64,000 bases of DNA, taken from positions 2,922,889-2,986,888 of the forward strand of contig CAWJGJ010000001.1 of the NCBI GenBank assembly GCA_963842395.1, in the 5' to 3' direction. Under the pieces are notes generated by a model. The model did not search any database. It was not told where the DNA came from and worked only from the letters and a program-made list of their open reading frames with translations. Positions 1 through 64,000 of this stretch are shown here, one piece after another; the stretch's first letter is position 1; every line of letters begins with the position of its first letter. The DNA comes from an uncultured Acidimicrobiales bacterium (lineage in GTDB: Bacteria > Actinomycetota > Acidimicrobiia > Acidimicrobiales > VFJN01). Position numbers and translations under genes: made by a program.

Positions 1-1
1 G

Positions 2-106
2 TGGCCGCGGGACGAGTTCGACGCCCTGCTGGCGGAGGCGGGCTTCGCCGAGGTCGACCACGTCGGCGACGAGCACGGCTGGGTCGCCCTCGCTCGCACC
101 CGCTGA
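2..106 (+). CDS. C-terminal end of a probable class I SAM-dependent methyltransferase (5' part outside window)
   Basis: Frame is open from the window edge and reads WPRDEFDALLAEAGFAEVDHVGDEHGWVALARTR before TGA at 104-106. Composition looks protein-like. Function is inferred only from this short tail. Confidence 0.4.
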   Translation, partial: WPRDEFDALLAEAGFAEVDHVGDEHGWVALARTR

Positions 107-250
107 GCCGCCGGGCGCCGCCGCACGCCGCCGCCGCGTCGCGGAGCCGGCGGTGCGACATCGTGGCATGAGGACAAGACCTGTCCGCATCGCCCGCGAC
201 ACTGCTCCCAGCGGTCGCCACCGGGGCGGCCACGACGAAGGAGCACCGAC

Positions 251-970
251 ATGGCCGACCTCGCACTCGTCGCCGGTTCCAACCTCGGCGGCTGGGCCTG
301 GGAGCGGGTCACGCCCGATCTGGTGGCGAACGGGCACGACGTCCACCCGCTGACCCTCACCGGCTTCGGCGACCGCGCCCACCTGGCGTCGCCGCAGGTG
401 ACGTTGTCCACGCACGTCGCCGACATCGTCGCCGCCATCGAGACGGCGGACCTGCACGACGTGGTGCTCGTGGCGCACTCGTACTCCGGGGCGCCGGCCA
501 GCGTGGCCGCCGCCCAGGTGGCACCCCGCATCGCCCGCGTGGTGTACGTCGCCGCCAGCATCCCCCGGCCCGGCATGTCCGTGTTCGACGTGGGCGGTCC
601 CGAGTTCGAGCAGGGCGTCCGAGGGGCCGCCGATGCCGTGGGCGACGGCTGGCTCGTCCCCATGGTGAGCGACGAGATCCTGGATGCCGTGTTCGGCGAT
701 CACGGCCTGTCGGCGGACGACAAGGCGTGGCTGCGGGCCCGTGGGGTGGGCCAGCCGATCGGCTGCTTCACCGAACCGGCGCCCGACGACCTGAGCGCCC
801 TCGACACGCTGCCCCGCACGTACGTCGTGTGCGAGGGCGACCCGGGCGACCCGCCGGTGGCGCCGGGCACCCCGGGCTGGGATGTCGTGTCGGTCGCCAC
901 CGGCCACTGGCCCATGGTCACCGCCCCCGCCGAGCTGGCGGCGGTCATCGACAAGGCCGCCCGGAGCTGA
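251..970 (+). CDS. alpha/beta hydrolase (methylesterase-like)
   Basis: 239-aa ORF from ATG 251. Nucleophile elbow VAHSYSG and C-terminal TGHWPM histidine motif. Confidence 0.85.
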   Translation: MADLALVAGSNLGGWAWERVTPDLVANGHDVHPLTLTGFGDRAHLASPQVTLSTHVADIVAAIETADLHDVVLVAHSYSGAPASVAAAQVAPRIARVVYVAASIPRPGMSVFDVGGPEFEQGVRGAADAVGDGWLVPMVSDEILDAVFGDHGLSADDKAWLRARGVGQPIGCFTEPAPDDLSALDTLPRTYVVCEGDPGDPPVAPGTPGWDVVSVATGHWPMVTAPAELAAVIDKAARS

Positions 971-1119
971 CCGGCCGGTCGCCCTGATCGCCGTCCGGCG
1001 TCGGCGGACGCGCCCGGACGGCGATCGGCCGCCGGCGGTCGCGGGCGGCGGCGGTCGGCGGTCGGCGCTCGGCGGGGCCAGGTGTGGCGGGTGACGGTGA
1101 GCGGTGACGTCGGCGGCGG

Positions 1120-1719
1120 TCAGGCGTGGCGGAGGACGGTGACGGCGAAGTCGGCGCCCTCGTGCCAGGCCCGCAGGTCCCAGGTGGCGAAGCGGTGCTC
1201 GATCTCGAGGCCGGCGTCGGCCGCGCCCCGGTCGAACTCCTCGAGCGGCAGGTGGCGGTTCACGTGGAAGCCGGCGATCACGAACCCGTCGGCCCGGACG
1301 TGGGCGGCCACCCGGGCCAGCACGTCGGCCTCGCTGCCGGGGAAGACGAACAGCATGACGTTGCCCGCCAGCACCGCGGCGTCGAACGGCTCGCCTTCCC
1401 CGGCGGCCGCCAGGTCGAGCTCGGCCAGGTCGGCGACCAGCCAGCGAGGACCGGGATGATCGGCGCTCGCCACCTCGACGAGCGCCGGGTCGGCGTCGAC
1501 GCCCACCACCCGGTGGCCCCGGGCGGCCAGCTCGGCGCCCACACGGCCCGTCCCGCACCCAGCGTCGAGCACCCGGGCCTCCCGGGACAGCATGGCGTCG
1601 ACCAGCCGGGCCTCGCCGGCGAGGTCGGCGCCCTCGGCCGCCAACGCCCGGAAGCGCTCGACGTACCACTCGGTGTGGCCCTCGCTCGTGTCTGTGACCC
1701 AGCGGGTCGGCTTCCCCAT
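1120..1719 (-). CDS. class I SAM-dependent methyltransferase
   Basis: 199-aa ORF. SAM motif I VLDAGCGTGRVG followed by VVGVDAD. Confidence 0.85.
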   Translation of the reverse strand: MGKPTRWVTDTSEGHTEWYVERFRALAAEGADLAGEARLVDAMLSREARVLDAGCGTGRVGAELAARGHRVVGVDADPALVEVASADHPGPRWLVADLAELDLAAAGEGEPFDAAVLAGNVMLFVFPGSEADVLARVAAHVRADGFVIAGFHVNRHLPLEEFDRGAADAGLEIEHRFATWDLRAWHEGADFAVTVLRHA

Positions 1720-1767
1720 CGGCTCACCGTAAACCGCGACCGGGGGATCCCCAAAGGTCGGCCCCGG

Positions 1768-2502
1768 TCACATGGTCAGGCCCAGGCCACCGTCCACGAT
1801 CAGCACCTGCCCGGTCGCATACGTCATGGCGGCGAAGGCGACGCACGCCTCGGCGATGTCGTCCGCGGTGGCCACCCGCCGCAGCGGTGCGGCCGCGGCG
1901 ACGGCCTCGTGCATCGGCCCCCAGTCGGCGGTCCAGGGCGTGGCGACCAGGCCGGGAGCGACCGAGTTGACCCGCACCAGCCCGCCCGCGTGCTTGGCCA
2001 TGATCGCCGACATGTGGTCGAGCGCGGCCTTGGACACCGCGTACGGCAGCGAGCTGCCGAGCTGGCGGTTGCCGGCCAGCGAGGTGATGTTGGTGATCCA
2101 GCCGTCGTCGGCCTCGCGCAGCGCGGGCAGCGCCGCCTGGCTGACCAGGAACGTGCCGATCACGTTGGTGCGCAGCACCGTGTCCCAGTGGTCGACGGTG
2201 ACGGCGTCGATGTCGGCCAGCGGCACCGGCACGGTCCGCCCCGCGTTGTTGACCAGCCCGTCGAGGCGGCCCCACCGCTCCTGCGCCGCGGCCACGAGGG
2301 CCGGCCCGGTGGCCGGATCGCCGACGTCGCCCTGCACGTACACCGCGTCGGGCAGGCTGCCTGCCACCCGCTCCCCGGCCTCGACCGACGTCGCCGAGTT
2401 GACGACGATGCCGGCGCCGAGGTCCGCGAAGCGACGGGCCGTGGCCTCGCCGATGCCGCTCGACGAACCGGTCACGATGACGGCCTTGCCCGACAGGTCC
2501 AT
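1768..2502 (-). CDS. SDR family oxidoreductase
   Basis: 244 aa from ATG 2502, the last part of a longer artefactual ORF. Motifs TGSSSGIG, NNAG and catalytic YAVSK. Confidence 0.9.
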   Translation of the reverse strand: MDLSGKAVIVTGSSSGIGEATARRFADLGAGIVVNSATSVEAGERVAGSLPDAVYVQGDVGDPATGPALVAAAQERWGRLDGLVNNAGRTVPVPLADIDAVTVDHWDTVLRTNVIGTFLVSQAALPALREADDGWITNITSLAGNRQLGSSLPYAVSKAALDHMSAIMAKHAGGLVRVNSVAPGLVATPWTADWGPMHEAVAAAAPLRRVATADDIAEACVAFAAMTYATGQVLIVDGGLGLTM

Positions 2503-2543
2503 GTGCTGCCCTCCGCTGCGTGCCGGGTCGCCGGTCGGCCCGG

Positions 2544-3575
2544 TCAATGCCGGGCCCGGCGGCGCATCCACGGGCGGGCGACGGCCGGAGCAACGTAGCC
2601 CGCGTCCGCCCAGGTGAAGTTCGTGCCCGGGGCGACGATCTTGTCGATGGCGTCGAGCAGGTCGTCGTCGAGCACCACGTCGGTGGCGCCGAGCTGGCCC
2701 GCCAGGTGGTCGGCGGTGCGGGGCCCGATGATGGCGGCCGTGACCGCCGGGTGGTTCATCACGAAGGCGAGCGCCATGTGGACGAGGGTCATGCCCCGGT
2801 CCTCGGCCAGCTGCGCGAGGGCGTCGGCCGCCTCGAGCTTGGACTGGTTGGCCGGCTCGGACAGGTCGTAGCGGCCCGGGATGCGCTCGGCCCGCCGGCT
2901 GGTCAGGTTCTCGGCGCCGAGGCGCCACCGGCCCGACAGCCAGCCGCCCGCCAGTGGGCTCCAGGCGATGACGCCCATGGCGTAGCGCTCGCAGGTGGGC
3001 AGCACTTCCGATTCGACGCCCCGCACCAGCAGGGAGTACGGCGGCTGCTCGCACACGAAGCGCTGGGTGTTGCGGCGCTCGGCGGCCCACTGGGCCTCGA
3101 CGATGGCGCTGGCCGGGAAGGTGGAGCTGCCCAGGTAGCGGACCTTGCCCTGGTGGACGAGGTCGTCGAGCGCCCCGAGCGTCTCCTCGACGTCGATGCC
3201 CGGCTCGGGCCGGTGCACCTGGTAGAGGTCGATGTAGTCGGTGCCCAGGCGGGCGAGGCTCTCCTCGCAGGCCTTGATGATCCACCGGCGGGAGTTGCCC
3301 TTGCGGTTGGGGTCGCTGCCCATGGCGCCGTGGAACTTGGTGGCGATCACGAGGTCGTCGCGGCGGCCCTGGATGGCCTTGGCCACGATGGTCTCGGACT
3401 CGCCGGCCGAGTACACGTCGGCGGTGTCGATGAAGTTCACGCCGGCGTCGAGGGCGGTGTGGATGATCCGGACGGACTCGTCGTGGTCGGGCTCGCCCCA
3501 GGCGCCGAACATCATGGCGCCCAGGCACAGGGGGCTGACCTCGAGGCCGGTGCGGCCGAGCTTGCGGTACTTCAT
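2544..3575 (-). CDS. aldo/keto reductase
   Basis: 343 aa from ATG 3575 with GGTGGAGGAGA Shine-Dalgarno sequence just upstream. Motifs FIDTADVYSAGESE and IDLYQVHRP. Confidence 0.9.
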   Translation of the reverse strand: MKYRKLGRTGLEVSPLCLGAMMFGAWGEPDHDESVRIIHTALDAGVNFIDTADVYSAGESETIVAKAIQGRRDDLVIATKFHGAMGSDPNRKGNSRRWIIKACEESLARLGTDYIDLYQVHRPEPGIDVEETLGALDDLVHQGKVRYLGSSTFPASAIVEAQWAAERRNTQRFVCEQPPYSLLVRGVESEVLPTCERYAMGVIAWSPLAGGWLSGRWRLGAENLTSRRAERIPGRYDLSEPANQSKLEAADALAQLAEDRGMTLVHMALAFVMNHPAVTAAIIGPRTADHLAGQLGATDVVLDDDLLDAIDKIVAPGTNFTWADAGYVAPAVARPWMRRRARH

Positions 3576-3698
3576 GGTTCTCCTCCACCCCGTGACGTGA
3601 CGGCGGGCACGGTACCGGGACGCGCCCGCGATCCGACGGGATCGGGCGGACCGTCGTGATCCGACGGGCAAGGGTGGGCGGTCTGGAAGAGTGGTGCC

Positions 3699-5253
3699 GT
3701 GGGCCACGAGACCGCGCCGGCACGACTGGCGGAGCTCACGATCGCCCTGTCGCTGGCGAGCGACCTGGGCACGGGCCAGCCACTCGAGCACGGCCTGCGC
3801 ACCTGCTGGCTGTCGCTCGAGGCGGCGCAGGCGCTCGGCCTCGACGCCGCGACCCGGTCGTGCGTCTACCACGTGGCGCTGCTGCGCTTCCTCGGGTGCA
3901 CGTCGGACGCATCGGAGGCGGCCGGCGCTGGCCGGCGGAGACGACGTGGTGCTCAACGCCACGTTCGCGCGGATGCTCAACGCGCAGCCCGCCGAGGTCC
4001 TCCGGTTCCTCGTCCGCCACCTGGCCGAGGACCTGCCGCCGGTACGCCGCGCCGGCCTGGTCGCCCGGGCCCTGGCCGACCCGGGCGGCCAGCAGCGCAG
4101 CCTCGCCAACCACTGCGAGGCGGCCGCCCGGCTGGCGACACGGCTCGGCGCCCCCCACGCGGTGTGCGCGTCGTTGGCCCACGGGTACGAGCGCTGGGAC
4201 GGCCGGGGTCATCCGGAGGGGTTGGCGGGCGAGGACGTGCCGATCGCGGTCCGCATCGTCGCCGTCGCCCGCGACGCCGAGCTGTGGGCCCGCCACGCGG
4301 ACTGGGTGACGGCCGGCGAGGTGCTCGCCCACCGGCGGGGCCGCGCCTACGACCCCGCCGTGGTCGACGTGCTCGCCGCCCAGGCCGAGGGCTGGCTGGC
4401 CGGGATCGGCGACGATCCGGCGGCCGCGGTCCTCGACGCCGAGCCGGACCCGGTCCTCACCATCGGGGCGGAGGCGATCGACCGTGCGCTGGGCGCCGTC
4501 GCCGACTTCGCCGACCTGAAGTCGCCGTTCCTCCTCGGCCACTCGCCGGGCGTGGCCGACCTGGCGGCGGCCGCCGCCGGTGCCGCCGGGCTGCCCGACG
4601 ACGCGGCGGCCACGCTGCGCCGCGCCGGCCTGGTGCACGACGTCGGCCGCGTGGGCGTGCCGTCCGGCATCTGGGACCGGCCCGGCCCGCTGACCGGCGA
4701 CCAATGGGAGCGTGTGCGGCTCCACCCCTACCTCGGCGAGCGGGTGCTGGCCCGCTGCCCGCTGCTCGCGCCGTACGCCGAGCTGGCTGCCCTCCACCAC
4801 GAGCGGGCCGACGGCGGCGGCTATCACCGGGGCGTGGCGGGCGACCAGCTCGGCTTCGCCGCCCGGCTGCTCGCCGCCGCGGACAGCCACCGCGCCATGA
4901 CCGAGGCCCGGCCCCACCGGCCTGCGCTCACCCCGGCCGCGGCGGCGGCGCAGTTGCTGGACGAGGCCGACGCCGGCCGGTGGGGGCGCGCCGAGGTCGA
5001 CGCCGTGCTGGCGGCGGCCGGCGAGGCGACCCGCCCTCCACAGGTGGCGAGGCCCGCGGGCCTCACCGAGCGCGAGGTCGACGTGCTGCGCCTCATCGCC
5101 CGCGGCCACCCCAACAAGCGGGTGGGCGCCACGCTGGGCATCTCGCCGAAGACCGTGGGACACCACGTCGAGCACATCTACGCCAAGGCCGGGGTGACGA
5201 CCCGGGCGGGCGCCACCCTCTTCGCGCTCGAGCACGGCCTGCTCTCGCTCTGA
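3699..5253 (+). pseudogene. HD-GYP-like domain / LuxR-family transcriptional regulator, reading frame broken near 3924
   Basis: The first ~75 codons (MGHETAPARLAELTIALSLASDLGTGQPLEH...FLGCTSDASEAA) are in the frame of ATG 3699. From 3925 the protein continues (ALAGGDDVVLNATFARML...) one base out of frame to TGA 5253. Contains two HD-GYP-like modules (HGYERWDGRGHPEG; HHERADGGGYHRG) and a C-terminal LuxR HTH (LTEREVDVLRLIARGHPNKRVGATLGISPKTVGHHVEHIY). Confidence 0.75.
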
Positions 5254-5339
5254 GCACGCCACGAGCGAGACATCGGGCGAGCGAGACATCGGGCGAACGC
5301 CCGATGCGCGCCGGCCCCGGCCCCGTCACACTCCCGTCC

Positions 5340-6161
5340 ATGACGACCATCGGGGTGGACGACACGACGACGTCGCGTTTCGACGTCCGATCGGACGACG
5401 GGACGCCGCTGGCGGTGTGGGCGTCTGGGGACGGGCCGCCCCTGGTGCTGGTGCACGGGTGCCCGTCCGACCACAGCACCTTCGACCCGCTCGTGGACGC
5501 GTTGCGGGGCGACGTCGCCTGCTTCGCCATGGACCGCCGCGGCTCGGGGGCGAGCGGCGACACGGCGCCCTACGCGTTCGAGCGGGAGCTCGAGGACGTC
5601 GCGGCGGTGGTCGACGCCGTCGCCGCCCGGACGGATGGCCCGGTGATGCTGTGGGGCCACAGCTATGGCTGCAACCCGGCGATGGGCGGGGCGGCTCGCA
5701 CCGGCAACGTCAGCCACCTCCTGCTCTACGAGCCCAGCCTCGGGCTGCGGTACCCGCCGGGGTCGGTCGAGGCGATCGAGCGGGCGGTGGCGGCCGGCGA
5801 CCGCGAGGGCGCCATCCGCGCCGCGCTGGTCGACACGGGGGTGATGACCGACGACGAGCTGGACGCGTTCAAGGCGGGCCCCCGCTGGCCCGCGGTCCTC
5901 GCTGCCGCCCCGACCCTGCCCCGCGAGTGCCGGGTCGAGAACGACTGGGTCTGGCGGGCCGGCTGGCTCGAGGCCGTCTCGGCGCCGACGCTCCTGCTCA
6001 CCGGATCGGACAGCGACGCCGACCTGGCGGCGTGCACCCGCGAGGCGGCGGCCGCCATCCCGGGGGCGCGGGTGCGGGTCATCGACGGGCACGCCCACTT
6101 CGCGTACAAGTCGGACCCTGCCATGGTGGCGGCCCTCATCAGGGACTTCGTGTCGGCGTAG
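5340..6161 (+). CDS. alpha/beta hydrolase
   Basis: 273 aa from ATG 5340 (alternative ATG at 5304). Nucleophile elbow WGHSYG and C-terminal GHAHF histidine. Confidence 0.8.
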   Translation: MTTIGVDDTTTSRFDVRSDDGTPLAVWASGDGPPLVLVHGCPSDHSTFDPLVDALRGDVACFAMDRRGSGASGDTAPYAFERELEDVAAVVDAVAARTDGPVMLWGHSYGCNPAMGGAARTGNVSHLLLYEPSLGLRYPPGSVEAIERAVAAGDREGAIRAALVDTGVMTDDELDAFKAGPRWPAVLAAAPTLPRECRVENDWVWRAGWLEAVSAPTLLLTGSDSDADLAACTREAAAAIPGARVRVIDGHAHFAYKSDPAMVAALIRDFVSA

Positions 6162-6250
6162 CGCACCCGGGAGCCCGGATAGCGTCGGGCGCGCACCTCA
6201 CCCCCGAGGGCCCGGGCCCCGCCCGGCGGACCGAACGACAGGACCGCCCG

Positions 6251-6769
6251 ATGCGCACCGCCACCGCGGCCGCCGGAACCTCGCTCTTCTTCGCCGTCGC
6301 CCCGGGCGTCGTGGCGGGCGTCGTGCCCTGGCTGCTCACCGGGTGGCAGGGGGCCGAGCCGCCGTGGCCCGCGCTCGTGCGGGCGGTCGGGCTCGCCGTG
6401 CTGGCGGTGTGCACGATCGTGCTCGTCCAGGCGTTCGTCCGGTTCGTGCGGGAGGGCGGGGGCACGCCGGCGCCGGTGGCCCCCACCGAGCGGCTGGTGG
6501 TGGGCGGCCTCTACCGCCACGTGCGGAACCCGATGTACGTGGCGGTGATCGGCGCCATCGTGGGCCAGGCCCTGCTGCTGGGGCGGCCGGTGCTGCTCGT
6601 GTACGCCGCGGCGGCCGGCGCAGGGATGGCGCTGTTCGTCCGGGCCTACGAGGAACCGAAGCTCGCGGCCCGCTACGGCGAGCAGTACCGGGCGTACCGC
6701 CGGGCCGTGCCCGGCTGGCTGCCGCGGCTGCGACCGTGGACCCCCGACGCCGACGACACCGCCGGCTGA
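6251..6769 (+). CDS. isoprenylcysteine carboxyl methyltransferase-family membrane protein
   Basis: 172 aa from ATG 6251. Multiple TM helices, with GGLYRHVRNPMY and EEPKLAARYGEQYRAYRRAVP motifs typical of the ICMT/PEMT family. Confidence 0.8.
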   Translation: MRTATAAAGTSLFFAVAPGVVAGVVPWLLTGWQGAEPPWPALVRAVGLAVLAVCTIVLVQAFVRFVREGGGTPAPVAPTERLVVGGLYRHVRNPMYVAVIGAIVGQALLLGRPVLLVYAAAAGAGMALFVRAYEEPKLAARYGEQYRAYRRAVPGWLPRLRPWTPDADDTAG

Positions 6770-6828
6770 CCGCCCGCGGGTCGCATTCGTCCAATCCCGC
6801 CACCGGCGTGGGTTCCTACCCTGGTGCC

Positions 6829-7221
6829 ATGTCGACCACGTTCCTCGACCTCATCCCCGTCGTTCCCTACCAGGACATCCGCGCCGCCCACGACTTCCTC
6901 GTCCACGCCCTGGGCTTCACGTCCGCGGGCGTGGTCGAGGACGGGGACGGCAACGTCGTCCACGGCGAGGTGCTCGCCGGTGAGCGGCGCATCTGGCTGC
7001 ACGCGGTCTCGGGCGGGCTCACCACGCCGCAGCTCGCCGGCGCGGCGTCGCAGGGCATCGTCGTGCACGTCGCCGACGTGGACGCCCACTTCGCCCACGC
7101 CCAGGCCAGCGGGGCCACGATCCTGCGGGAGCCGGCCGACGAGGACTACGGCCAGCGCGAGTACGGCGTTCAGGATCCGGAGGGCCACAGCTGGTACATC
7201 GCCACCCCGCTCACCTCGTAG
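6829..7221 (+). CDS. VOC (glyoxalase/bleomycin-resistance) family protein
   Basis: 130 aa from ATG 6829. C-terminal DEDYGQREYGVQDPEGHSWYI is typical of the VOC fold. Confidence 0.85.
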   Translation: MSTTFLDLIPVVPYQDIRAAHDFLVHALGFTSAGVVEDGDGNVVHGEVLAGERRIWLHAVSGGLTTPQLAGAASQGIVVHVADVDAHFAHAQASGATILREPADEDYGQREYGVQDPEGHSWYIATPLTS

Positions 7222-7374
7222 GCCGGGCGCCGCGGCCACGTGCCGGAGGCCGTCCGGCCCGCGACACGCGATCCGGGCTCGTCCGCCACCTCGACGGACC
7301 GCGGGATCGGCATGAGCCGATGAGTCCTGGGGCAGTGTGTGGTCTGAAGGGCGGGCGTCGAGCGAGCGCGAGGG

Positions 7375-8343
7375 GTGCACATGGTGAGCTACACGGTGGG
7401 GCGGCGCACGGTCGAGATCACCCACCCCGACCGCGTGCTGTTCCCCGACGACGGGTACACCAAGGCCGACCTGGCCGAGTACCACCACGCGGTCGCCGAC
7501 GCGCTCGTCGCCCACGTGGGCGACCGGCCGCTGATGCTGCAACGCTTCCCGGAGGGCATCGGGGGCAAGGGCTTCTACCAGAAGGAGGGCGGGCGGGGCG
7601 TGCCGCGCTGGATCCGCACGGTCGAGGCGCGCAAGGAGGGCGGCGTCGTGAACCACCCGGTGATCGACGACGCGGCCGGCGTGCTGGCGCTCACCAATCT
7701 CTCGACCGTGTCGTTCCACCGGTGGCCCAGCCGGGCGGACGAGCTCGACCGTCCCGACCTGCTGATCGTCGACCTCGACCCGTCCACCGACGACTTCGAC
7801 GAGGTCCGGCGTGCGGCCCGCTGGACGCGTACCGTGTTCGACGAGCTCGACCTGGCCCCGTATCTGCAGGTGACGGGCTCGCGGGGCGTCCACGTGGTCG
7901 CCCCGCTCGACCGGTCGGTGGGCACCGAGGCGGTGGCCCGGTTCGCCTACGGCGTCGCGTCCCTGCTGGCCGCCCGCCATCCCGCCGAGCTGACGGTCGA
8001 GACCCGCAAGGTGGGCCGCCACGGCCGGCTCTACGTCGACGTCGCCCGCAACGGCTGGGCGCAGACGGTCGTGGCCCCCTACTCGGTCCGGCCCCGGCGG
8101 GGCGCCCCGGTGGCGGCGCCGGTCACGTGGGACGAGCTGGACGACCCCGGCGTCCGGCCCGACGGCTGGACCATCGCCACCATGCCCGACCGCCTGGCAT
8201 CGACCGGCGACCCCTGGGCCGCCCTGGCCCGCCACGCCCGCGCCCTCGGGCCGCGCGCGGCCCGGCTCGACGCCCTGCTCACCGAGGCCGGCGCCGCGCC
8301 GCCTCCCGCGGCGACCGAGGGCGGGGCCGACCCGGGGTCATAG
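7375..8343 (+). CDS. ligD: LigD polymerase/primase (AEP) domain protein, stand-alone
   Basis: 322-aa ORF. AEP motifs LLIVDLDP (DxD), TGSRGVHVV and LYVDV. N-terminal FPDDGYTKADLAEYHHAV is typical of LigD-Pol. Start could instead be ATG 7381. Confidence 0.85.
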   Translation: MHMVSYTVGRRTVEITHPDRVLFPDDGYTKADLAEYHHAVADALVAHVGDRPLMLQRFPEGIGGKGFYQKEGGRGVPRWIRTVEARKEGGVVNHPVIDDAAGVLALTNLSTVSFHRWPSRADELDRPDLLIVDLDPSTDDFDEVRRAARWTRTVFDELDLAPYLQVTGSRGVHVVAPLDRSVGTEAVARFAYGVASLLAARHPAELTVETRKVGRHGRLYVDVARNGWAQTVVAPYSVRPRRGAPVAAPVTWDELDDPGVRPDGWTIATMPDRLASTGDPWAALARHARALGPRAARLDALLTEAGAAPPPAATEGGADPGS

Positions 8344-8373
8344 GCGCCGTTCGCCGGGTCGGGTCGTCCCCGT

Positions 8374-9501
8374 TCACGCGGAGACCGCGCGGGCACGGCG
8401 GCCGGGTCGCTCGGCGTAGGCCACGGCGAGGACCGTGACGGCCAGGGCCCCGGCGAGCGCCAGCGCGGCCAGCTCACGGCCGAGCGGGACCAGGGCCAGG
8501 GCCACGGCCAGGGCGGCCAGGCAGGGCACGCCCGGGCTCGCCCCGCGCCGCAGCCGGATGGCGGCGAGGCCCCCGAGATAGAGCGCCACGCCCCCGGCGA
8601 AGCTGGCGGCGAACACCGCGTCCAGCCGGTCGCCCGGGTGGAGCAGCGCCTCGTGGATGCCGACCGCCGCGAACACGACGCCCAGCACCAGCGGGATGTG
8701 CAGGTAGCTGTAGACGTCGCGGGCCATGCGGGCCCGGGCGTGTCCCTCGGCCGCCACCAGGGCCGCCTCGTCGGCCTCGGCCTCCTGGTCGAAGTAGGCC
8801 CACCACAGGCCGACGATCAGGCTCATGACCACGAGGGCGGAGCCGGCCACGCCCCAGTCGACCGTGATCACGGCGCCGCCGGCCCCGATCGCCACCACCG
8901 ACTCGCCCAGGGCGATGATGACGATGAGCCCGTGGCGCTCGGCCAGGTGGCCGGGATGGACCGTGAACCCGGCGACCCCGGTGACGTAGGGGCCGGTGTA
9001 GGTGATCGCGACCGCCGCCACCCACAGCACGGTGCGGGGAGCGCCGTCGGCGAGGCCCGCCGCCACCAGGACGAGCGCCGCGAGGAGGTTGGTGGGCGCG
9101 AGGCGCAGGATGGCCGCACGGGTCGTCTCCGGGTTCTCGGCGGCGACGGCGAACAGCACGGCGTGCAGCACCATCACCACGAGGTGGCCGAGCGCGAAGG
9201 CGACACCGCCGCCGGCCCAGGCCGTGGGCACGGCCAGCGCGGTGACCAACATGGCGGCCATGGCGCTCAGCACGACGAGGCGGGGGACGGTCTCGCTGGT
9301 CGGCACGGCGTTGGTGAGCCAGGCGTACGCGCCCCACGACCACCACAGCACCGCGAACACGAGGACGCCGCGGCCCAGGCCGGCCGCGGTGGGCTCGTGG
9401 GTCAGGGTGCCCGTGATCTGCGTGAAGCCGAACACGAACACGAGGTCGAAGAACAGCTCCAGCGGCGAGACGCGGGGCTCGATCGTTGCGGTCTCCTCCA
9501 T
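8374..9501 (-). CDS. low-temperature-requirement protein A (LtrA) family membrane protein
   Basis: 375-aa polytopic ORF. N-terminal VSPLELFFDLVFVFGFTQ is the LtrA signature. Confidence 0.85.
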   Translation of the reverse strand: MEETATIEPRVSPLELFFDLVFVFGFTQITGTLTHEPTAAGLGRGVLVFAVLWWSWGAYAWLTNAVPTSETVPRLVVLSAMAAMLVTALAVPTAWAGGGVAFALGHLVVMVLHAVLFAVAAENPETTRAAILRLAPTNLLAALVLVAAGLADGAPRTVLWVAAVAITYTGPYVTGVAGFTVHPGHLAERHGLIVIIALGESVVAIGAGGAVITVDWGVAGSALVVMSLIVGLWWAYFDQEAEADEAALVAAEGHARARMARDVYSYLHIPLVLGVVFAAVGIHEALLHPGDRLDAVFAASFAGGVALYLGGLAAIRLRRGASPGVPCLAALAVALALVPLGRELAALALAGALAVTVLAVAYAERPGRRARAVSA

Positions 9502-9538
9502 CGCGCCACAGTGTGCCCGCGGCCGGGAGGGGACGACG

Positions 9539-10825
9539 TCACCCGTCGATGGCGATGGGGAGGTGGCGTGGCCCGCGGACCTGGCCGGGGGACCAGGTCA
9601 CGGCGTCCGGGTCGGCCAGCGAGAAGCGCGGGTAGCGCGCCAGCCACGCCTCCAGCGCCACCCGCAGCTCCATGCGGGCCAGGTGGGAGCCCAGGCACCG
9701 GTGGATGCCGAGGCCGAAGGCCGAGTGCCGGTTGACCTCGCGGTCGATGACGACCTGATCGGCGTCCTCGAACATCTCCGGGTCGCGGTTCGCCGCCGGG
9801 AACGACAGGAGGATCCAGTCGTCCGCCTTCATCGGGCAGCCGTTGAAGTCCATGTCGTCCTTGACCAGGCGGGCCATGGTGACGGGCGCGTAGGCCCGCA
9901 ACAGCTCCTCCATGGCCGTGGGCACCAGCTCCGGCTCGGCCACCAGGCGCTCGCGGTCGGCGGGCGTGCGGGCCAGGTGCCACAGCGACGACCCGATGGC
10001 GCTCCAGGTCGTGTCGATGCCGGCCAGCAGCAGCAGCGCCATGGTGCCGCCGATGTGGAAGGGGCTGAGCTTGACGCCGTCCATCTCGGCGTCGATGAGG
10101 AAGGACGTCAGGTCGTCCCGCGGGTTGGCGACGTGGTCCTCGATCTGGGTGCTGAGGTAGGTGAACAGCGCCTCCATGCCGACGATCCGGGTCTCGAACG
10201 GCTTGTTCACCCCTTCGAGCACGTCGTGGACGAAGACCCGGAAGGCGTCGGCGTCCTCGCGGGGGAACCCGAGCATGTCGGCGATGACCCGCACCGGGAT
10301 GTGCTGGGCGTACTCGCCCGCCGCGTCGACCACGTCGCGCCCCTCGAGGGCGTCGAGCAACTCGTCGCAGTAGGCCCGGGCGGCCGGCTCGAGCCGGGCG
10401 ATGGCCTGGGGCGCGAACGCCGGGAGCAGCAGGCGACGGGCGCCGTGGTGGAACGGCGGGTCGGACGAGATGGGCGGCGCGCCGCCCATCGGCGCGATCT
10501 CCCGCGGCGGGCGGTAGTTGCCCATGATGATGGCCCGCGACGAGAAGCGATCGGTGTCGTAGGCGATGGCGGCGACGTCCTCGTGGCGGGTGGGCAGCCA
10601 GGCGCCGCCGTAGCGGTCGGTGTGGGCGACGGGGCAGCGTTCGCGCAGGTCGTCGATGATCGGGTACGGGTCGGCCGCCCAGACCTCGTTGGTGTGGTCG
10701 AAGTCGGTGGCCCAGTCGGACACCGGGCCGTCCATGGGATCGAACTGGATGCCGGGGGCGACGGTGAATTGCTCCTCGACGGGGGTGGCGAACCGCTCGT
10801 CGGCCGAGCGCTCGTCGGTGCTCAC
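9539..10825 (-). CDS. cytochrome P450
   Basis: 428 aa from GTG 10825. I-helix AGIDTT, EELLR, and heme loop FGLGIHRCLGSHLA. The start overlaps the ferredoxin stop in a GTGA arrangement. Confidence 0.9.
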   Translation of the reverse strand: MSTDERSADERFATPVEEQFTVAPGIQFDPMDGPVSDWATDFDHTNEVWAADPYPIIDDLRERCPVAHTDRYGGAWLPTRHEDVAAIAYDTDRFSSRAIIMGNYRPPREIAPMGGAPPISSDPPFHHGARRLLLPAFAPQAIARLEPAARAYCDELLDALEGRDVVDAAGEYAQHIPVRVIADMLGFPREDADAFRVFVHDVLEGVNKPFETRIVGMEALFTYLSTQIEDHVANPRDDLTSFLIDAEMDGVKLSPFHIGGTMALLLLAGIDTTWSAIGSSLWHLARTPADRERLVAEPELVPTAMEELLRAYAPVTMARLVKDDMDFNGCPMKADDWILLSFPAANRDPEMFEDADQVVIDREVNRHSAFGLGIHRCLGSHLARMELRVALEAWLARYPRFSLADPDAVTWSPGQVRGPRHLPIAIDG

Positions 10826-11022
10826 GGATCCTCCTCGATGGTGATCGCCCGTTCCGGGCAGTTCAGGACGGCCTTGCGGGCCGCGTCCTCGAGGCCCGGG
10901 GCGACGGTGCCGTCGCCGATCTCGAGCCCGTTGCCGAGCTCGTCGGGCTCGAACACCTCGGGCGCCAGGCTGTAGCAGCGGCCGTGGCCCTGGCAGATCT
11001 CCTGGTCGACGTGCACCCTCAT
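10822..11022 (-). CDS. ferredoxin (single-cluster, P450 redox partner)
   Basis: 66 aa from ATG 11022 with GGGAGG 6 nt upstream. Motif CQGHGRC...CP. Stop overlaps the P450 start. Confidence 0.85.
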   Translation of the reverse strand: MRVHVDQEICQGHGRCYSLAPEVFEPDELGNGLEIGDGTVAPGLEDAARKAVLNCPERAITIEEDP

Positions 11023-11152
11023 GTCGCACCTCCCGCGCATGGCGCCGCCGGACGGGCGCCGAGGCCGCCACTATTCGCCACCGACCGGCGGCCGGACCAC
11101 CGCGAGCAGGATAACGAGCATTCTCGAGATCGCGAGCGCCGACGGCGCGCCG

Positions 11153-12181
11153 TTACTCGGAAGGGTCGGCTTCGAGGCGGGTGGGCAGGCCGAACTCGGG
11201 GAACAGCTCGGGGTACAGGAAGTTGTGGTGGCCCACGATCTTGCCGTCCGCCACCTCGATGACCTGGATGGCCCACGGCTCCCACACGCCGGGGCCGACG
11301 CGGTGGTAGTTGCCGAAGCCCGCCGTGCCGTTGACCTGCACCGGCAGCAGCCGACCGCCCTCGCACACCTTGCCCTCGCCCAGGAACCAGGCGGCCAGGT
11401 CGTCGGGTCCAACCAGCCAGATGTCCCACGGGGGCATGGACAGCACGACGTCGTCGCGCAGCAGCGTGACCAGCTCGGGGATGTCGTAGCGCTCGAAGGC
11501 GTCGACGTAGCGGGCCAGCAGTTGTTCCTGCCCGGGGTCGACGGTGGGGTCGAGTGCGTCACCCTGCAGGCTCGCCATCGTGGCCCGGGCCCGCTGGAGC
11601 GCGCTGTTGACCGAGGCCACCGACGTCTCGAGCAGCTCGGCCACCTCGGACGCATGCCAGCGCAGCACCTCGCACAGGATGAGCACCGCCCGCTGCCGGG
11701 CCGGCAGGTGCTGGAGCGCGGCGACGAACGCCAGCCGGATCGACTCGCGGGCCGCGGCCACGTCGGCCGGGTCGCCATCGAGCGTGATCACCCGCTCGTC
11801 GGCCACGGGCTGCACGAAGGCGTGCTCGCCCCGCTGGTCGCCGAGCACCACGTCGACGGTGGCCGTGGACGGGCCCATCTCCATCGGCCGGGCCCGCCGC
11901 TGGGGGCTGCGCACCATGTCGATGCACACGTTGCCGGCGATGCGGTACAGCCACGAGCGCAGCGACGACCGGCCCTCGAAGCGGTCGATGGCCCGCCAGG
12001 CGCGCACCATCGTCTCCTGCACCGCGTCCTCGGCCTCGGAGCCCGCGCCCAGCATGCGGTAGCAGAAGCCGGTCAGCTCGCGCCGGTGGGTGGCGAGAGC
12101 CTGCTCGAGTTCGATGCCGGCGGGCGACGCCGGGGTGGCGGGCGAGGTCGTCCCGCCCTCGGCCAGAGGTGAGGAAGGCAC
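11153..12181 (-). CDS. RNA polymerase sigma-70 family factor with SnoaL-like C-terminal domain (TIGR02960/SigG-J type)
   Basis: 342 aa from GTG 12181. Region 2 DAVQETMVRAWRAIDRFEGRSSLRSWLYRIAGNVCID, region 4 LPARQRAVLILCEVLRWHASEVAELLETSVASVNSALQRAR, plus a long C-terminal extension. Confidence 0.85.
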   Translation of the reverse strand: MPSSPLAEGGTTSPATPASPAGIELEQALATHRRELTGFCYRMLGAGSEAEDAVQETMVRAWRAIDRFEGRSSLRSWLYRIAGNVCIDMVRSPQRRARPMEMGPSTATVDVVLGDQRGEHAFVQPVADERVITLDGDPADVAAARESIRLAFVAALQHLPARQRAVLILCEVLRWHASEVAELLETSVASVNSALQRARATMASLQGDALDPTVDPGQEQLLARYVDAFERYDIPELVTLLRDDVVLSMPPWDIWLVGPDDLAAWFLGEGKVCEGGRLLPVQVNGTAGFGNYHRVGPGVWEPWAIQVIEVADGKIVGHHNFLYPELFPEFGLPTRLEADPSE

Positions 12182-12248
12182 CTGACCGAGGCTACCCGGG
12201 GACCGGCCGCCGTCGCGCGGGGCGGCACGGGCCCTAGCATCCTCGGCG

Positions 12249-13505
12249 ATGGACCCCGACAGCTCAGCGTCGAGCGCCGAGGCGATCGCGGCGGCGGCAC
12301 GGCGGGTGGCGGCGGTGGTGCGGCGCACCCCGCTCGAACCCAGCGACCGACTGGCCGGCACGCTCGGCGTCCCCGTGCTGCTCAAGCGCGAGGACATCCA
12401 GGTGTGCCGCTCGTACAAGGTGCGCGGCGCCTACAACCTCATCTCCTCGCTCGGCGCCGCCGAGCGCGCCCGCGGCGTGGTGTGTGCCAGCGCCGGCAAC
12501 CACGGCCAGGGCCTGGCCTACGCCTGCGCCGCCCTCGGCATCGCCGGCAAGGTGTTCCTGCCGGCCAACACGCCCCGGCAGAAGCGCCAGCGCATCGCCG
12601 CCCTGGGCGGCCGGTGGGTCGAGCCGGTGGTGATCGGCAGCTCCTACGACGAGGCCAGCGCCGCCGCCCACCTCGACTGCGAGCGCTCGGGCGCGGTGTA
12701 CGTCCACCCCTTCGACGACCCGCGCACCATCGCCGGGCAGGGCACGGTCGCCGTCGAGATCGCCGAGCAGGCGCCCGACCTCGACACCGTCGTGATCCCC
12801 GTCGGGGGCGGCGGGCTGGCGGCCGGCGTCGCCCTGTGGTTCCGCCACCACCGCCCCGAGGTGCGGCTGGTGGGCGCCGAGCCGGCGGGTGCGGCCAGCA
12901 TGACCGCCGCCCTGGCCGCCGGGGGGCCGGTCTCGCTCGACGACGTCGACACGTTCGTGGACGGCGCGGCGGTGGGACGCGTGGGGGCCCTCACCTACCC
13001 GGTGGTGCGCGACCTGCTCGACGAGGTGGTCACCGTGCCCGAGGGGGCGGTGTGCACCGAGATGCTGGACCTGTACCAGTCCGAGGGTGTCATCGCCGAG
13101 CCGGCCGGGGCGCTGGCCTCCGCCGCCGCCCGAGGCTCCCTCGGCCGCCCGCCCGAGGGGCCGGTGGCGTGCATCGTCTCGGGCGGCAACAACGACGTCA
13201 GCCGCTACGCGGAGATCGTGGAGCGGTCGCTGCTGCACGAGGGCCTGCGCCACTACTTCCTCGTCACGTTCCCCCAGGAGCCCGGCGCCCTGCGCCACTT
13301 CCTCGACGAGGTGCTCGACCAGGGCGAGGACATCGTGCTGTTCGAGTACGTGAAGAAGAACAACCGCGAGACCGGCCCCGCGCTGGTGGGCATCGAGCTC
13401 GACGGCGCCGACGATCTCGACGGGCTGCTCAAGCGGATGGAGGACAGCCCCCTGCACATCGACCGGGTGCCCCCCGGCTCGCCCCTGTTCTCGTTCCTGC
13501 TCTAG
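12249..13505 (+). CDS. ilvA: threonine ammonia-lyase (threonine dehydratase)
   Basis: 418-aa ORF. PLP lysine motif CRSYKVRGA, glycine loop GGGGL, and one C-terminal regulatory domain. Confidence 0.9.
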   Translation: MDPDSSASSAEAIAAAARRVAAVVRRTPLEPSDRLAGTLGVPVLLKREDIQVCRSYKVRGAYNLISSLGAAERARGVVCASAGNHGQGLAYACAALGIAGKVFLPANTPRQKRQRIAALGGRWVEPVVIGSSYDEASAAAHLDCERSGAVYVHPFDDPRTIAGQGTVAVEIAEQAPDLDTVVIPVGGGGLAAGVALWFRHHRPEVRLVGAEPAGAASMTAALAAGGPVSLDDVDTFVDGAAVGRVGALTYPVVRDLLDEVVTVPEGAVCTEMLDLYQSEGVIAEPAGALASAAARGSLGRPPEGPVACIVSGGNNDVSRYAEIVERSLLHEGLRHYFLVTFPQEPGALRHFLDEVLDQGEDIVLFEYVKKNNRETGPALVGIELDGADDLDGLLKRMEDSPLHIDRVPPGSPLFSFLL

Positions 13506-13713
13506 TTCGCAAATGCGCGTGGCGTCGCGGCGGGTCCCGGCTACCGTCGCCCGCCATGCGCACCCGACGACTCAGCTCGATGCTGCGGCCCCACCCGGGG
13601 CCGGTCGCGCGCGTGCCGCAGTAGCGATCCGTTCGACCCCGGAGGCGTCTCCCGGGGTCACGATCGTGCGACGACGGGTGGCCCCCGGGGTGAGGCACCA
13701 GGAGGCCCTCGCC

Positions 13714-15202
13714 ATGACCACCACCTACGTCACCGTCGCCATCCCCTTCGTCAACGCCGCGCCCCACCTGGGGTACGCCTACGAGCTCGTCCTCGCCGAC
13801 GTCTACGCCCGCTCCCGCCGGTCCGCCGGCGACCGGGTGCGGTTCCTCGGCGGCACCGACGACCACTCGCTCAAGAACGTGCTCGCCGCCGAGGCGGCCG
13901 GCCTGCCCACCCGCGCCTTCGTCGACCGCCACGCCGCCCGCTTCCAGGCCCTGGCCGACCCGCTGGCGCTGACGTTCGACGACTTCCTCCGCACCAGCGC
14001 CGACCCCCGCCACCGGCCAGCGGTCGAACGGCTGTGGCTGGCCTGCCGCGACCGCGGCGACCTCTACCGGCGGCCCTACGAGGGCGACTACTGCGTCGGC
14101 TGCGAGCAGTTCTACGGGCCGGACGAGCTGGTGGACGGGCGGTGCCCCGAGCACGGCACCGCCACCGAGCGGGTGGCCGAGGACAACTGGTTCTTCCGCC
14201 TGTCCCGCTACCAGCACCACCTGGACGAGCTGATCAGCACGGACCGGCTGGCGGTGCGACCCGAGCCGTTCCGCCGCGAGGTGCTCGCCTTCGTGCGCCG
14301 GGGCCTCGCCGACATCAGCGTCTCCCGGTCGGTGGCGCGGGCCCGGGGCTGGGGCATCCCGGTGCCCGGCGATCCCGGGCAGGTCGTGTACGTGTGGATC
14401 GACGCCCTGGCCAACTACGTGAGCGCCCTCGGCTACGGCAGCCCCGACCACCCCGACCACGACACCTGGTGGACGGGCGCCGACCGGCGCGTCCACGTGG
14501 TGGGCAAGGGCATCCTGCGGTTCCACGCCGTGTACTGGCCGGCACTGCTGGCGTCGGCGGGCGAGCACCCGCCGACCCGCATCCAGGTCCACCCCTACCT
14601 CACCGCGGGGGGCGCCAAGCTGGCCAAGTCGGCGGGCACCGCCCTCGACCCCGTCTCGGTGGTCGACGCCTACGGCACCGATGCGCTGCGCTGGTGGTTC
14701 GCCCGGGACGTGGGCGCGGTGGCCGACACCGACTACTCGCCGGACCGGCTGGTGGCGCGGGCCAACGACGACCTGGCCAACGCCCTCGGCAACGTCACCA
14801 ACCGCATCGTCACCCTGGTGCATCGCCACCGCGGCGGGGTCGTCCCCGCTGCCCGGCGGCCGGCCCGGCGGCGTGGTGGCCGCGGTCGCCGGGTTGGAGG
14901 CGGAGGTCCGGGACGCCATCGCCGCCTTCGACCTCCGCCGCGCCGCCCGGCACGTGGCCGAGGCCGTCGCCGCCCTCAACCGCGACCTCGAGGAGACCCG
15001 TCCGTGGGCGGTCGCCCGGGACCCGGGCCGGGCCGCCGACCTCGACACCCTGCTGGCGTGCCACGTCGCCACGGCCCGGTGCATCGCCACGGCGGCGGCG
15101 CCCATCGTCCCCGACCTGTCCGGGCACCTGCTCGACCGCCTGCGCGGCACGCCCCGCCTGCCGGCTCCCGCGCCGGCGTTCGCCCGCCTGGAGGCGGGCT
15201 GA
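13714..15202 (+). pseudogene. metG: methionine--tRNA ligase, reading frame broken at 14844-14848 (probably a sequence error)
   Basis: ATG 13714 with AGGAGG 8 nt upstream. Motifs PHLGYAY (HIGH-like), zinc knuckle CVGCEQ...CPEHG and KLAKS (KMSKS-like). Frame 1 ends ...TLVHRHRGGVVP. The anticodon-binding part (LPGGRPGGVVAAVAGLEAEVRDAIAAFDLRRAARHV...) continues from 14849 one base out of frame to TGA 15202. The extra base lies in the CCCC run 14844-14847. Confidence 0.8.
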
Positions 15203-15295
15203 TCGGCGCGCCGACCCGGGCTGACGCCCCGCGGTCGACCGTGCGCCGAAGCGGACGCCCGCGCCCGCCTAGCATCCAGCGCCGGGAGGGAAGCC

Positions 15296-15973
15296 ATGCC
15301 GTCCAAGTCCCCAACCAGCCCCCGTCCGGTGGACGAACACCGCCCGCTGCGCGACGTCGTGTGCGACGCCATCCGCGACAGCATCGCCTCGGGTGCGCAT
15401 CGCCCCGGCGACCGACTGGTCGAGGACCGGCTGGCCGACGAGCTGGGGGTCTCCCGCAACCCCGTGCGCGAGGCGCTGCGCGCGCTCGAGGTCGAGGGGT
15501 ACGTCGAGCTCATCCCCCGCCGGGGCGCGATCGTGGCCGACCTCTCCCCCGCGGTCGTGGCCGAGATCTTCGAGGTCCGCGGCGCGCTCGAGGCCCTCGG
15601 CGCCCGGCTGGCCGCCGAGCGGGCCACCCCCACCCAGGTGCGGCGGCTGGAACGCCTCCTCGACACGTCCGACCACTCGCTCAAGCGCGGCGACCTGCGC
15701 CGGATGCCCGACCTCAACACCCGCTTCCACGGCCTGATCCTCGACATGGGCGGCAACGCGCTGCTGGGCGAGACCATGGCGCCGCTGCGGGGCCGCACCC
15801 AGTGGATCTTCAGCCGCACCGTCGACGAACGCGCCGCGCAGTCGCTGGCCGAGCACCGCGGGCTGGCCCACGCCATCGCCGCCGGCGACGGCGACGGCGC
15901 CGCCGCCCTGGCCGCCGCCCACGTGGCGGCGGCCCACCGGTCGTACCTGGCCGACACCGCAGCCAGCGCCTGA
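15296..15973 (+). CDS. GntR family transcriptional regulator (FadR/FCD subfamily)
   Basis: 225-aa ORF. wHTH LADELGVSRNPVREALRALEVEGYV, followed by an all-helical FCD-type domain. Confidence 0.9.
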   Translation: MPSKSPTSPRPVDEHRPLRDVVCDAIRDSIASGAHRPGDRLVEDRLADELGVSRNPVREALRALEVEGYVELIPRRGAIVADLSPAVVAEIFEVRGALEALGARLAAERATPTQVRRLERLLDTSDHSLKRGDLRRMPDLNTRFHGLILDMGGNALLGETMAPLRGRTQWIFSRTVDERAAQSLAEHRGLAHAIAAGDGDGAAALAAAHVAAAHRSYLADTAASA

Positions 15974-15983
15974 CCGGTCGCTC

Positions 15984-15991
15984 TGTATACA
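15984..15991. promoter_or_regulatory. candidate GntR operator (TGTATACA palindrome)
   Basis: Perfect 8-bp palindrome in the 26-bp spacer between the GntR stop (15973) and the TauE start (16000). It fits the GntR-family GT-N-AC core. Confidence 0.4.
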
Positions 15992-15999
15992 ATCTCGCT

Positions 16000-16875
16000 G
16001 TGGCAGATGCGTCACCCCCGCTCGACACGGCGGTGCGGTCCCACCAGCGATGGGGCCGGATCGTGGTGGTGGGCGTCATCGCCGGGTTCACCTCGGGGCT
16101 GTTCGGCGTCGGCGGCGGCATTGTCATCGTCCCGACGCTCGTGCTGGTGGCGGCGTTCCCCCACAAGCTGGCCACCGGGACGTCGCTCACCGCCATCGTG
16201 CCGATCTCGGTGGCGGGGATCGTCGGCTACGCCACCGCGGGCCAGGTCGACTGGGCGGCGGCCGCATGCGTGGCGGCCGGCGCCGTCGTAGGTGCGGTGG
16301 CCGGCACCCGCTGGCTGGTGATGCTCAGCACGCCCCTCCTCCAGCGCGGCTTCGCGGTGGCCATGCTGCTCACCGCAGCCAAGCTGTTCTTCGACGACGG
16401 CAGCGGCGCCGGGCGGGCCGACCTGAGCACGAGCATGGTCCTGGCGCTGGTGGCGCTCGGCCTGGCCTCGGGCCTGCTCGCCGGGCTGCTCGGCGTCGGC
16501 GGGGGCATCATCATCGTGCCGGTCCTCACGCTGGCGTTCGGGCTGCCGCTGGTGCTGGCCAAGGGGACGTCGCTGGCCGTGATCCTGCCGACGGCGGTCA
16601 TCGGCACGGTGCGCAACCGGCGGTCACGGCTGACCGCCATCCGCCCCGCCGCGGTGGTGGGGATGGCCGGCATCGGCTCGGCCTACGTGGCGTCCAAGCT
16701 CTCGATCGGCCTCGACCCGGCCGTGTCGCAGACCCTCTTCGCCGGCCTGCTCGTGGTGGCGGCGCTGCGCCTGGTCCGCACGGACGGCCGGCCCGACCTG
16801 CGCCCCGCCGAGGCGCCCGGGACACCGGCCACGGACGACGACGAGCTCCCGGTCGCCGAGTCCGGCGAGGCGTGA
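16000..16875 (+). CDS. sulfite exporter TauE/SafE family membrane protein
   Basis: 291 aa from GTG 16000. Duplicated GVGGGI(V/I)IVP motif and 7-8 TM helices. Confidence 0.85.
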   Translation: MADASPPLDTAVRSHQRWGRIVVVGVIAGFTSGLFGVGGGIVIVPTLVLVAAFPHKLATGTSLTAIVPISVAGIVGYATAGQVDWAAAACVAAGAVVGAVAGTRWLVMLSTPLLQRGFAVAMLLTAAKLFFDDGSGAGRADLSTSMVLALVALGLASGLLAGLLGVGGGIIIVPVLTLAFGLPLVLAKGTSLAVILPTAVIGTVRNRRSRLTAIRPAAVVGMAGIGSAYVASKLSIGLDPAVSQTLFAGLLVVAALRLVRTDGRPDLRPAEAPGTPATDDDELPVAESGEA

Positions 16876-16942
16876 TCCCGGCGGCTGGGGCCTGACCGGT
16901 CCCGCCGTCGCGCGGCGGGACCGGAACGGCACCCCGGCCGGG

Positions 16943-17845
16943 TCACGACTCGGTGATCGTCACCTTCTCGACGGTCACCGGGCGGGACGGGCCCCCACCC
17001 AGCTGGCTGGTGGGATCGGCCTCGTGCAGGGCCATGATCGCCTCGAGCACGTCGAGGCCCTCGGTGACGTTGCCGAAGGTCACGTAGGTGCCCTGCGCGT
17101 CGAGGTTGCTGACGTTCTCGTCCACGCTGAAGAAGTACTGGGCGGAGCCGCCGTCGGGCCCCTGGCTGCGGGCCATGATGAGCTGGCCCGGCCCGTAGGT
17201 GAACGGCCCGGTCGGGGCCTGCGGGTTCGAGAAGTCGAACTCGCCGCCCTCGTCGGGGAGCGAGTAGCCCGGGCCCTCGTCGGACGGGTCGTTCGAGTGC
17301 GGCGAGCCGCCCTGGATGATGCCGATGCTCGGGTCGGTGCGGAACAGCTCGCTGCCGTCGTAGTAGAGGTTGCGCGACAGCGCCACGAAGTTGTTGGTGG
17401 TGCCCGGGGTGCGCTCGGTGTCCAGCTCGACGACGATGTCGCCCTCGCTCGTGGTGAACGTCGCCGTGTAGCTGAGCGCCGGGTCGATGCACTGCTCGAA
17501 GGAGTCGTCGAAGGTCAGCGTCGCCGTCTCGGCTCCCTCGGCCGGCGGGCAGGCGGTGGTGCCGTACGTGAACTCGCCCGACCCGTCGTCGGTCGCGGCC
17601 GGATCGTCGGCGGCCGCATCGTCGCCCGCGTCGGTCGCGGTGTCGTCGGAGTCCTCGCCCATGAGCCGCGAGACCCCGAAGAGCAGGGCCAGGATCACCC
17701 CGGCCGCGACCACGATCCGTACCGCCGTACCCCGGGTGCGCTGTCGCTTGGCGGCCGACGCCTCGGCGACCGTTTTCTCCAGCCGGGCGAGTCTCTGACG
17801 CTCTCGCTTGTCTGTTGCCACGAAGAGTTGAGGGTAGTCATCCAC
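16943..17845 (-). CDS. membrane-anchored cyclophilin-type peptidylprolyl isomerase
   Basis: 300-aa ORF. Basic N-terminus plus TM segment, acidic linker, and cyclophilin core TPGTTNNFVALSRNLYYDGSELFR...IIQGG. Both candidate starts are GTG (17845 or 17821). Confidence 0.85.
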   Translation of the reverse strand: MDDYPQLFVATDKRERQRLARLEKTVAEASAAKRQRTRGTAVRIVVAAGVILALLFGVSRLMGEDSDDTATDAGDDAAADDPAATDDGSGEFTYGTTACPPAEGAETATLTFDDSFEQCIDPALSYTATFTTSEGDIVVELDTERTPGTTNNFVALSRNLYYDGSELFRTDPSIGIIQGGSPHSNDPSDEGPGYSLPDEGGEFDFSNPQAPTGPFTYGPGQLIMARSQGPDGGSAQYFFSVDENVSNLDAQGTYVTFGNVTEGLDVLEAIMALHEADPTSQLGGGPSRPVTVEKVTITES

Positions 17846-17978
17846 TGGCCCGTGAGGGCATTCGGGCAGGTCGCACCCACCACGCGTGCGGTTCTGAACT
17901 GCACTCTTCGGGGTCCTACGTGCGACAATGCGTCCCTGAGGCGGTTCCGCACGTGACTCCCATCACCACGAGAACCAA

Positions 17979-18491
17979 ATGGACAACAACAACAACAACC
18001 ATTCAGAAGAAGACACCACGCCGACGAGCGTGACCCTCGAAGTCGGGCGGCGGCTCCGATCGCTCCGCAAGGCACGGCACATGTCGCTCGACGATGTCGA
18101 GCGCCAGTCGTCGGGCCGATGGAGCGCATCGGCGATCGGCGCCTACGAACGCGGCTTCCGCACGCTCAGCCTCCCCCGGCTGCACGAGCTGGCCGAGTTC
18201 TACGACGTCTCCGTGTCGGTGCTGCTCGGTGAGCACACACCGTCCGGTGAGGGTCCGCCCAAGTTGGTGCTCGACCTCGAAGCGCTGAACAAGGTGCCGG
18301 AAGCGGCCCCGGTCCAGCGGTTCGTGCGGTCGATCATCGTCGAGCGCGGCGACTACAACGGGCGGGTGCTGACGATCCGCCGCGACGACCTTCGGGCCAT
18401 CTGCGCACTTCTGCAGACCGATGTCGCGGACGCGGTCGCCAGGCTCGAAGCCTGGGAGGCTCTCGTCGAGAGCCCCTCGACCCTGTCCTGA
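17979..18491 (+). CDS. XRE-family helix-turn-helix transcriptional regulator
   Basis: 170-aa ORF from ATG 17979. HTH GRRLRSLRKARHMSLDDVERQS...SASAIGAYERG. Unusual MDNNNNNH N-terminus. Confidence 0.8.
   Translation: MDNNNNNHSEEDTTPTSVTLEVGRRLRSLRKARHMSLDDVERQSSGRWSASAIGAYERGFRTLSLPRLHELAEFYDVSVSVLLGEHTPSGEGPPKLVLDLEALNKVPEAAPVQRFVRSIIVERGDYNGRVLTIRRDDLRAICALLQTDVADAVARLEAWEALVESPSTLS
17985..17999 (+). repeat. (AAC)5 trinucleotide microsatellite encoding Asn5
   Basis: Read directly as gac aac aac aac aac aac cat, inside a locally AT-rich patch of an otherwise very GC-rich window. Confidence 0.9.
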
Positions 18492-18527
18492 CCCCATCCC
18501 CCTACACATCCGAACACGCAACCCTGG

Positions 18528-18539
18528 CGGGCATGCCCG
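18528..18539. promoter_or_regulatory. 12-bp perfect palindrome CGGGCATGCCCG upstream of lysC
   Basis: Seen about 90 nt upstream of the lysC GTG, directly followed by a nested stem structure (18540-18597). Its function is not established. Confidence 0.3.
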
Positions 18540-18626
18540 GGCGGGCGAGGTAGCTGGGAGACCACTCCGTGGTCCCTCGGGAAGGGCCTCGTCCGCCGCG
18601 CCCGGCCGCCGGTAGGTTGGTGACCC

Positions 18627-20931
<2,305 letters not shown>

Positions 20932-20943
20932 CGGCGCCGGTGG

Positions 20944-22191
20944 TCATGGCCGCCCGCCGGGGCGGGCCCAGTCGAGGGCGACCCACTGGTCGCCGCGGCG
21001 CACGCTGCGCCACGCGTGCGGGCGCACCGCGCCGTAGCGGACGGTGATCGTGGCGTCGTCGATGCCAGGGCGGCCCGCGAGCGCCCACCGCTCGGCCGCC
21101 GACAGGAGGGCGTGCTCGGCCCCGGCGGCACCGTAGGCGTCGACCCGCACGCCGCCGTCCCGGCCGGGCACCGCGAGCAGGGCCAGCCCCCCGTCCACCG
21201 CGTCGACCACCCCCAACGCCTCGCGCACCCGGGTCGACCGGCCGCCCGTGCGGGTGACCTCGACCAGCCGCTCCTCGGGCAGCGCCAGCGCCACGTACGC
21301 GAGCAGCCCCCGGGCGGACGATCCGGCGAGCGGCACCCGCCGCTGCCGCCCGAAGCCGAGGAGCGTGACGGCCAGGCGCTGCCGAGCGGCGCGGTCGAGC
21401 CCCGCGAGGGCGGGCCCGGACAGGTCGATCAGGCCCCGCCCGCCGTCGCCGTCGGCCACGTCGCCCACCCGCAGCCGCGCCGCCCGGCCGCGCGCCGCGG
21501 CCGACCCGCCGGCCCGGAGCGGCATGAACCCCCCGCCGGTGACCGCCACCTGGTCGAAGCCCTGGCGGACCTTGCGGAGGGCGACGACGGCCTGGAGCCA
21601 GTCGACGACCGTGCTGAGCCGCAGGGGGACCACCAGCCGCCCGCCGGGCCGCAGCTGGTCGAACCAGGCACGCGGAACCACCGCGGTGCTGGCCGTGGCG
21701 ACGATGGCGTCGACCGGGGCGGCCGGCGCCCAGCCGGCGACGCCGTCGCCCACCTCGACGCGGGCCGGCACGCCGGCCGACACGAGCGCCCGACGGGCGC
21801 TCACGGCCGTGTCGGCGTCGAGCTCGACCGACGTCACCGAGCCCTGCGCGCCCACCAGGTCGGACAGCAACGCCGCGTTGTAGCCGGTGCCGGCCCCGAT
21901 CTCCAGCACCCGGTCGCCGGCGCGGAGATCGAGCATCTCCAGCATGCGGGCCATGATCGCGGGCTGCGAGGACGACGACAGGGCCGCACCGCTGGCGGGA
22001 TCGCGCCGGGTGACGATGGCGTCGTCGCGGTACACCGAGGCCAGGCCGTGGCGCTCGACGTGATCGGCGAGGAACAGCTCCCGGGGCACGGTGGCGAACG
22101 ACGACGCCACCCGGTCGTCCCGCAGGTGGCCCGCGGCGCGCAACGACTCGACCAGCTCGAGCCGCAGCACCTCGCTCTTCACACCCGCCAC
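20944..22191 (-). CDS. protein-L-isoaspartate O-methyltransferase (PCMT)-like methyltransferase with ~200-aa C-terminal extension
   Basis: 415-aa ORF. N-terminal PCMT core (SQPAIMARMLEML, VLEIGAGTGYNAALL) and an extra C-terminal domain of unknown function. Confidence 0.8.
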   Translation of the reverse strand: MAGVKSEVLRLELVESLRAAGHLRDDRVASSFATVPRELFLADHVERHGLASVYRDDAIVTRRDPASGAALSSSSQPAIMARMLEMLDLRAGDRVLEIGAGTGYNAALLSDLVGAQGSVTSVELDADTAVSARRALVSAGVPARVEVGDGVAGWAPAAPVDAIVATASTAVVPRAWFDQLRPGGRLVVPLRLSTVVDWLQAVVALRKVRQGFDQVAVTGGGFMPLRAGGSAAARGRAARLRVGDVADGDGGRGLIDLSGPALAGLDRAARQRLAVTLLGFGRQRRVPLAGSSARGLLAYVALALPEERLVEVTRTGGRSTRVREALGVVDAVDGGLALLAVPGRDGGVRVDAYGAAGAEHALLSAAERWALAGRPGIDDATITVRYGAVRPHAWRSVRRGDQWVALDWARPGGRP

Positions 22192-22238
22192 GGTGGGGAT
22201 GGTACGCGGGCGGCGACGCGGCCCGGTACGGTCGATCG

Positions 22239-23000
22239 ATGCCCACGACGACCCTGGTCACCTGGAACCTCAAGGGCAGCGCCAACCCCGACACCTCGGC
22301 AGTGGCCGACCACCTGCTGGCCGTCGGGGCGGACGTCGTGCTGCTGCAGGAGGTGCAGTGGCACCAGGCCCGCCGGATCGCCCGGGCGGTCGGTGCCCGC
22401 AGCCATCGCTGGAGCTTCAAGCACCTGGCCCTCGACACCTGGCCCGAGGGCATGGCGGTGGTGGGTGTCACCACGACCGTCCACGCGCGCACCCACGCCC
22501 TCTCCTACGCCTGGCAGCCGTGGAACTGGCGCCGGCGGATCGTGCAGGTGATCACCACCGGCGACAGGGTCACGCTCGTGAACGTCCACCTCACCTCCCA
22601 CGACGACCCGACGCTCCGCCAGGCCGAGGCGAGCACGCTGCTGGCCCTGGTGGCCGAGCGCGACGGCCCCGTGGTGCCGGCGGGCGACTTCAACGAGCGC
22701 CCCGGCGGGCCGGTGGGGCAGGCGATGGTGGCCGCGGGGTTCCGCGACGGCTGGGCCGAGTCCGGCCCGGCACCGTCGGTGTCCGACGCCGCCCGGCGGG
22801 TCGACCCGTGGCCCACCAACTGGCGGGGCTGGGAGCCCGGCACGACCGAGCTGCCGACCCAGCAGCTCGACTACGTCTACCTGTCGACCGCGGTGCGCGC
22901 CGCCGAGCTGACCCTGCCCCTCCCGGAGGGTGCCGCCGGGCTGGCGCGGTTCTCGGTGCTGTCCGACCACCTCCCGGTCACGGCGCGGCTCGACCTGTAG
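22239..23000 (+). CDS. endonuclease/exonuclease/phosphatase (EEP) family protein
   Basis: 253-aa ORF. Motifs TWNLKG, DVVLLQEV, GDFNE and C-terminal SDHLPV. Confidence 0.85.
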   Translation: MPTTTLVTWNLKGSANPDTSAVADHLLAVGADVVLLQEVQWHQARRIARAVGARSHRWSFKHLALDTWPEGMAVVGVTTTVHARTHALSYAWQPWNWRRRIVQVITTGDRVTLVNVHLTSHDDPTLRQAEASTLLALVAERDGPVVPAGDFNERPGGPVGQAMVAAGFRDGWAESGPAPSVSDAARRVDPWPTNWRGWEPGTTELPTQQLDYVYLSTAVRAAELTLPLPEGAAGLARFSVLSDHLPVTARLDL

Positions 23001-23053
23001 CCGGCGGCGTGGTCGGGGGCGGGGCGCGTCCGCTGTCGGCGCCGCCCGCGCCG

Positions 23054-23458
23054 TCAGCGCGCCGGGCGCTCGGCCTGGGGCAACGAGCAGGCGGCGGTGC
23101 CGCCGGGGAGCCGGTGACGGTTGCGGGCGATCAGCCGGTACACGGGCCACGCGGCCCACAGCACGGGGCGCAGGCCCAGCACCCGCCCGAGGACGCGCCA
23201 GTACGAGCCGGCGTCGACCAGCAGCCGGGCGATGGCCTCGGGCCCCGCCGCAGTGGGCTGCCCGGCGGCCACCCACACCACGGCCGCCTCGGCCTCGGCC
23301 TGCGTGACGCCCAGCGCGTCGAGGTCGGTCAGCTGCCAGGCCACGACGCGGGCCCCGGTGGGGATGCGCCGCTCGATGAACTGCGCACAGGTGGTGCAGA
23401 ACGAGCAGTCGCCGTCGTAGACGAAGACCGGCTGGTCGGAGCCGGGATCGATGGCCAT
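23054..23458 (-). CDS. thiol-disulfide oxidoreductase DCC family protein
   Basis: 134 aa from ATG 23458. Motif VFVYDGDCSFC. Confidence 0.85.
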   Translation of the reverse strand: MAIDPGSDQPVFVYDGDCSFCTTCAQFIERRIPTGARVVAWQLTDLDALGVTQAEAEAAVVWVAAGQPTAAGPEAIARLLVDAGSYWRVLGRVLGLRPVLWAAWPVYRLIARNRHRLPGGTAACSLPQAERPAR

Positions 23459-23486
23459 CGACCCAGTGTGCCACCGGGTGCGCCGA

Positions 23487-25622
23487 TCAGCGCTCACGCC
23501 GGGGCGGCTGGAGCTGGGTGACGTTGTCGAGCGCCGTCGGGTCCTCGATGGCACCGAACACCTCGACGTAGCGGGGGTCGTTCGTCTCGAGGGGGATCGT
23601 GGCGTCCTCTCCGTCGGACCGAGGCGCGTGCCGCTGGCTTCCCCGCCGGATCCAGGTCGCGGCCGTGTGATCGCGGAGCGCACCCGGCACCGACGAGTCC
23701 TCACGCTCGGCAGCGGCAACGGCGTCCTGCGGGGTCTCGACACGCCGGCGCAATTCCCGGTCGCCGTACCACGGGCGCAGGCGGACCTTGGTCGGCCGCC
23801 CCGGGCCGTAGACCAACGCGGCCTCGCCGTCCGCCAGGTGATCTGCGGCGTCGCCGCCCAACGAGCGGCGGTGCGAGTCGCGGTCCCATGGCGCCGGGAA
23901 CACCAGGCGGGCCGCGTGGTTCTGCACCACCAGCGGTGCCCTGTCGCCGTAGTGGGCTTCGACCTGCGTGACGTCCTGGACGACGCTGATGAGCTGGATG
24001 CCCCGCGACGACGCTGTCGACGCCACCCCCGCCAGGTCGTGGACCGGGGCGACGCCGACGACGTCGTCGAGCAGGACGAGCAGCGGCGGGTCGAGGGGGC
24101 GACCACGCTGTGCCGACGCCTCGTAGGCTGCGGCGAGCAGCCGTCGGACGAGCATGGCGCACAGGGGGCGGTACAACGCCTGGTCCTGCTCGGGGGTCGT
24201 CAGGTAGACGGTGGAGGTATCGCCGTCGAACAGCGCGGCAGGCTCGATGTCCTGGCGGTTCATCGACGCGGCCACCACGGGGTCCTGGTACACGCTGAGG
24301 ACGTCGCTCATCGCCTGGAGGTACTGGGTCCGGGAGGAGTCGGGCCGCTCGAACGTCGACCGGTGGGCGCGTGCGGCGCCGCGGTCGACGGTGCTCAGGA
24401 CCTCCAGCACCTCGTCGCGCTCCTGGCGCTCGATCCACTGGATGGCCTTGCCGATGGTGCGGCCGCTGGCGACAGCGGCCAGCAGGTAGGGGGCGAGGGC
24501 CATCGACAGCGACCCCGCCGTGCCGTCGACCTCCCGATCGGCGTCCCCCGCACGGGTGCCGGCGGCCACGCGGGCGGCGAGCGTCATGTCCGTGGCGGTG
24601 CGTATGGCTCCGTGCCAGGTGCTGCACTCGGCCAGCACCGACCACCCCGAGCGCTGGTAGCGGGACACGCCCGCCGGGTCGTAGACGTGGACCTCGCCCT
24701 GGTGGCTGCGCCAGCCGATCGTCTCGTCGATGAGGTGCCCCTTCGTCGACGCCACCACCACCGGCCCCTCCCACTCGAGCACGGCGGGCACGGCGACGGC
24801 GCTCGTCTTCCCGGCCTGTGCGGGCCCGACCACCAGGAGGCTGTGGTGGTGACGGACGGCCAGCGGATGCCCGCCCGCGCCCGTCCCGACGACGACGCGG
24901 TGGCGCTCGCCCTTCGTGCGGCGGAGGGGCCGCTGGTCCGCGGCCGACGCCCAGGCGTGGCGGTCGAATGCGCCGCCCGGCCGCGCGGGACCGGGACGCG
25001 CCCTGTCCGCGAGGCGGCGGTCGGCATCGAACCCTGCACCGGCTCCGGTGCCGGCACCGCCGGACGAGGTGTGCAGGGCGGCCCACGCCAGCAGGGCGAC
25101 GAGCCCGACCAGCACGGCCAGCACGATGAAGGCCCCCCACCACGCGGCCGCTCCCGGGACCGACCCACCGTCGTTGACCGGCGCCCACGCCCCCGCGGGA
25201 TCGCCGGGATCGCTGGCCAGCCGGCCGATGATGCCCGGGGCGTCGGTGAGCGGATAGCTGGGCCAGTCGCCGCTGAACGCGAGCGCCGAGACGTGGCCCA
25301 CCACCAGCGGGAAGGCGGCGACGGCGGCCACGGGCAGCGCCCAGACGAGGATGGCGTCGTCCAGGGTCTGGCCGTCGCCACCACCCTTCGCCCTCGCCTG
25401 GGAGGCGATCTTGCGGTCGAGGCTTCCCGTGCTCTGGCGGATCTTGCGGTCGAGGTCGCCCTTGCCCCGCCGGATCTTGCGGTCGAGGTCGCCCTTGCTC
25501 CGCCGGATCTTGCGATCGAGGTCTCCCTTCGTCCGCCTGAGCTTGCGGTCGGCCTCGGCTGCGGCCTGGCGGCCACGCGCCCTCGCCTGCCTGTCGTCGG
25601 TGCTCACGACAGGACGATGCAC
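23487..25622 (-). CDS. type IV secretion coupling protein (VirD4/TraG/TcpA-like T4CP)
   Basis: 711-aa ORF. N-terminal 11-aa repeats, two TM helices, Walker A VVGPAQAGKTS and Walker B PLLVLLDDV. It is the last gene of the minus-strand train. Confidence 0.85.
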   Translation of the reverse strand: MHRPVVSTDDRQARARGRQAAAEADRKLRRTKGDLDRKIRRSKGDLDRKIRRGKGDLDRKIRQSTGSLDRKIASQARAKGGGDGQTLDDAILVWALPVAAVAAFPLVVGHVSALAFSGDWPSYPLTDAPGIIGRLASDPGDPAGAWAPVNDGGSVPGAAAWWGAFIVLAVLVGLVALLAWAALHTSSGGAGTGAGAGFDADRRLADRARPGPARPGGAFDRHAWASAADQRPLRRTKGERHRVVVGTGAGGHPLAVRHHHSLLVVGPAQAGKTSAVAVPAVLEWEGPVVVASTKGHLIDETIGWRSHQGEVHVYDPAGVSRYQRSGWSVLAECSTWHGAIRTATDMTLAARVAAGTRAGDADREVDGTAGSLSMALAPYLLAAVASGRTIGKAIQWIERQERDEVLEVLSTVDRGAARAHRSTFERPDSSRTQYLQAMSDVLSVYQDPVVAASMNRQDIEPAALFDGDTSTVYLTTPEQDQALYRPLCAMLVRRLLAAAYEASAQRGRPLDPPLLVLLDDVVGVAPVHDLAGVASTASSRGIQLISVVQDVTQVEAHYGDRAPLVVQNHAARLVFPAPWDRDSHRRSLGGDAADHLADGEAALVYGPGRPTKVRLRPWYGDRELRRRVETPQDAVAAAEREDSSVPGALRDHTAATWIRRGSQRHAPRSDGEDATIPLETNDPRYVEVFGAIEDPTALDNVTQLQPPRRER
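25407..25560 (-). repeat. 33-nt in-frame tandem repeat (about 4.6 units) in the T4CP 5' end
   Basis: GATCTTGCGGTCGAGG... recurs at 25407, 25440, 25473, 25506 and (degenerate) 25539. It encodes RKIRRxKGDLD units. Confidence 0.9.
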
Positions 25623-25677
25623 GCCCGTGCAGGGAGGAACGCGGGCGGTCCGCGTCGCCGCCCACCCCCGCGTGTCG

Positions 25678-27435
25678 TCAGTACACGGAGATGTGGACGT
25701 GGTCGATGTGCATCGCGGTCAGGTTGCCGGGTGTGTCTTCGTCGTACGGGAGCGGGACAAAGCCGTAGGTGGCGGACCAGATCGTGTCCCGCCAGATCAC
25801 GTACCAGACCTGGTACTCCGCCGCGTGGGCGATGAGCCACCGCACCATCTCATCGCCGTGCGCGAGGTACTGGGCGTCCGGCTGCTGCCCGAGAGGCGCC
25901 ATCATCATGTCGCACGCCCGGCCGAGCGGGTGCTCGCTGGGACCGTTGCGCTGGCCGTAGCAGCCCATGCCGTGTCCACGGCCGAAGGTCGGGACGAGGA
26001 CGTCGATCAGCCGTCGGAGCTGGGGCGTCATCTGTGGTTCGTCGGGGTAGCGCGCGGTGCTGCCGAGCGGCGCACCGATCGGCAGCAGGTCGGCCACCGC
26101 ACTCCGGTACTGCGAGGCGTGGGCGACCACAGCGTCGATGTACGCGGTGTTGGGGTTGTAGGCGTGCAGCGCGCCACGGACGTCACGGGCGACACCGTTG
26201 CGGGCCAGCATCCGGGCGGCGCCGTGGGTGGCGTCCTCCCAGGTCCACGGGTCGGCGATCCCGTCGCCGTCACCGTCGGTCGCATACCCCTGGCCCTCCT
26301 GGCCCTCGGGTACCGGCGGCCCGGCGACCTCGAGGTCGTACTGGCCCGCCGAGCTCCGCCACGTCGACCCCAGGAACTGCATCGGCCCGCGCGCACCCTT
26401 GCCGTTGATCGTGCCCCGGGGGTTGCAGCCCGCGAGGGGGGACCGCCCGTGATCGCACTCCTGCTTGCCCACTCCGGCCAGGATCGCCCAGTCGACGCTC
26501 CACCGTGCCGCCGCGGAGCAGTAGGCGTCCATGGCCGGCTCGGGGATCTCCGTGCGCTCGACCATGGCGCCCACCGAGCCCGGGCAGGCCGGGCCGATCG
26601 CACCCGTGGGCTCGGCCGAGGCGCTCAGCGCCGCCTGGATCGCCTCGGCGTCCGCCCTGGCGTCGGCCAGCCCGATCATCGGGAGGACGACCAGGAGGTT
26701 GACGAACGCGAAGAGGAGGACGGCGAGGATCAGCAGCCTGCGCAAGGTCCGCCGGCGGGTGCCCCTGCCGCGCCGCCGGAGGTCTACCCGGGAGCGCCGC
26801 CGCCCGCGGCGCTTGGCGGCCCTGCGCGCGGTGCGCCCCCCGCGCTCGCGAGCGGGCTCATCGCCACCTGGCGGCCACGCGTCGTCGGCGCGCCGGTCCG
26901 CATCACCGCGTTCACCGGGGTCGCCGGCGTGGCCCCGTCGCGCGCGCTGCGCTGCCCGGCCGGCGCGGACCGCCGGCAGGAGGCGCGAGGCTCGGGCCGA
27001 CCGCGAGCGGGCGGGGCGACCACTGCGCCCGGCGGGACGCGCACCCCCACCGATCGGCCGCACGCCCGATCGCGCGCCCAGCCCGGTCGTCCCACGTGTC
27101 CGGCGCCCGCGCCCGCCCGAGGCGGCACCCGCCGAGCGGGACGCACCACGGCCCGCAGGCCCGGCCGACCCCCGCGCGCCGACGCCCGCCGGCCGCGCCG
27201 ACCCCGGCGACCCCCGGCCGGCGGAACCGGCCGCGCTCGGTGCGCCACGACCGGCGGAACCCGCTGCAGTCGACGCGCCCCGCCCAGCCGAGCCCGCCGC
27301 GCTCTGCGCGCCACGCCCGGCGGAACCGGCCACCACCTTCGCGCCCTGCGCCCCGGCCACCACCGCCGTCTGGCCGGCGCGCGTCGCGACCTGGGCGCCT
27401 GTCTTGGCGGCGACGGCGACAACCTGGGCGGGCAC
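25678..27435 (-). CDS. bifunctional cell-wall hydrolase: lytic transglycosylase (SLT) plus LAS/M15-like peptidase domain (VirB1 functional analogue)
   Basis: 585-aa ORF. Arg/Gly-rich repetitive N-terminus, one TM helix, SLT motifs LAGVGKQECDHG and GPMQFLGSTW, and a C-terminal SEHPLGRACD...HIDHVHIS metal-binding pattern. Confidence 0.8.
   Translation of the reverse strand: MPAQVVAVAAKTGAQVATRAGQTAVVAGAQGAKVVAGSAGRGAQSAAGSAGRGASTAAGSAGRGAPSAAGSAGRGSPGSARPAGVGARGSAGPAGRGASRSAGAASGGRGRRTRGTTGLGARSGVRPIGGGARPAGRSGRPARSRSARASRLLPAVRAGRAAQRARRGHAGDPGERGDADRRADDAWPPGGDEPARERGGRTARRAAKRRGRRRSRVDLRRRGRGTRRRTLRRLLILAVLLFAFVNLLVVLPMIGLADARADAEAIQAALSASAEPTGAIGPACPGSVGAMVERTEIPEPAMDAYCSAAARWSVDWAILAGVGKQECDHGRSPLAGCNPRGTINGKGARGPMQFLGSTWRSSAGQYDLEVAGPPVPEGQEGQGYATDGDGDGIADPWTWEDATHGAARMLARNGVARDVRGALHAYNPNTAYIDAVVAHASQYRSAVADLLPIGAPLGSTARYPDEPQMTPQLRRLIDVLVPTFGRGHGMGCYGQRNGPSEHPLGRACDMMMAPLGQQPDAQYLAHGDEMVRWLIAHAAEYQVWYVIWRDTIWSATYGFVPLPYDEDTPGNLTAMHIDHVHISVY
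27199..27330 (-). repeat. 33-nt in-frame tandem repeat (4 units) in the hydrolase 5' region
   Basis: Encodes AGSAGRGAQSA / AGSAGRGASTA / AGSAGRGAPSA / AGSAGRGSPGS. Confidence 0.85.
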
Positions 27436-27449
27436 CTACGTCTCCATCG

Positions 27450-30134
27450 CTAGTCGAGGCCCCGGCGCTTGGCCACGCTGCGGCCGTGCTGCCTGACGAT
27501 CTTGTTGTAGAAGCGGTCCGACAGCGCATGGCGAGGGAAGCGCCACGGCGCCTCCTGCTCGGTGACGATGACCTCGTGGATGAGTCGGTTGCGCGGGGCG
27601 GGCGCGGCCTGCGAGGACGCCTCGCGAGGAGCAGGGCCGCGGCTGCGCGGCGGCCCTCCGCTCTGCACCCGAGCGGTGCCTCGCGGCGCACCCGGGACCG
27701 CGGGCTGTCCCGGCCTGCCGCCATCAGTCCCCCCAGGCCCGCCCGGCCCAGCCGGGATGGCCGGCCCACCACGGACACCGGGACCGCCGGGCCCAGCGGG
27801 GACCGCGGGTCCACCGCGGACACCCGGACCGACGGCGCGGCCGGGCGCGGCCGCCCTGCGGCCGCGCTGACGCGATGCCGGCCGTGCACGTCGACGACTC
27901 GACCCCGACCGTGCCCGCCGACGGCCCGACCTCCGCCCCTGGCGCGCCCGGCGACCGCCCTTGCCAGCCGAACCAGGTGGGCTCGCCGCAGTTGTGCCGT
28001 CCGCGGGATCGGGCTCGGGCCCGGGCTCGGCTCCGGGCTCGGGCCCGGGACCGGGACCAGGACCGGGCGGGGGCTCGACGTCGCCATACCCCCCGCGGGG
28101 GCCCGGGCCGTGCGATCCGCCGGGGACGTCGCTGTAGTACGTCTTGTGGGCCACGGCCGCCATGCGGTCGCCTCGTCGGCGTGCCTTGATGATGTTGTGC
28201 CAGGACCGTCGCTCCCGGGCCCGCTGGGCGATGATCTTGCCGCCGAGGGTGGCCGGCGCGGTCACCATGCGGCGCATGCGAGCATCGGTGGACGCGAGGT
28301 CCATGCCCGCGGAGACAGGTCCGGCGGCGGCGCCTGCGGCCGTGAACCCGGACAGCTTGGTGGCCACGGTCGACGCCGCCGCCTGCGTACCGGCCACGAT
28401 CCGCCTGCGTCCCGCCATGCCCGCGATGACCAGCAGGTTCCCGATCATCAGGCGCTCGATCAGGCTGACGTCCGCCATCGCCGTGAACATCGCCTGCATC
28501 GCCAGGAGCAGCAGCGACAGCACCAGGCTGACCCCCAGCACGGCGGCGATCCCCTGTACCACGGCGCCGACCCACTGCCACGCGAGACGGCGGCCGCCGC
28601 CGGGGGCGATCGCGAAGACCGCGGCCAGCGGGGCCAGCATGAAGCAGACCGCGACGAGGAACTTGGCCGCGAGGAGCGTGACCGACGAGGCCAGCAGCAG
28701 GAAGAACACGAAGCTCGCCATCACCAGGTTGAGCAGCGCACCGATCCAGCGCTCGCTGCGCGGGTCGGCGTTGAACTTGGCCGCGGCCCGGCACTCCTCG
28801 GCGGCGGCGGTATCGCCCGCCTTCTCGGCCGCCGCGGCCGCCCGCTCCATGTGGCGACGTGGCCAGCCGCTGTCGCCGTGGGGCCCGGCGGACACGATCT
28901 GGTTTCGGGCCGTCCGGCAGCGCTCGGTGGCGAAGCTGCCGCCCCAGTTGAGGTAGTCGTAGGTGTCCTCGATGAACACCTGCTGGATGCTCTTCTGTGC
29001 CGGCGCCAGGAACGCGCGGCGTTGCTCGGCGCACGCCTCCCCCGAGGGACTCGAGCCGGGCGTCGGGTCACACGGCGCCTTGTCGGCCGACGCGGCGAAC
29101 ACGAGGTTGGATCCCCGGTCCATCGTGTCCCACGCCCCGCTCAGGTAGCCGTCGAGGTTGCCCATCAGCCCCGCGGTCAGGGCGATCAGGACCACCGATG
29201 TGAGCAGCTCGCTGGCCGCGGAGCCGGCTCGCCGGCGGAGGATGGCGAAGCCCGCCCACCCGATGAGCACGACCCAGGCGACGTGTTTCAGCTCGAGCGC
29301 ACCGACGATGCGTGTGTTGTAGGCGTGGCTGATCCCCAACACGATCGGGTCGAACTTCCGGACGTTGAACGAGAAGGCCCAGCCGAGGAGCCACAGCCCG
29401 AGCTGGATCGCCGTCGCCGCCATCGTGAACAGGAGGTTCGCCGTGATGCCCCACAGGTCGTCGAGGAGTCCCGCGGTCAAGCCGAAGCTCTCGTCGTACC
29501 CGAGGTCGAAGTTGTTCGCCGGGTAGGTGCCCCAGCAGTGGTCGGGGATGAACGCGTCCTCGATCGGCTCGATCGACGGGAGGTCGCCGCACCCCCTGTG
29601 CACGTCCGCCTCGATGAGCATGCACTCGCGATCCGACTTGATGGCGTGCAGGTACCACTCGGGCGCGTACTTGCCTTCCGGTGGCGTCCACTTCTGGAGC
29701 TCGCCGACGAAGAACTCCCACGGGGTCGTGCCGAACCGCCCACCGGTCACGGTCCCGATCGCGATCTTCAACAGCGTCATCAGTCCCTCGACCCCCTTGA
29801 GGGCCAGCTTCATGGCGATCACCGGCGGGAGCGCGTCCCGGAAGCTCCACTCGTCGAAGTCGAACGGGCGCGTCGGGTCGAAGGGCACCATGTCCTGGAG
29901 CCCGTTGACCGCCCGGCACACGTTCCAGACCGCGAATGGGATCTCGTCGTCGCCCGGCGCCGCGGCCCGACCTGCGTCGAGCGCGGGCTGCGGCCCGCCC
30001 GGGGCGGCGGCCGCGGGCTGCGCGCCGCCCGACGCCGCCACGAACCCCACGGTCGCGACCACGATGACCGCGGCCAGTGCGGCCGCGAGGCCGCGCCGTC
30101 CCGGGAGACGACGCCGGACGCCCGCGAGCCTCAC
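27450..30134 (-). CDS. large polytopic membrane protein, VirB6/TrbL/TcpH-like T4SS channel component
   Basis: 894 aa from GTG 30134, which overlaps the VirB4 stop in a GTGA arrangement. Signal peptide, Cys-containing extracytoplasmic domain and two blocks of TM helices. The Pro/Gly/Arg-rich tail contains a 45-nt repeat at 27729-27830. The assignment rests on position and topology only. Confidence 0.65.
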   Translation of the reverse strand: MRLAGVRRRLPGRRGLAAALAAVIVVATVGFVAASGGAQPAAAAPGGPQPALDAGRAAAPGDDEIPFAVWNVCRAVNGLQDMVPFDPTRPFDFDEWSFRDALPPVIAMKLALKGVEGLMTLLKIAIGTVTGGRFGTTPWEFFVGELQKWTPPEGKYAPEWYLHAIKSDRECMLIEADVHRGCGDLPSIEPIEDAFIPDHCWGTYPANNFDLGYDESFGLTAGLLDDLWGITANLLFTMAATAIQLGLWLLGWAFSFNVRKFDPIVLGISHAYNTRIVGALELKHVAWVVLIGWAGFAILRRRAGSAASELLTSVVLIALTAGLMGNLDGYLSGAWDTMDRGSNLVFAASADKAPCDPTPGSSPSGEACAEQRRAFLAPAQKSIQQVFIEDTYDYLNWGGSFATERCRTARNQIVSAGPHGDSGWPRRHMERAAAAAEKAGDTAAAEECRAAAKFNADPRSERWIGALLNLVMASFVFFLLLASSVTLLAAKFLVAVCFMLAPLAAVFAIAPGGGRRLAWQWVGAVVQGIAAVLGVSLVLSLLLLAMQAMFTAMADVSLIERLMIGNLLVIAGMAGRRRIVAGTQAAASTVATKLSGFTAAGAAAGPVSAGMDLASTDARMRRMVTAPATLGGKIIAQRARERRSWHNIIKARRRGDRMAAVAHKTYYSDVPGGSHGPGPRGGYGDVEPPPGPGPGPGPEPGAEPGPEPDPADGTTAASPPGSAGKGGRRARQGRRSGRRRARSGSSRRRARPASRQRGRRAAAPGRAVGPGVRGGPAVPAGPGGPGVRGGPAIPAGPGGPGGTDGGRPGQPAVPGAPRGTARVQSGGPPRSRGPAPREASSQAAPAPRNRLIHEVIVTEQEAPWRFPRHALSDRFYNKIVRQHGRSVAKRRGLD

Positions 30135-32971
30135 GGCTCACGACCCCCGGCGAGCGCCTGGGCGAGCGGCGACCGGCGGTTGGCCCGGGCGCGACGGCGC
30201 GCCTCGTCGGCGGGCGACGGGGAAGGCGAGGGAGCCACGCCGGCCTCCGCCGCGGGCAGGGTCACCGGCTCGACCGCGTCGGGACGCGGCTCCGGTGCGC
30301 TGCCGGCGACGGGCGCCCACTCTTCGGCCGGGGTCGGGTCCGGGTCCGCGTCCGGCTCGGCCACGTCCGGTGGGTGGTGCACAGGATCCGACGCGAACCC
30401 TGCCTCGGCGAGCGCCTCCAGCACCGGGCCGGCGACGAGCTCCGCTTCCACCTGGTCGCCCCGCAGCTCGGCCTGTTCGGGCTCGGGCAGTGCCAGCGGA
30501 CCGTCGGCGCCCAGTGCCGGCGTCGCCGACGGCGCGGTCTCGAACGCGGGCAGCACGGTGTCGAGCACCGGTGGCAGCACCCGGATGAGGCCGACCCGGT
30601 CCCGCACGTCCCGGTACAGGCACTGGCCGCTCCCCAGCTCCTGCTCGAGGACCGCGGCCGCGTCCGCGCTGTCCTCGATGCCGAGGAACTCGAGCGCCGC
30701 AGGGATCGCCTGCCGCGCCTGGCGGAACACGAAGCGCGAGCCGAGCAGGTCGGACAGCTCGCGCACCGCGAAGTCGTTCGGGTGCTGGCTGGCCAGCCAG
30801 ATCGCCCCGTTGTGCTTGCGCCCGTCGCGCACGCCCTCGATCAGGAGGCTCTGGCCGAACGGCGAGGCCAGCAGCGCCCACGCTTCGTCGTAGAGGGCGG
30901 CCGCGAAGCGGGAGGGGTCGCGGAAGACCACCTGCCGACCGACGGCCGCCACCAGGTACAGCAGCGCCTGGCCCATGACCTGCTCGGGCAGCATCATCCG
31001 GCTGCGGTGCTCGCTCGCCAGCGTCTCCCGGTCGGGAAGCGCCAGGTTCGGGGCCCAGAAGACGATGAAGTCCGCCTCCAACGAGAGCGGGTCGCCGCTG
31101 CCGAAGGCGAGCTGGCCGGTGGGCGACCGCCGGAAGTGGTTCAGCCGGCGGGCGAGGCCGCGCGCGGCGGCATCGTGGCGCGAGGGGTCGGTGCCCATGC
31201 GCTCGAGCTCCTCGACCACGAGCCCGAGCGACGGCTCCACCCGCTCCACCACGGTGTCGACCGCCTCGGCGAGGGCGGCACCCTCCTCGCTGTGGGGCGA
31301 GCACCCGGCGAGCAGGGACAGGAAGCCGAGAGCCACACGAGCGCGGTCGTCGCCGTAGAACGTGCGGAGAGGATCGAGGCACACCCCCGCACCGGCCTCG
31401 AGCCGGACCACCTGCGACTCCCCGGCGACCGCGCCGGCGAACGTCACGTACTCGCCGCTGGTGGTGCGGTCGATCGTCACGACCTGACCGCCCCGTGCCA
31501 CCGTGTCCCAGCACAGCCGCTTGAGCATGAACGACTTGCCCGAGCCCAGCCGTCCGACCGCGGCCAGCGAGGGACTGGCGTTCGCGCGGGGCCCGAACGC
31601 AGGGTCGAACAGCACCGGGGTGGCGCCCCCCGTGTCGAGCGAGAGGCCGAGCAGGAGCCCGGTCGGGTCCCCGACCGCGGGACCGCAGTAGGGAGCGCCC
31701 GCGGCCAGGTCGCGGGCCAACATGAACTGGGTGTAGTCCCGGGCGGCCGTGGGGACGGCCGACCCGGGCAGCATGGCGCGGAGCAACGCCGCCTGCCCGC
31801 CCGTCGGGCGGGCCAGGGCGTACTCGTGCGGCTCGAACATCGCCTGGAGGGCGCCGACCCGCTCCTCGAGGTCGGGCAGCGTCGGTGCTGCGACGGACAT
31901 GAGGATGGTGACCTGGAGCTCGGGCTCGCCGGGGTTCGAGCCGAGCTGCGTGCGCTCGTCGTCGATGGCCATGATCGCCTCGGCGAGCTGCGGGGGCGCG
32001 CCCGTGAGCTCGCCGTCGTACTCGTCGACCTGGCCGATCAGGTCACGGTGCTTGCGCCGCACCTTGATGCGGGCGTCGGCGTTGGGTACCGAGCGGACCC
32101 GGACGCACCAGTCGACGGGGAAGTCGACCTCGTCGACGTAGTAGAGCCACTCCCCGCCGCCACCCGGGAAGGCGAACACGTGCGGCATGTCGGCCAGCGC
32201 CAGGACCGTCTGGTAGGCGCTGCCGTTGGGACCGTCGATCCGCACGTACCGGCGGTGACGGGGACGGTCGGCGTCCTCCGCGTCGCCGCCCTCGCGCACG
32301 ACCGCGTCGGTCAGGTGGGCGAGGATGCCGAGCGTGTGCCTGCTGTCGCCTGCCGGTGCGGCGCCCTGGCGGCCGGGCTCCCAGTGGTCGTCCAGCGCCG
32401 GCTCGTCGATCTCGCGGCGCAGGGCGCGCGCGTACAGCCAGCACAGCTCGCCCGCGGTGACCTGCTCGAGGGCGATCTGCGAGCCGAGGCGCACCTCCAG
32501 CTCCCGGGCCGCGCGCAGGCAGCGGTCGATCTCGTTCGCCGGGGGCCGCCCGGGGGCGATGCCGAAGCCGGCTGCGACGTCGGCGGCGGCACCCCGTAGG
32601 AGGTGGCGCCAGGCACCGCGGCCCGACGGCAACTCCACGGCGAGGTAGTACTGGCGACGCCGGAGCGCCATCGTCGAGAGCCAGCCGGCGGTGGCGGCGC
32701 AGACATCCGCCCAGTGGTGCAGGGCGTCGACGTCGACCCCGTCGATCATCTGGCTGACCGTCTCCCAGGGGTCGAGCTCCTCGGTCACCGAGAACAACAT
32801 CGACTGCGAGGGGAGGCCGACCAGCAGGCCTCGCAGCCGCGAGTGCACCGCGAGCTTCTCGGCGACGGCGTTGTGGGCGTGCGCGAACGGGGTCACCCGC
32901 CACACGGCCCACACGCCACCGTCGGCCGACCACACGAGGTGGCCGGTGATGGCCCGCGCCGGCGGCCTCAT
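30131..32971 (-). CDS. VirB4/TrbE-like T4SS ATPase
   Basis: 946-aa ORF. Walker A GRLGSGKSF and Walker B AALYDEAW. Acidic Pro-rich C-terminal tail. The ATG overlaps the upstream stop (ATGA). Confidence 0.85.
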   Translation of the reverse strand: MRPPARAITGHLVWSADGGVWAVWRVTPFAHAHNAVAEKLAVHSRLRGLLVGLPSQSMLFSVTEELDPWETVSQMIDGVDVDALHHWADVCAATAGWLSTMALRRRQYYLAVELPSGRGAWRHLLRGAAADVAAGFGIAPGRPPANEIDRCLRAARELEVRLGSQIALEQVTAGELCWLYARALRREIDEPALDDHWEPGRQGAAPAGDSRHTLGILAHLTDAVVREGGDAEDADRPRHRRYVRIDGPNGSAYQTVLALADMPHVFAFPGGGGEWLYYVDEVDFPVDWCVRVRSVPNADARIKVRRKHRDLIGQVDEYDGELTGAPPQLAEAIMAIDDERTQLGSNPGEPELQVTILMSVAAPTLPDLEERVGALQAMFEPHEYALARPTGGQAALLRAMLPGSAVPTAARDYTQFMLARDLAAGAPYCGPAVGDPTGLLLGLSLDTGGATPVLFDPAFGPRANASPSLAAVGRLGSGKSFMLKRLCWDTVARGGQVVTIDRTTSGEYVTFAGAVAGESQVVRLEAGAGVCLDPLRTFYGDDRARVALGFLSLLAGCSPHSEEGAALAEAVDTVVERVEPSLGLVVEELERMGTDPSRHDAAARGLARRLNHFRRSPTGQLAFGSGDPLSLEADFIVFWAPNLALPDRETLASEHRSRMMLPEQVMGQALLYLVAAVGRQVVFRDPSRFAAALYDEAWALLASPFGQSLLIEGVRDGRKHNGAIWLASQHPNDFAVRELSDLLGSRFVFRQARQAIPAALEFLGIEDSADAAAVLEQELGSGQCLYRDVRDRVGLIRVLPPVLDTVLPAFETAPSATPALGADGPLALPEPEQAELRGDQVEAELVAGPVLEALAEAGFASDPVHHPPDVAEPDADPDPTPAEEWAPVAGSAPEPRPDAVEPVTLPAAEAGVAPSPSPSPADEARRRARANRRSPLAQALAGGREP

Positions 32972-33381
32972 GCCCCGTCGTCTCCGGTCGTGACGTACAC
33001 GCGGGACCAGCGGAGGTCAGCGGGCCGGGCCGGCCGGTAGGGCCGGCCGCCGATGGTCCCGGTCCGGGGCGTCATCGCGTAGGCGAGGTACCCGGCGGCC
33101 ACGCGGGGCAGGCTGCGCCCCTCGATCCGGGCGCTGCGCACCGCCCAGGCCAGGAGGCACGGGAGACCCACGGCGCCGAGGATCGCGACCGTCCCGGGCA
33201 GGACACCGCCCCACCACTGGTACGTGAAGGCCTCGAACACGAATGCCGACACGAGGACGACCACCTGCGGCAGGGAGAGCTGGAACGGGGGTGTCCAGCC
33301 GGCGATCTGGCCGATCACCATCGGATGGCGGCGAGCGTGCGTGTAGGTGGCGCACTGGATGTGGCTCGGGTGATCGTCCAT
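32968..33381 (-). CDS. small membrane protein, PrgI/VirB3-like
   Basis: 137-aa ORF with two TM helices after a short N-terminus. It lies immediately upstream of, and overlaps, virB4, the usual VirB3/PrgI position. Confidence 0.55.
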   Translation of the reverse strand: MDDHPSHIQCATYTHARRHPMVIGQIAGWTPPFQLSLPQVVVLVSAFVFEAFTYQWWGGVLPGTVAILGAVGLPCLLAWAVRSARIEGRSLPRVAAGYLAYAMTPRTGTIGGRPYRPARPADLRWSRVYVTTGDDGA

Positions 33382-33389
33382 GCCGCGGC

Positions 33390-33692
33390 TCAGTCCGGAT
33401 CCCAGGGCAGCAGCAGCCAGTCACTGTCGACACCCATGCGGTCCGGCACCCCGATGCGTGCGCCACCACCGCTCGACCCCCCGGGGATGTCCTCGTCGAC
33501 CTTGTCGGCGAGGAACCGGATGTGGCTGACACCCCACACGACCAGGGCGCCGACCAGCAGCGCGCCGATGGTCGGGGCCAACGACTTCGTCGTCACCCAC
33601 GTCCAGATGATGAACCAGATGGCGAGGATCACCATGGCCCCTATCAACAGGCCCTCGGCGTCCTTGGTCAGTCCCACGATGATGTCCTTCAT
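33390..33692 (-). CDS. small two-TM membrane protein (VirB2/TcpD-like position)
   Basis: 100 aa from ATG 33692 (MKDIIVGLTKDAEGLLIGAMVILAIWFIIW...) with GGAGAA upstream. The ORF track extends to 33803, but that N-terminus is Arg-rich and overlaps the upstream gene. Confidence 0.5.
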   Translation of the reverse strand: MKDIIVGLTKDAEGLLIGAMVILAIWFIIWTWVTTKSLAPTIGALLVGALVVWGVSHIRFLADKVDEDIPGGSSGGGARIGVPDRMGVDSDWLLLPWDPD

Positions 33693-33789
33693 GGCATCTC
33701 GTTCTCCGTCGTCGACACGTGCTTTCAGCCGTCCAATCCGCGACCGCTGCGGGGAAAGCGCACCCGGCGCCGGCTCTTCGCCCCGGACC

Positions 33790-34827
33790 TCATGACGCCC
33801 CATCGGCGGCGTGCTCGACCGCCGGCGCGCCGCTCAGGCCCGACACCTCCCACCTGTCCTCGCGGAGCACGAGGGTGATCTGGTAGCGGACGCTGTGGGG
33901 GATCCCGGCCGCGGTCGTCCCGGTCGCCCAGACGTGGGCGCGGGTCGTGGTCTGGTCGACGCTGGTCGCCTCGACCGTGTCGATCTCGAGCTCGGCGAAC
34001 ACCGGGGAGGCCGGCGCCGGCATGTCGAAACCCGGCGCGAGGTAGCGGCCAGGGTCCCCGCCGCCGGCCAGCATCGCCCGCAGGAACCCGTCGATCGTGA
34101 GGGCGACGGGATCCTCGTCCTCGAGCCTGGTGACCGACGACTCGATCTCCCACCCGTCCGGCACGGGTGGTCCCGCCGGAAGGACCGCCGGGGCGGTCAC
34201 GGCGGCGAGCGACTGCTCCGGGTCACCGACGACGCCGAGCTCGAGGTACCACGTCGTCGCGCCGCGGGACGGCGCGCCCTCCTCGGCATCGGCGCCCCGG
34301 GGGGCGGCGGCGTTCGCCGGCGCCTCCTGGTCGCCGCCGGGTGAGGCCGCTCCTTCCCCGGAGTCGTCGACAGGTGGTTCCACCACCTCTGCCGCCAGGG
34401 TGAGGCTCCAGTAGCCGGGACCGAGCTCGCTGCCGGACACGACCACCACCCGCCCGACGGCCAGCCTCTGGTCGGCAGCGCGCTCGATGGGAGGCGGATC
34501 GATGAAGAGGTCCTCGAGGCCGGCGCTGTCGTCCTCGGTGGCCGCCAGCCAGGCGGTGGCCGCCCGCTCGGCCGTGCCGGCGACCGCCGCGGGCACGACG
34601 GGAACCGGCGCGTCCTGTGCCGGCGGCAGCGGCTCCGGGGCGGTCCGACCTGCGAGCCCGGCGACGCCGCCGACGAAGCCGACGGCGACGGCCGTCCACA
34701 ACCCGACGCGGGCGGCCAGCAGCGCCGCGGGCCGGGCACGGACCGCGGCATAGCGCTCGATCTCATCGAAGCCGACGGGGGCCTCGGTCTCCTCGGACGT
34801 GGTGCTCCACACGCCCGGTGGATGCAC
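33790..34827 (-). CDS. TcpC/VirB8-like conjugal-transfer-type protein (N-terminal TM helix plus periplasmic-side domains)
   Basis: 345-aa ORF with a single TM helix (LWTAVAVGFVGGVAGLA). The C-terminal segment ...RAHVWATGTTAAGIPHSVRYQITLVLREDRWEVSGL looks NTF2-like. The call rests on architecture and context. Confidence 0.5.
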   Translation of the reverse strand: MHPPGVWSTTSEETEAPVGFDEIERYAAVRARPAALLAARVGLWTAVAVGFVGGVAGLAGRTAPEPLPPAQDAPVPVVPAAVAGTAERAATAWLAATEDDSAGLEDLFIDPPPIERAADQRLAVGRVVVVSGSELGPGYWSLTLAAEVVEPPVDDSGEGAASPGGDQEAPANAAAPRGADAEEGAPSRGATTWYLELGVVGDPEQSLAAVTAPAVLPAGPPVPDGWEIESSVTRLEDEDPVALTIDGFLRAMLAGGGDPGRYLAPGFDMPAPASPVFAELEIDTVEATSVDQTTTRAHVWATGTTAAGIPHSVRYQITLVLREDRWEVSGLSGAPAVEHAADGAS

Positions 34828-34896
34828 ATGGTCGTCCCCGAATGCGCAGCCCGAGGCTCCCTCCTCCCCCGGCCCGGGGGAATCCGGCGGGGGTGA

Positions 34897-36249
34897 TCAC
34901 GCGCCGAGGCCGCGGCGGCGGACGACGGCGCGGGTGCCCGTCAGCTCCTCGAGCAGCTCGATGGTCTCGGGGTGCACCGTGTCCTCGGGTTCGACGCCGA
35001 TGTCCGGGTCGGCGAGCACATCGCACAGCTCGCGGAAGGCTCGCTGCACGCCCGGGATGTTGCCGGCGGCCTGCGCGGTGCGCATGAGGAGGCGGTACAT
35101 GCGCTCGTCGCTCGGGAACACCCGCAGCCCCTGGCGGGCCGCCCACTCGGCCGCCCGCCAGTCGCCGACCGCCAGCCGCACCTCCGCCAACTCCTCGGCG
35201 GCGTCGACGACCTGGGCCACGATCATGCCCCGGTGGGGCCCGACCCACGCGTAGTTGCGTCCCACCCCGATGAAGGGCTCGCCCCGCACCAGGCTCAACG
35301 CGTCGGTGAGGAGCAGCGCCGCTTCCTCGGCATCCGCCGTCTCGTCCGCGGTCGCGACCAGCTCGCAGAACACCCCGTAGTCGGTGAGCACCGCCGGAGA
35401 CAGCTCGTAGCGGCCGCCCTCGGGCGGCGGGAACAGCGCCTCCCCCACCAGGGCGCGGGCCTCGGTGACGGTGTTGCGGAACGTCTTGGTGGCGTTGGCG
35501 CCGTCGGGGTACAGGCTGATCTCGAGGTCCTCGCGGTCGACCGCCGACTCGCGCAGCGCCAGGTAGGCGATGGCCTCCAGCGCCCGCTGGCGGACGGGCT
35601 TCAGCCGCTCGGAGGGGCGAGCCGGTCGGCCGGCCATGCGCATGGCATCGACCTCGCCGAGCACCCGCACGAGGACCTCGACCTCGTTCATGAGCTCGTC
35701 CAGCCGACGGGCGGCCGGGGGGTCCTCCGTCGGGGCGGTGCCAGGTGGGGGCGCCTCGGGCGTGTGCGGCACCAGCACCGGGGCGTCGGGTGGGTCGCCC
35801 ACCAGGGGCGGCTCCGGCGGCTGCAGACCTGCCGCGGGTGGCGCGGGTCGCTCGGGGGCGGGCGGGGCCGAGGCGGGAGCCGGCGGGGTGGGCGGGGGCG
35901 GCGGTGGCCGGCGAGGCGACGGAACGCCCGCCACGGCCGCGGCGACGTCGCCGTGCGTGCCGTCCAGCAGGTCGATCACCGCTCGGAGGTCGTCGGCCCC
36001 CAGGCAGCGGGGGCGAACCACTTCGTCCACGCCGTCGACCTCGAGCCACCCGTGGCCCCCGATGGTCAGCCGTCGGCCGGACTCGACGGCGTCGGCGCCG
36101 ACGACGACCACGCCGACCGCGCCCATCGGGCGGGCGGCGACGTCCTCGGCCCGGCGCCGCTCAAGCGGCCCCCTGGGCGAGATGGCGGCCACCACCATCA
36201 TCGGGTCCCATTGCTCGGGCGTCACGCCCACCGCCCGGGCCTGCGCCAA
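34897..36249 (-). CDS. SARP/AfsR-type regulator module (winged helix + BTAD); possibly the C-terminal part of the upstream LysM protein
   Basis: 450 aa from TTG 36249. Pro-rich linker, OmpR-type wHTH (VEVLVRVLGEVDAMRMAGRP...RALEAIAYLALRE) and BTAD (ALSLVRGEPF...DWRAAEWAARQGLRVFPSDERMYRLLMRTAQAAGN). The frame stays open and protein-like for 31 codons upstream of the TTG. Confidence 0.75.
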   Translation of the reverse strand: MAQARAVGVTPEQWDPMMVVAAISPRGPLERRRAEDVAARPMGAVGVVVVGADAVESGRRLTIGGHGWLEVDGVDEVVRPRCLGADDLRAVIDLLDGTHGDVAAAVAGVPSPRRPPPPPPTPPAPASAPPAPERPAPPAAGLQPPEPPLVGDPPDAPVLVPHTPEAPPPGTAPTEDPPAARRLDELMNEVEVLVRVLGEVDAMRMAGRPARPSERLKPVRQRALEAIAYLALRESAVDREDLEISLYPDGANATKTFRNTVTEARALVGEALFPPPEGGRYELSPAVLTDYGVFCELVATADETADAEEAALLLTDALSLVRGEPFIGVGRNYAWVGPHRGMIVAQVVDAAEELAEVRLAVGDWRAAEWAARQGLRVFPSDERMYRLLMRTAQAAGNIPGVQRAFRELCDVLADPDIGVEPEDTVHPETIELLEELTGTRAVVRRRGLGA

Positions 36250-36319
36250 TGTGGGACAACCGAGCGAGCGGAGGGCCTGCTCGGTGCGATCGGCGTGCTG
36301 CTCGGCCAGAGCCAGCGCC

Positions 36320-38395
36320 TCACCGACGCTGGCCGTCGACCGTCACGCCGGGCAGCCGACCGACCTCGGGCTCCAGACCCACCGTCACGACCCGTGGCTG
36401 ATCGCTCCAGGCGGCCGTCGAGGCCGCCACGACGAACGACCGGAGCAGCCCGAGCGCGTCGTCGGCATCGGCCCCGACGGCGACGATCCCGCTCGCCTCG
36501 AGCTCGATGAGCAGCTCGCTGCCGTCGTCGGTGGCGCCGAGCGGGACGAGGCTGGGTGCCGGCGGTGCCGCTCTGGTGGCGAGGTGGGCGAGCTCGTCGT
36601 AGCCGGCGGCCGTCACCCACCGGTCGGGTGCCACGGCCGTGAACCCCGGCGCCGGCGGCGACGGCTCGGCCAGCACGAGGACCACCCCGTCTGACGACGC
36701 CTCCACCCACCGGAGCGGCGGCATCCCGGTCGCTCCCGAGCCCGCCGCGGCGGTGCGGAGGCTGACGTCGAGCAGGCGGGCGGCGTCGACGTCGGCGCCC
36801 CAGCGGAGGTGGTGCTCGGCAGTGCGCAGCGGCGGGGCGGGGAACGGCAGGACCCGGCCGCGGCGACGGTGCCTCTGTTGGGCGCGGCGGCGGCGGTCGA
36901 GCAGCACGAGCGCACCGGCCACCGCGACGCCGCCGCCGACCAGCCCCACGGTCGTCGGGGCCGGCCCGTCGTCCTCGTCCTCGGCCGGGGCGGTGGCCGC
37001 GACGCTGCCGCCCACGATGACGGGTCCGGCTCCACCGGAGCCGCTGCTCGCCGGTGCAGTGACGGAGGACGCCGTCGTGTCCGGCACGGTTCCCGGCGAC
37101 TGCGTGTCAGGCGGCGCGGTGACCGACGGCGTCGTCGTCGCCGGCGTCGTCGGCGTAGTCCCCTCGGGCACGTCCACCACCGGGGGCGTAGTCCCCTCGG
37201 GCACGTCCACCACCGGGGGCGTACCCCCCTCCGGCACCTCCACCACCGGCGCCGTCCCCTCCGGCACCGTCTCGCCGACGTCCCCCGGCAGACTCCCGCC
37301 GGGTGAGCCGGCCTCGGGCTGCTCCGTTGCGGGAGCGCCGCCACCCTCGCTCGGCCCGGCGCCCCCGTCGGGAACCTCGCCGGTGGCCGGCGCCTCGCCC
37401 GCCGTCTCGCCCGCGTCCGGCGGTGCGAGGGGATCGGCGGACAGGGCCGGCCCGACCATCACCTGGCCGGGGTAGATCAGGTCGGGATCGCCCGGCGGGG
37501 CCAGGCGGTCGAGGTTGGCCTCGACCATCACCTGCCACGGGCCGACGACCTCGGCGTCGCTCGCCTCGCGGCCCCACGCCGTCTCCAGCCGCGCCTCCGT
37601 GAGGTCCCAGAGGTTGTCGCCCCCGGCGACCGTGACCTCGGTGGGGAGGGACAGCACCCAACCGGGGCGCAGCGGGGCGTCCGGAGAGGTCCACGTCCCG
37701 CCGTCGGGCTGGAGCCTCCCCTGGTTGACATCCCACACCTCTCGCCAGCGGGTGCCGTCGCCGAGGTGCGCCTGCGCCAGCGACCAGGGCGTGTCGCCGC
37801 GGCCCACGGTGACGGTGCCCGGCGCCAAAGGGTCGGGCGCTCCCGTGGCCGCGGCCGCCGCGAGCGGGTCGCCGGCCAGCGAGGACGCCGGCGGCCCGAA
37901 CGTGCCGTCGGCCATGTCCGGCGCAGCGGCGACCGCGGGAGCCGGCGCCGCCGCGACCGGCTGCGGCGGGCTCGACGCGGGCGACGCCAGGGCCGAGCCG
38001 GGACCCGCCAGCGGGCCGATGCTCAGCACCAGCGAGCTGACCAGATAGCGTGCCGCGCTGCCCAGTGGACCGAGACGCACGCCGGAGACCCGGCCGCGGA
38101 CCTGGGCCACGGCCTCGAGCACCACGCTGAGCACGAACCCGGCCCACGCCGCCCACAGGGCGAGCGTCACCACCGCCAGGATGGCATCGTCCCTGGCCAG
38201 CGTGGTCGGCAGATCCCGCACCTGCTCCCAGGTGGGCAGGCCGGTGATCGGCCACGTGCCCCACCGCAGCAGCACCAGCGGCACGGCGACGATCAGCGCC
38301 AGCAGCGCGACGAGCGCCGCCAGCGCCCGGACCAGGCGGCGGGCGGCGTCGAGCGGCCCGGATCGCGGCAGAGGGTGGGGCAGGGGCCGGTTCAT
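36320..38395 (-). CDS. LysM-domain membrane protein
   Basis: 691 aa from ATG 38395, which overlaps the upstream stop in an ATGA arrangement. N-terminal TM helices, two LysM-like modules (VTVGRGDTPWSLAQAHLGDGTRWREVW...; VTVAGGDNLWDLTE...), Pro/Thr-rich repeat linker, a further TM helix and a cytoplasmic C-terminal domain. Confidence 0.75.
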   Translation of the reverse strand: MNRPLPHPLPRSGPLDAARRLVRALAALVALLALIVAVPLVLLRWGTWPITGLPTWEQVRDLPTTLARDDAILAVVTLALWAAWAGFVLSVVLEAVAQVRGRVSGVRLGPLGSAARYLVSSLVLSIGPLAGPGSALASPASSPPQPVAAAPAPAVAAAPDMADGTFGPPASSLAGDPLAAAAATGAPDPLAPGTVTVGRGDTPWSLAQAHLGDGTRWREVWDVNQGRLQPDGGTWTSPDAPLRPGWVLSLPTEVTVAGGDNLWDLTEARLETAWGREASDAEVVGPWQVMVEANLDRLAPPGDPDLIYPGQVMVGPALSADPLAPPDAGETAGEAPATGEVPDGGAGPSEGGGAPATEQPEAGSPGGSLPGDVGETVPEGTAPVVEVPEGGTPPVVDVPEGTTPPVVDVPEGTTPTTPATTTPSVTAPPDTQSPGTVPDTTASSVTAPASSGSGGAGPVIVGGSVAATAPAEDEDDGPAPTTVGLVGGGVAVAGALVLLDRRRRAQQRHRRRGRVLPFPAPPLRTAEHHLRWGADVDAARLLDVSLRTAAAGSGATGMPPLRWVEASSDGVVLVLAEPSPPAPGFTAVAPDRWVTAAGYDELAHLATRAAPPAPSLVPLGATDDGSELLIELEASGIVAVGADADDALGLLRSFVVAASTAAWSDQPRVVTVGLEPEVGRLPGVTVDGQRR
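37155..37290 (-). repeat. 33-nt in-frame tandem repeat (about 4 units) in the LysM protein linker
   Basis: Units start at 37155, 37188, 37221 and 37254. They encode PVVEVPEGGTP / PVVDVPEGTTP units. Confidence 0.85.
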
Positions 38396-38853
38396 GGCGT
38401 GCCGTCCCCCTGCACCGCGCGGGCGGAGGCCGACACGGCGTAGCCCACCGAGCCCGGTGCCACGAGGATGCGCAGGTCGGTCTCGCCGCTGACCGACACG
38501 GTGACCTCGTCGAGCGCCTCGTCCACCACGGCACTGCCGCTGTACCCCAACGCGCTCAGGTGGGCCTCGGCCGCCCGCCGGGCGGCGTCCGGGTCGAGCC
38601 GCAGCTCTCCCTGCACGGCCGCCGTCTGGTCGATCTCCTGCACCCCGGCCCTGGCGGCAGAGGCGGCCGCGCCGAAGGCGTCGCTGCGCTCCCGGAGCGC
38701 CCGCCCGCCGTCGAACACCAGCCCGACCGTCCCCCAGCACGCGACCGCCACGGCCACCGTCCAGGCACTCGCGAAGCCCGCGTCACGGCACCCTGCGCCC
38801 CGGCGGGTCGGGGACGGCACGGGGTCGCGCGTGCGCTCGGACCGCCCGGTCAC
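38392..38853 (-). CDS. TadG-like / TadE-family pilus assembly protein (pseudopilin-like)
   Basis: 153 aa from GTG 38853 (GTGA overlap with the upstream stop). N-terminal hydrophobic segment AGFASAWTVAVAVACWGTVGLVFDGG. Confidence 0.65.
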   Translation of the reverse strand: MTGRSERTRDPVPSPTRRGAGCRDAGFASAWTVAVAVACWGTVGLVFDGGRALRERSDAFGAAASAARAGVQEIDQTAAVQGELRLDPDAARRAAEAHLSALGYSGSAVVDEALDEVTVSVSGETDLRILVAPGSVGYAVSASARAVQGDGTP

Positions 38854-39368
38854 GGCGCCTCGTCCTCGCGGTAGCGGTCGATGACCTCGACCGCCGACGC
38901 CGACACGGTCATCGTGCCCGGCAGGGCCAGCAGCGTCAGCTCGGAGAGATCGACCTCGCAGGTGATCTCGACGGTCACCGTCGCCGGGTCGGCCGCGACG
39001 TCGATGACCGGCTCGGCGAAGTCCATCGTCACGCACATGGGCGACCCGGCCTCGGCGATCGCGGCCGCCTGGGTCTCCGCGGCCCCGGCCTCGGCGGCCG
39101 GGTCGCGGGCGAGGCTGATGGTCCGGGCCGCCGTGCGCGCCGCGGCCTCCACGTGGGCCGAGCCCACGGTCATCCGCCCGGCGAACACCACGGCAGCGAT
39201 GAAGGCCATGAAGACGCCGATGAGCGCCACCAGCTCGGCGATGGCGGTCCCCCGGTCGCCGCGGCCCTGCGGGCGGCGGTGGAGCCGGAGACGGCGCCGC
39301 AGGCGGCGCAGGCGACGCACGCGGCCGAGGCGGCGCAGAGACCTGCCGGCGGCATCCCGGGGCGTCAC
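38850..39368 (-). CDS. TadE-like pilus assembly protein
   Basis: 172 aa from GTG 39368 (GTGA overlap). Has the DRGTAIAELVALIGVFMAFIAAVVF TadE-type N-terminal segment. Confidence 0.75.
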   Translation of the reverse strand: MTPRDAAGRSLRRLGRVRRLRRLRRRLRLHRRPQGRGDRGTAIAELVALIGVFMAFIAAVVFAGRMTVGSAHVEAAARTAARTISLARDPAAEAGAAETQAAAIAEAGSPMCVTMDFAEPVIDVAADPATVTVEITCEVDLSELTLLALPGTMTVSASAVEVIDRYREDEAP

Positions 39369-39691
39369 TCGACCACCCGCTCGACCGGCGCGGACAGGGT
39401 CACGTGCACCGGGACGTCGAAGAACGGCACGACCGTCGCCACGTGGCCGTCCAGGCTGATGGTGGCGGTCACGGCCGTGCGCTGGACGTCGATGCCCTCG
39501 GCGGCGAAGCCGCCGGTCTGGACCAGGAACTCGCCGGCCATCGCCTCGCCGGCCGCCTCGCTGCCGCCCTCGACCCGCGCCGCGTCGAGCCCGTGCTGCG
39601 CGGCGGCGGTGGCCACGGCGCGGCCGTAGTACCACAGGCTGATCTGCACGACCGTGAACAGCACGGTCATGAGCAGGGGCACCACCGCCAC
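39365..39691 (-). CDS. TadE-like pilus assembly protein (start uncertain)
   Basis: 108 aa from the first available start, GTG 39691. The TadE-type N-terminal motif (KGDRGAIAASVAVVPLLMTVLF) begins upstream of that GTG, in frame with the flp stop codon. Confidence 0.65.
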   Translation of the reverse strand: MAVVPLLMTVLFTVVQISLWYYGRAVATAAAQHGLDAARVEGGSEAAGEAMAGEFLVQTGGFAAEGIDVQRTAVTATISLDGHVATVVPFFDVPVHVTLSAPVERVVE

Positions 39692-39748
39692 GCTGGCGGC
39701 GATGGCCCCGCGGTCACCCTTGGCGCGGGGGCGGGCACGGCGGTGCCG

Positions 39749-39961
39749 TCAGATCCCGAACTCCAGGCCCTCGACCGCGCCGGTGAGCACGACGAGCAGC
39801 GCGGCCCCGATCGTGGAGGCCACGAGCAGGAGCACGGCGATCATCGCCACCTCGTCGCTCAGCCCCCCGTCCTCGGTGCGGCGGTCGTGCCAGGCGGCGG
39901 CGACCGCCACCAGCACGGATGTGGCGGCAGCCGTGGCCCGCCGCCGGATCGTCTCGGTCAT
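39749..39961 (-). CDS. flp: Flp-family type IVb/c prepilin
   Basis: 70 aa from ATG 39961 with GGAGA 7 nt upstream (ORF track start 39976). Candidate processing site DGG/LSDEVAMIAVLLLVASTIGAALL, with Glu at about +5 and a hydrophobic helix. Confidence 0.6.
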   Translation of the reverse strand: MTETIRRRATAAATSVLVAVAAAWHDRRTEDGGLSDEVAMIAVLLLVASTIGAALLVVLTGAVEGLEFGI

Positions 39962-39980
39962 CAACCCATCTCCCATGTCG

Positions 39981-40877
39981 CTACTGCTTGATCTGGAGCA
40001 TCGCCACCAACGCCGGGTAGCAGAGGAACAGCAGGAACCCGACCACGAGCAGCACGCTGGGCAGGCTCATCCGCTCGGTGACCGAGGCGGCCGCCAGCTC
40101 GCCCTCGGCCGCCGTCCGCTCGCGCATCGTCCTCGCCTTGGCGGCGACCGTGACGCGCACCGCGGCACCCTCCTCCCCCGCCAGGGCCACCGTGCTGGCC
40201 AGCTCGGACAGGTCGGCCACGCCCAACTCGGCACCCAGGCGCTCGAGCGCCACCCACGGCGGCTCGCCCCGCACGTACCCGGCCTGGAGGGCGCCGCGCA
40301 GCTCGGCGAAGGCCCAGCCCTGCCCCGAGCTGCCCGCGGTCTCCATGGCCTGCTCGACCCCGCGCCCCGAGGCCAGCGTCATCACCACCACGTCGCACCA
40401 CGACGACAGGGCATGGGTGAAGGCCCGGCGGCGCTCGGCCGCCTCGGCCCGCAGGCTCACGAACGGCAGTACCAGGCCGGCGGTCGACGCCGCGAGCGCG
40501 ACGGCCCCGGGCAGGAAGCCCGGCAGTGGCAGGCCCAGCGCCCAGCCCAGGAACCCGATCCAGGGCCCGATCACGAGCGGCAGCAGGACGTACACGGCGA
40601 CCCGCACAGCCTCGACCTCGGGCTCGCGGCCCACGACCCGGAGGTCGGACCGGAGGGCGTCGAGCCGGCGGGCGAGCGGGGGGATGTGGTCGAGCAGGAA
40701 GCCCCCGATGCGGGCGTCGCGCTGGTCGAGCCCGTCCGCCACCGGACGCGGCGCCACGGGCAGCCGGCTGACACGGGCGAGCGCGGCGTCGAGCGGCTCG
40801 GGCAGCGGCCGCAGGCCCGTCCACGCCAGCCACAGCCCCAGCCCCGACGTGAGCCCGGCCACGAGGGCGACGGTCAC
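39981..40877 (-). CDS. tadC: type II secretion system F-family protein TadC
   Basis: 298-aa polytopic ORF with a T2SSF-like core, located directly downstream of tadB. Confidence 0.8.
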   Translation of the reverse strand: MTVALVAGLTSGLGLWLAWTGLRPLPEPLDAALARVSRLPVAPRPVADGLDQRDARIGGFLLDHIPPLARRLDALRSDLRVVGREPEVEAVRVAVYVLLPLVIGPWIGFLGWALGLPLPGFLPGAVALAASTAGLVLPFVSLRAEAAERRRAFTHALSSWCDVVVMTLASGRGVEQAMETAGSSGQGWAFAELRGALQAGYVRGEPPWVALERLGAELGVADLSELASTVALAGEEGAAVRVTVAAKARTMRERTAAEGELAAASVTERMSLPSVLLVVGFLLFLCYPALVAMLQIKQ

Positions 40878-40914
40878 GGTCCCGCCGCCACGACGGACCT
40901 CGTCGCGGCGGGCC

Positions 40915-41754
40915 TCACGTGTCCGACCCGCTCACGAGGAACCGCTCGATCCCGCGGGACCGGCCCATGCGGGCCATGGTCCACACCGCGGTCGCCCAGA
41001 TGCCCACCACCGCGGCCAGGACGAGCTGGCCGCCCGGCGTGCTGTAGGGCGCCAGGTAGCTGCGTCCGATCAGGGAGAAGACGCCGACGAACAAGCCCAT
41101 GATCGCCAGCACGGAGCGCATGTCGGCCCGCGGACGCGCCCGCGCCACCTCGATGCGGCGGTGCATCCGGGCCTCCTCGCGGGCCACCGACGCCAGGTCG
41201 TCGAGCACCGACCGGATCTGGCGCCCGCCCGAGCGGGCGGCGAGGCGCAACGCCGTGACGACCAGGTCGCCGACCGGGTGGGCCAGGTCGTCGGCCAGGT
41301 CGTCGAGCGCCGGGCCGAGGGGGTCGTAGGGCAGCCGCCGCGCCAGCCGCATGACGTGGGGCCGGATGGTGGCGGGCGCGCCCGGGGCGGTGGCGACGAG
41401 GACGCCCTCGATCCCCCGCGGCGTGCCGGTGGCGTCGCGCAGCATCTCGGCCCACGCGGTGAGGGCCTCGGCCACCTCGGCGCCCTCGGTCTGGCGCCGC
41501 AGGGGCGACGACCGGCCCGTCAGCAGCCCGGCGGCCGCGGCGGCCGCGAGGGCGGCGACCGGCCACCGGGTCAGCACCAGCACCGCGAGCCCGACGCCGA
41601 CCACCAGCACCACCCGCTCCGGGCCCGGCGCCTGGCGGGTGCGGTGCGGGGCGCGCGCCGCCCGGGGCACGACGGGGCGCAGGCGGGCGCCCGACACGGC
41701 CAGCAGCACGCCCGCGACCACGGCCACGCCGGACAGCAGGGCGACGGCGGTCAC
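40915..41754 (-). CDS. tadB: type II secretion system F-family protein TadB
   Basis: 279 aa from GTG 41754 (GTGA overlap with the cpaF stop). T2SSF-like membrane protein. Confidence 0.8.
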   Translation of the reverse strand: MTAVALLSGVAVVAGVLLAVSGARLRPVVPRAARAPHRTRQAPGPERVVLVVGVGLAVLVLTRWPVAALAAAAAAGLLTGRSSPLRRQTEGAEVAEALTAWAEMLRDATGTPRGIEGVLVATAPGAPATIRPHVMRLARRLPYDPLGPALDDLADDLAHPVGDLVVTALRLAARSGGRQIRSVLDDLASVAREEARMHRRIEVARARPRADMRSVLAIMGLFVGVFSLIGRSYLAPYSTPGGQLVLAAVVGIWATAVWTMARMGRSRGIERFLVSGSDT

Positions 41755-43098
41755 CAGCCACCCCCGTCCCGGTGCAGGGACGGCTCGTAGCCGTGCTCGA
41801 CCAGCAGGTCGAGGGTGACGACGGGGATGGGCGCGCGGGAGTTGCGCACCGCCGACCGGTCGGGCCCGGGGACGAACCAGTCGTTGGTGATGATCTGGCG
41901 GTCGGTGGGGTCGTAGTCGAGGACCTGGGTGATCTCCGACACGACCCGGCGCCCGTCGGGGGTCAGGTCGAGGTAGACGATCAGGTCGAGGGCGAAGGCG
42001 GCGGTCTGCAGCACGTCCGCCCGCTCGAAGCTGGCGCCGCCGCGGCGGGCGTAGTTGACCAGCTTCTCGAACGTCTGGCGCGACGACCGGGCGTGCAGCG
42101 TGCACAGCGTGCCGGCGATGCCGTCGCACGCGGCCTCGAGCATGTACATGACCTCGGGCCCGCGCACCTCGCCCACCACGATGCGGTCGGGGGCGTGGCG
42201 CTTCACGGCCCAGGTCAGGTCGGCGAGGGTGACGGCGCCCTCGCCCTCCATGTTGGCGGGCCGCTCGACCAGCTCGAGCACGTGGTCGTGCCGCCGGGGA
42301 TCGAGCCCAAGCTGCAGCTCGCGGTCCTGCTCGAGCACCACGATGCGCTCGCTCGGCGGGCACTCGTGCAGCAGGGCCCGCACGAGGGTCGTCTTGCCCC
42401 GCCCCATGCCCCCCGCCACCAGGATGTTCAGCCGGGCACGCATGGCGGCGCGCAGCAGGCTGGCGACGCCCTCGTCGTACATCTTCCACTCGCGGACCAG
42501 CGTCTCCTGGTCGGCGTCCACCAGCGCGTGGCGCCGCACCGACACGTACGGCCGGTCCGACACCCATGCCACCGCGGCGAGGCGCGACCCGTCCGAGAGC
42601 TGCAGGTCGAGCAGCGGCCGCGACGGGGAGAACTCCTTCTCGATCTGGGCGGAGCCGTCCTCGAGCCCCAGGCGGCCGCCCTTGCGGGCCAGGGCCTGGA
42701 TCTGCCCGACGAGGTCGTCGTCGCTGGACGCCACGGGCGCCACCCGCTGCTCGCGGCCGTCCACGGTGCGGATCCGGACGTTGTCGTGGCCGATCACGAA
42801 GATGTCGGTGACGTCGGCGCGGGCCAGGTAGGCCTCGAGGCCCGGCAGCTGCGAGAACAGCCCGGCCAGCACCGCATCGCGGATGCGGCCGTCCTCCTCC
42901 GGGGTGCGGGCGAGCTCGCCGCGCTCGGTGTGCGGCCCGCCACTGGTCGTCGAGCTCGCGCTGCAGGATCGCCAGGGCCATCTGGGTGCGGTCGGCGCCG
43001 TCCAGCGGGGCCAGGCCGTGCTGCTCGCGGCGGCCCACCTCCTCGCCGATCTCGCCGACCACGATGCGCCGCAGCCGCTCCACCGCCGGATCACTCAC
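41751..43098 (-). pseudogene. tadA: CpaF/TadA pilus-assembly ATPase, reading frame broken near 42930
   Basis: The N-terminus (VSDPAVERLRRIVVGEIGEEVGRREQHGLAPLDGADRTQMALAILQRELDDQWRAAH) is read from GTG 43098. The rest (TERGELARTPEEDGRIRDAVLAGLF...) is one base out of frame and runs to TGA 41751. Walker A AGGMGRGKTT, plus VGEVRG. Confidence 0.85.
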
Positions 43099-43282
43099 TG
43101 GTGCACCCTTCGGGATGCACGCAGTGACCGATCGGCACTTCGTGCCGGGCAACGCACTGCGCCCATGGTTCGCTCGCTGCGCTCGCTCACTGGTGCACCC
43201 TTCGGGATGCACGCAGTGACCGATCGGCACTTCGTGCCGGGCAACGCACTGCGCCCATGGTTCGCTCGCTGCGCTCGCTCAC
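43094..43282. repeat. perfect 92-bp tandem duplication (2 units) filling the tadZ-like/cpaF intergenic spacer
   Basis: Units 43096-43187 and 43188-43279 are identical by eye. CTCAC (GTGAG on the coding strand) is present at all three junctions. Confidence 0.9.
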
Positions 43283-44013
43283 GACGGGACCCCGGCGGTC
43301 GTGGGGGCGGCGAGACCGCGCAGCTCGGCGAGCGCGAACGCCGCCGACCGGGCGAGGCGCGAGCGCAGCCAGCCCCGCGACACCCCGCGGGCCCACAGCG
43401 TCGCCGCGCCTCGGGGATCCCAGGCGAGGGCGCCCGCCAGCGGCACGTCGAGGTGGGCTGCGATCTCGGCGGGGGCGTACGGCCGGCGGCCGACGACGAG
43501 CACGGCCACCGGCACGCCCGAGGCGCGGCGCACCTGGTCGATGCCCAGCCGGGCGCTCTCGACGGCGGCGAGCGTGGGGCGGGTGACGACCACCACCAGG
43601 TCGGCGCCGGCGATGCGGGACGACGCCGGCTGGCTCGGCTCCCACCGCCCGGCGTCGACCACCACGTCGGGGGCCGCGGCGCGCAGGCCCCGCAGCCACC
43701 GGTCGCCCGCCGAGCCGATCACCGATTCGGCGACGTGCCCGGCGGTGGGGGCGAGCAGTGCGGGCAGCCCGGGCGGCACGAGCGCGAGGTGGGCCGCCAC
43801 CGGACCGGCGTCGGGCTGCCGCCGGAGGGTGGCGGCCACGTCGACCAGACCCCAGACGGCCGGGGCCCCCGAGAGCACCTGCACCGAGCCGCCCGCGGGG
43901 TCGAGCTCCACCAGCAGGCCGTCGCCCGTGCGACCGGCCACGCCCGCCAGCGCGGCGGCCGCGGTGGTCACGCCGGGCGAGCCCTTGGTCGACATCAGCA
44001 CGAGGGACGTCAC
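43279..44013 (-). CDS. TadZ/CpaE-like (Ssd-type) ParA-fold protein with degenerate Walker A
   Basis: 244 aa from GTG 44013. VLMSTKGSPGVTT replaces the canonical KGGxGK[ST]T. Located between cpaB and cpaF. Confidence 0.7.
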   Translation of the reverse strand: MTSLVLMSTKGSPGVTTAAAALAGVAGRTGDGLLVELDPAGGSVQVLSGAPAVWGLVDVAATLRRQPDAGPVAAHLALVPPGLPALLAPTAGHVAESVIGSAGDRWLRGLRAAAPDVVVDAGRWEPSQPASSRIAGADLVVVVTRPTLAAVESARLGIDQVRRASGVPVAVLVVGRRPYAPAEIAAHLDVPLAGALAWDPRGAATLWARGVSRGWLRSRLARSAAFALAELRGLAAPTTAGVPS

Positions 44014-44057
44014 GGCGCGACCGCGCCCGGCTGCGACGGCGACCCGGAGGGACCCAC

Positions 44058-44777
44058 TCAGCCCTGCCCCACCACGGTGAGGACCACCCGCTGATCGCCC
44101 GCGGCGAGGCCGACCTCGAGTGCCGAGGACCGCGGCACCACCAGGGTGACGTCGCGCTCGCCGGTCTGGTCGTCGACAGGGCCCACGTCCAGCAGCCACC
44201 CCGGCACCGACATGGCACCGCTGTCGCTCGACTGCTCGGGCTGGACGCCCACCTCCACTTCCGCTCCGGCCCGCAGGTCGACGGGTGCGTGCCCCGGTTC
44301 GAGCGCCACACCGACCTCCGCCTCGGACGCCGACACGAGCCGCTCGCCCGCCGCGAACACGTGGTCGGGCGCCAGCACGGTGCCCGCGGGCACCGCGGTG
44401 GCCGTCACCCGGCCCACCATCTCGCTCAGGTCTCCGCCCGGCACCGTGGCCACGCCGGGGTCGGCGGCCACCCGCTCGACCCGCAGGTCGTCCTCGTCGA
44501 GGGTCTCGTAGGCGCCGATGTCGTGGGCCGCCACCAGCACCGCGACCCGGGCACCGGCCGACAGGTAGAGCGCGGCGAACACCCAGCCGCCCAGCAGGGC
44601 GAGGCAGGCGCCGGCGGCGAAGCGGCCCCAGCGGCGGCGCATGGGCAGCCCGTGGGCCGACCGGGGGGCGCCCACGGCCCGGCGCCCGTGGGCACGGGCG
44701 ACGGCGGGCGAGGGCGGTGACGCCGGCGGGGGCGGGGGCGGCGGCGGCACCGCCGGGCTGGGCGAGGCGACGGTCAT
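44058..44777 (-). CDS. cpaB: Flp pilus assembly protein CpaB/RcpC (SAF-domain)
   Basis: 239 aa from ATG 44777 (ATGA overlap with the upstream stop). Poly-Pro N-terminus, one TM helix, and a SAF-like segment DIGAYETLDEDDLRVERV. Confidence 0.75.
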   Translation of the reverse strand: MTVASPSPAVPPPPPPPPASPPSPAVARAHGRRAVGAPRSAHGLPMRRRWGRFAAGACLALLGGWVFAALYLSAGARVAVLVAAHDIGAYETLDEDDLRVERVAADPGVATVPGGDLSEMVGRVTATAVPAGTVLAPDHVFAAGERLVSASEAEVGVALEPGHAPVDLRAGAEVEVGVQPEQSSDSGAMSVPGWLLDVGPVDDQTGERDVTLVVPRSSALEVGLAAGDQRVVLTVVGQG

Positions 44778-45871
44778 CCTCCGACCCCCACCTCGGCGTC
44801 GACGACGAGGCCGTGGATCTCGATCACTGGCCGGGCCAGGTCGGTCGACAGCGTGATGGGATCGAAGCTGCCGGTCTCGCCCGGGCCCTCCCAGGTGACC
44901 GACCACGTGACGCTCACGGTGCCCGGCCAGCCCTCGCCGCCCCTCGCGGTGCGGTGCAGGTAGGTGTGGGCGCAGGCGCCCGGGCGCTCGGCCTGCTCGA
45001 CAGGGTCGACCTCGGGGTCGAAGACGGTGCCCGCGCCGGCGCACATGACGTCGTCGGCGCCCGGCTCGCCCGGATCGAAGCTGAGCTGCGGCGTGGCGGT
45101 GAGCGTCACACACACGCCCTGCTGGCACTCGGGCCCCTCGACGATCGTTGGCTCCCAGTTGGACACGGCGACGAAGGTGGGCACCTCGATGAAGCCGCGC
45201 GACCCCACAGGAGGGCTGGCGACGACAGCAGGATCGAGCAGGGTCGCCTGGACCTCGACCCACACGTCGGCCGCTACCTCGGCGGGTGTCGGGGGCGGGT
45301 CGAAGAATCCGAGGAGGTCGAGCACCCAGTCCACGTCCTCCGAGTAGAAGAGTCCCTCCCGTGGGCACACGAAGTAGAGAAGGGTTCCGCCCGGGCCACT
45401 GTCGGGGAAGTAGTAGGAGAGCAGACTCTGGTCGGGGTGGGGGACGTACTGGCAGATCTCGCTGGGGCGCAGGCCGGTCGCTCCCACGATGCTCACGCAG
45501 TCGCCCCAGCCCGGTGCCTCCTCGGCGCAGACCGCGGCCGCGTCGATGCCGCCACCACCGCCACCCCCGCCGCCTCCACCGCCACCTCCACCCGGCGGGT
45601 CAGTCGGGCCGCCGCCGCCGGGGCAGCCGACCTCGACGGTGGTCCCGCCGTTCGTAGTGCCCGTACCGGGCTCGCAGGGCTCGGCGGCCGCGGCCCCCGA
45701 AGCGCCGGTGGTCGCAGGCTCGGCCGTCTCGGCGCCGGCAGAGGCGGGGGTTGCCGGTGCCGCCACCGCCCCGGCCGCCACCAGAGCCGCCGCCAATGTC
45801 ACGGCAGCAAGTCGCGCCCAGCCCGCGGGCATGGTCGAGTGTCGGAACCTCATGGTCGCTCGCTTTCGCAT
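44774..45871 (-). CDS. secreted Cys-rich protein with (Gly)15 tract, function unknown
   Basis: 365-aa ORF. Signal peptide ending ATPASA, a run of 15 Gly (mixed GGN codons, about 45540-45600), and about 10 Cys. Confidence 0.7.
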   Translation of the reverse strand: MRKRATMRFRHSTMPAGWARLAAVTLAAALVAAGAVAAPATPASAGAETAEPATTGASGAAAAEPCEPGTGTTNGGTTVEVGCPGGGGPTDPPGGGGGGGGGGGGGGGIDAAAVCAEEAPGWGDCVSIVGATGLRPSEICQYVPHPDQSLLSYYFPDSGPGGTLLYFVCPREGLFYSEDVDWVLDLLGFFDPPPTPAEVAADVWVEVQATLLDPAVVASPPVGSRGFIEVPTFVAVSNWEPTIVEGPECQQGVCVTLTATPQLSFDPGEPGADDVMCAGAGTVFDPEVDPVEQAERPGACAHTYLHRTARGGEGWPGTVSVTWSVTWEGPGETGSFDPITLSTDLARPVIEIHGLVVDAEVGVGG

Positions 45872-46524
45872 CGTCCTGTGTCGGCCCGCACCGAGAGCTC
45901 GCGCAGCCGCCAGCGGCCGTCCACGCGCACTGCGACGCCGTCGCCCCGCTGCAGCCGCAGCGCCACCCGCTGTTGCACGGTGCCGTCCGGACCGACGACC
46001 ACCAGCCGCTGGGCGAGGCAGTAGGGGAAGCCGACCTCGTCGTCGGAGACCGTGGCCAGGTCGCCGTCGATCGACGACACGGTGGCCGGGTGGGCGTCGC
46101 TCGCGGGCCGGGTCAAGAGGCCCTCGTCCGCGCGCTGGACCCAGAGGCCCAGCAGGTCGGCGGCGGGCTCGCTGCCCGGCTCGTACAGGTCCAGGTACTC
46201 CTCGATGAGCGGGTGGGACTCGTCGCGCGCCACGGACGGATCGGCGACGATCTCGTTCACCACCCGGTCGTTCCGACCCAGCAGGGTCTCGATGTAGGGC
46301 CGCACGGCGTCGGTGTCGCTGCCCGGCGGTTCGGTCGAGCGATCAGGGGCGCGGGCCCCACCCGCCGCGTCACCCTCACCGGCCGCCGGACCGGCGTCGG
46401 CGTCGCTGCCGCACGCCAGGACGGGCAGCGGCGCGAGGGCCAGGAACAGCCACAAGGCGGCCCACGGTGCGCCCCATGGCGCCCCGGGCCGGCCGCGGCG
46501 CTCGCCGCGCACCGTCGTCTCCAT
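45850..46524 (-). CDS. lipoprotein of unknown function (first gene of the Tad/T4SS train)
   Basis: 224 aa from ATG 46524. Lipobox LPVLAC-G. The ORF track extends to 46614, but that part is Arg-rich. Confidence 0.6.
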   Translation of the reverse strand: METTVRGERRGRPGAPWGAPWAALWLFLALAPLPVLACGSDADAGPAAGEGDAAGGARAPDRSTEPPGSDTDAVRPYIETLLGRNDRVVNEIVADPSVARDESHPLIEEYLDLYEPGSEPAADLLGLWVQRADEGLLTRPASDAHPATVSSIDGDLATVSDDEVGFPYCLAQRLVVVGPDGTVQQRVALRLQRGDGVAVRVDGRWRLRELSVRADTGRCESERP

Positions 46525-46950
46525 ATGAGAGAGATGCGCCGGCGACCGCCCCGCAGCGCGGCGACGGTGCCGTCCGGTCCCGTCGGCGGGCGCGGGCGGT
46601 CGCTCGGACGTCATCCGGATCCCCCGGCGCGGTGCGGCTGTCCGGCACGTTCCGGCCGATCCACGTCTCGGCGGCCGGGGAGGGTCGGTGGCGCGCCGGT
46701 CGGCGGTCGTCTCATCGCCCGCCCTCCCTTCCTCCCCGCCGTGATCCCGGTGCGTCCGTGCACCCGACCGGACCGTAGGGAGGGCGCCCCATCAGCCGCC
46801 CTGGGGGAAGTCCCAGGTTCGCGCCCGGTTCCGCCGGCGCGGGGCCCCGAGGTGACGCCGCGCGGGCGGGCGTTGCCGCGGAGTGATCAACCCGTCGTCA
46901 GGACACGGTCACGAGGCGGCCGGCCGGCGGCCGCGGGGCTCAGCGCGGGG

Positions 46951-47664
46951 TCAGGGGCCGGTCGCCGTGCCGGTGAGCTGGCAGACCGCCGCCCACTCGG
47001 GGCTGGCGAAGGCGGTGCCATCGGGGGCGTCGCGCCGGGTCGAGGCCTCGACGCCGGCGATCGCGTCGGCCAGCAGGTCGTGCAGCACCCGGTCGGGATC
47101 GGGCACGCACGCGTGGGCGATGCCGACCACGGCGTGCCGGACCGTGTTGGGCGCGGCGTGACGCTGGAAGCCCTTGGCTGTCGGGCGGATCTGCCGGGTG
47201 AAGCCCAGCGCCCACTCCTGCGCATCGGGCACCTGGCACAGCGCGAGCTGGCTGCGCTCGCTGATCGTGCCCGGCGGGCGCCCGTCGAGGTCGCTGCTCA
47301 TGCGCTCGGCAGCCAGCACCGACACGGCCAGGATGCGCTGGCGGTCGGCGGCGGCGATCGGGAGCGCGGTGGTGGCGGCCCGCAGCACGATGTCGACGTC
47401 GACGTGCAGGTCGTCGCTGGTCAGGCCGATGACCGAGGGCACGAGCACGGCCAGCTCGCTGCGGCCCGCGTCGGTGGTGTGGTCGTTGACCAGGCGGGCC
47501 GTGGCGGCGAGCAGCGGGTGGGTGCAGCGCGGGTGATCGCTCCACCGCTCGCCCGCCAGGTAGGACGCCAGCTCCATGAAGCACGCGCCCTTGCGGGGGT
47601 GCCGGTGCTTCCCCCGCGACAGGTGAGGCACCAGGTCGGGCGCGAGGTCAACGTGACGGGACAT
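46951..47664 (-). CDS. conserved hypothetical protein
   Basis: 237 aa from ATG 47664. Protein-like composition (KHRHPRKGACFMELASYLAGERWSDHPRCTHPLLA...). I recognise no motif. Confidence 0.65.
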   Translation of the reverse strand: MSRHVDLAPDLVPHLSRGKHRHPRKGACFMELASYLAGERWSDHPRCTHPLLAATARLVNDHTTDAGRSELAVLVPSVIGLTSDDLHVDVDIVLRAATTALPIAAADRQRILAVSVLAAERMSSDLDGRPPGTISERSQLALCQVPDAQEWALGFTRQIRPTAKGFQRHAAPNTVRHAVVGIAHACVPDPDRVLHDLLADAIAGVEASTRRDAPDGTAFASPEWAAVCQLTGTATGP

Positions 47665-47754
47665 GAGGTACCCCCACGGCATCGTCGGGTCGGTCCACCT
47701 CCAGTGTGGAGCCCCGACGGCCGTGAGGCCACCCCTTGTTTCAGAAACCCATGG

Positions 47755-48204
47755 TCACGAGCTCGTACGAGCCGTCGAGGCGGGCGGGAAGGCCGCCGCC
47801 AGCCGCGCCAGGGCGAGGGCCCCGATGAGCAGGCCGAAGTCGCGCAGGGCGATGTCGTAGTAGTCGCCCAGGATCAGCAGGTTGACGATGATGCCCGCCA
47901 GCCACGCGGCCACCAGGTAGCCACCGAAGCGCGGCCGGAGCGCCACGACCAGCCCGGCGACGATCTCGATGGCACCGACCGCGTACATGAGCGTGTGGGC
48001 CTCGGCCCCGAACAGGTCGGTGAACTCGGGTGCCAGGTACACGTCCCAATCGACGAGGACGTGGAAGAACTTGTCGAGCCCGAACAGGATCGGGGCGACG
48101 GTGAACCCGATGCGCAGCAGCCAGAACGCCTGCCCGGCGGGATCGTTCAGTTCGGCACGGAGTCCCTCGGAGCGCGGGCGCTGGTCGACGGATGTGGTTG
48201 CCAT
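47755..48204 (-). CDS. small integral membrane protein (DoxX-like topology)
   Basis: 149-aa ORF with a strong AAGGAGGAGGAA Shine-Dalgarno sequence before ATG 48204. Four predicted TM helices. Confidence 0.75.
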   Translation of the reverse strand: MATTSVDQRPRSEGLRAELNDPAGQAFWLLRIGFTVAPILFGLDKFFHVLVDWDVYLAPEFTDLFGAEAHTLMYAVGAIEIVAGLVVALRPRFGGYLVAAWLAGIIVNLLILGDYYDIALRDFGLLIGALALARLAAAFPPASTARTSS

Positions 48205-48221
48205 GGTTCCTCCTCCTTCTA

Positions 48222-48240
48222 AAACAATGAACTATTGTTT
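48222..48240. promoter_or_regulatory. candidate operator: AAACAAT-N5-ATTGTTT inverted repeat in an AT-rich divergent promoter region
   Basis: Perfect 7-bp arms, read directly. It sits between divergent genes starting at 48204 (-) and 48365 (+) in the most AT-rich stretch of the window. Confidence 0.45.
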
Positions 48241-48364
48241 ATAGTCGCTCCTGTCCTAGGTCTATGTCAAGACACCATTAGCGTTAGAGCGGCCGACGGG
48301 CGGCTCGCGGGCGAGCACACTGAGTGAGCCCGCATCCCGCGGACCGACCAGTCCAGGAGGACGG

Positions 48365-49111
48365 ATGACGCTCAACGAGAAGCAGACCGCCATGATCGAC
48401 GGACGGCCCGCCGACTACTCCGACCTGCGGGCGCTGTACGTCAACTGCTCTCTCAAGCGATCGCCCGAGGCGTCGCACACCCAGGGCCTGGCCGACCTCT
48501 CGATGGAGATCATGCGGCGCAACGGCGTCACCGTGGATCTGGTCCGGGCGGTCGACCACGACATCGCCAGCGGCGTCTATCCCGACATGACCGAGCACGG
48601 CTGGCCCGCGGACGAGTGGCCGGCGCTGTTCGAGCAGGTGATGTCCGCCGACATCCTCGTGCTGTGCAGCCCCATCTGGCTCGGCGAGAAGTCCTCCGTG
48701 TGCACCCGGGTGATCGAGCGGCTGTACGGCAACTCCAGCCTGCTCAACGAGGCCGGGCAGTACGCCTACTACGGCCGGGTCGGCGGCTGCCTGATCACGG
48801 GCAACGAGGACGGCATCAAGCACTGCTCGATGAACATCCTCTACTCGCTGCAGCACCTGGGCTACGTCATCCCGCCCCAGGCCGACGCGGGGTGGATCGG
48901 CGAGGCCGGCCCCGGCCCCTCCTACCTCGACCCCGGCTCCGGCGGCCCCGAGAACGACTTCACCAACCGCAACACCACGTTCATGACGTGGAACGTCCTC
49001 CACCTGGCCCGCATGCTGCGCGACGCCGGCGGGATCCCCGCCCACGGCAACCAGCGCTCGGAGTGGGACGCGGGCTGCCGCTTCGACTTCCCCAACCCCG
49101 AGCATCGCTAG
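48365..49111 (+). CDS. NAD(P)H-dependent FMN reductase / flavodoxin-like fold oxidoreductase
   Basis: 248-aa ORF. Motifs LYVNCSLKRSP and ADILVLCSPIWLGEKSS are typical of the flavodoxin-like FMN reductase fold. Confidence 0.8.
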   Translation: MTLNEKQTAMIDGRPADYSDLRALYVNCSLKRSPEASHTQGLADLSMEIMRRNGVTVDLVRAVDHDIASGVYPDMTEHGWPADEWPALFEQVMSADILVLCSPIWLGEKSSVCTRVIERLYGNSSLLNEAGQYAYYGRVGGCLITGNEDGIKHCSMNILYSLQHLGYVIPPQADAGWIGEAGPGPSYLDPGSGGPENDFTNRNTTFMTWNVLHLARMLRDAGGIPAHGNQRSEWDAGCRFDFPNPEHR

Positions 49112-49156
49112 GAGGGCGCTGAAGGGCTGCCGGGGGTCGAGGGGAAGCTGCGTTCG

Positions 49157-49975
49157 TCAGCGGGTCTCGCCGGCGACGCCGACGTCGTCGAGGACGTCGG
49201 GCTCGTCGTTGTGGCTGTGGGTGAACCCGAGGGCGCGCTCGGTCTGGATGGTGTCGACGGAGCGGCAGGCGACGACGTAGGCCCGGCGGAAGCCGGCGGT
49301 GGTGTTGCCCGCCGAGCCGTGCATGACCCGCTCGTTGTGCACGGTGCAGTCACCCCGGCTGATCGGGACCAGCACGACCTCGTCGCCGGGCGCCAGATCG
49401 GTGCCGAGCGCGTGGGACTCACCCCGACCGCCGAACACCGGCTCGTGCGGGCGCAGTGCGTCCTCGCGGTTCGTCGCCGGGACGAAGCGCATGCAGCCGT
49501 TCTCGACCGTCGAGTCGTCGATGGCGCACCACACCGTGGCGGTCCGGGTGTCGGGGGTGTCGGGCCAGTACGCCATGTCCTGGTGCCACGCGAACACCGC
49601 GTCGTCCTTGAACGGCTGCTTGGCCAGCAGCTGGTCGTAGTCGATCTCCATCCCGTCGCCCTGCAGCTGCGCCGCGACCGCCAGCGCCCGCCGCTCGAGG
49701 ACGTTGCCCTGCCAGGCCGGGTAGTAGCGGCGGGGGAGCATCACGTTGACGATCGAGTAGTCCGCCGGGTCACGCCCGTAGTCGCCGGCCATGTCGCAGT
49801 AGTCCTTGCCGGCGACCTCGATCTCGCGGCGCAGGAACCGGTCGTAGACGACCTCCAGGTCGGCCACCTCGTCCTCGCTGAGCAGCCCCGGCAGGTGCAC
49901 GTACCCGTCGCGGTGGAAGGCCTCGATCTCCTCCGGTGTGACGGTGTAGGTCCCGTCGGCGTTCCGCGTTCCCAT
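49157..49975 (-). CDS. phytanoyl-CoA dioxygenase (PhyH) family Fe(II)/2-oxoglutarate oxygenase
   Basis: 272-aa ORF. Motif WHQDMAYW (HxD) and a distal VHNERVMHGSAGN histidine. Confidence 0.9.
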   Translation of the reverse strand: MGTRNADGTYTVTPEEIEAFHRDGYVHLPGLLSEDEVADLEVVYDRFLRREIEVAGKDYCDMAGDYGRDPADYSIVNVMLPRRYYPAWQGNVLERRALAVAAQLQGDGMEIDYDQLLAKQPFKDDAVFAWHQDMAYWPDTPDTRTATVWCAIDDSTVENGCMRFVPATNREDALRPHEPVFGGRGESHALGTDLAPGDEVVLVPISRGDCTVHNERVMHGSAGNTTAGFRRAYVVACRSVDTIQTERALGFTHSHNDEPDVLDDVGVAGETR

Positions 49976-49995
49976 GGTGCTCCCGATCTATCGCG

Positions 49996-50868
49996 TCAGC
50001 GCCCGAGCCGCTCGCGGACCAGGCGTAGCAACGCCGGGTGCTCGTCGGGCACCGGCTCCCACAGCCGGCCCGCGGCCCGCACCGCCTGCCAGCGCCGCAG
50101 GAGATCGGGGTCCACCTGCCGCCGGCTGCGGTAGGTCGCCAGGTAGCGGTCGTGCAGGATGCGGCGCCCGAGGGGCGCCAGCATCCGCACCGTCATCGAG
50201 GACCCCGGCGGCGCTTCGCCGGCCGTCAGCAGGACGGTGCTGCGGGCGACGTCCGCGACGGGATCGCCGCGGGAGGCGTCGGCCCAGTCGATCACGACGG
50301 GGCGGTCCCAGGCGCCGAGGATGTTGCCAGGGTGGAGGTCGCCGTGGCACAGCCGGTCCCCGCGCGGCAGGCCGTCGAGCATCGCCAGAGCCGTGGCCCG
50401 GAGGTCGTCGGGAAGGATCTCGGCCGCCTCGATGCGGACGCGTAGCTCGTCGTGGAGCTCGGGAAGCTCGGGCGGCGCGGCGCAGTCGTGCATGGCGACG
50501 TGGACCTCGCCCATCACCCGGCCCGCCCGGAACACCGACAGCGGCCGGCGGCCGATCATCGCGAGCTGGTCGCGCCCATCGACCCGCTCGAGCACCAGCC
50601 CGGGGCGCCCGTCGACCGCCACGGACCGCACTGCGCGGGGCGCCGGGTAGCCGTCGGCCTCGAGGGCGCGGAGGGCGGTGGCCTCGCGCTCCACGCGTGC
50701 CCCGTGATCGGCGCGGCGCAGCAGCTTGAGCACCGTGGCGGGCTGCCCGGTCTGGCCGCCCTCCCCGTCATCGGCCCCGCCCCCGTCGCTGCCATCGGTG
50801 CCGTCGCCGCCGTCGAACGCGAACACCTCGGCCTCACGGCCCTCGGCCAGCCTCCTGCCCAGTCCCAA
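49996..50868 (-). CDS. aminoglycoside phosphotransferase (APH) family kinase
   Basis: 290-aa ORF. Catalytic loop LCHGDLHPGNIL and VVIDWADA. Confidence 0.85.
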   Translation of the reverse strand: MGLGRRLAEGREAEVFAFDGGDGTDGSDGGGADDGEGGQTGQPATVLKLLRRADHGARVEREATALRALEADGYPAPRAVRSVAVDGRPGLVLERVDGRDQLAMIGRRPLSVFRAGRVMGEVHVAMHDCAAPPELPELHDELRVRIEAAEILPDDLRATALAMLDGLPRGDRLCHGDLHPGNILGAWDRPVVIDWADASRGDPVADVARSTVLLTAGEAPPGSSMTVRMLAPLGRRILHDRYLATYRSRRQVDPDLLRRWQAVRAAGRLWEPVPDEHPALLRLVRERLGR

Positions 50869-50906
50869 GGCGGTTCACGCTACCGGCGGCGGCCGGACGT
50901 GCCCGG

Positions 50907-51684
50907 TCAGCCGGCGGCGAGTGCCGCCACCAGCGTCGACTCCGCCCGCTGACGGCGGTCCCACAGCGTGCGCGGGCGCAGGCCGCGCTGGCTGGCGATG
51001 TCGGCCACCCTGTGGCCGGCGATGCGCGATCGGGCGATGAGCTCGGCGTCGTCCCGATCGACGATGCCCGCGGCCACCGCGTCGGCGAGCAGCTCGGCCA
51101 GCTCGACGGCCGCGTTGGTCGTCTCGCCAACGGAGGCGCCACCGGGCTGCCCTGCGGGCCCGCCCGCGGGCCCGGCGCCGACCTCGGCCAGGTGGGCCCC
51201 GGCGCGGCTGGCGCGGCGAATCGCGGCCGGCGCCGGGATCGGCGGCGGGCACGGTCACCAGCCGGGGCACTCGACGGCGCAGCTCCTGCGCCGCGTCGAG
51301 CAGGACGTTGGCCGCGACCCGTCCCGGGCGGCGCTCCAGGGGGTAGTGGCAGATCCGGTGGTAGACGGCGGTGACCGCGGCGGCCGCCCGCTCGTCGGGC
51401 TCGCCGAGCGCCCACCAGCGCCGGGCCAGCGCCCGGGTGCCGGGGAGCAGCAGCTGCAGCAGCACCCGGGCGGCGAGCTGGTCGTCCGCCACCGCCCGCG
51501 AGACCAGGGCGAGCAGCACGCGGTCGGCGTCGGCGGGGTGGGCGGCACGCACAAAGCGCTCGACCTCGCCGAGCGACCACGCACCGCCCGCCACGTGGCA
51601 CACCGGCCGCAGCCGCCGGGCAGCAGACCGGTCGCAGCTGAGTCGCCGCCACTCGGCATCGAGCAGATCGAACACGTTGGCCAT
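50907..51684 (-). pseudogene. sigma-factor-like HTH protein, reading frame broken around 51170-51250
   Basis: The N-terminal ~145 codons are read from ATG 51684 (MANVFDLLDAEWRRLS...VYHRICHYPLERRPGRVAANVLLDAAQELRR). The C-terminal HTH (ETTNAAVELAELLADAVAAGIVDRDDAELIARSRIAGHRVADIASQRGLRPRTLWDRRQRAESTLVAALAAG) is in another frame and ends at TGA 50907-50909. Confidence 0.55.
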
Positions 51685-51882
51685 CAGGCACCTCCCACCT
51701 CGGGCATCGGACAGCCCGGACCGTGCGCCCCGCTGGTCCCCCGCCAGGTCCCCACCGCAGGTCAGCCCGGTCGCGGGTGACGTCCCGGGACCGGCGCCCG
51801 CGACCTACGCTCGGCGCCTCATGACGCGGCCACCCGGGGGGACGACGACCAACCTCCGCCCGGCCGCCGCCCGTCGACCGAC

Positions 51883-52614
51883 GTGTCCCCGCCCGCCCCA
51901 CGCCCGGGGCGCGGCGGGAACACCGTGACCAGTGTGACGGACGGCCTCGGCGCCGCGGTGATGGTGACCGGCGCCGCGCTGGTGGCCGGCGCCGCCGTTC
52001 GCCGGACCGGGGGGACGGCCACCACCCGCCGTCGTTGGTGGATCGCCTCGCTCGCGGCCGCGATCGGCGCGGGTGTCGCGGCCGGAGGGCCGGCCCCCGC
52101 GGCGGGCGCCATCGGTGCGACGGGCCTGGCCGCCGCCGCGGTGGTCGATGCGACCGAGGGCCGGGTGCCCACGGCCGTCGCCCACGCCACGACGCTGCTG
52201 TCCTCGCTGGCGCTGGCGGTGCACGCCGTGGTGCGCGACGACGGAACCGCCGTCGTCGGGGCGCTGGTGCTCGCCGCGGTGTTGGCCGCGGCGGTGGCAC
52301 TGCTGTGGCTGGCCGGGCTCGCGGGCTTCGGCGACGTGCGCCTCTCGGGCGCCGTGGTCTCGGGCCTGCTGCCGGGGCTCCCGGCGCTGGCGGTGGTGGC
52401 GGGGGTCGCCGTCACCACATCGGGACTGGTGGCGTGCGCCCGCCGGGTGATCGGCCCCCGCCGCAGGGCGGCGACGGTCGCCCCGTCCACGGGGGTACCG
52501 GCGGCGGCGACCATGCCGCGGGCCGACGGCGCCGACTCCGCGGCGACGACGGCGACCGTGCCGTTCGCGCCGGCGCTGGCACTGGGATGGCTCGTGGCCG
52601 TCGCCGTCCTGTGA
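51883..52614 (+). CDS. A24-family prepilin peptidase (TadV/CpaA-like)
   Basis: 243-aa polytopic ORF. First catalytic Asp context VVDATEGRVP and second Asp in GLAGFGDVRL (GxGD motif). Start may be GTG 51925. Confidence 0.7.
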   Translation: MSPPAPRPGRGGNTVTSVTDGLGAAVMVTGAALVAGAAVRRTGGTATTRRRWWIASLAAAIGAGVAAGGPAPAAGAIGATGLAAAAVVDATEGRVPTAVAHATTLLSSLALAVHAVVRDDGTAVVGALVLAAVLAAAVALLWLAGLAGFGDVRLSGAVVSGLLPGLPALAVVAGVAVTTSGLVACARRVIGPRRRAATVAPSTGVPAAATMPRADGADSAATTATVPFAPALALGWLVAVAVL

Positions 52615-52664
52615 CCGCGACCGGCACCGGTGGCCCCGCCTCCGCGGGGCGGCGAGCCGCCCGG

Positions 52665-53489
52665 TCAGAGCGCTCGGGCCGGGATGCTCACCTGCTTGGC
52701 GCCGTACGACCCGCTGAGGATGTTCAACAGGGCGGCACGCTCGGCGGGGTCGACACTCAGGCGCCAGCGGTACTTCACCGTGACCCACTTGATGGCGAAC
52801 GAGCCGCGCGCGGCGGGACCGGCCGGGAGCCACTGGGCGGGGTCACGCGAGCCCTTGCTCGCGTTCACGTTGTCGGTCACCGCCTCGAGGGACCACGGGT
52901 GCCCGAGGTCGTTGGCGAACCGCTCTCGGTTGACGGGGCCCCAGATCCTGGCCCCCGACTCCCACGCTTCCTGGAGCGCCACCACGTGGTCGATGTCCAC
53001 GTCGGACGGGTTCGTCCACGTGGCGTAGTCGTAGGGGCTGATCCACCGGCCGCGGGACACGCTGCAGTGCCGGGCGCTCGTGTAGGTGGGCGCCACGCGT
53101 GACTCGGCCACGAGGACCTCCGTGCGCGTGTCCTGGCAGTCCCCGTTGGCGTCGATCCAGTGCTTGAAGGAGGTGCGGCTGTAGGTGGTCGAGCCGCCCT
53201 CGCTCCGCACGGGCAGCGCGGCCGCGAGCTGCCTGGCCGTCGTCGTCGCCGCAGCCGCGCGCACGGGTGACGTGGCCGTCGCCGGGGAGGCGGCGCCCAC
53301 CGAGGTCACCGAGGCCACCGTTCCCGCGGCCTTCGCCATGGTGGGGGTCGACGCCCCCACCGCCGGCGCGGTCTGGGCGACGGAGCACGCGGCGACGAGC
53401 GCCGCCAGTGCGACGACGCCGAGTCGCCGCGCCCACCCGCCGCCGCGCGTGCCGAATCTGCCCTGGCCAGAGGGGATCTCGAGTGTCAT
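52665..53489 (-). CDS. secreted HNH/DUF1524-family nuclease lipoprotein
   Basis: 274-aa ORF. Lipobox LVAAC-S and motif DIDHVVALQEAWESGA...NVNASKGSRDP, typical of the DUF1524 (GmrSD C-terminal-like) nuclease domain. Confidence 0.75.
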   Translation of the reverse strand: MTLEIPSGQGRFGTRGGGWARRLGVVALAALVAACSVAQTAPAVGASTPTMAKAAGTVASVTSVGAASPATATSPVRAAAATTTARQLAAALPVRSEGGSTTYSRTSFKHWIDANGDCQDTRTEVLVAESRVAPTYTSARHCSVSRGRWISPYDYATWTNPSDVDIDHVVALQEAWESGARIWGPVNRERFANDLGHPWSLEAVTDNVNASKGSRDPAQWLPAGPAARGSFAIKWVTVKYRWRLSVDPAERAALLNILSGSYGAKQVSIPARAL

Positions 53490-53775
53490 GTCGCTCCACG
53501 TCGGGTCGATGCCGGCCCGGTCCCGCGAGAGGTCCGGGTACGGCGCGTCACCAACTGAGAGGCGCCACGGCCCGAGTTATGACGGCGTCGGCGACGACGG
53601 AACGCCGCTGACCAGGTCGGCGGTGGATGCGCCGCGGTCGAGCGACAACCCCGATCGGGCCCCACGCCCCGGTTCGGACCGCGAGACCCGGCCCTCCGGC
53701 GCCCGTCGGCCACGCGGGTGCGGAACAATCGGTCGACCATGACGGCCCCGACGCTCCCCGACCCCGTGGCGGTCC

Positions 53776-53815
53776 CGGCCGCCCCGAGCCCGGTCGCGTG
53801 ACGGTCGTCCTGTCG
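53776..53815 (+). repeat. 40-bp direct repeat, left copy (contains the ycaQ-like start codon)
   Basis: CGGCCGCCCCGAGCCCGGTCGCGTGACGGTCGTCCTGTCG. Matches the copy at 55020-55059 at 39/40 positions. Confidence 0.9.
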
Positions 53816-55003
53816 AACGCCGAGGCGAAGCGGATCGCCCTCGTCGCGCAGGGCTTCGCCGACCGCCGACCGACCGGGCGCGTGGACCGGCGCCACCTGC
53901 GCAGGGTGCTCGCCCGGATGGGCCTGGTCCAGATCGACTCAGTCAACGTCCTGGTGCGCAGCCACGAGCTGCCGCTGTTCGCCCGGCTCGGGCCGCACCC
54001 GCGGACCCTGATCGACGACGCCGTCCGCGACGGCGAGCTGTTCGAGTACGTCGCCCACGAAGCCAGCTTCGTCCCGACCGACCAGCACCACCTCTTCCGG
54101 TGGCGCATGCGCGGACCGTTCCCCTGGCCCGAGTTCCGGCGGCAGGTCGAGCGTCTGGGCAGCGCCCTCGAGCTCGTCTACCGGCGCGTCGCCGAGGACG
54201 GGCCGCTGGTGGCCGGTGACATCAAGATGGGTGGCGGCACGGGGGGAACGTGGTGGGACTACGACGACGGCAAGCTCGCGCTCGAGGCCCTCTTCTACAT
54301 GGGTCGCATCGCCGCTCGCCGCCGGCCCCGTGACTTCGCCCGCGTCTACGACCTGCCCGAGCGGATGATCCCACCCGAGGCGCTCGCCCGACCGGACCTG
54401 CCCGACCACGAGGCCCGCAAGGAGCTGCTCGTGCTGGCGGCCAGGTACCACGGGGTGGGTACGCTCGGCGACCTGGCCGACTACCACCGCCTGACCCCGA
54501 CGGCGTGCAAGCCGGCGGTGGCGGAGCTCGTGGACGAGGGGCGCCTGGTGCCGGTGACCGTGCGGGAGTGGGATCGCCCGGCGTACCTCGACCCCTCGGC
54601 GCGCTCGCGGCGCCGCGTCGACGCTCGCGCCCTGTTGAGCCCGTTCGACCCGGTCGTCTGGAACCGGGACCGGGCGCTGCGGATGTACGGCTTCCACTAC
54701 CGCATCGAGATCTACACGCCGGCCCCCCGACGCCGGTACGGCTACTACGTGCTGCCGTTCCTCTTCGGCGACGACCTGGTCGGCCGCGTCGACCTCAAGG
54801 CCGACCGCGCCGCCCGAGCCCTGCTCGTGCAGAGCGCGTGGACGGAGCCCGGGGTTGACGAGCCCCACGTGGCGGGCGAGATGCTCGAGGAGTTGCGCCT
54901 GATGGCGTCCTGGCTGGAGCTGGACCGCGTCGAGGTCACGGGACGGGGCGACCTCGGGCCCCGGCTGCAGCGCCTCGCCCGGGGGAGCCGCCCGCTCCCC
55001 TGA
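53798..55003 (+). CDS. winged-helix DNA glycosylase YcaQ/AlkZ family (DUF1006) protein
   Basis: 401 aa from GTG 53798. N-terminal LSNAEAKRIALVAQGF, and C-terminal HYRIEIYTPAPRRRYGYYVLPFLFGDDLVGRVDLKADR, typical of this family. Confidence 0.85.
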   Translation: MTVVLSNAEAKRIALVAQGFADRRPTGRVDRRHLRRVLARMGLVQIDSVNVLVRSHELPLFARLGPHPRTLIDDAVRDGELFEYVAHEASFVPTDQHHLFRWRMRGPFPWPEFRRQVERLGSALELVYRRVAEDGPLVAGDIKMGGGTGGTWWDYDDGKLALEALFYMGRIAARRRPRDFARVYDLPERMIPPEALARPDLPDHEARKELLVLAARYHGVGTLGDLADYHRLTPTACKPAVAELVDEGRLVPVTVREWDRPAYLDPSARSRRRVDARALLSPFDPVVWNRDRALRMYGFHYRIEIYTPAPRRRYGYYVLPFLFGDDLVGRVDLKADRAARALLVQSAWTEPGVDEPHVAGEMLEELRLMASWLELDRVEVTGRGDLGPRLQRLARGSRPLP

Positions 55004-56057
55004 CCGCCCGCCGGTGTCTCGGCCGCCCCGAGCCCGGGCGCGTGACGGTCGTCCTGTCGTGGTGGCGGAGCCCCTCGTGGGCCAGGTGACGGCCGGCGGG
55101 GTTGGCGTGGAGGAGGACGTCGGCGAGGCGGGGAACGGAGTGGAGGAGGTGGTGCCGGGCGTCCTCGAGGATGTCGTGGGTCTTGGCCAGCGCGAGGTCG
55201 CCGTCGACCGCCACGTCGGCGTCCGCATGGAGCTCGTGCCCTATCCAGCGGACACGGACCCGGTCGACCGCGTCGATGCCGTCGACGTCGCCGAGCTCAC
55301 GCGCGATGCGATCGACCAGAGCGGGGTCGATGCGGTCCATGAGTCGCCCGTGGATGTCGCGGGCCGCGGTGTGGAGCACCTTGAGGATGGCGGCGCTGAT
55401 GGCCAGGCCGACCACGGGGTCGGCGAGACGCCAGCCCGCCATCGCGCCGAGCGCGGCGGCCACGACGGCGAGCGACGTGAGGCCGTCCGTCCGGGCATGG
55501 AGGCCGTCCGCGACCAGGGCGGCGGAACCGATGCGACGACCGACCCGGATGCGGTACCCGGCGACCAGCTCGTTGCCCACGAAGCCGATGACACCGGCGG
55601 CGGCGACCCAGCCGGGGCCGGCGATGGTCCGGGGGTCGACGAGGCGGGCGATGGCCTGCCAGGCGGCGACCGCCGCGGACAGGGCGATCATGGCGACGAT
55701 GAACAGGCCGGCGAGGTCTTCGGCACGCCCGTACCCGTAGGTGTACCGCCGGTCGGGAGGGCGCCGGCCCAGCCAGAAGGCGACACCCAACGGGAGGGCG
55801 GTCAGCGCGTCGGAGAAGTTGTGCACGGTGTCGGCGAGGAGGGCGACCGAGCCGGACACGGCGACCACGACGACCTGGAGCACGGCGGTGGCGCCGAGTC
55901 CGCCGAGGCTGACGGCCAAGGCCCGCATGCCCTCACCGCTCGCGGTCGCGGCGTCGACCGAGTCCGCGTGGTCGTGGCTGTGCGACGAGAACAGGTGGCG
56001 AATCGCCCCGACGACCCCCGGCCGGCGGCGGTGCTCGTGGTGGTGCTCCGCGCTCAT
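54936..56057 (-). CDS. cation diffusion facilitator (CDF) family metal efflux transporter
   Basis: 373-aa ORF. His-rich N-terminus and TM metal-site motifs DTVHNFSD and DGLHARTD. The last ~50 aa are low-complexity and overlap ycaQ by 68 nt. Confidence 0.85.
   Translation of the reverse strand: MSAEHHHEHRRRPGVVGAIRHLFSSHSHDHADSVDAATASGEGMRALAVSLGGLGATAVLQVVVVAVSGSVALLADTVHNFSDALTALPLGVAFWLGRRPPDRRYTYGYGRAEDLAGLFIVAMIALSAAVAAWQAIARLVDPRTIAGPGWVAAAGVIGFVGNELVAGYRIRVGRRIGSAALVADGLHARTDGLTSLAVVAAALGAMAGWRLADPVVGLAISAAILKVLHTAARDIHGRLMDRIDPALVDRIARELGDVDGIDAVDRVRVRWIGHELHADADVAVDGDLALAKTHDILEDARHHLLHSVPRLADVLLHANPAGRHLAHEGLRHHDRTTVTRPGSGRPRHRRAVRGAGGSPGRGAAAGARGRPVP
55020..55059 (+). repeat. 40-bp direct repeat, right copy
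   Basis: CGGCCGCCCCGAGCCCGGGCGCGTGACGGTCGTCCTGTCG, 17 nt after the ycaQ-like stop and inside the 3' tail of the convergent CDF gene. Confidence 0.9.
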
Positions 56058-56407
56058 GCGCCGCGCACCTCGTGGTGATCCGCACGATGGAGCGCCTCCG
56101 CGACGAGCCGTTCGATGTGACGGTCATGGGCGGCGTAGTAGATGTGGTTGCCATCGCGGCGGGTACGGACCACGCCCGCCAGGCGCAGCTTGGCCAGGTG
56201 ATGCGAGATCGCCGCCGGCTGCATGCCGAGGTGGACGGCGAGCTCGTTGACGTTGTGCTCGCCGTGCAGCAGGTTCCACACGATCCGCAACCGCGTCTCG
56301 TCCGCGAGCAGCTTCAGCGTCGCCACCGCTCTCGCCAGGCCCTCCCCGGTCGGCTCTTCGCCTTCGCCTATATGCGTATCCACTTGAATAGTTCTACAGT
56401 TCCGCAA
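56054..56407 (-). CDS. ArsR/SmtB family metalloregulator
   Basis: 117-aa ORF (TTG 56407; alternative GTG 56383). wHTH LKLLADETRLRIVWNLLHGEHNVNELAVHLGMQPAAISHHLAKLRLAGVV. Stop overlaps the CDF ATG (ATGA). Confidence 0.85.
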   Translation of the reverse strand: MRNCRTIQVDTHIGEGEEPTGEGLARAVATLKLLADETRLRIVWNLLHGEHNVNELAVHLGMQPAAISHHLAKLRLAGVVRTRRDGNHIYYAAHDRHIERLVAEALHRADHHEVRGA

Positions 56408-56545
56408 CGCACATCACAACGGGCGAACACGACGAAAGGGCGAGGTTCCGGAGCAGCCGCACGGCCGATGCCACGACGGCGTTCTACCCCACCGATATCA
56501 CCGCTGCGCATCCATGGACCGGTCCTCCGGTCGAGCGACGGCCGC

Positions 56546-57460
56546 TCAGGCGGAGAGGGCCTGTGCGGCGGATGCGATCTTGTCGGCCCCGGCGGTTGTG
56601 AGCTGCTCCACGATGCGCACGAAGCTGGGGTGCCGGAGGCCCGAGACGAGGAAGGTCCAGCGGTAGGCGCGCTGCTGGTGGGTGCGGATCTCGTCCCGCT
56701 CGCCGTCGGTGAAGTTGCGACCCGTGACCCTCTGCAGCGTGTCGATGTCGAGCTCGACCTGCTGGGCGAGGAGCCCGTCGACGGCGCCGCCCAGCTCGAG
56801 CAGCTGGTCGATCGCGTCCTCACGCTGGCCTGCGGTGAGCTCGCCGGCCACCTCGTCGATCAGCAGGCTGTCCGTGCGGGCGTGCCGGGATTCGTCGATC
56901 CAGTGGAACCGCAGGATGTCCCGGAACAGCTCGTCGAGCTCGGTGCGGTCGCGGACGTGCTCGACGTAGTGGAGCTGGGTGAACCACTCGATCATGCTGG
57001 TGAGCAGCAGGGCGGCCAGGGGCGAGACGTCGAGCACGGCGCGGGCCACGTCCTCCCGCCCCGAGACGAGGCCGCACTCCACCCCGAGGCCCGCCTGGAC
57101 CTGCGTCACGGCCCGGCGCAGCATCTCCTGGTGCTTGACCTCCTCCTCGGCGAAGCGCAACAGCGACCACAACCGGGTCTCGTCGCCGAAGACGTCGGCG
57201 AGCGCACGCTCCATCACGAGGGGAACGATGTACTCCTCGACGAAGGCGAAGATGTGGCAGTAGCTGTTGCCGCGGATCTGGTTCAGGACGCGCTTCTCGT
57301 CGTCGCCGAGGCAGCCGATGGGGTCGACGCCGGCGATCCGCTCGGGCAGGAACGGCTTGGTGAAGTCGAAGTCCCGGCCGCGGAAGCAGTCGTCCACGGT
57401 CCAGGCGTTGGTCACCGATCCCCGAAGGGACGCGTCATAGCTGTAGTCCTGGGTCAACAT
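56546..57460 (-). CDS. AurF-like diiron oxygenase (ferritin-like fold)
   Basis: 304-aa ORF. Carboxylate/His ligand pattern FVEEY, EEEVKHQEM, QLHYVEH and IDESRHARTD. Confidence 0.75.
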   Translation of the reverse strand: MLTQDYSYDASLRGSVTNAWTVDDCFRGRDFDFTKPFLPERIAGVDPIGCLGDDEKRVLNQIRGNSYCHIFAFVEEYIVPLVMERALADVFGDETRLWSLLRFAEEEVKHQEMLRRAVTQVQAGLGVECGLVSGREDVARAVLDVSPLAALLLTSMIEWFTQLHYVEHVRDRTELDELFRDILRFHWIDESRHARTDSLLIDEVAGELTAGQREDAIDQLLELGGAVDGLLAQQVELDIDTLQRVTGRNFTDGERDEIRTHQQRAYRWTFLVSGLRHPSFVRIVEQLTTAGADKIASAAQALSA

Positions 57461-57606
57461 CGATCGCTCCTCTGGTTCATCGGGAAGCGGGCGACCGCGA
57501 CCCCGCCCTGCCGGCGGCCGCCACGGCGGCGAGCCTCGCTCGGCGGCCGTTCCTCCCGGCCGAGCACGGCCTGTGGGTCGAGCAGCGACGGGACGAGCTA
57601 CGGGCA

Positions 57607-57876
57607 GTGCTGCTGCGCGCCCTCGACGTCCTCGTCGAAGGCCTGGCCGGTAGCCCCTTCGATCAGGAAGCCCTCCGCTACGCCAGGGAAGCCCTCGCGT
57701 TGGACCCGTACCGCGAGACCAGTCACGTCCAGCTCATGCGCCTGCACATGAGCCGAGGGAATCGAGCGGAGGCGCTCCGGGCGTACGAGCGCTGCCGCGA
57801 CGTCCTCGCCCGGGACCTCGGCGTCACACCCACGCAGCAGACAGAACGCGCCTACCGGGAGATCCTCGGCGCCTGA
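57607..57876 (+). pseudogene. 5'-truncated SARP remnant (BTAD domain only)
   Basis: 89-aa ORF with the BTAD consensus (ALALDPYRETSHVQLMRLHMSRGNRAEALRAYERCRDVLARDLGVTPTQQT). The frame is BTAD-like for about 40 further codons upstream (...RRPFLPAEHGLWVEQRRDELRAV). There is no start codon and no winged-helix domain. Confidence 0.6.
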
Positions 57877-57969
57877 CGCACGCCCTGCGTCACCCGGTCA
57901 CCCACTGGCGATGAGTTCCGCCGGCGAGACCGGTCGCTACCGGCTGAAGCATCCGACGAGGAGGATCCG

Positions 57970-58842
57970 ATGACCGAACCCGTCACACACACCCTGGCGG
58001 TGCCCGGGGCCGTGGTTCGCTACGACGTCCGCGCCAGCGATCCCGCGGGCGGAGAAGTCCTCGTGATGATCGGCTCGCCCATGGGCGCGGCCGGATTCGG
58101 CACGCTGGCGACGCACTTCACCGACCGCACGATCGTGACCTATGACCCGCGGGGCGTCGAGCGCAGCGAGCGGACGGACCCCGACGTCGAGGTCACCCCC
58201 GAGGTGCACGCCGGCGACGTGGGCGCGGTGATCGAGGCGGTCGGCGGCGGCCCGGTCGATCTGTTCGCCAGCAGCGGCGGGGCCGTCAACGCGCTTGCCC
58301 TCGTCGCTGCGCACCCCGGCCTCGTGCGGACCCTCGTCGCCCACGAGCCGCCGACTGCGACCGTGCTGCCGGACGCGACGGAGGCGCTCGCGGCCTGCGA
58401 GGCCGTCCGCGGGACCTACCATCGGCAGGGGTGGGGCCACGGGATGGCGCACTTCGTCGCGCTGGTGTCTCTGCGCGGTCCGGTACCCGCGGACTTCGCA
58501 TCGCAGCCGGCGCCCGATCCTGCGAACTTCGGCATGCCGGCGGAGGACGACGGCGCCCGTGACGACCTGATGCTCGGGTCGAACATCGTCACCGCCACGA
58601 GCTACCGACCCGACGTCAAGGCGTTGACGGCCGCGTCGACGCGGATCGTCCTCGCGGTCGGTGCCGGCTCGGACGGCGAGCTCGCGCACCGCGCGGCCGA
58701 AGCCGTCGCCGAGCTGCTCGGCACGGAGCCGGTGACGTTCCCCGGCGACCACGGTGGGTTCCTCGGCGGCGAGTACGGCCAGACCGGCGAGCCGGAGGCC
58801 TTCGCCGCCAAGTTGCGCGCCGTCCTCGCCGACGACGGCTGA
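57970..58842 (+). CDS. alpha/beta hydrolase
   Basis: 290-aa ORF with GAGGAGGA before ATG 57970. Nucleophile elbow FASSGGA and C-terminal GDHGGF. Confidence 0.85.
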   Translation: MTEPVTHTLAVPGAVVRYDVRASDPAGGEVLVMIGSPMGAAGFGTLATHFTDRTIVTYDPRGVERSERTDPDVEVTPEVHAGDVGAVIEAVGGGPVDLFASSGGAVNALALVAAHPGLVRTLVAHEPPTATVLPDATEALAACEAVRGTYHRQGWGHGMAHFVALVSLRGPVPADFASQPAPDPANFGMPAEDDGARDDLMLGSNIVTATSYRPDVKALTAASTRIVLAVGAGSDGELAHRAAEAVAELLGTEPVTFPGDHGGFLGGEYGQTGEPEAFAAKLRAVLADDG

Positions 58843-58969
58843 CAGCGTCGAGGGCCCACCGATCGGCGCCGACGGCGCGCCCCCCGAGGTGTCGAATCCG
58901 GTGACGGTGCTGCGTCTTCCAGGGTGAGGCCGCCCGACGGCGGCGAGTCCACCCGACCGAGGAGGAGCC

Positions 58970-59410
58970 ATGATCTCGACCCAGACACCGACACCGACCC
59001 TGACGACGTCCGCGAGCCCCACCTGGCAGCGGCGCGCACTCACCGGCCTGTGCTGGCTGCTGGCGCTCAGCTTCGTCGCCGGCGGCGTGGCGAAGTTCGC
59101 CTCCGGCGAGACCTTCGCCGGCGCGCCGTACTCCGAGCAGTTCGCCGACTGGGGCTACCCGTCCTGGTTCCGCTTCGTGGTCGGCGCCGGCGAGATCGTG
59201 GGTGCCGTGCTGCTGCTCCTCCCGCGGCGCCGGTTCCTGGGCGCGGCACTGCTGAGCGTGATCCTGGTCGGCGCGATCCTGACCCACATCGTCAACCAGG
59301 ACCCGCTGGGCGAGGCCGTGATGGCCCCGATCTGCCTCGCCCTGGTCGGCATCGTGGCGTGCGCGAGCCGGCCGGCCGGGTGGCACGAGCTGCTGCCGGC
59401 CCGCTCGTGA
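58970..59410 (+). CDS. DoxX family membrane protein
   Basis: 146-aa ORF with GAGGAGGAG before ATG 58970. Four TM helices with a DoxX-like pattern (GGVAKF...GAGEIVGAVLLLLP). Confidence 0.8.
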   Translation: MISTQTPTPTLTTSASPTWQRRALTGLCWLLALSFVAGGVAKFASGETFAGAPYSEQFADWGYPSWFRFVVGAGEIVGAVLLLLPRRRFLGAALLSVILVGAILTHIVNQDPLGEAVMAPICLALVGIVACASRPAGWHELLPARS

Positions 59411-59415
59411 CGGAC

Positions 59416-59433
59416 GTCGCCGTCAGAGGCGAC
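59416..59433. terminator. candidate bidirectional hairpin between convergent genes
   Basis: GTCGCC-N6-GGCGAC stem-loop, extendable by GGAC/GTCC, in the 37-nt gap between the stops at 59410 (+) and 59448 (-). There is no U-tract. Confidence 0.3.
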
Positions 59434-59447
59434 CGGTCCGAGCCCGG

Positions 59448-60009
59448 TCAGGCCGGCGACGACACCGACACGGCCGTGGCCGGTGCGTGGCGCACGTCGG
59501 ACTCGTCGAAGACCTTCGTCCACGCCGCCAGCTCGAGTGAGAAGTCGTCGGGGTCGCGGAAGTACACGGAGCGGACGAACACGCCGGGGTGCACCTCGCG
59601 ACTCGCCCCCCACTCGCTGTCGTCGTGGTTGAGGATCTGGGTGCACTCGACGCCCGCGGCGACGAGACGCTCCCGGAGCCCCTCGATCTCCTCGGGCGCC
59701 ACGTCGAAGGCGACGTGGTTCATCGACGAGATGGCCGAGATCGTGCCGTCGGGCGGTGGCTTCCGGGCCGGATGGGTGATGCCAGGCACGCCCTCCGGCG
59801 CGTTGGGGAACCAGAAGAACGCCAGCGTGGCGCCGCCGCCGATGTCGAAGAAGAAGTGCTGGCCCCAGCCCGCCGGGAGCTCGACGGTCTTCACCAACGG
59901 GAAAGCCGAGGACGTTGCTGTAGAAGTCGACGGTTCGGGCCATGTCCGAGCAGACGAGCGCCAGGTGGTTCACGCCCCGGATCGATGCGGCGATGGTGGG
60001 TTCGGTCAT
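59448..60009 (-). pseudogene. VOC family (glyoxalase / ring-cleavage dioxygenase-like) protein, reading frame broken at about 59898-59901
   Basis: The N-terminus MTEPTIAASIRGVNHLALVCSDMARTVDFYSNVLGFP is read from ATG 60009. It continues as LVKTVELPAGWGQHFFFDIGGG...MNHVAFDV... one base out of frame to the stop at 59448. The extra base is at CCCG/TTG. Confidence 0.75.
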
Positions 60010-61190
60010 GAGGTCTCCTCCTGGGCGGCGTGCTGCTCCTGGAGCCGCTTCACCAGCTCGCGACCCACGCCCTCGGCGACGAGGTCGCCGTCGAACACGG
60101 TGTGGGCCGCGATCATGTGGACGTCCCGGTGCAGGCGTTGCAACTCGTTGTCGAGGTAGTGCGCCGACGCGCCGCTCGACGCGAGCACCTCGCGGACGAC
60201 GTCACGGCTGCGGTGCACGAGGTGGGCGATCCCGAGGCGCATCTTGAGCTGCGCGAGCAGGTCGAGGCTGGTGGTGCCCTCCGCGTGCGACTGCATCCGT
60301 GCGGCGATCGATCGCAGCTCGCTCTCGATGGCCTCGACCTCCACCGCCAGGTTCGCCAGCCGCACCTGGGTCGGCACCCGGGCGCTCTGGGTCCGCGTGG
60401 TGCCGAACAGGATGCGCTGAGTGAGTCGTTGCTCGAACAGCTCGAGGGCGCGCTGGGCGGCGCCCACGGCGGGCATCGCCGCGGTGATCGACAGCATCGG
60501 CAGGATCGGGATGCGCACCAGGTAGGGCGCGTCGGGACCGGCGGCGAGCCCAGGCGGGAAGGCGAGGGACACCCGCAGCTCGGGCACGGCGACATCGGTG
60601 GCGATGATGTCGCGGCTGCCCGTGGCGGCCATGCCGTCGACGTGCCACGTGTCCTTCACCTCCACCTGGTCCACCGGCACGAGGAAGTTCCGTGACGTCT
60701 GCGTCTCGTCGCCCTCGATCTTCCCGCTGAGCAGGACCCAGTCGGCGTGGCAGATGCCCGTCCCGAACTGCCAGTGGCCGGTGAGCCGGTAGCCGCCGTC
60801 GGCCTGCGGGACGGCCCGGCCCGTCGGGTTCACGCTCCCGGGCGCCAGCACGAAGGGCTGTGCGCGGAAGACCTCGTCCTGCAGCTCGTCGGCGAACAGC
60901 GTAAGGAGCCAGTTGTGCTCCATGTAGAAGGTGGTGATCCAGCCCATCGACGGATCGGCCTTCGCCGTCGCCAGCCCGATGTCGACATAGGTCTGGAAGT
61001 CGATCTCGTAGCCGCCGTAGCGCTCGGCCACGAACGAGCGGAACACCCCGGTGGCTTTCAGCGCCTCGATCACCTGGTCGAGCGGACGGCGCTGGGCCTC
61101 GGCCTCCGGTGCACCCTCGGCGATGAGCGGAGCGAGCGCCCGCACCCGCTCGACGAGCCCGTCCTTGGGCGGACCGCCGTGCACCGTCAT
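60006..61190 (-). CDS. acyl-CoA dehydrogenase-fold flavin-dependent oxygenase/dehydrogenase
   Basis: 394 aa from ATG 61190. ACAD-like three-domain layout, with C-terminal ...ASAHYLDNELQRLHRDVHMIAAHT. Stop overlaps the downstream ATG (ATGA). Confidence 0.8.
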   Translation of the reverse strand: MTVHGGPPKDGLVERVRALAPLIAEGAPEAEAQRRPLDQVIEALKATGVFRSFVAERYGGYEIDFQTYVDIGLATAKADPSMGWITTFYMEHNWLLTLFADELQDEVFRAQPFVLAPGSVNPTGRAVPQADGGYRLTGHWQFGTGICHADWVLLSGKIEGDETQTSRNFLVPVDQVEVKDTWHVDGMAATGSRDIIATDVAVPELRVSLAFPPGLAAGPDAPYLVRIPILPMLSITAAMPAVGAAQRALELFEQRLTQRILFGTTRTQSARVPTQVRLANLAVEVEAIESELRSIAARMQSHAEGTTSLDLLAQLKMRLGIAHLVHRSRDVVREVLASSGASAHYLDNELQRLHRDVHMIAAHTVFDGDLVAEGVGRELVKRLQEQHAAQEETS

Positions 61191-61342
61191 CGCGTCGAGC
61201 CCCCCGGCTCCCCCGAGCACATGGGGGCACCCTAACGACCGAGCCCGGCACTGGCCAGGAGATTGCACACCATCGGACGAATCTCACGTCGAAATGTCCT
61301 GATCCGATGGCCGCTCGGCCTCGTTTGGCATACATTCCGGCC

Positions 61343-62014
61343 ATGCCACGACTTCGTGAGGTCCCCCGGGCCGAGGTGGAATCGCCGATGGTCCTCTCCA
61401 TGTACGACCGCCTCTTCGGCGATCGCGACCCGGTCGCCGAACCGGGCACGAGCACCGGCACGCCAGGTGACTGGTGGACCGTCTTCGCCAACTCGCCCGA
61501 CGTGATGGAGCACGCCTGCCGCGGGTTCGCGCTGTACGCGAGTCCCGATCGCAAGATCGGTGCCGAGCTCCGCGAGCTCGGCCAGACGCGTGCCGGCTGG
61601 CTGGTCGGCAGCCAGTTCGTGTTCTCGCAGCACTGCAAGGCCTGCCGCGCCTACGGCTTCACGGAGGAGAAGATCGAGGCGCTCAAGGCGTGGTCGGTGT
61701 CCGACCTCTTCACGCCGCTCGAGCGCGCCGTGCTCGCCTACACGGATGCGCTGGTGCTCGGGTTCGGCCGCGTGGACGACGCCGTGTTCGACGCGCTGCG
61801 CCAGCACCTCGACGACGAGGCGATCATGGAGCTCACCTACATCACCATGATGTACTCCATGCACGCGGTCATCTCGGTCGCGCTGCGGCTCGAGTTCGAC
61901 GACCGTGACGACCCCATCGTGGAGGTCGCCGCCCCCGAGGAGTACACCCCCGAGAACCTCGGCCGGCAGATCGGCTACGGGATGGACGAGAAGAAGGGCA
62001 AGAAGGACCGTTGA
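61343..62014 (+). CDS. carboxymuconolactone decarboxylase (CMD/AhpD-like) family protein
   Basis: 223 aa from ATG 61343 (ORF track start 61307). AhpD-like helical domain with FVFSQHCKAC. Confidence 0.8.
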   Translation: MPRLREVPRAEVESPMVLSMYDRLFGDRDPVAEPGTSTGTPGDWWTVFANSPDVMEHACRGFALYASPDRKIGAELRELGQTRAGWLVGSQFVFSQHCKACRAYGFTEEKIEALKAWSVSDLFTPLERAVLAYTDALVLGFGRVDDAVFDALRQHLDDEAIMELTYITMMYSMHAVISVALRLEFDDRDDPIVEVAAPEEYTPENLGRQIGYGMDEKKGKKDR

Positions 62015-63222
62015 CGGCGAGCCCCACGAGCGGGCCCCTCAGCGGGGTGCGGGTACTCGAGCTGGGCAGCTTCATCGCGGGCCCGTTCGCGGGTCAGCTC
62101 CTCGGCGACTACGGCGCCGACGTCATCAAGATCGAGGCACCGGGGGACGGTGACCCGATGCGTCGCTGGGGCGTCACGCTCGACGGCGACAGCCTCTGGT
62201 GGCCCGCCATCGGCCGCAACAAGCGCTCGGTCACGCTCGACCTGCGGCACGAGCGCGCTCGTGAGCTGGTGCTGGACCTCGCCGCGCAGTGCGACGTGGT
62301 GCTCGAGAACTTCCGTCCCGGCGTGCTCGAGCGTTGGGGACTCGACTACCCCGCGCTGTCGCGCGTGAACCCGCGGGTGGTCCTCGTGCACATCAGCGGG
62401 TTCGGCCAGACCGGGCCGCTCGCCGGGCAGGCCGGGTTCGGCAGCGTGGGCGAGGCGATGGGCGGCATCCGCCACACCACAGGCAGCCCCGACCGGCCGC
62501 CGTCGCGCGCCGGGATCAGCCTCGGCGACGCGCTGGCGTCGGTGTTCGGTGTCATCGGCACGCTGTCCGCACTCCTGGCCGCGCGCGAGCGCGGCACCGG
62601 TCAGGAGGTCGACGTCGCGATCTACGAGGCGGTCGCCGCCCTGATGGAGTCGACGATGGCGGACTACGAGCTCGGCGGCATGGTGCGCACCCGATCCGGC
62701 AGCGTGCTGCCGGGCGTGGCGCCGTCGAACGTCTACCCGACCGGCGACGGCGCCGAGGTGGTGGTCGCCGCCAACGCCGACGGGGTGTTCGGGCGGCTCT
62801 GCAAGGCGATGGACCGGCCGGAGCTGGCCACCGACGAGCGCTTCGCCACCCACGACGCCCGCGGCACGAACATGGCCGAGCTCGACGAGCTGGTGGGGGC
62901 CTGGACCGCGACGCTGCCCTGCGACGCGGTGCTCGCGGTCCTCGACGAGCACGGCGTGCCCGCCGGGAGGACCTTCACGGCCCCCGACATGCTGCGCGAC
63001 CCGCAGTACCTCGCGCGCGAGATGGTGCAGCGCATCACCTCCTCCCAGGGCTGGGAGGTGCCCATGACCGGCGTGGTCCCGCGGTTCACGGCGACGCCCG
63101 GCTCGATCCGCCACGCCGGGCCGCGGCTGGGCGAGCACACCGACGAGGTGCTCACCGAGCTGCTCGGCCTCGACGCCACCGAGCTCGCCGCGCTGCACGC
63201 CTCCGGGGTGACGGGCCCCTGA
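62011..63222 (+). CDS. CaiB/BaiF family (class III) CoA-transferase
   Basis: 403-aa ORF. N-terminal GVRVLELGSFIAGPFAGQLLGDYGADVIKIE signature. Start overlaps the upstream stop. Confidence 0.9.
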   Translation: MTASPTSGPLSGVRVLELGSFIAGPFAGQLLGDYGADVIKIEAPGDGDPMRRWGVTLDGDSLWWPAIGRNKRSVTLDLRHERARELVLDLAAQCDVVLENFRPGVLERWGLDYPALSRVNPRVVLVHISGFGQTGPLAGQAGFGSVGEAMGGIRHTTGSPDRPPSRAGISLGDALASVFGVIGTLSALLAARERGTGQEVDVAIYEAVAALMESTMADYELGGMVRTRSGSVLPGVAPSNVYPTGDGAEVVVAANADGVFGRLCKAMDRPELATDERFATHDARGTNMAELDELVGAWTATLPCDAVLAVLDEHGVPAGRTFTAPDMLRDPQYLAREMVQRITSSQGWEVPMTGVVPRFTATPGSIRHAGPRLGEHTDEVLTELLGLDATELAALHASGVTGP

Positions 63223-64000
63223 TGGCCGCCGACGAGCCCCGCCCGACCCCCGGGACGCGCCCCGCCCTCGGCCTGCGCGACGTGACGCTGCGCGACGGGC
63301 TCCAGACCGAGGCGCCCGTGGCCACGGCCGACAAGGTGGCGATCTTCGACGCCCTCGTACGCGCCGGCGTGCACGACCTCGAGCTCAACTCGTTCGTCCG
63401 CCCGGACCTGGTGCCGGCGATGGCCGACGCCGCCGAGCTGGCGGCGGCCACCGACCGGGCGGGGGTCGAGCGCTGGGCGCTGGTGCTCAACGAACGGGGC
63501 GCCCAGCGAGCGGTCGCGGCCGGGATGGACCGGCTGCAGCTCGTGGTGAGCGTGTCCGACGCGCACAGCCGCCAGAACGCGGGCCGCGGCACCGAGGCGG
63601 CGCTGGACGATGTGGCGACGATCATGAGCGGGCTCCCGGCCGGCGTGCGCGTGGAGGTCACGCTGGCCACGGCCTTCGGGTGTCCCTACACGGGGCCGGT
63701 GCCCGCCGGCTCGGTGCTCGCCGCCGCCGAACGCAGCGTGCAGGCGGGGGCGTCCGGGCTCTCGCTGGCCGACACCATCGGCACGGCGACCCCGGCCGAG
63801 GTGCGCGACCTGGTCGTCGCTACCCGTCGGCTGGCCGGCGAGCTGCCCGTGGGCGTGCACCTCCACGACACCCGCGGCCTCGGTGTCGCCAACGCCCTCG
63901 CCGCCGTCGAGGCGGGTGTCGACCGCATCGACGGCACCGTCGGTGGGCTCGGCGGCTGCCCGTTCGCGCCGGGCGCGAGCGGCAACCTCGCCCTCGAGGA
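63222..64000 (+). CDS. hydroxymethylglutaryl-CoA lyase family protein (3' end outside window)
   Basis: ATG 63222 overlaps the upstream TGA (TGATG). Reads MAADEP...VTLRDGLQTEAP...VGVHLHDTRGLGVANALAAVEAGVDRIDGTVGGLGGCPFAPGASGN. The frame is open to the window end. Confidence 0.85.
   Translation, partial: MAADEPRPTPGTRPALGLRDVTLRDGLQTEAPVATADKVAIFDALVRAGVHDLELNSFVRPDLVPAMADAAELAAATDRAGVERWALVLNERGAQRAVAAGMDRLQLVVSVSDAHSRQNAGRGTEAALDDVATIMSGLPAGVRVEVTLATAFGCPYTGPVPAGSVLAAAERSVQAGASGLSLADTIGTATPAEVRDLVVATRRLAGELPVGVHLHDTRGLGVANALAAVEAGVDRIDGTVGGLGGCPFAPGASGNLALE

Follow-up and report, generated by a model that had tools for sequence, protein, structure and literature searches.

Genes for a Tad pilus, a LysM–SARP pair and a type IV secretion system share a conserved chromosomal neighbourhood in Acidimicrobiales

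Gene content of the cluster

The analyzed stretch of DNA (the window, 64 kb) carries between positions 23487 and 46524 a series of 20 co-directional genes, all of which are encoded on the minus strand. They comprise the full set for a monoderm Tad/Flp pilus, one membrane protein with a LysM domain, a SARP-type activator and a full Gram-positive type IV secretion system (T4SS) set consisting of a TcpC-like protein, a small 2-TM protein, TcpE, VirB4, VirB6, an SLT+M15 hydrolase and a coupling protein (T4CP). The initial annotation had counted 21 genes, although its own list holds 20 items; its module content and gene order were borne out by Pfam and NCBIfam profile searches. All eight start/stop overlaps that it described (ATGA, GTGA or 22 nt) were found at their positions, and the base composition is indeed like that of the flanks, with a GC content of 0.71–0.78 within the cluster versus 0.68–0.78 outside.

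The Tad pilus genes and the repeat in front of cpaF

The first gene of the conserved cluster encodes a lipoprotein-like protein of 224 aa (45850..46524, alternative start 46614) with a lipobox-like ...VLAC motif and is paired with a gene for a secreted Gly/Cys-rich protein of 365 aa (44774..45871), which contains a poly-Gly stretch and a signal-anchor segment. Neither protein matches a Pfam family. Homologues of both occupy the same position directly 5′ of the Tad genes in five further loci (L033, L035, L039, L042 and L044), those of the Gly/Cys-rich protein being 30–47% identical, and in L033 the two genes are triplicated together.

Downstream, the coding frame as judged by GC3 shifts once between 43279 and 44777, and we therefore read this region as two genes. 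The upstream one encodes a CpaB/RcpC-like SAF-domain protein of 239 aa (44058..44777; TIGR03177 pilus_cpaB, E = 9.7e-9, under the curated cut-off), whose frame is confirmed by GC3 and which has an ATGA overlap with the gene upstream. The other encodes a TadZ/CpaE/Ssd-like ParA-type protein (43279..44013, start uncertain within 43995–44199; TIGR03815 CpaE_hom_Actino, E = 7.8e-10, under cut-off), the Walker A motif of which, TKGSPGVTT, is devoid of the lysine of GK[ST]; its homologues are 48–58% identical.

The repeat-filled spacer of 180 nt noted earlier between tadZ and cpaF proved to be a perfect 92-bp tandem duplication on the minus strand (43095..43278; TRF: period 92, 2.1 copies, 100% match). 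Each copy contains the motif GTGCATCC, and the last copy supplies the start codon of cpaF. L040 holds one copy at this junction that is 94% identical, compared with about 72% identity in the surrounding coding DNA. The element has no match in Rfam and a fold z-score of -2.5.

The secretion ATPase CpaF/TadA (41751..43098; Pfam T2SSE, 74 bits) has as its top NCBIfam match TIGR03819, 'TadA family conjugal transfer-associated ATPase' (5.8e-51, under cut-off). Its gene shows an apparent frameshift at about 42912–42945, with the conserved N-terminus being encoded in another frame from a GTG at 43098. The gene for the platform protein TadB (279 aa, 40915–41754), the frame of which was assigned by GC3 and corrects an earlier one, overlaps cpaF via GTGA; TadB has four hydrophobic segments and homologues of 52–65% identity and returned no match in Pfam or NCBIfam. 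It is followed by the platform protein TadC (298 aa, 39981..40877; Pfam T2SSF, 46.9 bits) and by a Flp-type prepilin of 70–75 aa (39749..39976), which has no Pfam match and in which a processing-site-like motif, RR-E-GG/LTD(D/E)VAM, and the following hydrophobic helix are conserved in seven orthologues. Three pseudopilins complete the module: a TadE-like protein (39365..39691; Pfam TadE, 27.8 bits), another with a conserved RG(S/T)AxxEL motif and GTGA overlaps at both ends of its gene (38850..39368; Pfam TadE, 18 bits, under cut-off), and a TadG-like protein conserved in 10 loci (38392..38853; Pfam Tad (TadE/G-like), 28.1 bits). A candidate TadV-like prepilin peptidase (Pfam Peptidase_A24, E = 0.0089, under cut-off) is encoded 5 kb outside the cluster on the plus strand (51781..52614), and a 36% identical homologue lies directly 5′ of the lipoprotein gene in L035.

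The LysM protein and the SARP-type activator

The Tad and T4SS modules are bridged by two genes. The first encodes a LysM-domain membrane protein of 691 aa with TM segments (36320..38395; Pfam LysM, 24.4 bits), and its start codon and the stop codon of tadG share an ATGA. The second encodes a SARP-type transcription activator (34897..36249; Pfam BTAD, 52.7 bits) with wHTH and BTAD domains in residues ~175–435 and an N-terminal portion of ~175 aa that is predicted to be disordered. Profile searches agreed with the SARP assignment made initially, as did the AF2 model of the core (pLDDT >90), for which Foldseek returned AfsR as the best match (8K60/8HVR, E = 4.5e-9, TM 0.72) and also EmbR. This core is 70–82% identical among close relatives. 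In L001, L015, L021, L033, L039 and L042 the LysM and SARP parts form one fused ORF. Where Tad is absent (L001, L024), LysM-SARP remains with the T4SS, and in loci without an adjoining T4SS (L039, L042) it remains with Tad.

The type IV secretion genes

The T4SS module begins with a TcpC/VirB8-like bitopic protein with one TM segment (33790..34827, start probably at 34812). Its assignment is supported at the family level: the family profile matches only TcpC in the PDB (3UB1, E = 2.9e-4), and Pfam TpcC is matched by 7 of 12 members (best 1.5e-9). The protein also aligns end to end with a 'conjugal transfer protein' of the Streptomyces plasmid pSVL1. It is followed by a small 2-TM hairpin protein of about 75–100 aa with a basic RT(R/K)S loop (33390..33692), found in 27 loci, which is possibly TcpD- or VirB2-like; four of 18 members weakly match the Pfam TrbC/VirB2 pilin family (best E = 6.6e-4) amid noisy hydrophobic matches. 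The next protein is a TcpE-like (VirB3-type) 2-TM protein (32968..33381; Pfam TcpE, 31.8 bits, exceeding the cut-off of 29.9).

The VirB4-family ATPase (946 aa, 30131..32971; Pfam AAA_10, 196.5 bits) has its best NCBIfam match to TcpF (5e-51), besides VirB4_CagE (1e-12), and its Walker A (G473–S480) and Walker B (D695 E696) motifs are invariant across 19 homologues. Downstream lie genes for a VirB6/TrbL-like polytopic membrane protein of 894 aa (27450..30134; Pfam TrbL, 33.7 bits, TM segments) and for a bifunctional cell-wall hydrolase (25678..27435) composed of a basic low-complexity N-terminus, a TM segment, an SLT-like domain (SLT_2, 19.9 bits, under cut-off; motif GPMQF) and a LAS/M15-like domain (signature SEHPLGRACD...HIDHVH), the orthologues of which are annotated as VldE or VanY. 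The last gene encodes a VirD4-type T4CP of 706–711 aa (23487..25622; Pfam T4SS-DNA_transf, 74.2 bits; TraG-D_C, 30.8 bits) with 4.4 repeats of 11 aa at its N-terminus and two TM segments. Its Walker A motif GPAQAGKTS is conserved; its Walker B motif is LLDD, and orthologues vary (DE, DG, DQ) in the second acidic residue.

Coupling and transcription units

A translational coupling of Tad to the T4SS, as initially proposed, is not borne out, since the overlaps sit within each module and at the TadG/LysM junction only; the SARP gene follows after a gap of 70 nt and the TcpC-like gene after 69–84 nt. Just 5′ of the TcpC-like start, all 13 loci compared share a conserved promoter-like motif, GCGCATC-N7-9-GTG. 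Related GCATC-N7-8-start motifs occur at the lipoprotein gene (GCATC-N8-ATG), at the t4cp start at 25607 (GTGCATC-N8-GTG) and near the start of cpaF, where the 92-nt element carries it 8 nt ahead of the start codon. Given these motifs at four gene starts, the cluster probably comprises several transcription units. The motif also fits two unrelated gene starts and may be a generic leaderless-promoter signal of the organism.

Conservation and chromosomal position

The same gene order is found in many Acidimicrobiales genomes with VirB4 identities of 54–82%, and at the same site, beside PCMT-asd-lysC-bldD. The order from Tad via LysM-SARP to the T4CP is present in L007, L013, L016, L019, L020, L025, L026, L029 and L035; L015, L021, L027, L028 and L033 have it with inserts. 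In a VirB4 neighbour-joining tree every deep branch includes Tad-linked copies. Thus, the Tad–T4SS linkage asserted initially recurs in many relatives and is kept across deep branches of the family, but it is not universal: opposite-strand genes part Tad-SARP from the T4SS in four to five relatives (among them L015, L021, L027 and L028), and the T4SS lacks an upstream Tad module in 6 of the 20 loci. No T4CP was found within 7–10 kb downstream in L015, L016, L027 and L028, in L052 it is set apart by 4 kb and follows unrelated genes, and neither Tad nor SARP nor T4CP genes are near the two paralogous modules L030 and L031. The distances of the Tad and T4SS genes correlate only moderately (r 0.4–0.7), with L016 being discordant.

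On the T4CP side, the order T4CP-EEP-PCMT is conserved in L003, L007, L025 and L026, and it extends to T4CP-EEP-PCMT-asd-lysC-bldD in L053, whose T4CP shares only 50% identity. The relatives whose VirB4 is 70–74% identical to the window have a housekeeping PCMT of 73–83% identity, and in relatives housekeeping genes are interspersed among the T4SS genes. Relaxase, integrase and replication genes, initially reported as not in view at the cluster, are likewise missing as Pfam domains from the whole 64 kb; a tRNA or a flanking att-like direct repeat was not found there, nor were ICE hallmarks among the interspersed genes of relatives. Hence, the cluster is a chromosomally fixed, vertically inherited Acidimicrobiales neighbourhood rather than a mobile element, and the earlier view that it is not a classical ICE holds.

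Discussion

The locus combines at a fixed site a Tad pilus, a membrane-anchored regulator and a relaxase-less T4SS in a poorly studied order of Actinomycetota. This layout hints at a putative transfer machine assisted by the pilus and not at a mobile element. We tentatively favor a model, which we regard as possible rather than probable, in which Tad-mediated contact is followed by SARP-controlled T4SS transfer of DNA. Its three units lie head to tail: the Tad/Flp operon, the LysM membrane protein with the SARP, and the Gram-positive-type T4SS with its coupling protein. The pilus would establish contact with another cell or a surface; LysM-SARP, whose coding region closes the pilus operon and which in many relatives is a single, putatively membrane-anchored protein, would then activate the T4SS unit from a conserved promoter-like start that belongs to this unit, is probably leaderless and lies 70–85 nt downstream of the SARP gene. 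Supplied by the T4CP, the VirB4/VirB6/TcpC/TcpE channel would carry a cytoplasmic macromolecule between cells, most likely DNA that is processed without a canonical MOB relaxase. In favor of the model stand the identified components, their conserved order and chromosomal site, a VirB4 divergence close to that of PCMT, the missing ICE hallmarks, the bridging LysM-SARP, the promoter-like motif, the intact VirB4 ATPase and T4CP Walker A motifs and the precedents for type IV pili working with a T4SS. Several observations count against it: the apparent cpaF frameshift in the window, the absence of identifiable SARP-type direct repeats, the non-conserved second acidic Walker B residue of the T4CP, the relatives in which the T4CP is distant or was not found nearby, the paralogous modules without Tad, SARP and T4CP neighbors, the opposite-strand genes between the modules, the modest distance correlation and the possibly generic nature of the GCATC motif. 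Moreover, we know of no relaxase or oriT for the Tad–T4SS cluster.

The absence of a relaxase in the 64 kb and in relatives would also fit a domesticated T4SS that translocates proteins or effectors, or serves cell–cell interaction, with Tad adhering to a partner or prey and no DNA being moved. The retained T4CP, the bifunctional wall hydrolase and the large VirB6 agree with such a role, for which there are precedents and which matches the role proposed in Patescibacteria for a chromosomal T4SS that has no relaxase (PMC12102498, PMC12857230). We consider it rather doubtful, as neither the cluster nor its conserved flanks showed candidate genes for effectors, toxins or immunity, Acidimicrobiales live freely and are not known as epibionts, and protein export by Gram-positive T4SSs is poorly documented. 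Alternatively, both machines may work independently and be neighbors by inherited synteny only, with the SARP regulating one of them or something else. The opposite-strand inserts between the modules, the loci that hold one module without the other, the seemingly separate promoter-like starts and the only partly congruent distances would be explained in this way; yet the neighbourhood persists down to 54–60% VirB4 identity while Tad-side genes beyond the block vary by locus, LysM-SARP travels with either module and every deep branch holds linked copies, which makes mere adjacency unlikely.

A competence-like machine as in Ced/Ups or ComB, in which the VirB4/VirB6/small-TM core takes up DNA from pilus-held partners, appears less likely still. 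This core, with its two small 2-TM proteins, resembles that of Ced (PMC9905601), stand-alone cores without T4CP exist, and transformation of Micrococcus luteus requires Tad pili (PMC4322843); however, Ced and ComB have no T4CP, whereas it is kept at this locus and in most relatives, and linked ComEA/ComEC-type or DNA-processing genes are lacking. Finally, the cluster could be an ICE, immobilized or still mobile, whose relaxase, integrase and att sites went unrecognized or lie outside the window. Unknown relaxases have been invoked to explain MOB-less actinobacterial T4SSs (PMC3548315), and a homologous six-gene core with a 36% identical VirB4 occurs on about 140 Streptomyces plasmids. Against this stand the unchanged position and flanks at only 50% T4CP identity, the flank-like composition, the lack of a tRNA, att repeat or integrase, the interspersed housekeeping genes of relatives and a divergence in step with PCMT, so that we regard an ICE as very improbable.

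As for the initial statement that no described system with such a layout was known, it holds for Actinomycetota as far as the literature consulted shows, while the concept itself has precedents. Type IV pili combine with a T4SS in R64, TP114 and PAPI-1, Sulfolobales have the Ups/Ced system, and Patescibacteria carry a chromosomal monoderm T4SS without relaxase (jointly PMC9045228, PMC12857230, PMC9905601, PMC12102498; for pili working with a T4SS PMC9045228, PMC12857230, PMC9905601).

Gene content and domain assignments

A Tad operon, a LysM-SARP activator and the full gene set of a monoderm T4SS share a conserved chromosomal neighbourhood that is devoid of the hallmarks of an ICE. GC3 frame analysis together with an ORF listing places 20 minus-strand genes in a row between positions 23487 and 46524, one fewer than the 21 counted in the initial annotation. 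The row opens with genes for a lipoprotein-like and a secreted Gly/Cys-rich protein, continues with the Tad genes (CpaB-like, TadZ/Ssd-like, CpaF, TadB, TadC, Flp, two TadE-like and one TadG-like, in this order), a LysM membrane protein and a BTAD protein, and ends with the T4SS genes for a TcpC-like protein, a small protein with two transmembrane segments (2-TM), TcpE, VirB4, a VirB6/TrbL protein, a wall hydrolase and a VirD4-type coupling protein (T4CP). All eight start/stop overlaps proposed initially were found in the sequence, and most of the proposed component assignments passed the HMM check, with T4SS-DNA_transf, TraG-D_C, TrbL, AAA_10, TcpE, BTAD, LysM, Tad, TadE, T2SSF and T2SSE above Pfam's own cut-offs. 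Since GC3 displays a single change of coding frame within 43279–44777 and NCBIfam matches were obtained for both parts (TIGR03177, 9.7e-9, and TIGR03815, 7.8e-10, each below the curated cut-off), we read this segment as two genes encoding the CpaB-like and the TadZ-like protein, respectively. The true frame of TadB is 40915–41754. An ORF abutting the T4CP gene (22179–23474, minus, 431 aa) was rejected as non-coding, as it runs antisense to a conserved Exo_endo_phos gene.

Among the pilus components, the CpaF/TadA ATPase matches Pfam T2SSE with 74.4 bits and, as its best NCBIfam family, TIGR03819 (5.8e-51, under the equivalog cut-off), TadC matches T2SSF (46.9 bits), and the pseudopilins match TadE (27.8 bits) and Tad (28.1 bits). 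The Flp prepilin, itself without a Pfam match, possesses a conserved GG-LTD(D/E)VAM motif and, after it, a hydrophobic helix. TadB gave no HMM match; it occupies the expected position, contains four hydrophobic segments and has orthologues that are 52–65% identical. TadZ had been called degenerate, and indeed its Walker A motif is devoid of the lysine. A weak match to Peptidase_A24 (E=0.0089) was obtained for a membrane protein encoded on the plus strand 5 kb from the cluster (51781–52614). Since a homologue directly adjoins the cluster in the related locus L035 (5145–5687), this protein is probably the TadV prepilin peptidase. Pfam returned no match for either the lipoprotein or the secreted Gly/Cys-rich protein heading the cluster; this gene pair is tandemly triplicated in another relative (L033 3151–8117, L033/L034).

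Within the T4SS, VirB4 matches AAA_10 with 196.5 bits and its Walker A and B motifs are invariant in 19 homologues. The T4CP matches T4SS-DNA_transf (74.2 bits) and TraG-D_C (30.8 bits), its Walker A motif being conserved and its Walker B reading DD and varying among orthologues. The VirB6-like protein and TcpE match Pfam TrbL (33.7 bits) and TcpE (31.8 bits), respectively. The hydrolase, homologous to orthologues annotated as SLT, VanY or VldE, combines an SLT-like GPMQF motif with the LAS/M15 signature SxHxxGxAxD...HxH. The TcpC assignment holds at the family level only: the window's own protein gave no HMM match, 7 of 12 family members match Pfam TpcC, and the family profile matches only the TcpC structure of pCW3 (PDB 3UB1, E=2.9e-4). 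Single-sequence PDB searches yielded no match for VirB4 and T4CP and a marginal one for the hydrolase. The small 2-TM protein upstream of TcpE (33390–33692) resembles VirB2 in its hairpin topology and has a basic loop, and 4 of 18 members of its family weakly match the Pfam TrbC/VirB2 pilin (best E=6.6e-4), a hint that it may be related to VirB2. To our knowledge, T4SSs of Gram-positive bacteria are generally said to be without pilins. The T4CP gene also contains 4.4 tandem 33-nt repeats (25407–25551) encoding a basic repeat of 11 residues (KGDLDRKIRR) in the protein's cytoplasmic N-terminal part, at a position where its orthologues have a charged, non-repetitive stretch.

The BTAD protein is a SARP fused to LysM in relatives

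SARPs consist of an OmpR-type winged-helix DNA-binding domain followed by a BTAD domain and bind heptameric direct repeats at their target promoters. The BTAD protein of the cluster matches Pfam BTAD with 52.7 bits, the winged-helix family Trans_reg_C was not detected in it by Pfam, and precomputed annotations of its family list PF03704 only. The missing winged-helix match and the fusion to LysM thus cast doubt on the label SARP, a doubt that was overturned by the predicted structure. The conserved 260-residue core of the family aligns like a SARP and was modelled by AlphaFold2 with a pLDDT above 90. Foldseek retrieved as best matches of this core the SARP domains of AfsR in transcription-initiation complexes (8K60/8HVR; E=4.5e-9, TM 0.72, ~260 columns), and EmbR in addition. 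Hence, the label is right on the grounds of the core model and its matches to AfsR and EmbR.

In the related loci L001, L015, L021, L033, L039 and L042, LysM and SARP form one ORF of 580–1430 codons, which by its sequence would encode a membrane-anchored activator with a LysM ectodomain. A membrane-tethered SARP would be an unusual architecture for this family. In the window, 70 nt and a change of frame separate the two parts (36249–36342), and the LysM start overlaps the stop of tadG. The LysM gene further contains three 33-nt tandem repeats (37152–37250) that are 93–100% identical and encode an 11-residue repeat.

The cluster resides in a stable region of the chromosome

No ORF of the 64 kb contains a relaxase, integrase or replication domain according to Pfam, no tRNA was found in the 64 kb, and no att-like direct repeats flank the cluster. 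The GC content is equal inside and outside of it, in line with the base composition noted initially. A scan restricted to one genome per species gave 27 loci, which with few exceptions are in MAGs of Acidimicrobiales/Acidimicrobiia, and those close VirB4 homologues that are named are likewise from Acidimicrobiales MAGs. Further loci were added by a metagenome scan with CpaF as query, and gene order in the loci was mapped by tBLASTn. The downstream flank T4CP–Exo_endo_phos–PCMT is common to L003, L007, L025 and L026, and the order T4CP–Exo_endo_phos–PCMT–asd–lysC–bldD is present in L053, although the T4CP of the latter is just 50% identical. Since the housekeeping block bldD–lysC–asd–PCMT–Exo_endo_phos (17940–22257) is syntenic with L053 12057–18140 in this distant relative, the window lies in a stable core region of the chromosome. 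VirB4 is 70–74% identical to that of the window in relatives whose housekeeping PCMT is 73–83% identical. In other relatives, the T4SS genes are mixed with ordinary metabolic genes, such as those for FTCD, a molybdopterin oxidoreductase, methyltransferases, an ABC transporter and an amine oxidase; the ORFs interspersed between T4SS genes are only housekeeping genes, and none of them matches a relaxase family of Pfam. The cluster is not an ICE, as the initial annotation had already suggested for the classical type: no integrase, relaxase of a known family, tRNA or flanking att repeat was found in the 64 kb, and the chromosomal site is orthologous in distant relatives.

Linkage of Tad and T4SS genes in related loci

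The full order Tad–LysM–BTAD–TcpC–small–TcpE–VirB4–VirB6–hydrolase(–T4CP) was found in L007, L013, L016 (Microthrixaceae), L019, L020, L025, L026 and L035. L029 has the same Tad-T4SS order, but a 1939-aa giant LysM-type protein takes the place of LysM. The linkage is conserved in so far as the order recurs in many Acidimicrobiales loci, but it has exceptions. Among the distinct loci with enough upstream sequence (n = 20), Tad and/or LysM-BTAD lie upstream of the T4SS in 14 and are absent in 6. In L001 and L024, LysM-BTAD is inverted and located between VirB6 and T4CP, with no Tad gene within 8 kb, and L014, L017, L030 and L031 carry neither module upstream of the T4SS. Four loci (L015, L021, L027 and L028) contain 3–8 kb of opposite-strand genes between BTAD and the TcpC-like gene; hence, co-transcription of Tad and T4SS is not universal. 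The distant Tad loci L039 and L042 (CpaF ~60% identical) retain Tad-LysM-BTAD with no T4SS within the following 3 kb. LysM-SARP thus remains with the T4SS where Tad is missing and with Tad where the T4SS is missing.

One 660-kb JGI contig encodes three paralogous T4SS cores, of which L029 is Tad-linked and L030 and L031 stand alone among housekeeping genes, without Tad, SARP or a nearby T4CP. Rooting a neighbour-joining tree of VirB4 with a homologue from a Streptomyces plasmid puts Tad-linked copies on every deep branch, with the stand-alone or rearranged ones in nested positions. Between Tad and T4SS genes, pairwise identities show a positive, imperfect correlation (r 0.4–0.9), L016 being discordant.

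Comparison with known systems and possible function

A literature search yielded no description of a Tad-T4SS linkage in Actinomycetota/Acidimicrobiia. In the Gram-negative elements R64/TP114 (IncI thin pilus) and PAPI-1, a pilus serves mating-pair formation (PMC9045228, PMC12857230). These systems share with the cluster the linkage of type IV-filament pilus genes to VirB4/VirD4-based transfer genes. However, they reside on relaxase-encoding plasmids or ICEs, their pili are of type IVb, and their T4SSs are diderm (Dot/Icm-like or GI-type). The cluster, in contrast, combines a type IVc (Tad) pilus with a monoderm Tcp/ICEBs1-type T4SS and is passed on vertically as part of the chromosome, and no relaxase was found in it. 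Ups pili, which are type IV pili, and Ced of the Sulfolobales form a chromosomally encoded, relaxase-less system for exchanging chromosomal DNA, with a VirB4-like ATPase, a VirB6-like and small 2-TM proteins (PMC9905601, PMC11868833). The cluster resembles Ced (CedB VirB4-like, CedA VirB6-like, small CedA1/A2) by composition and differs in its T4CP, TcpC-like protein and hydrolase and in that Ups/Ced are archaeal. We know of no T4CP, TcpC/VirB8-like protein or wall hydrolase in Ced, and the ups and ced genes of Sulfolobales are not known to lie side by side. Patescibacteria possess a lineage-wide chromosomal, MPF-FATA-derived T4SS (VirB1/3/4/6/8/D4-like), mostly without a relaxase; T4P are also important in this lineage, in which VirB2-like pilins may occur as well (PMC12102498, PMC12857230). 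They belong to another phylum and are obligate epibionts, and neither a Tad operon nor LysM-SARP has been reported beside their T4SS.

In set and order, the genes for a TcpC/ConB-like protein, small TM proteins, TcpE, VirB4, a VirB6-like protein and a bifunctional wall hydrolase correspond to the Gram-positive conjugation module of Tcp (pCW3), ICEBs1 and Tn916, and the best NCBIfam match of VirB4 is TcpF, with all NCBIfam scores far under the equivalog cut-offs. In these systems, coupling proteins are TcpA/FtsK-like, relaxases are of the MOBT or TcpM type, and the genes are located on mobile elements; the cluster, in contrast, has a VirD4-type T4CP, no relaxase was found, and it is chromosomal. 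A VirB4 that is 35–36% identical over 815 aa is encoded by ~140 Streptomyces plasmid records. On the Streptomyces vietnamensis plasmid pSVL1 (NZ_CP010408.1, 114–122 kb), the order TcpC-like 'conjugal transfer protein', small protein, TcpE-like, VirB4, VirB6-like and hydrolase is shared, but this core is borne by a linear plasmid, its hydrolase is of the NlpC/P60 type, and neither Tad nor SARP occurs in the 34 kb viewed. Conjugation in Streptomyces is normally ascribed to TraB, and our literature search found no description of a function for this six-gene core.

T4SSs of Gram-positive bacteria are normally viewed as pilus-less parts of mobile elements. Here, a whole order of Actinomycetota, abundant in soil, water and wastewater, has one as a core chromosomal trait, beside a Tad operon and a putatively membrane-tethered SARP. 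In the model that we favour, the Tad pilus would give contact, the SARP would tie expression of the T4SS to that of the pilus operon, and DNA would move through the channel fed by the T4CP; as a whole, we put this model forward tentatively. Protein or effector secretion by the T4SS appears rather unlikely to us. The two machines may also be mere neighbours. The stand-alone cores and the opposite-strand insertions speak for this reading and the Tad-linked copies on every deep branch of the VirB4 tree against it, and we consider it unlikely. A cryptic ICE would agree with the view that MOB-less T4SSs of Actinobacteria have unknown relaxases (PMC3548315), but given the orthologous chromosomal site this is highly improbable.

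For DNA import, Micrococcus luteus provides a precedent, as its natural transformation depends on a Tad pilus (PMC4322843). It shares with the cluster an actinobacterial Tad pilus, its use in DNA traffic being a feature of M. luteus, and we found no report of a T4SS in this transformation system. DNA uptake by M. luteus runs through ComEA/ComEC, a machinery that is not linked to the cluster, and import by the cluster seems improbable. A further-reaching form of the favoured model, in which an order-wide, chromosomally fixed hybrid of Tad and a relaxase-independent Gram-positive T4SS, switched by a membrane-anchored LysM-SARP and possibly with a VirB2-like pilin of its own, would exchange chromosomal DNA between free-living Actinomycetota cells, is rather doubtful. 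If true, the apparatus would be a bacterial counterpart of archaeal Ups/Ced, and gene flow in Acidimicrobiia would have a new route. Cooperation of the two machines would make this the first Tad-assisted T4SS and, next to that of Patescibacteria, the second case of a bacterial lineage domesticating a monoderm T4SS; it would also suggest a way in which Acidimicrobiia might exchange chromosomal genes or secrete in a contact-dependent manner. An action of LysM-SARP on the T4SS promoter would be a concrete, testable regulatory link.

Promoter-like motifs and a duplicated 92-nt element

Upstream of the TcpC-like start, the motif GCGCATC-N7-9-GTG is present in 13 of 13 relatives, in which the surrounding spacers have diverged, and many of them carry a TTGCGT- or GCGCTT-like element ~18 nt further 5′. 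This conservation suggests 34812 as the TcpC-like start in the window. The shorter form GCATC-N7-8-(A/G)TG occurs nine times in the window, on both strands. Five occurrences lie in the cluster, all on the minus strand: at the starts of the lipoprotein gene (46524; motif 46522–46537), the TcpC-like gene (34812; 34810–34825) and the T4CP gene (25607; 25605–25620), and in each copy of a 92-nt element just 5′ of cpaF (43196–43210 and 43104–43118). Before t4cp, the motif is conserved in 3 of 12 related loci. We read these motifs as putative leaderless-type starts of at least four transcription units. Two more hits in the window fit unrelated gene starts, and the motif may hence be generic rather than specific for the cluster. 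Inspection by eye revealed no convincing SARP-type direct repeats upstream of the conserved GCATC motif, and scans for sigma-70 promoter and terminator consensus were uninformative in this window with a G+C content of ~75%.

The 180-nt spacer described initially as repeat-filled does consist of a repeat, its exact nature being a perfect tandem duplication of the 92-nt element between tadZ and cpaF (43095–43278, minus). The element carries the GTGCATCC motif and supplies the start codon of cpaF. A single copy that is 94% identical occupies the same tadZ/cpaF junction in the metagenome contig L040 (332–423), whereas the flanking coding DNA is only ~72% and CpaF 59% identical. Other relatives do not have the element and show a GTGA overlap of tadZ and cpaF instead. 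Its fold has a z of −2.5, and Rfam gave no match to it or anywhere else in the window. A possible reading of the 92-nt element is a small insert that is mobile or carries a promoter. In CpaF, the conserved N-terminus begins with GTG 43098 within the last copy, and its 56 codons (VSDPAVERLRRIV...QWRAA) lie in another frame than the remainder of the gene. This apparent frameshift, with the switch at ~42912–42945, may reflect either an indel introduced by sequencing or genuine damage to the gene of the pilus ATPase.
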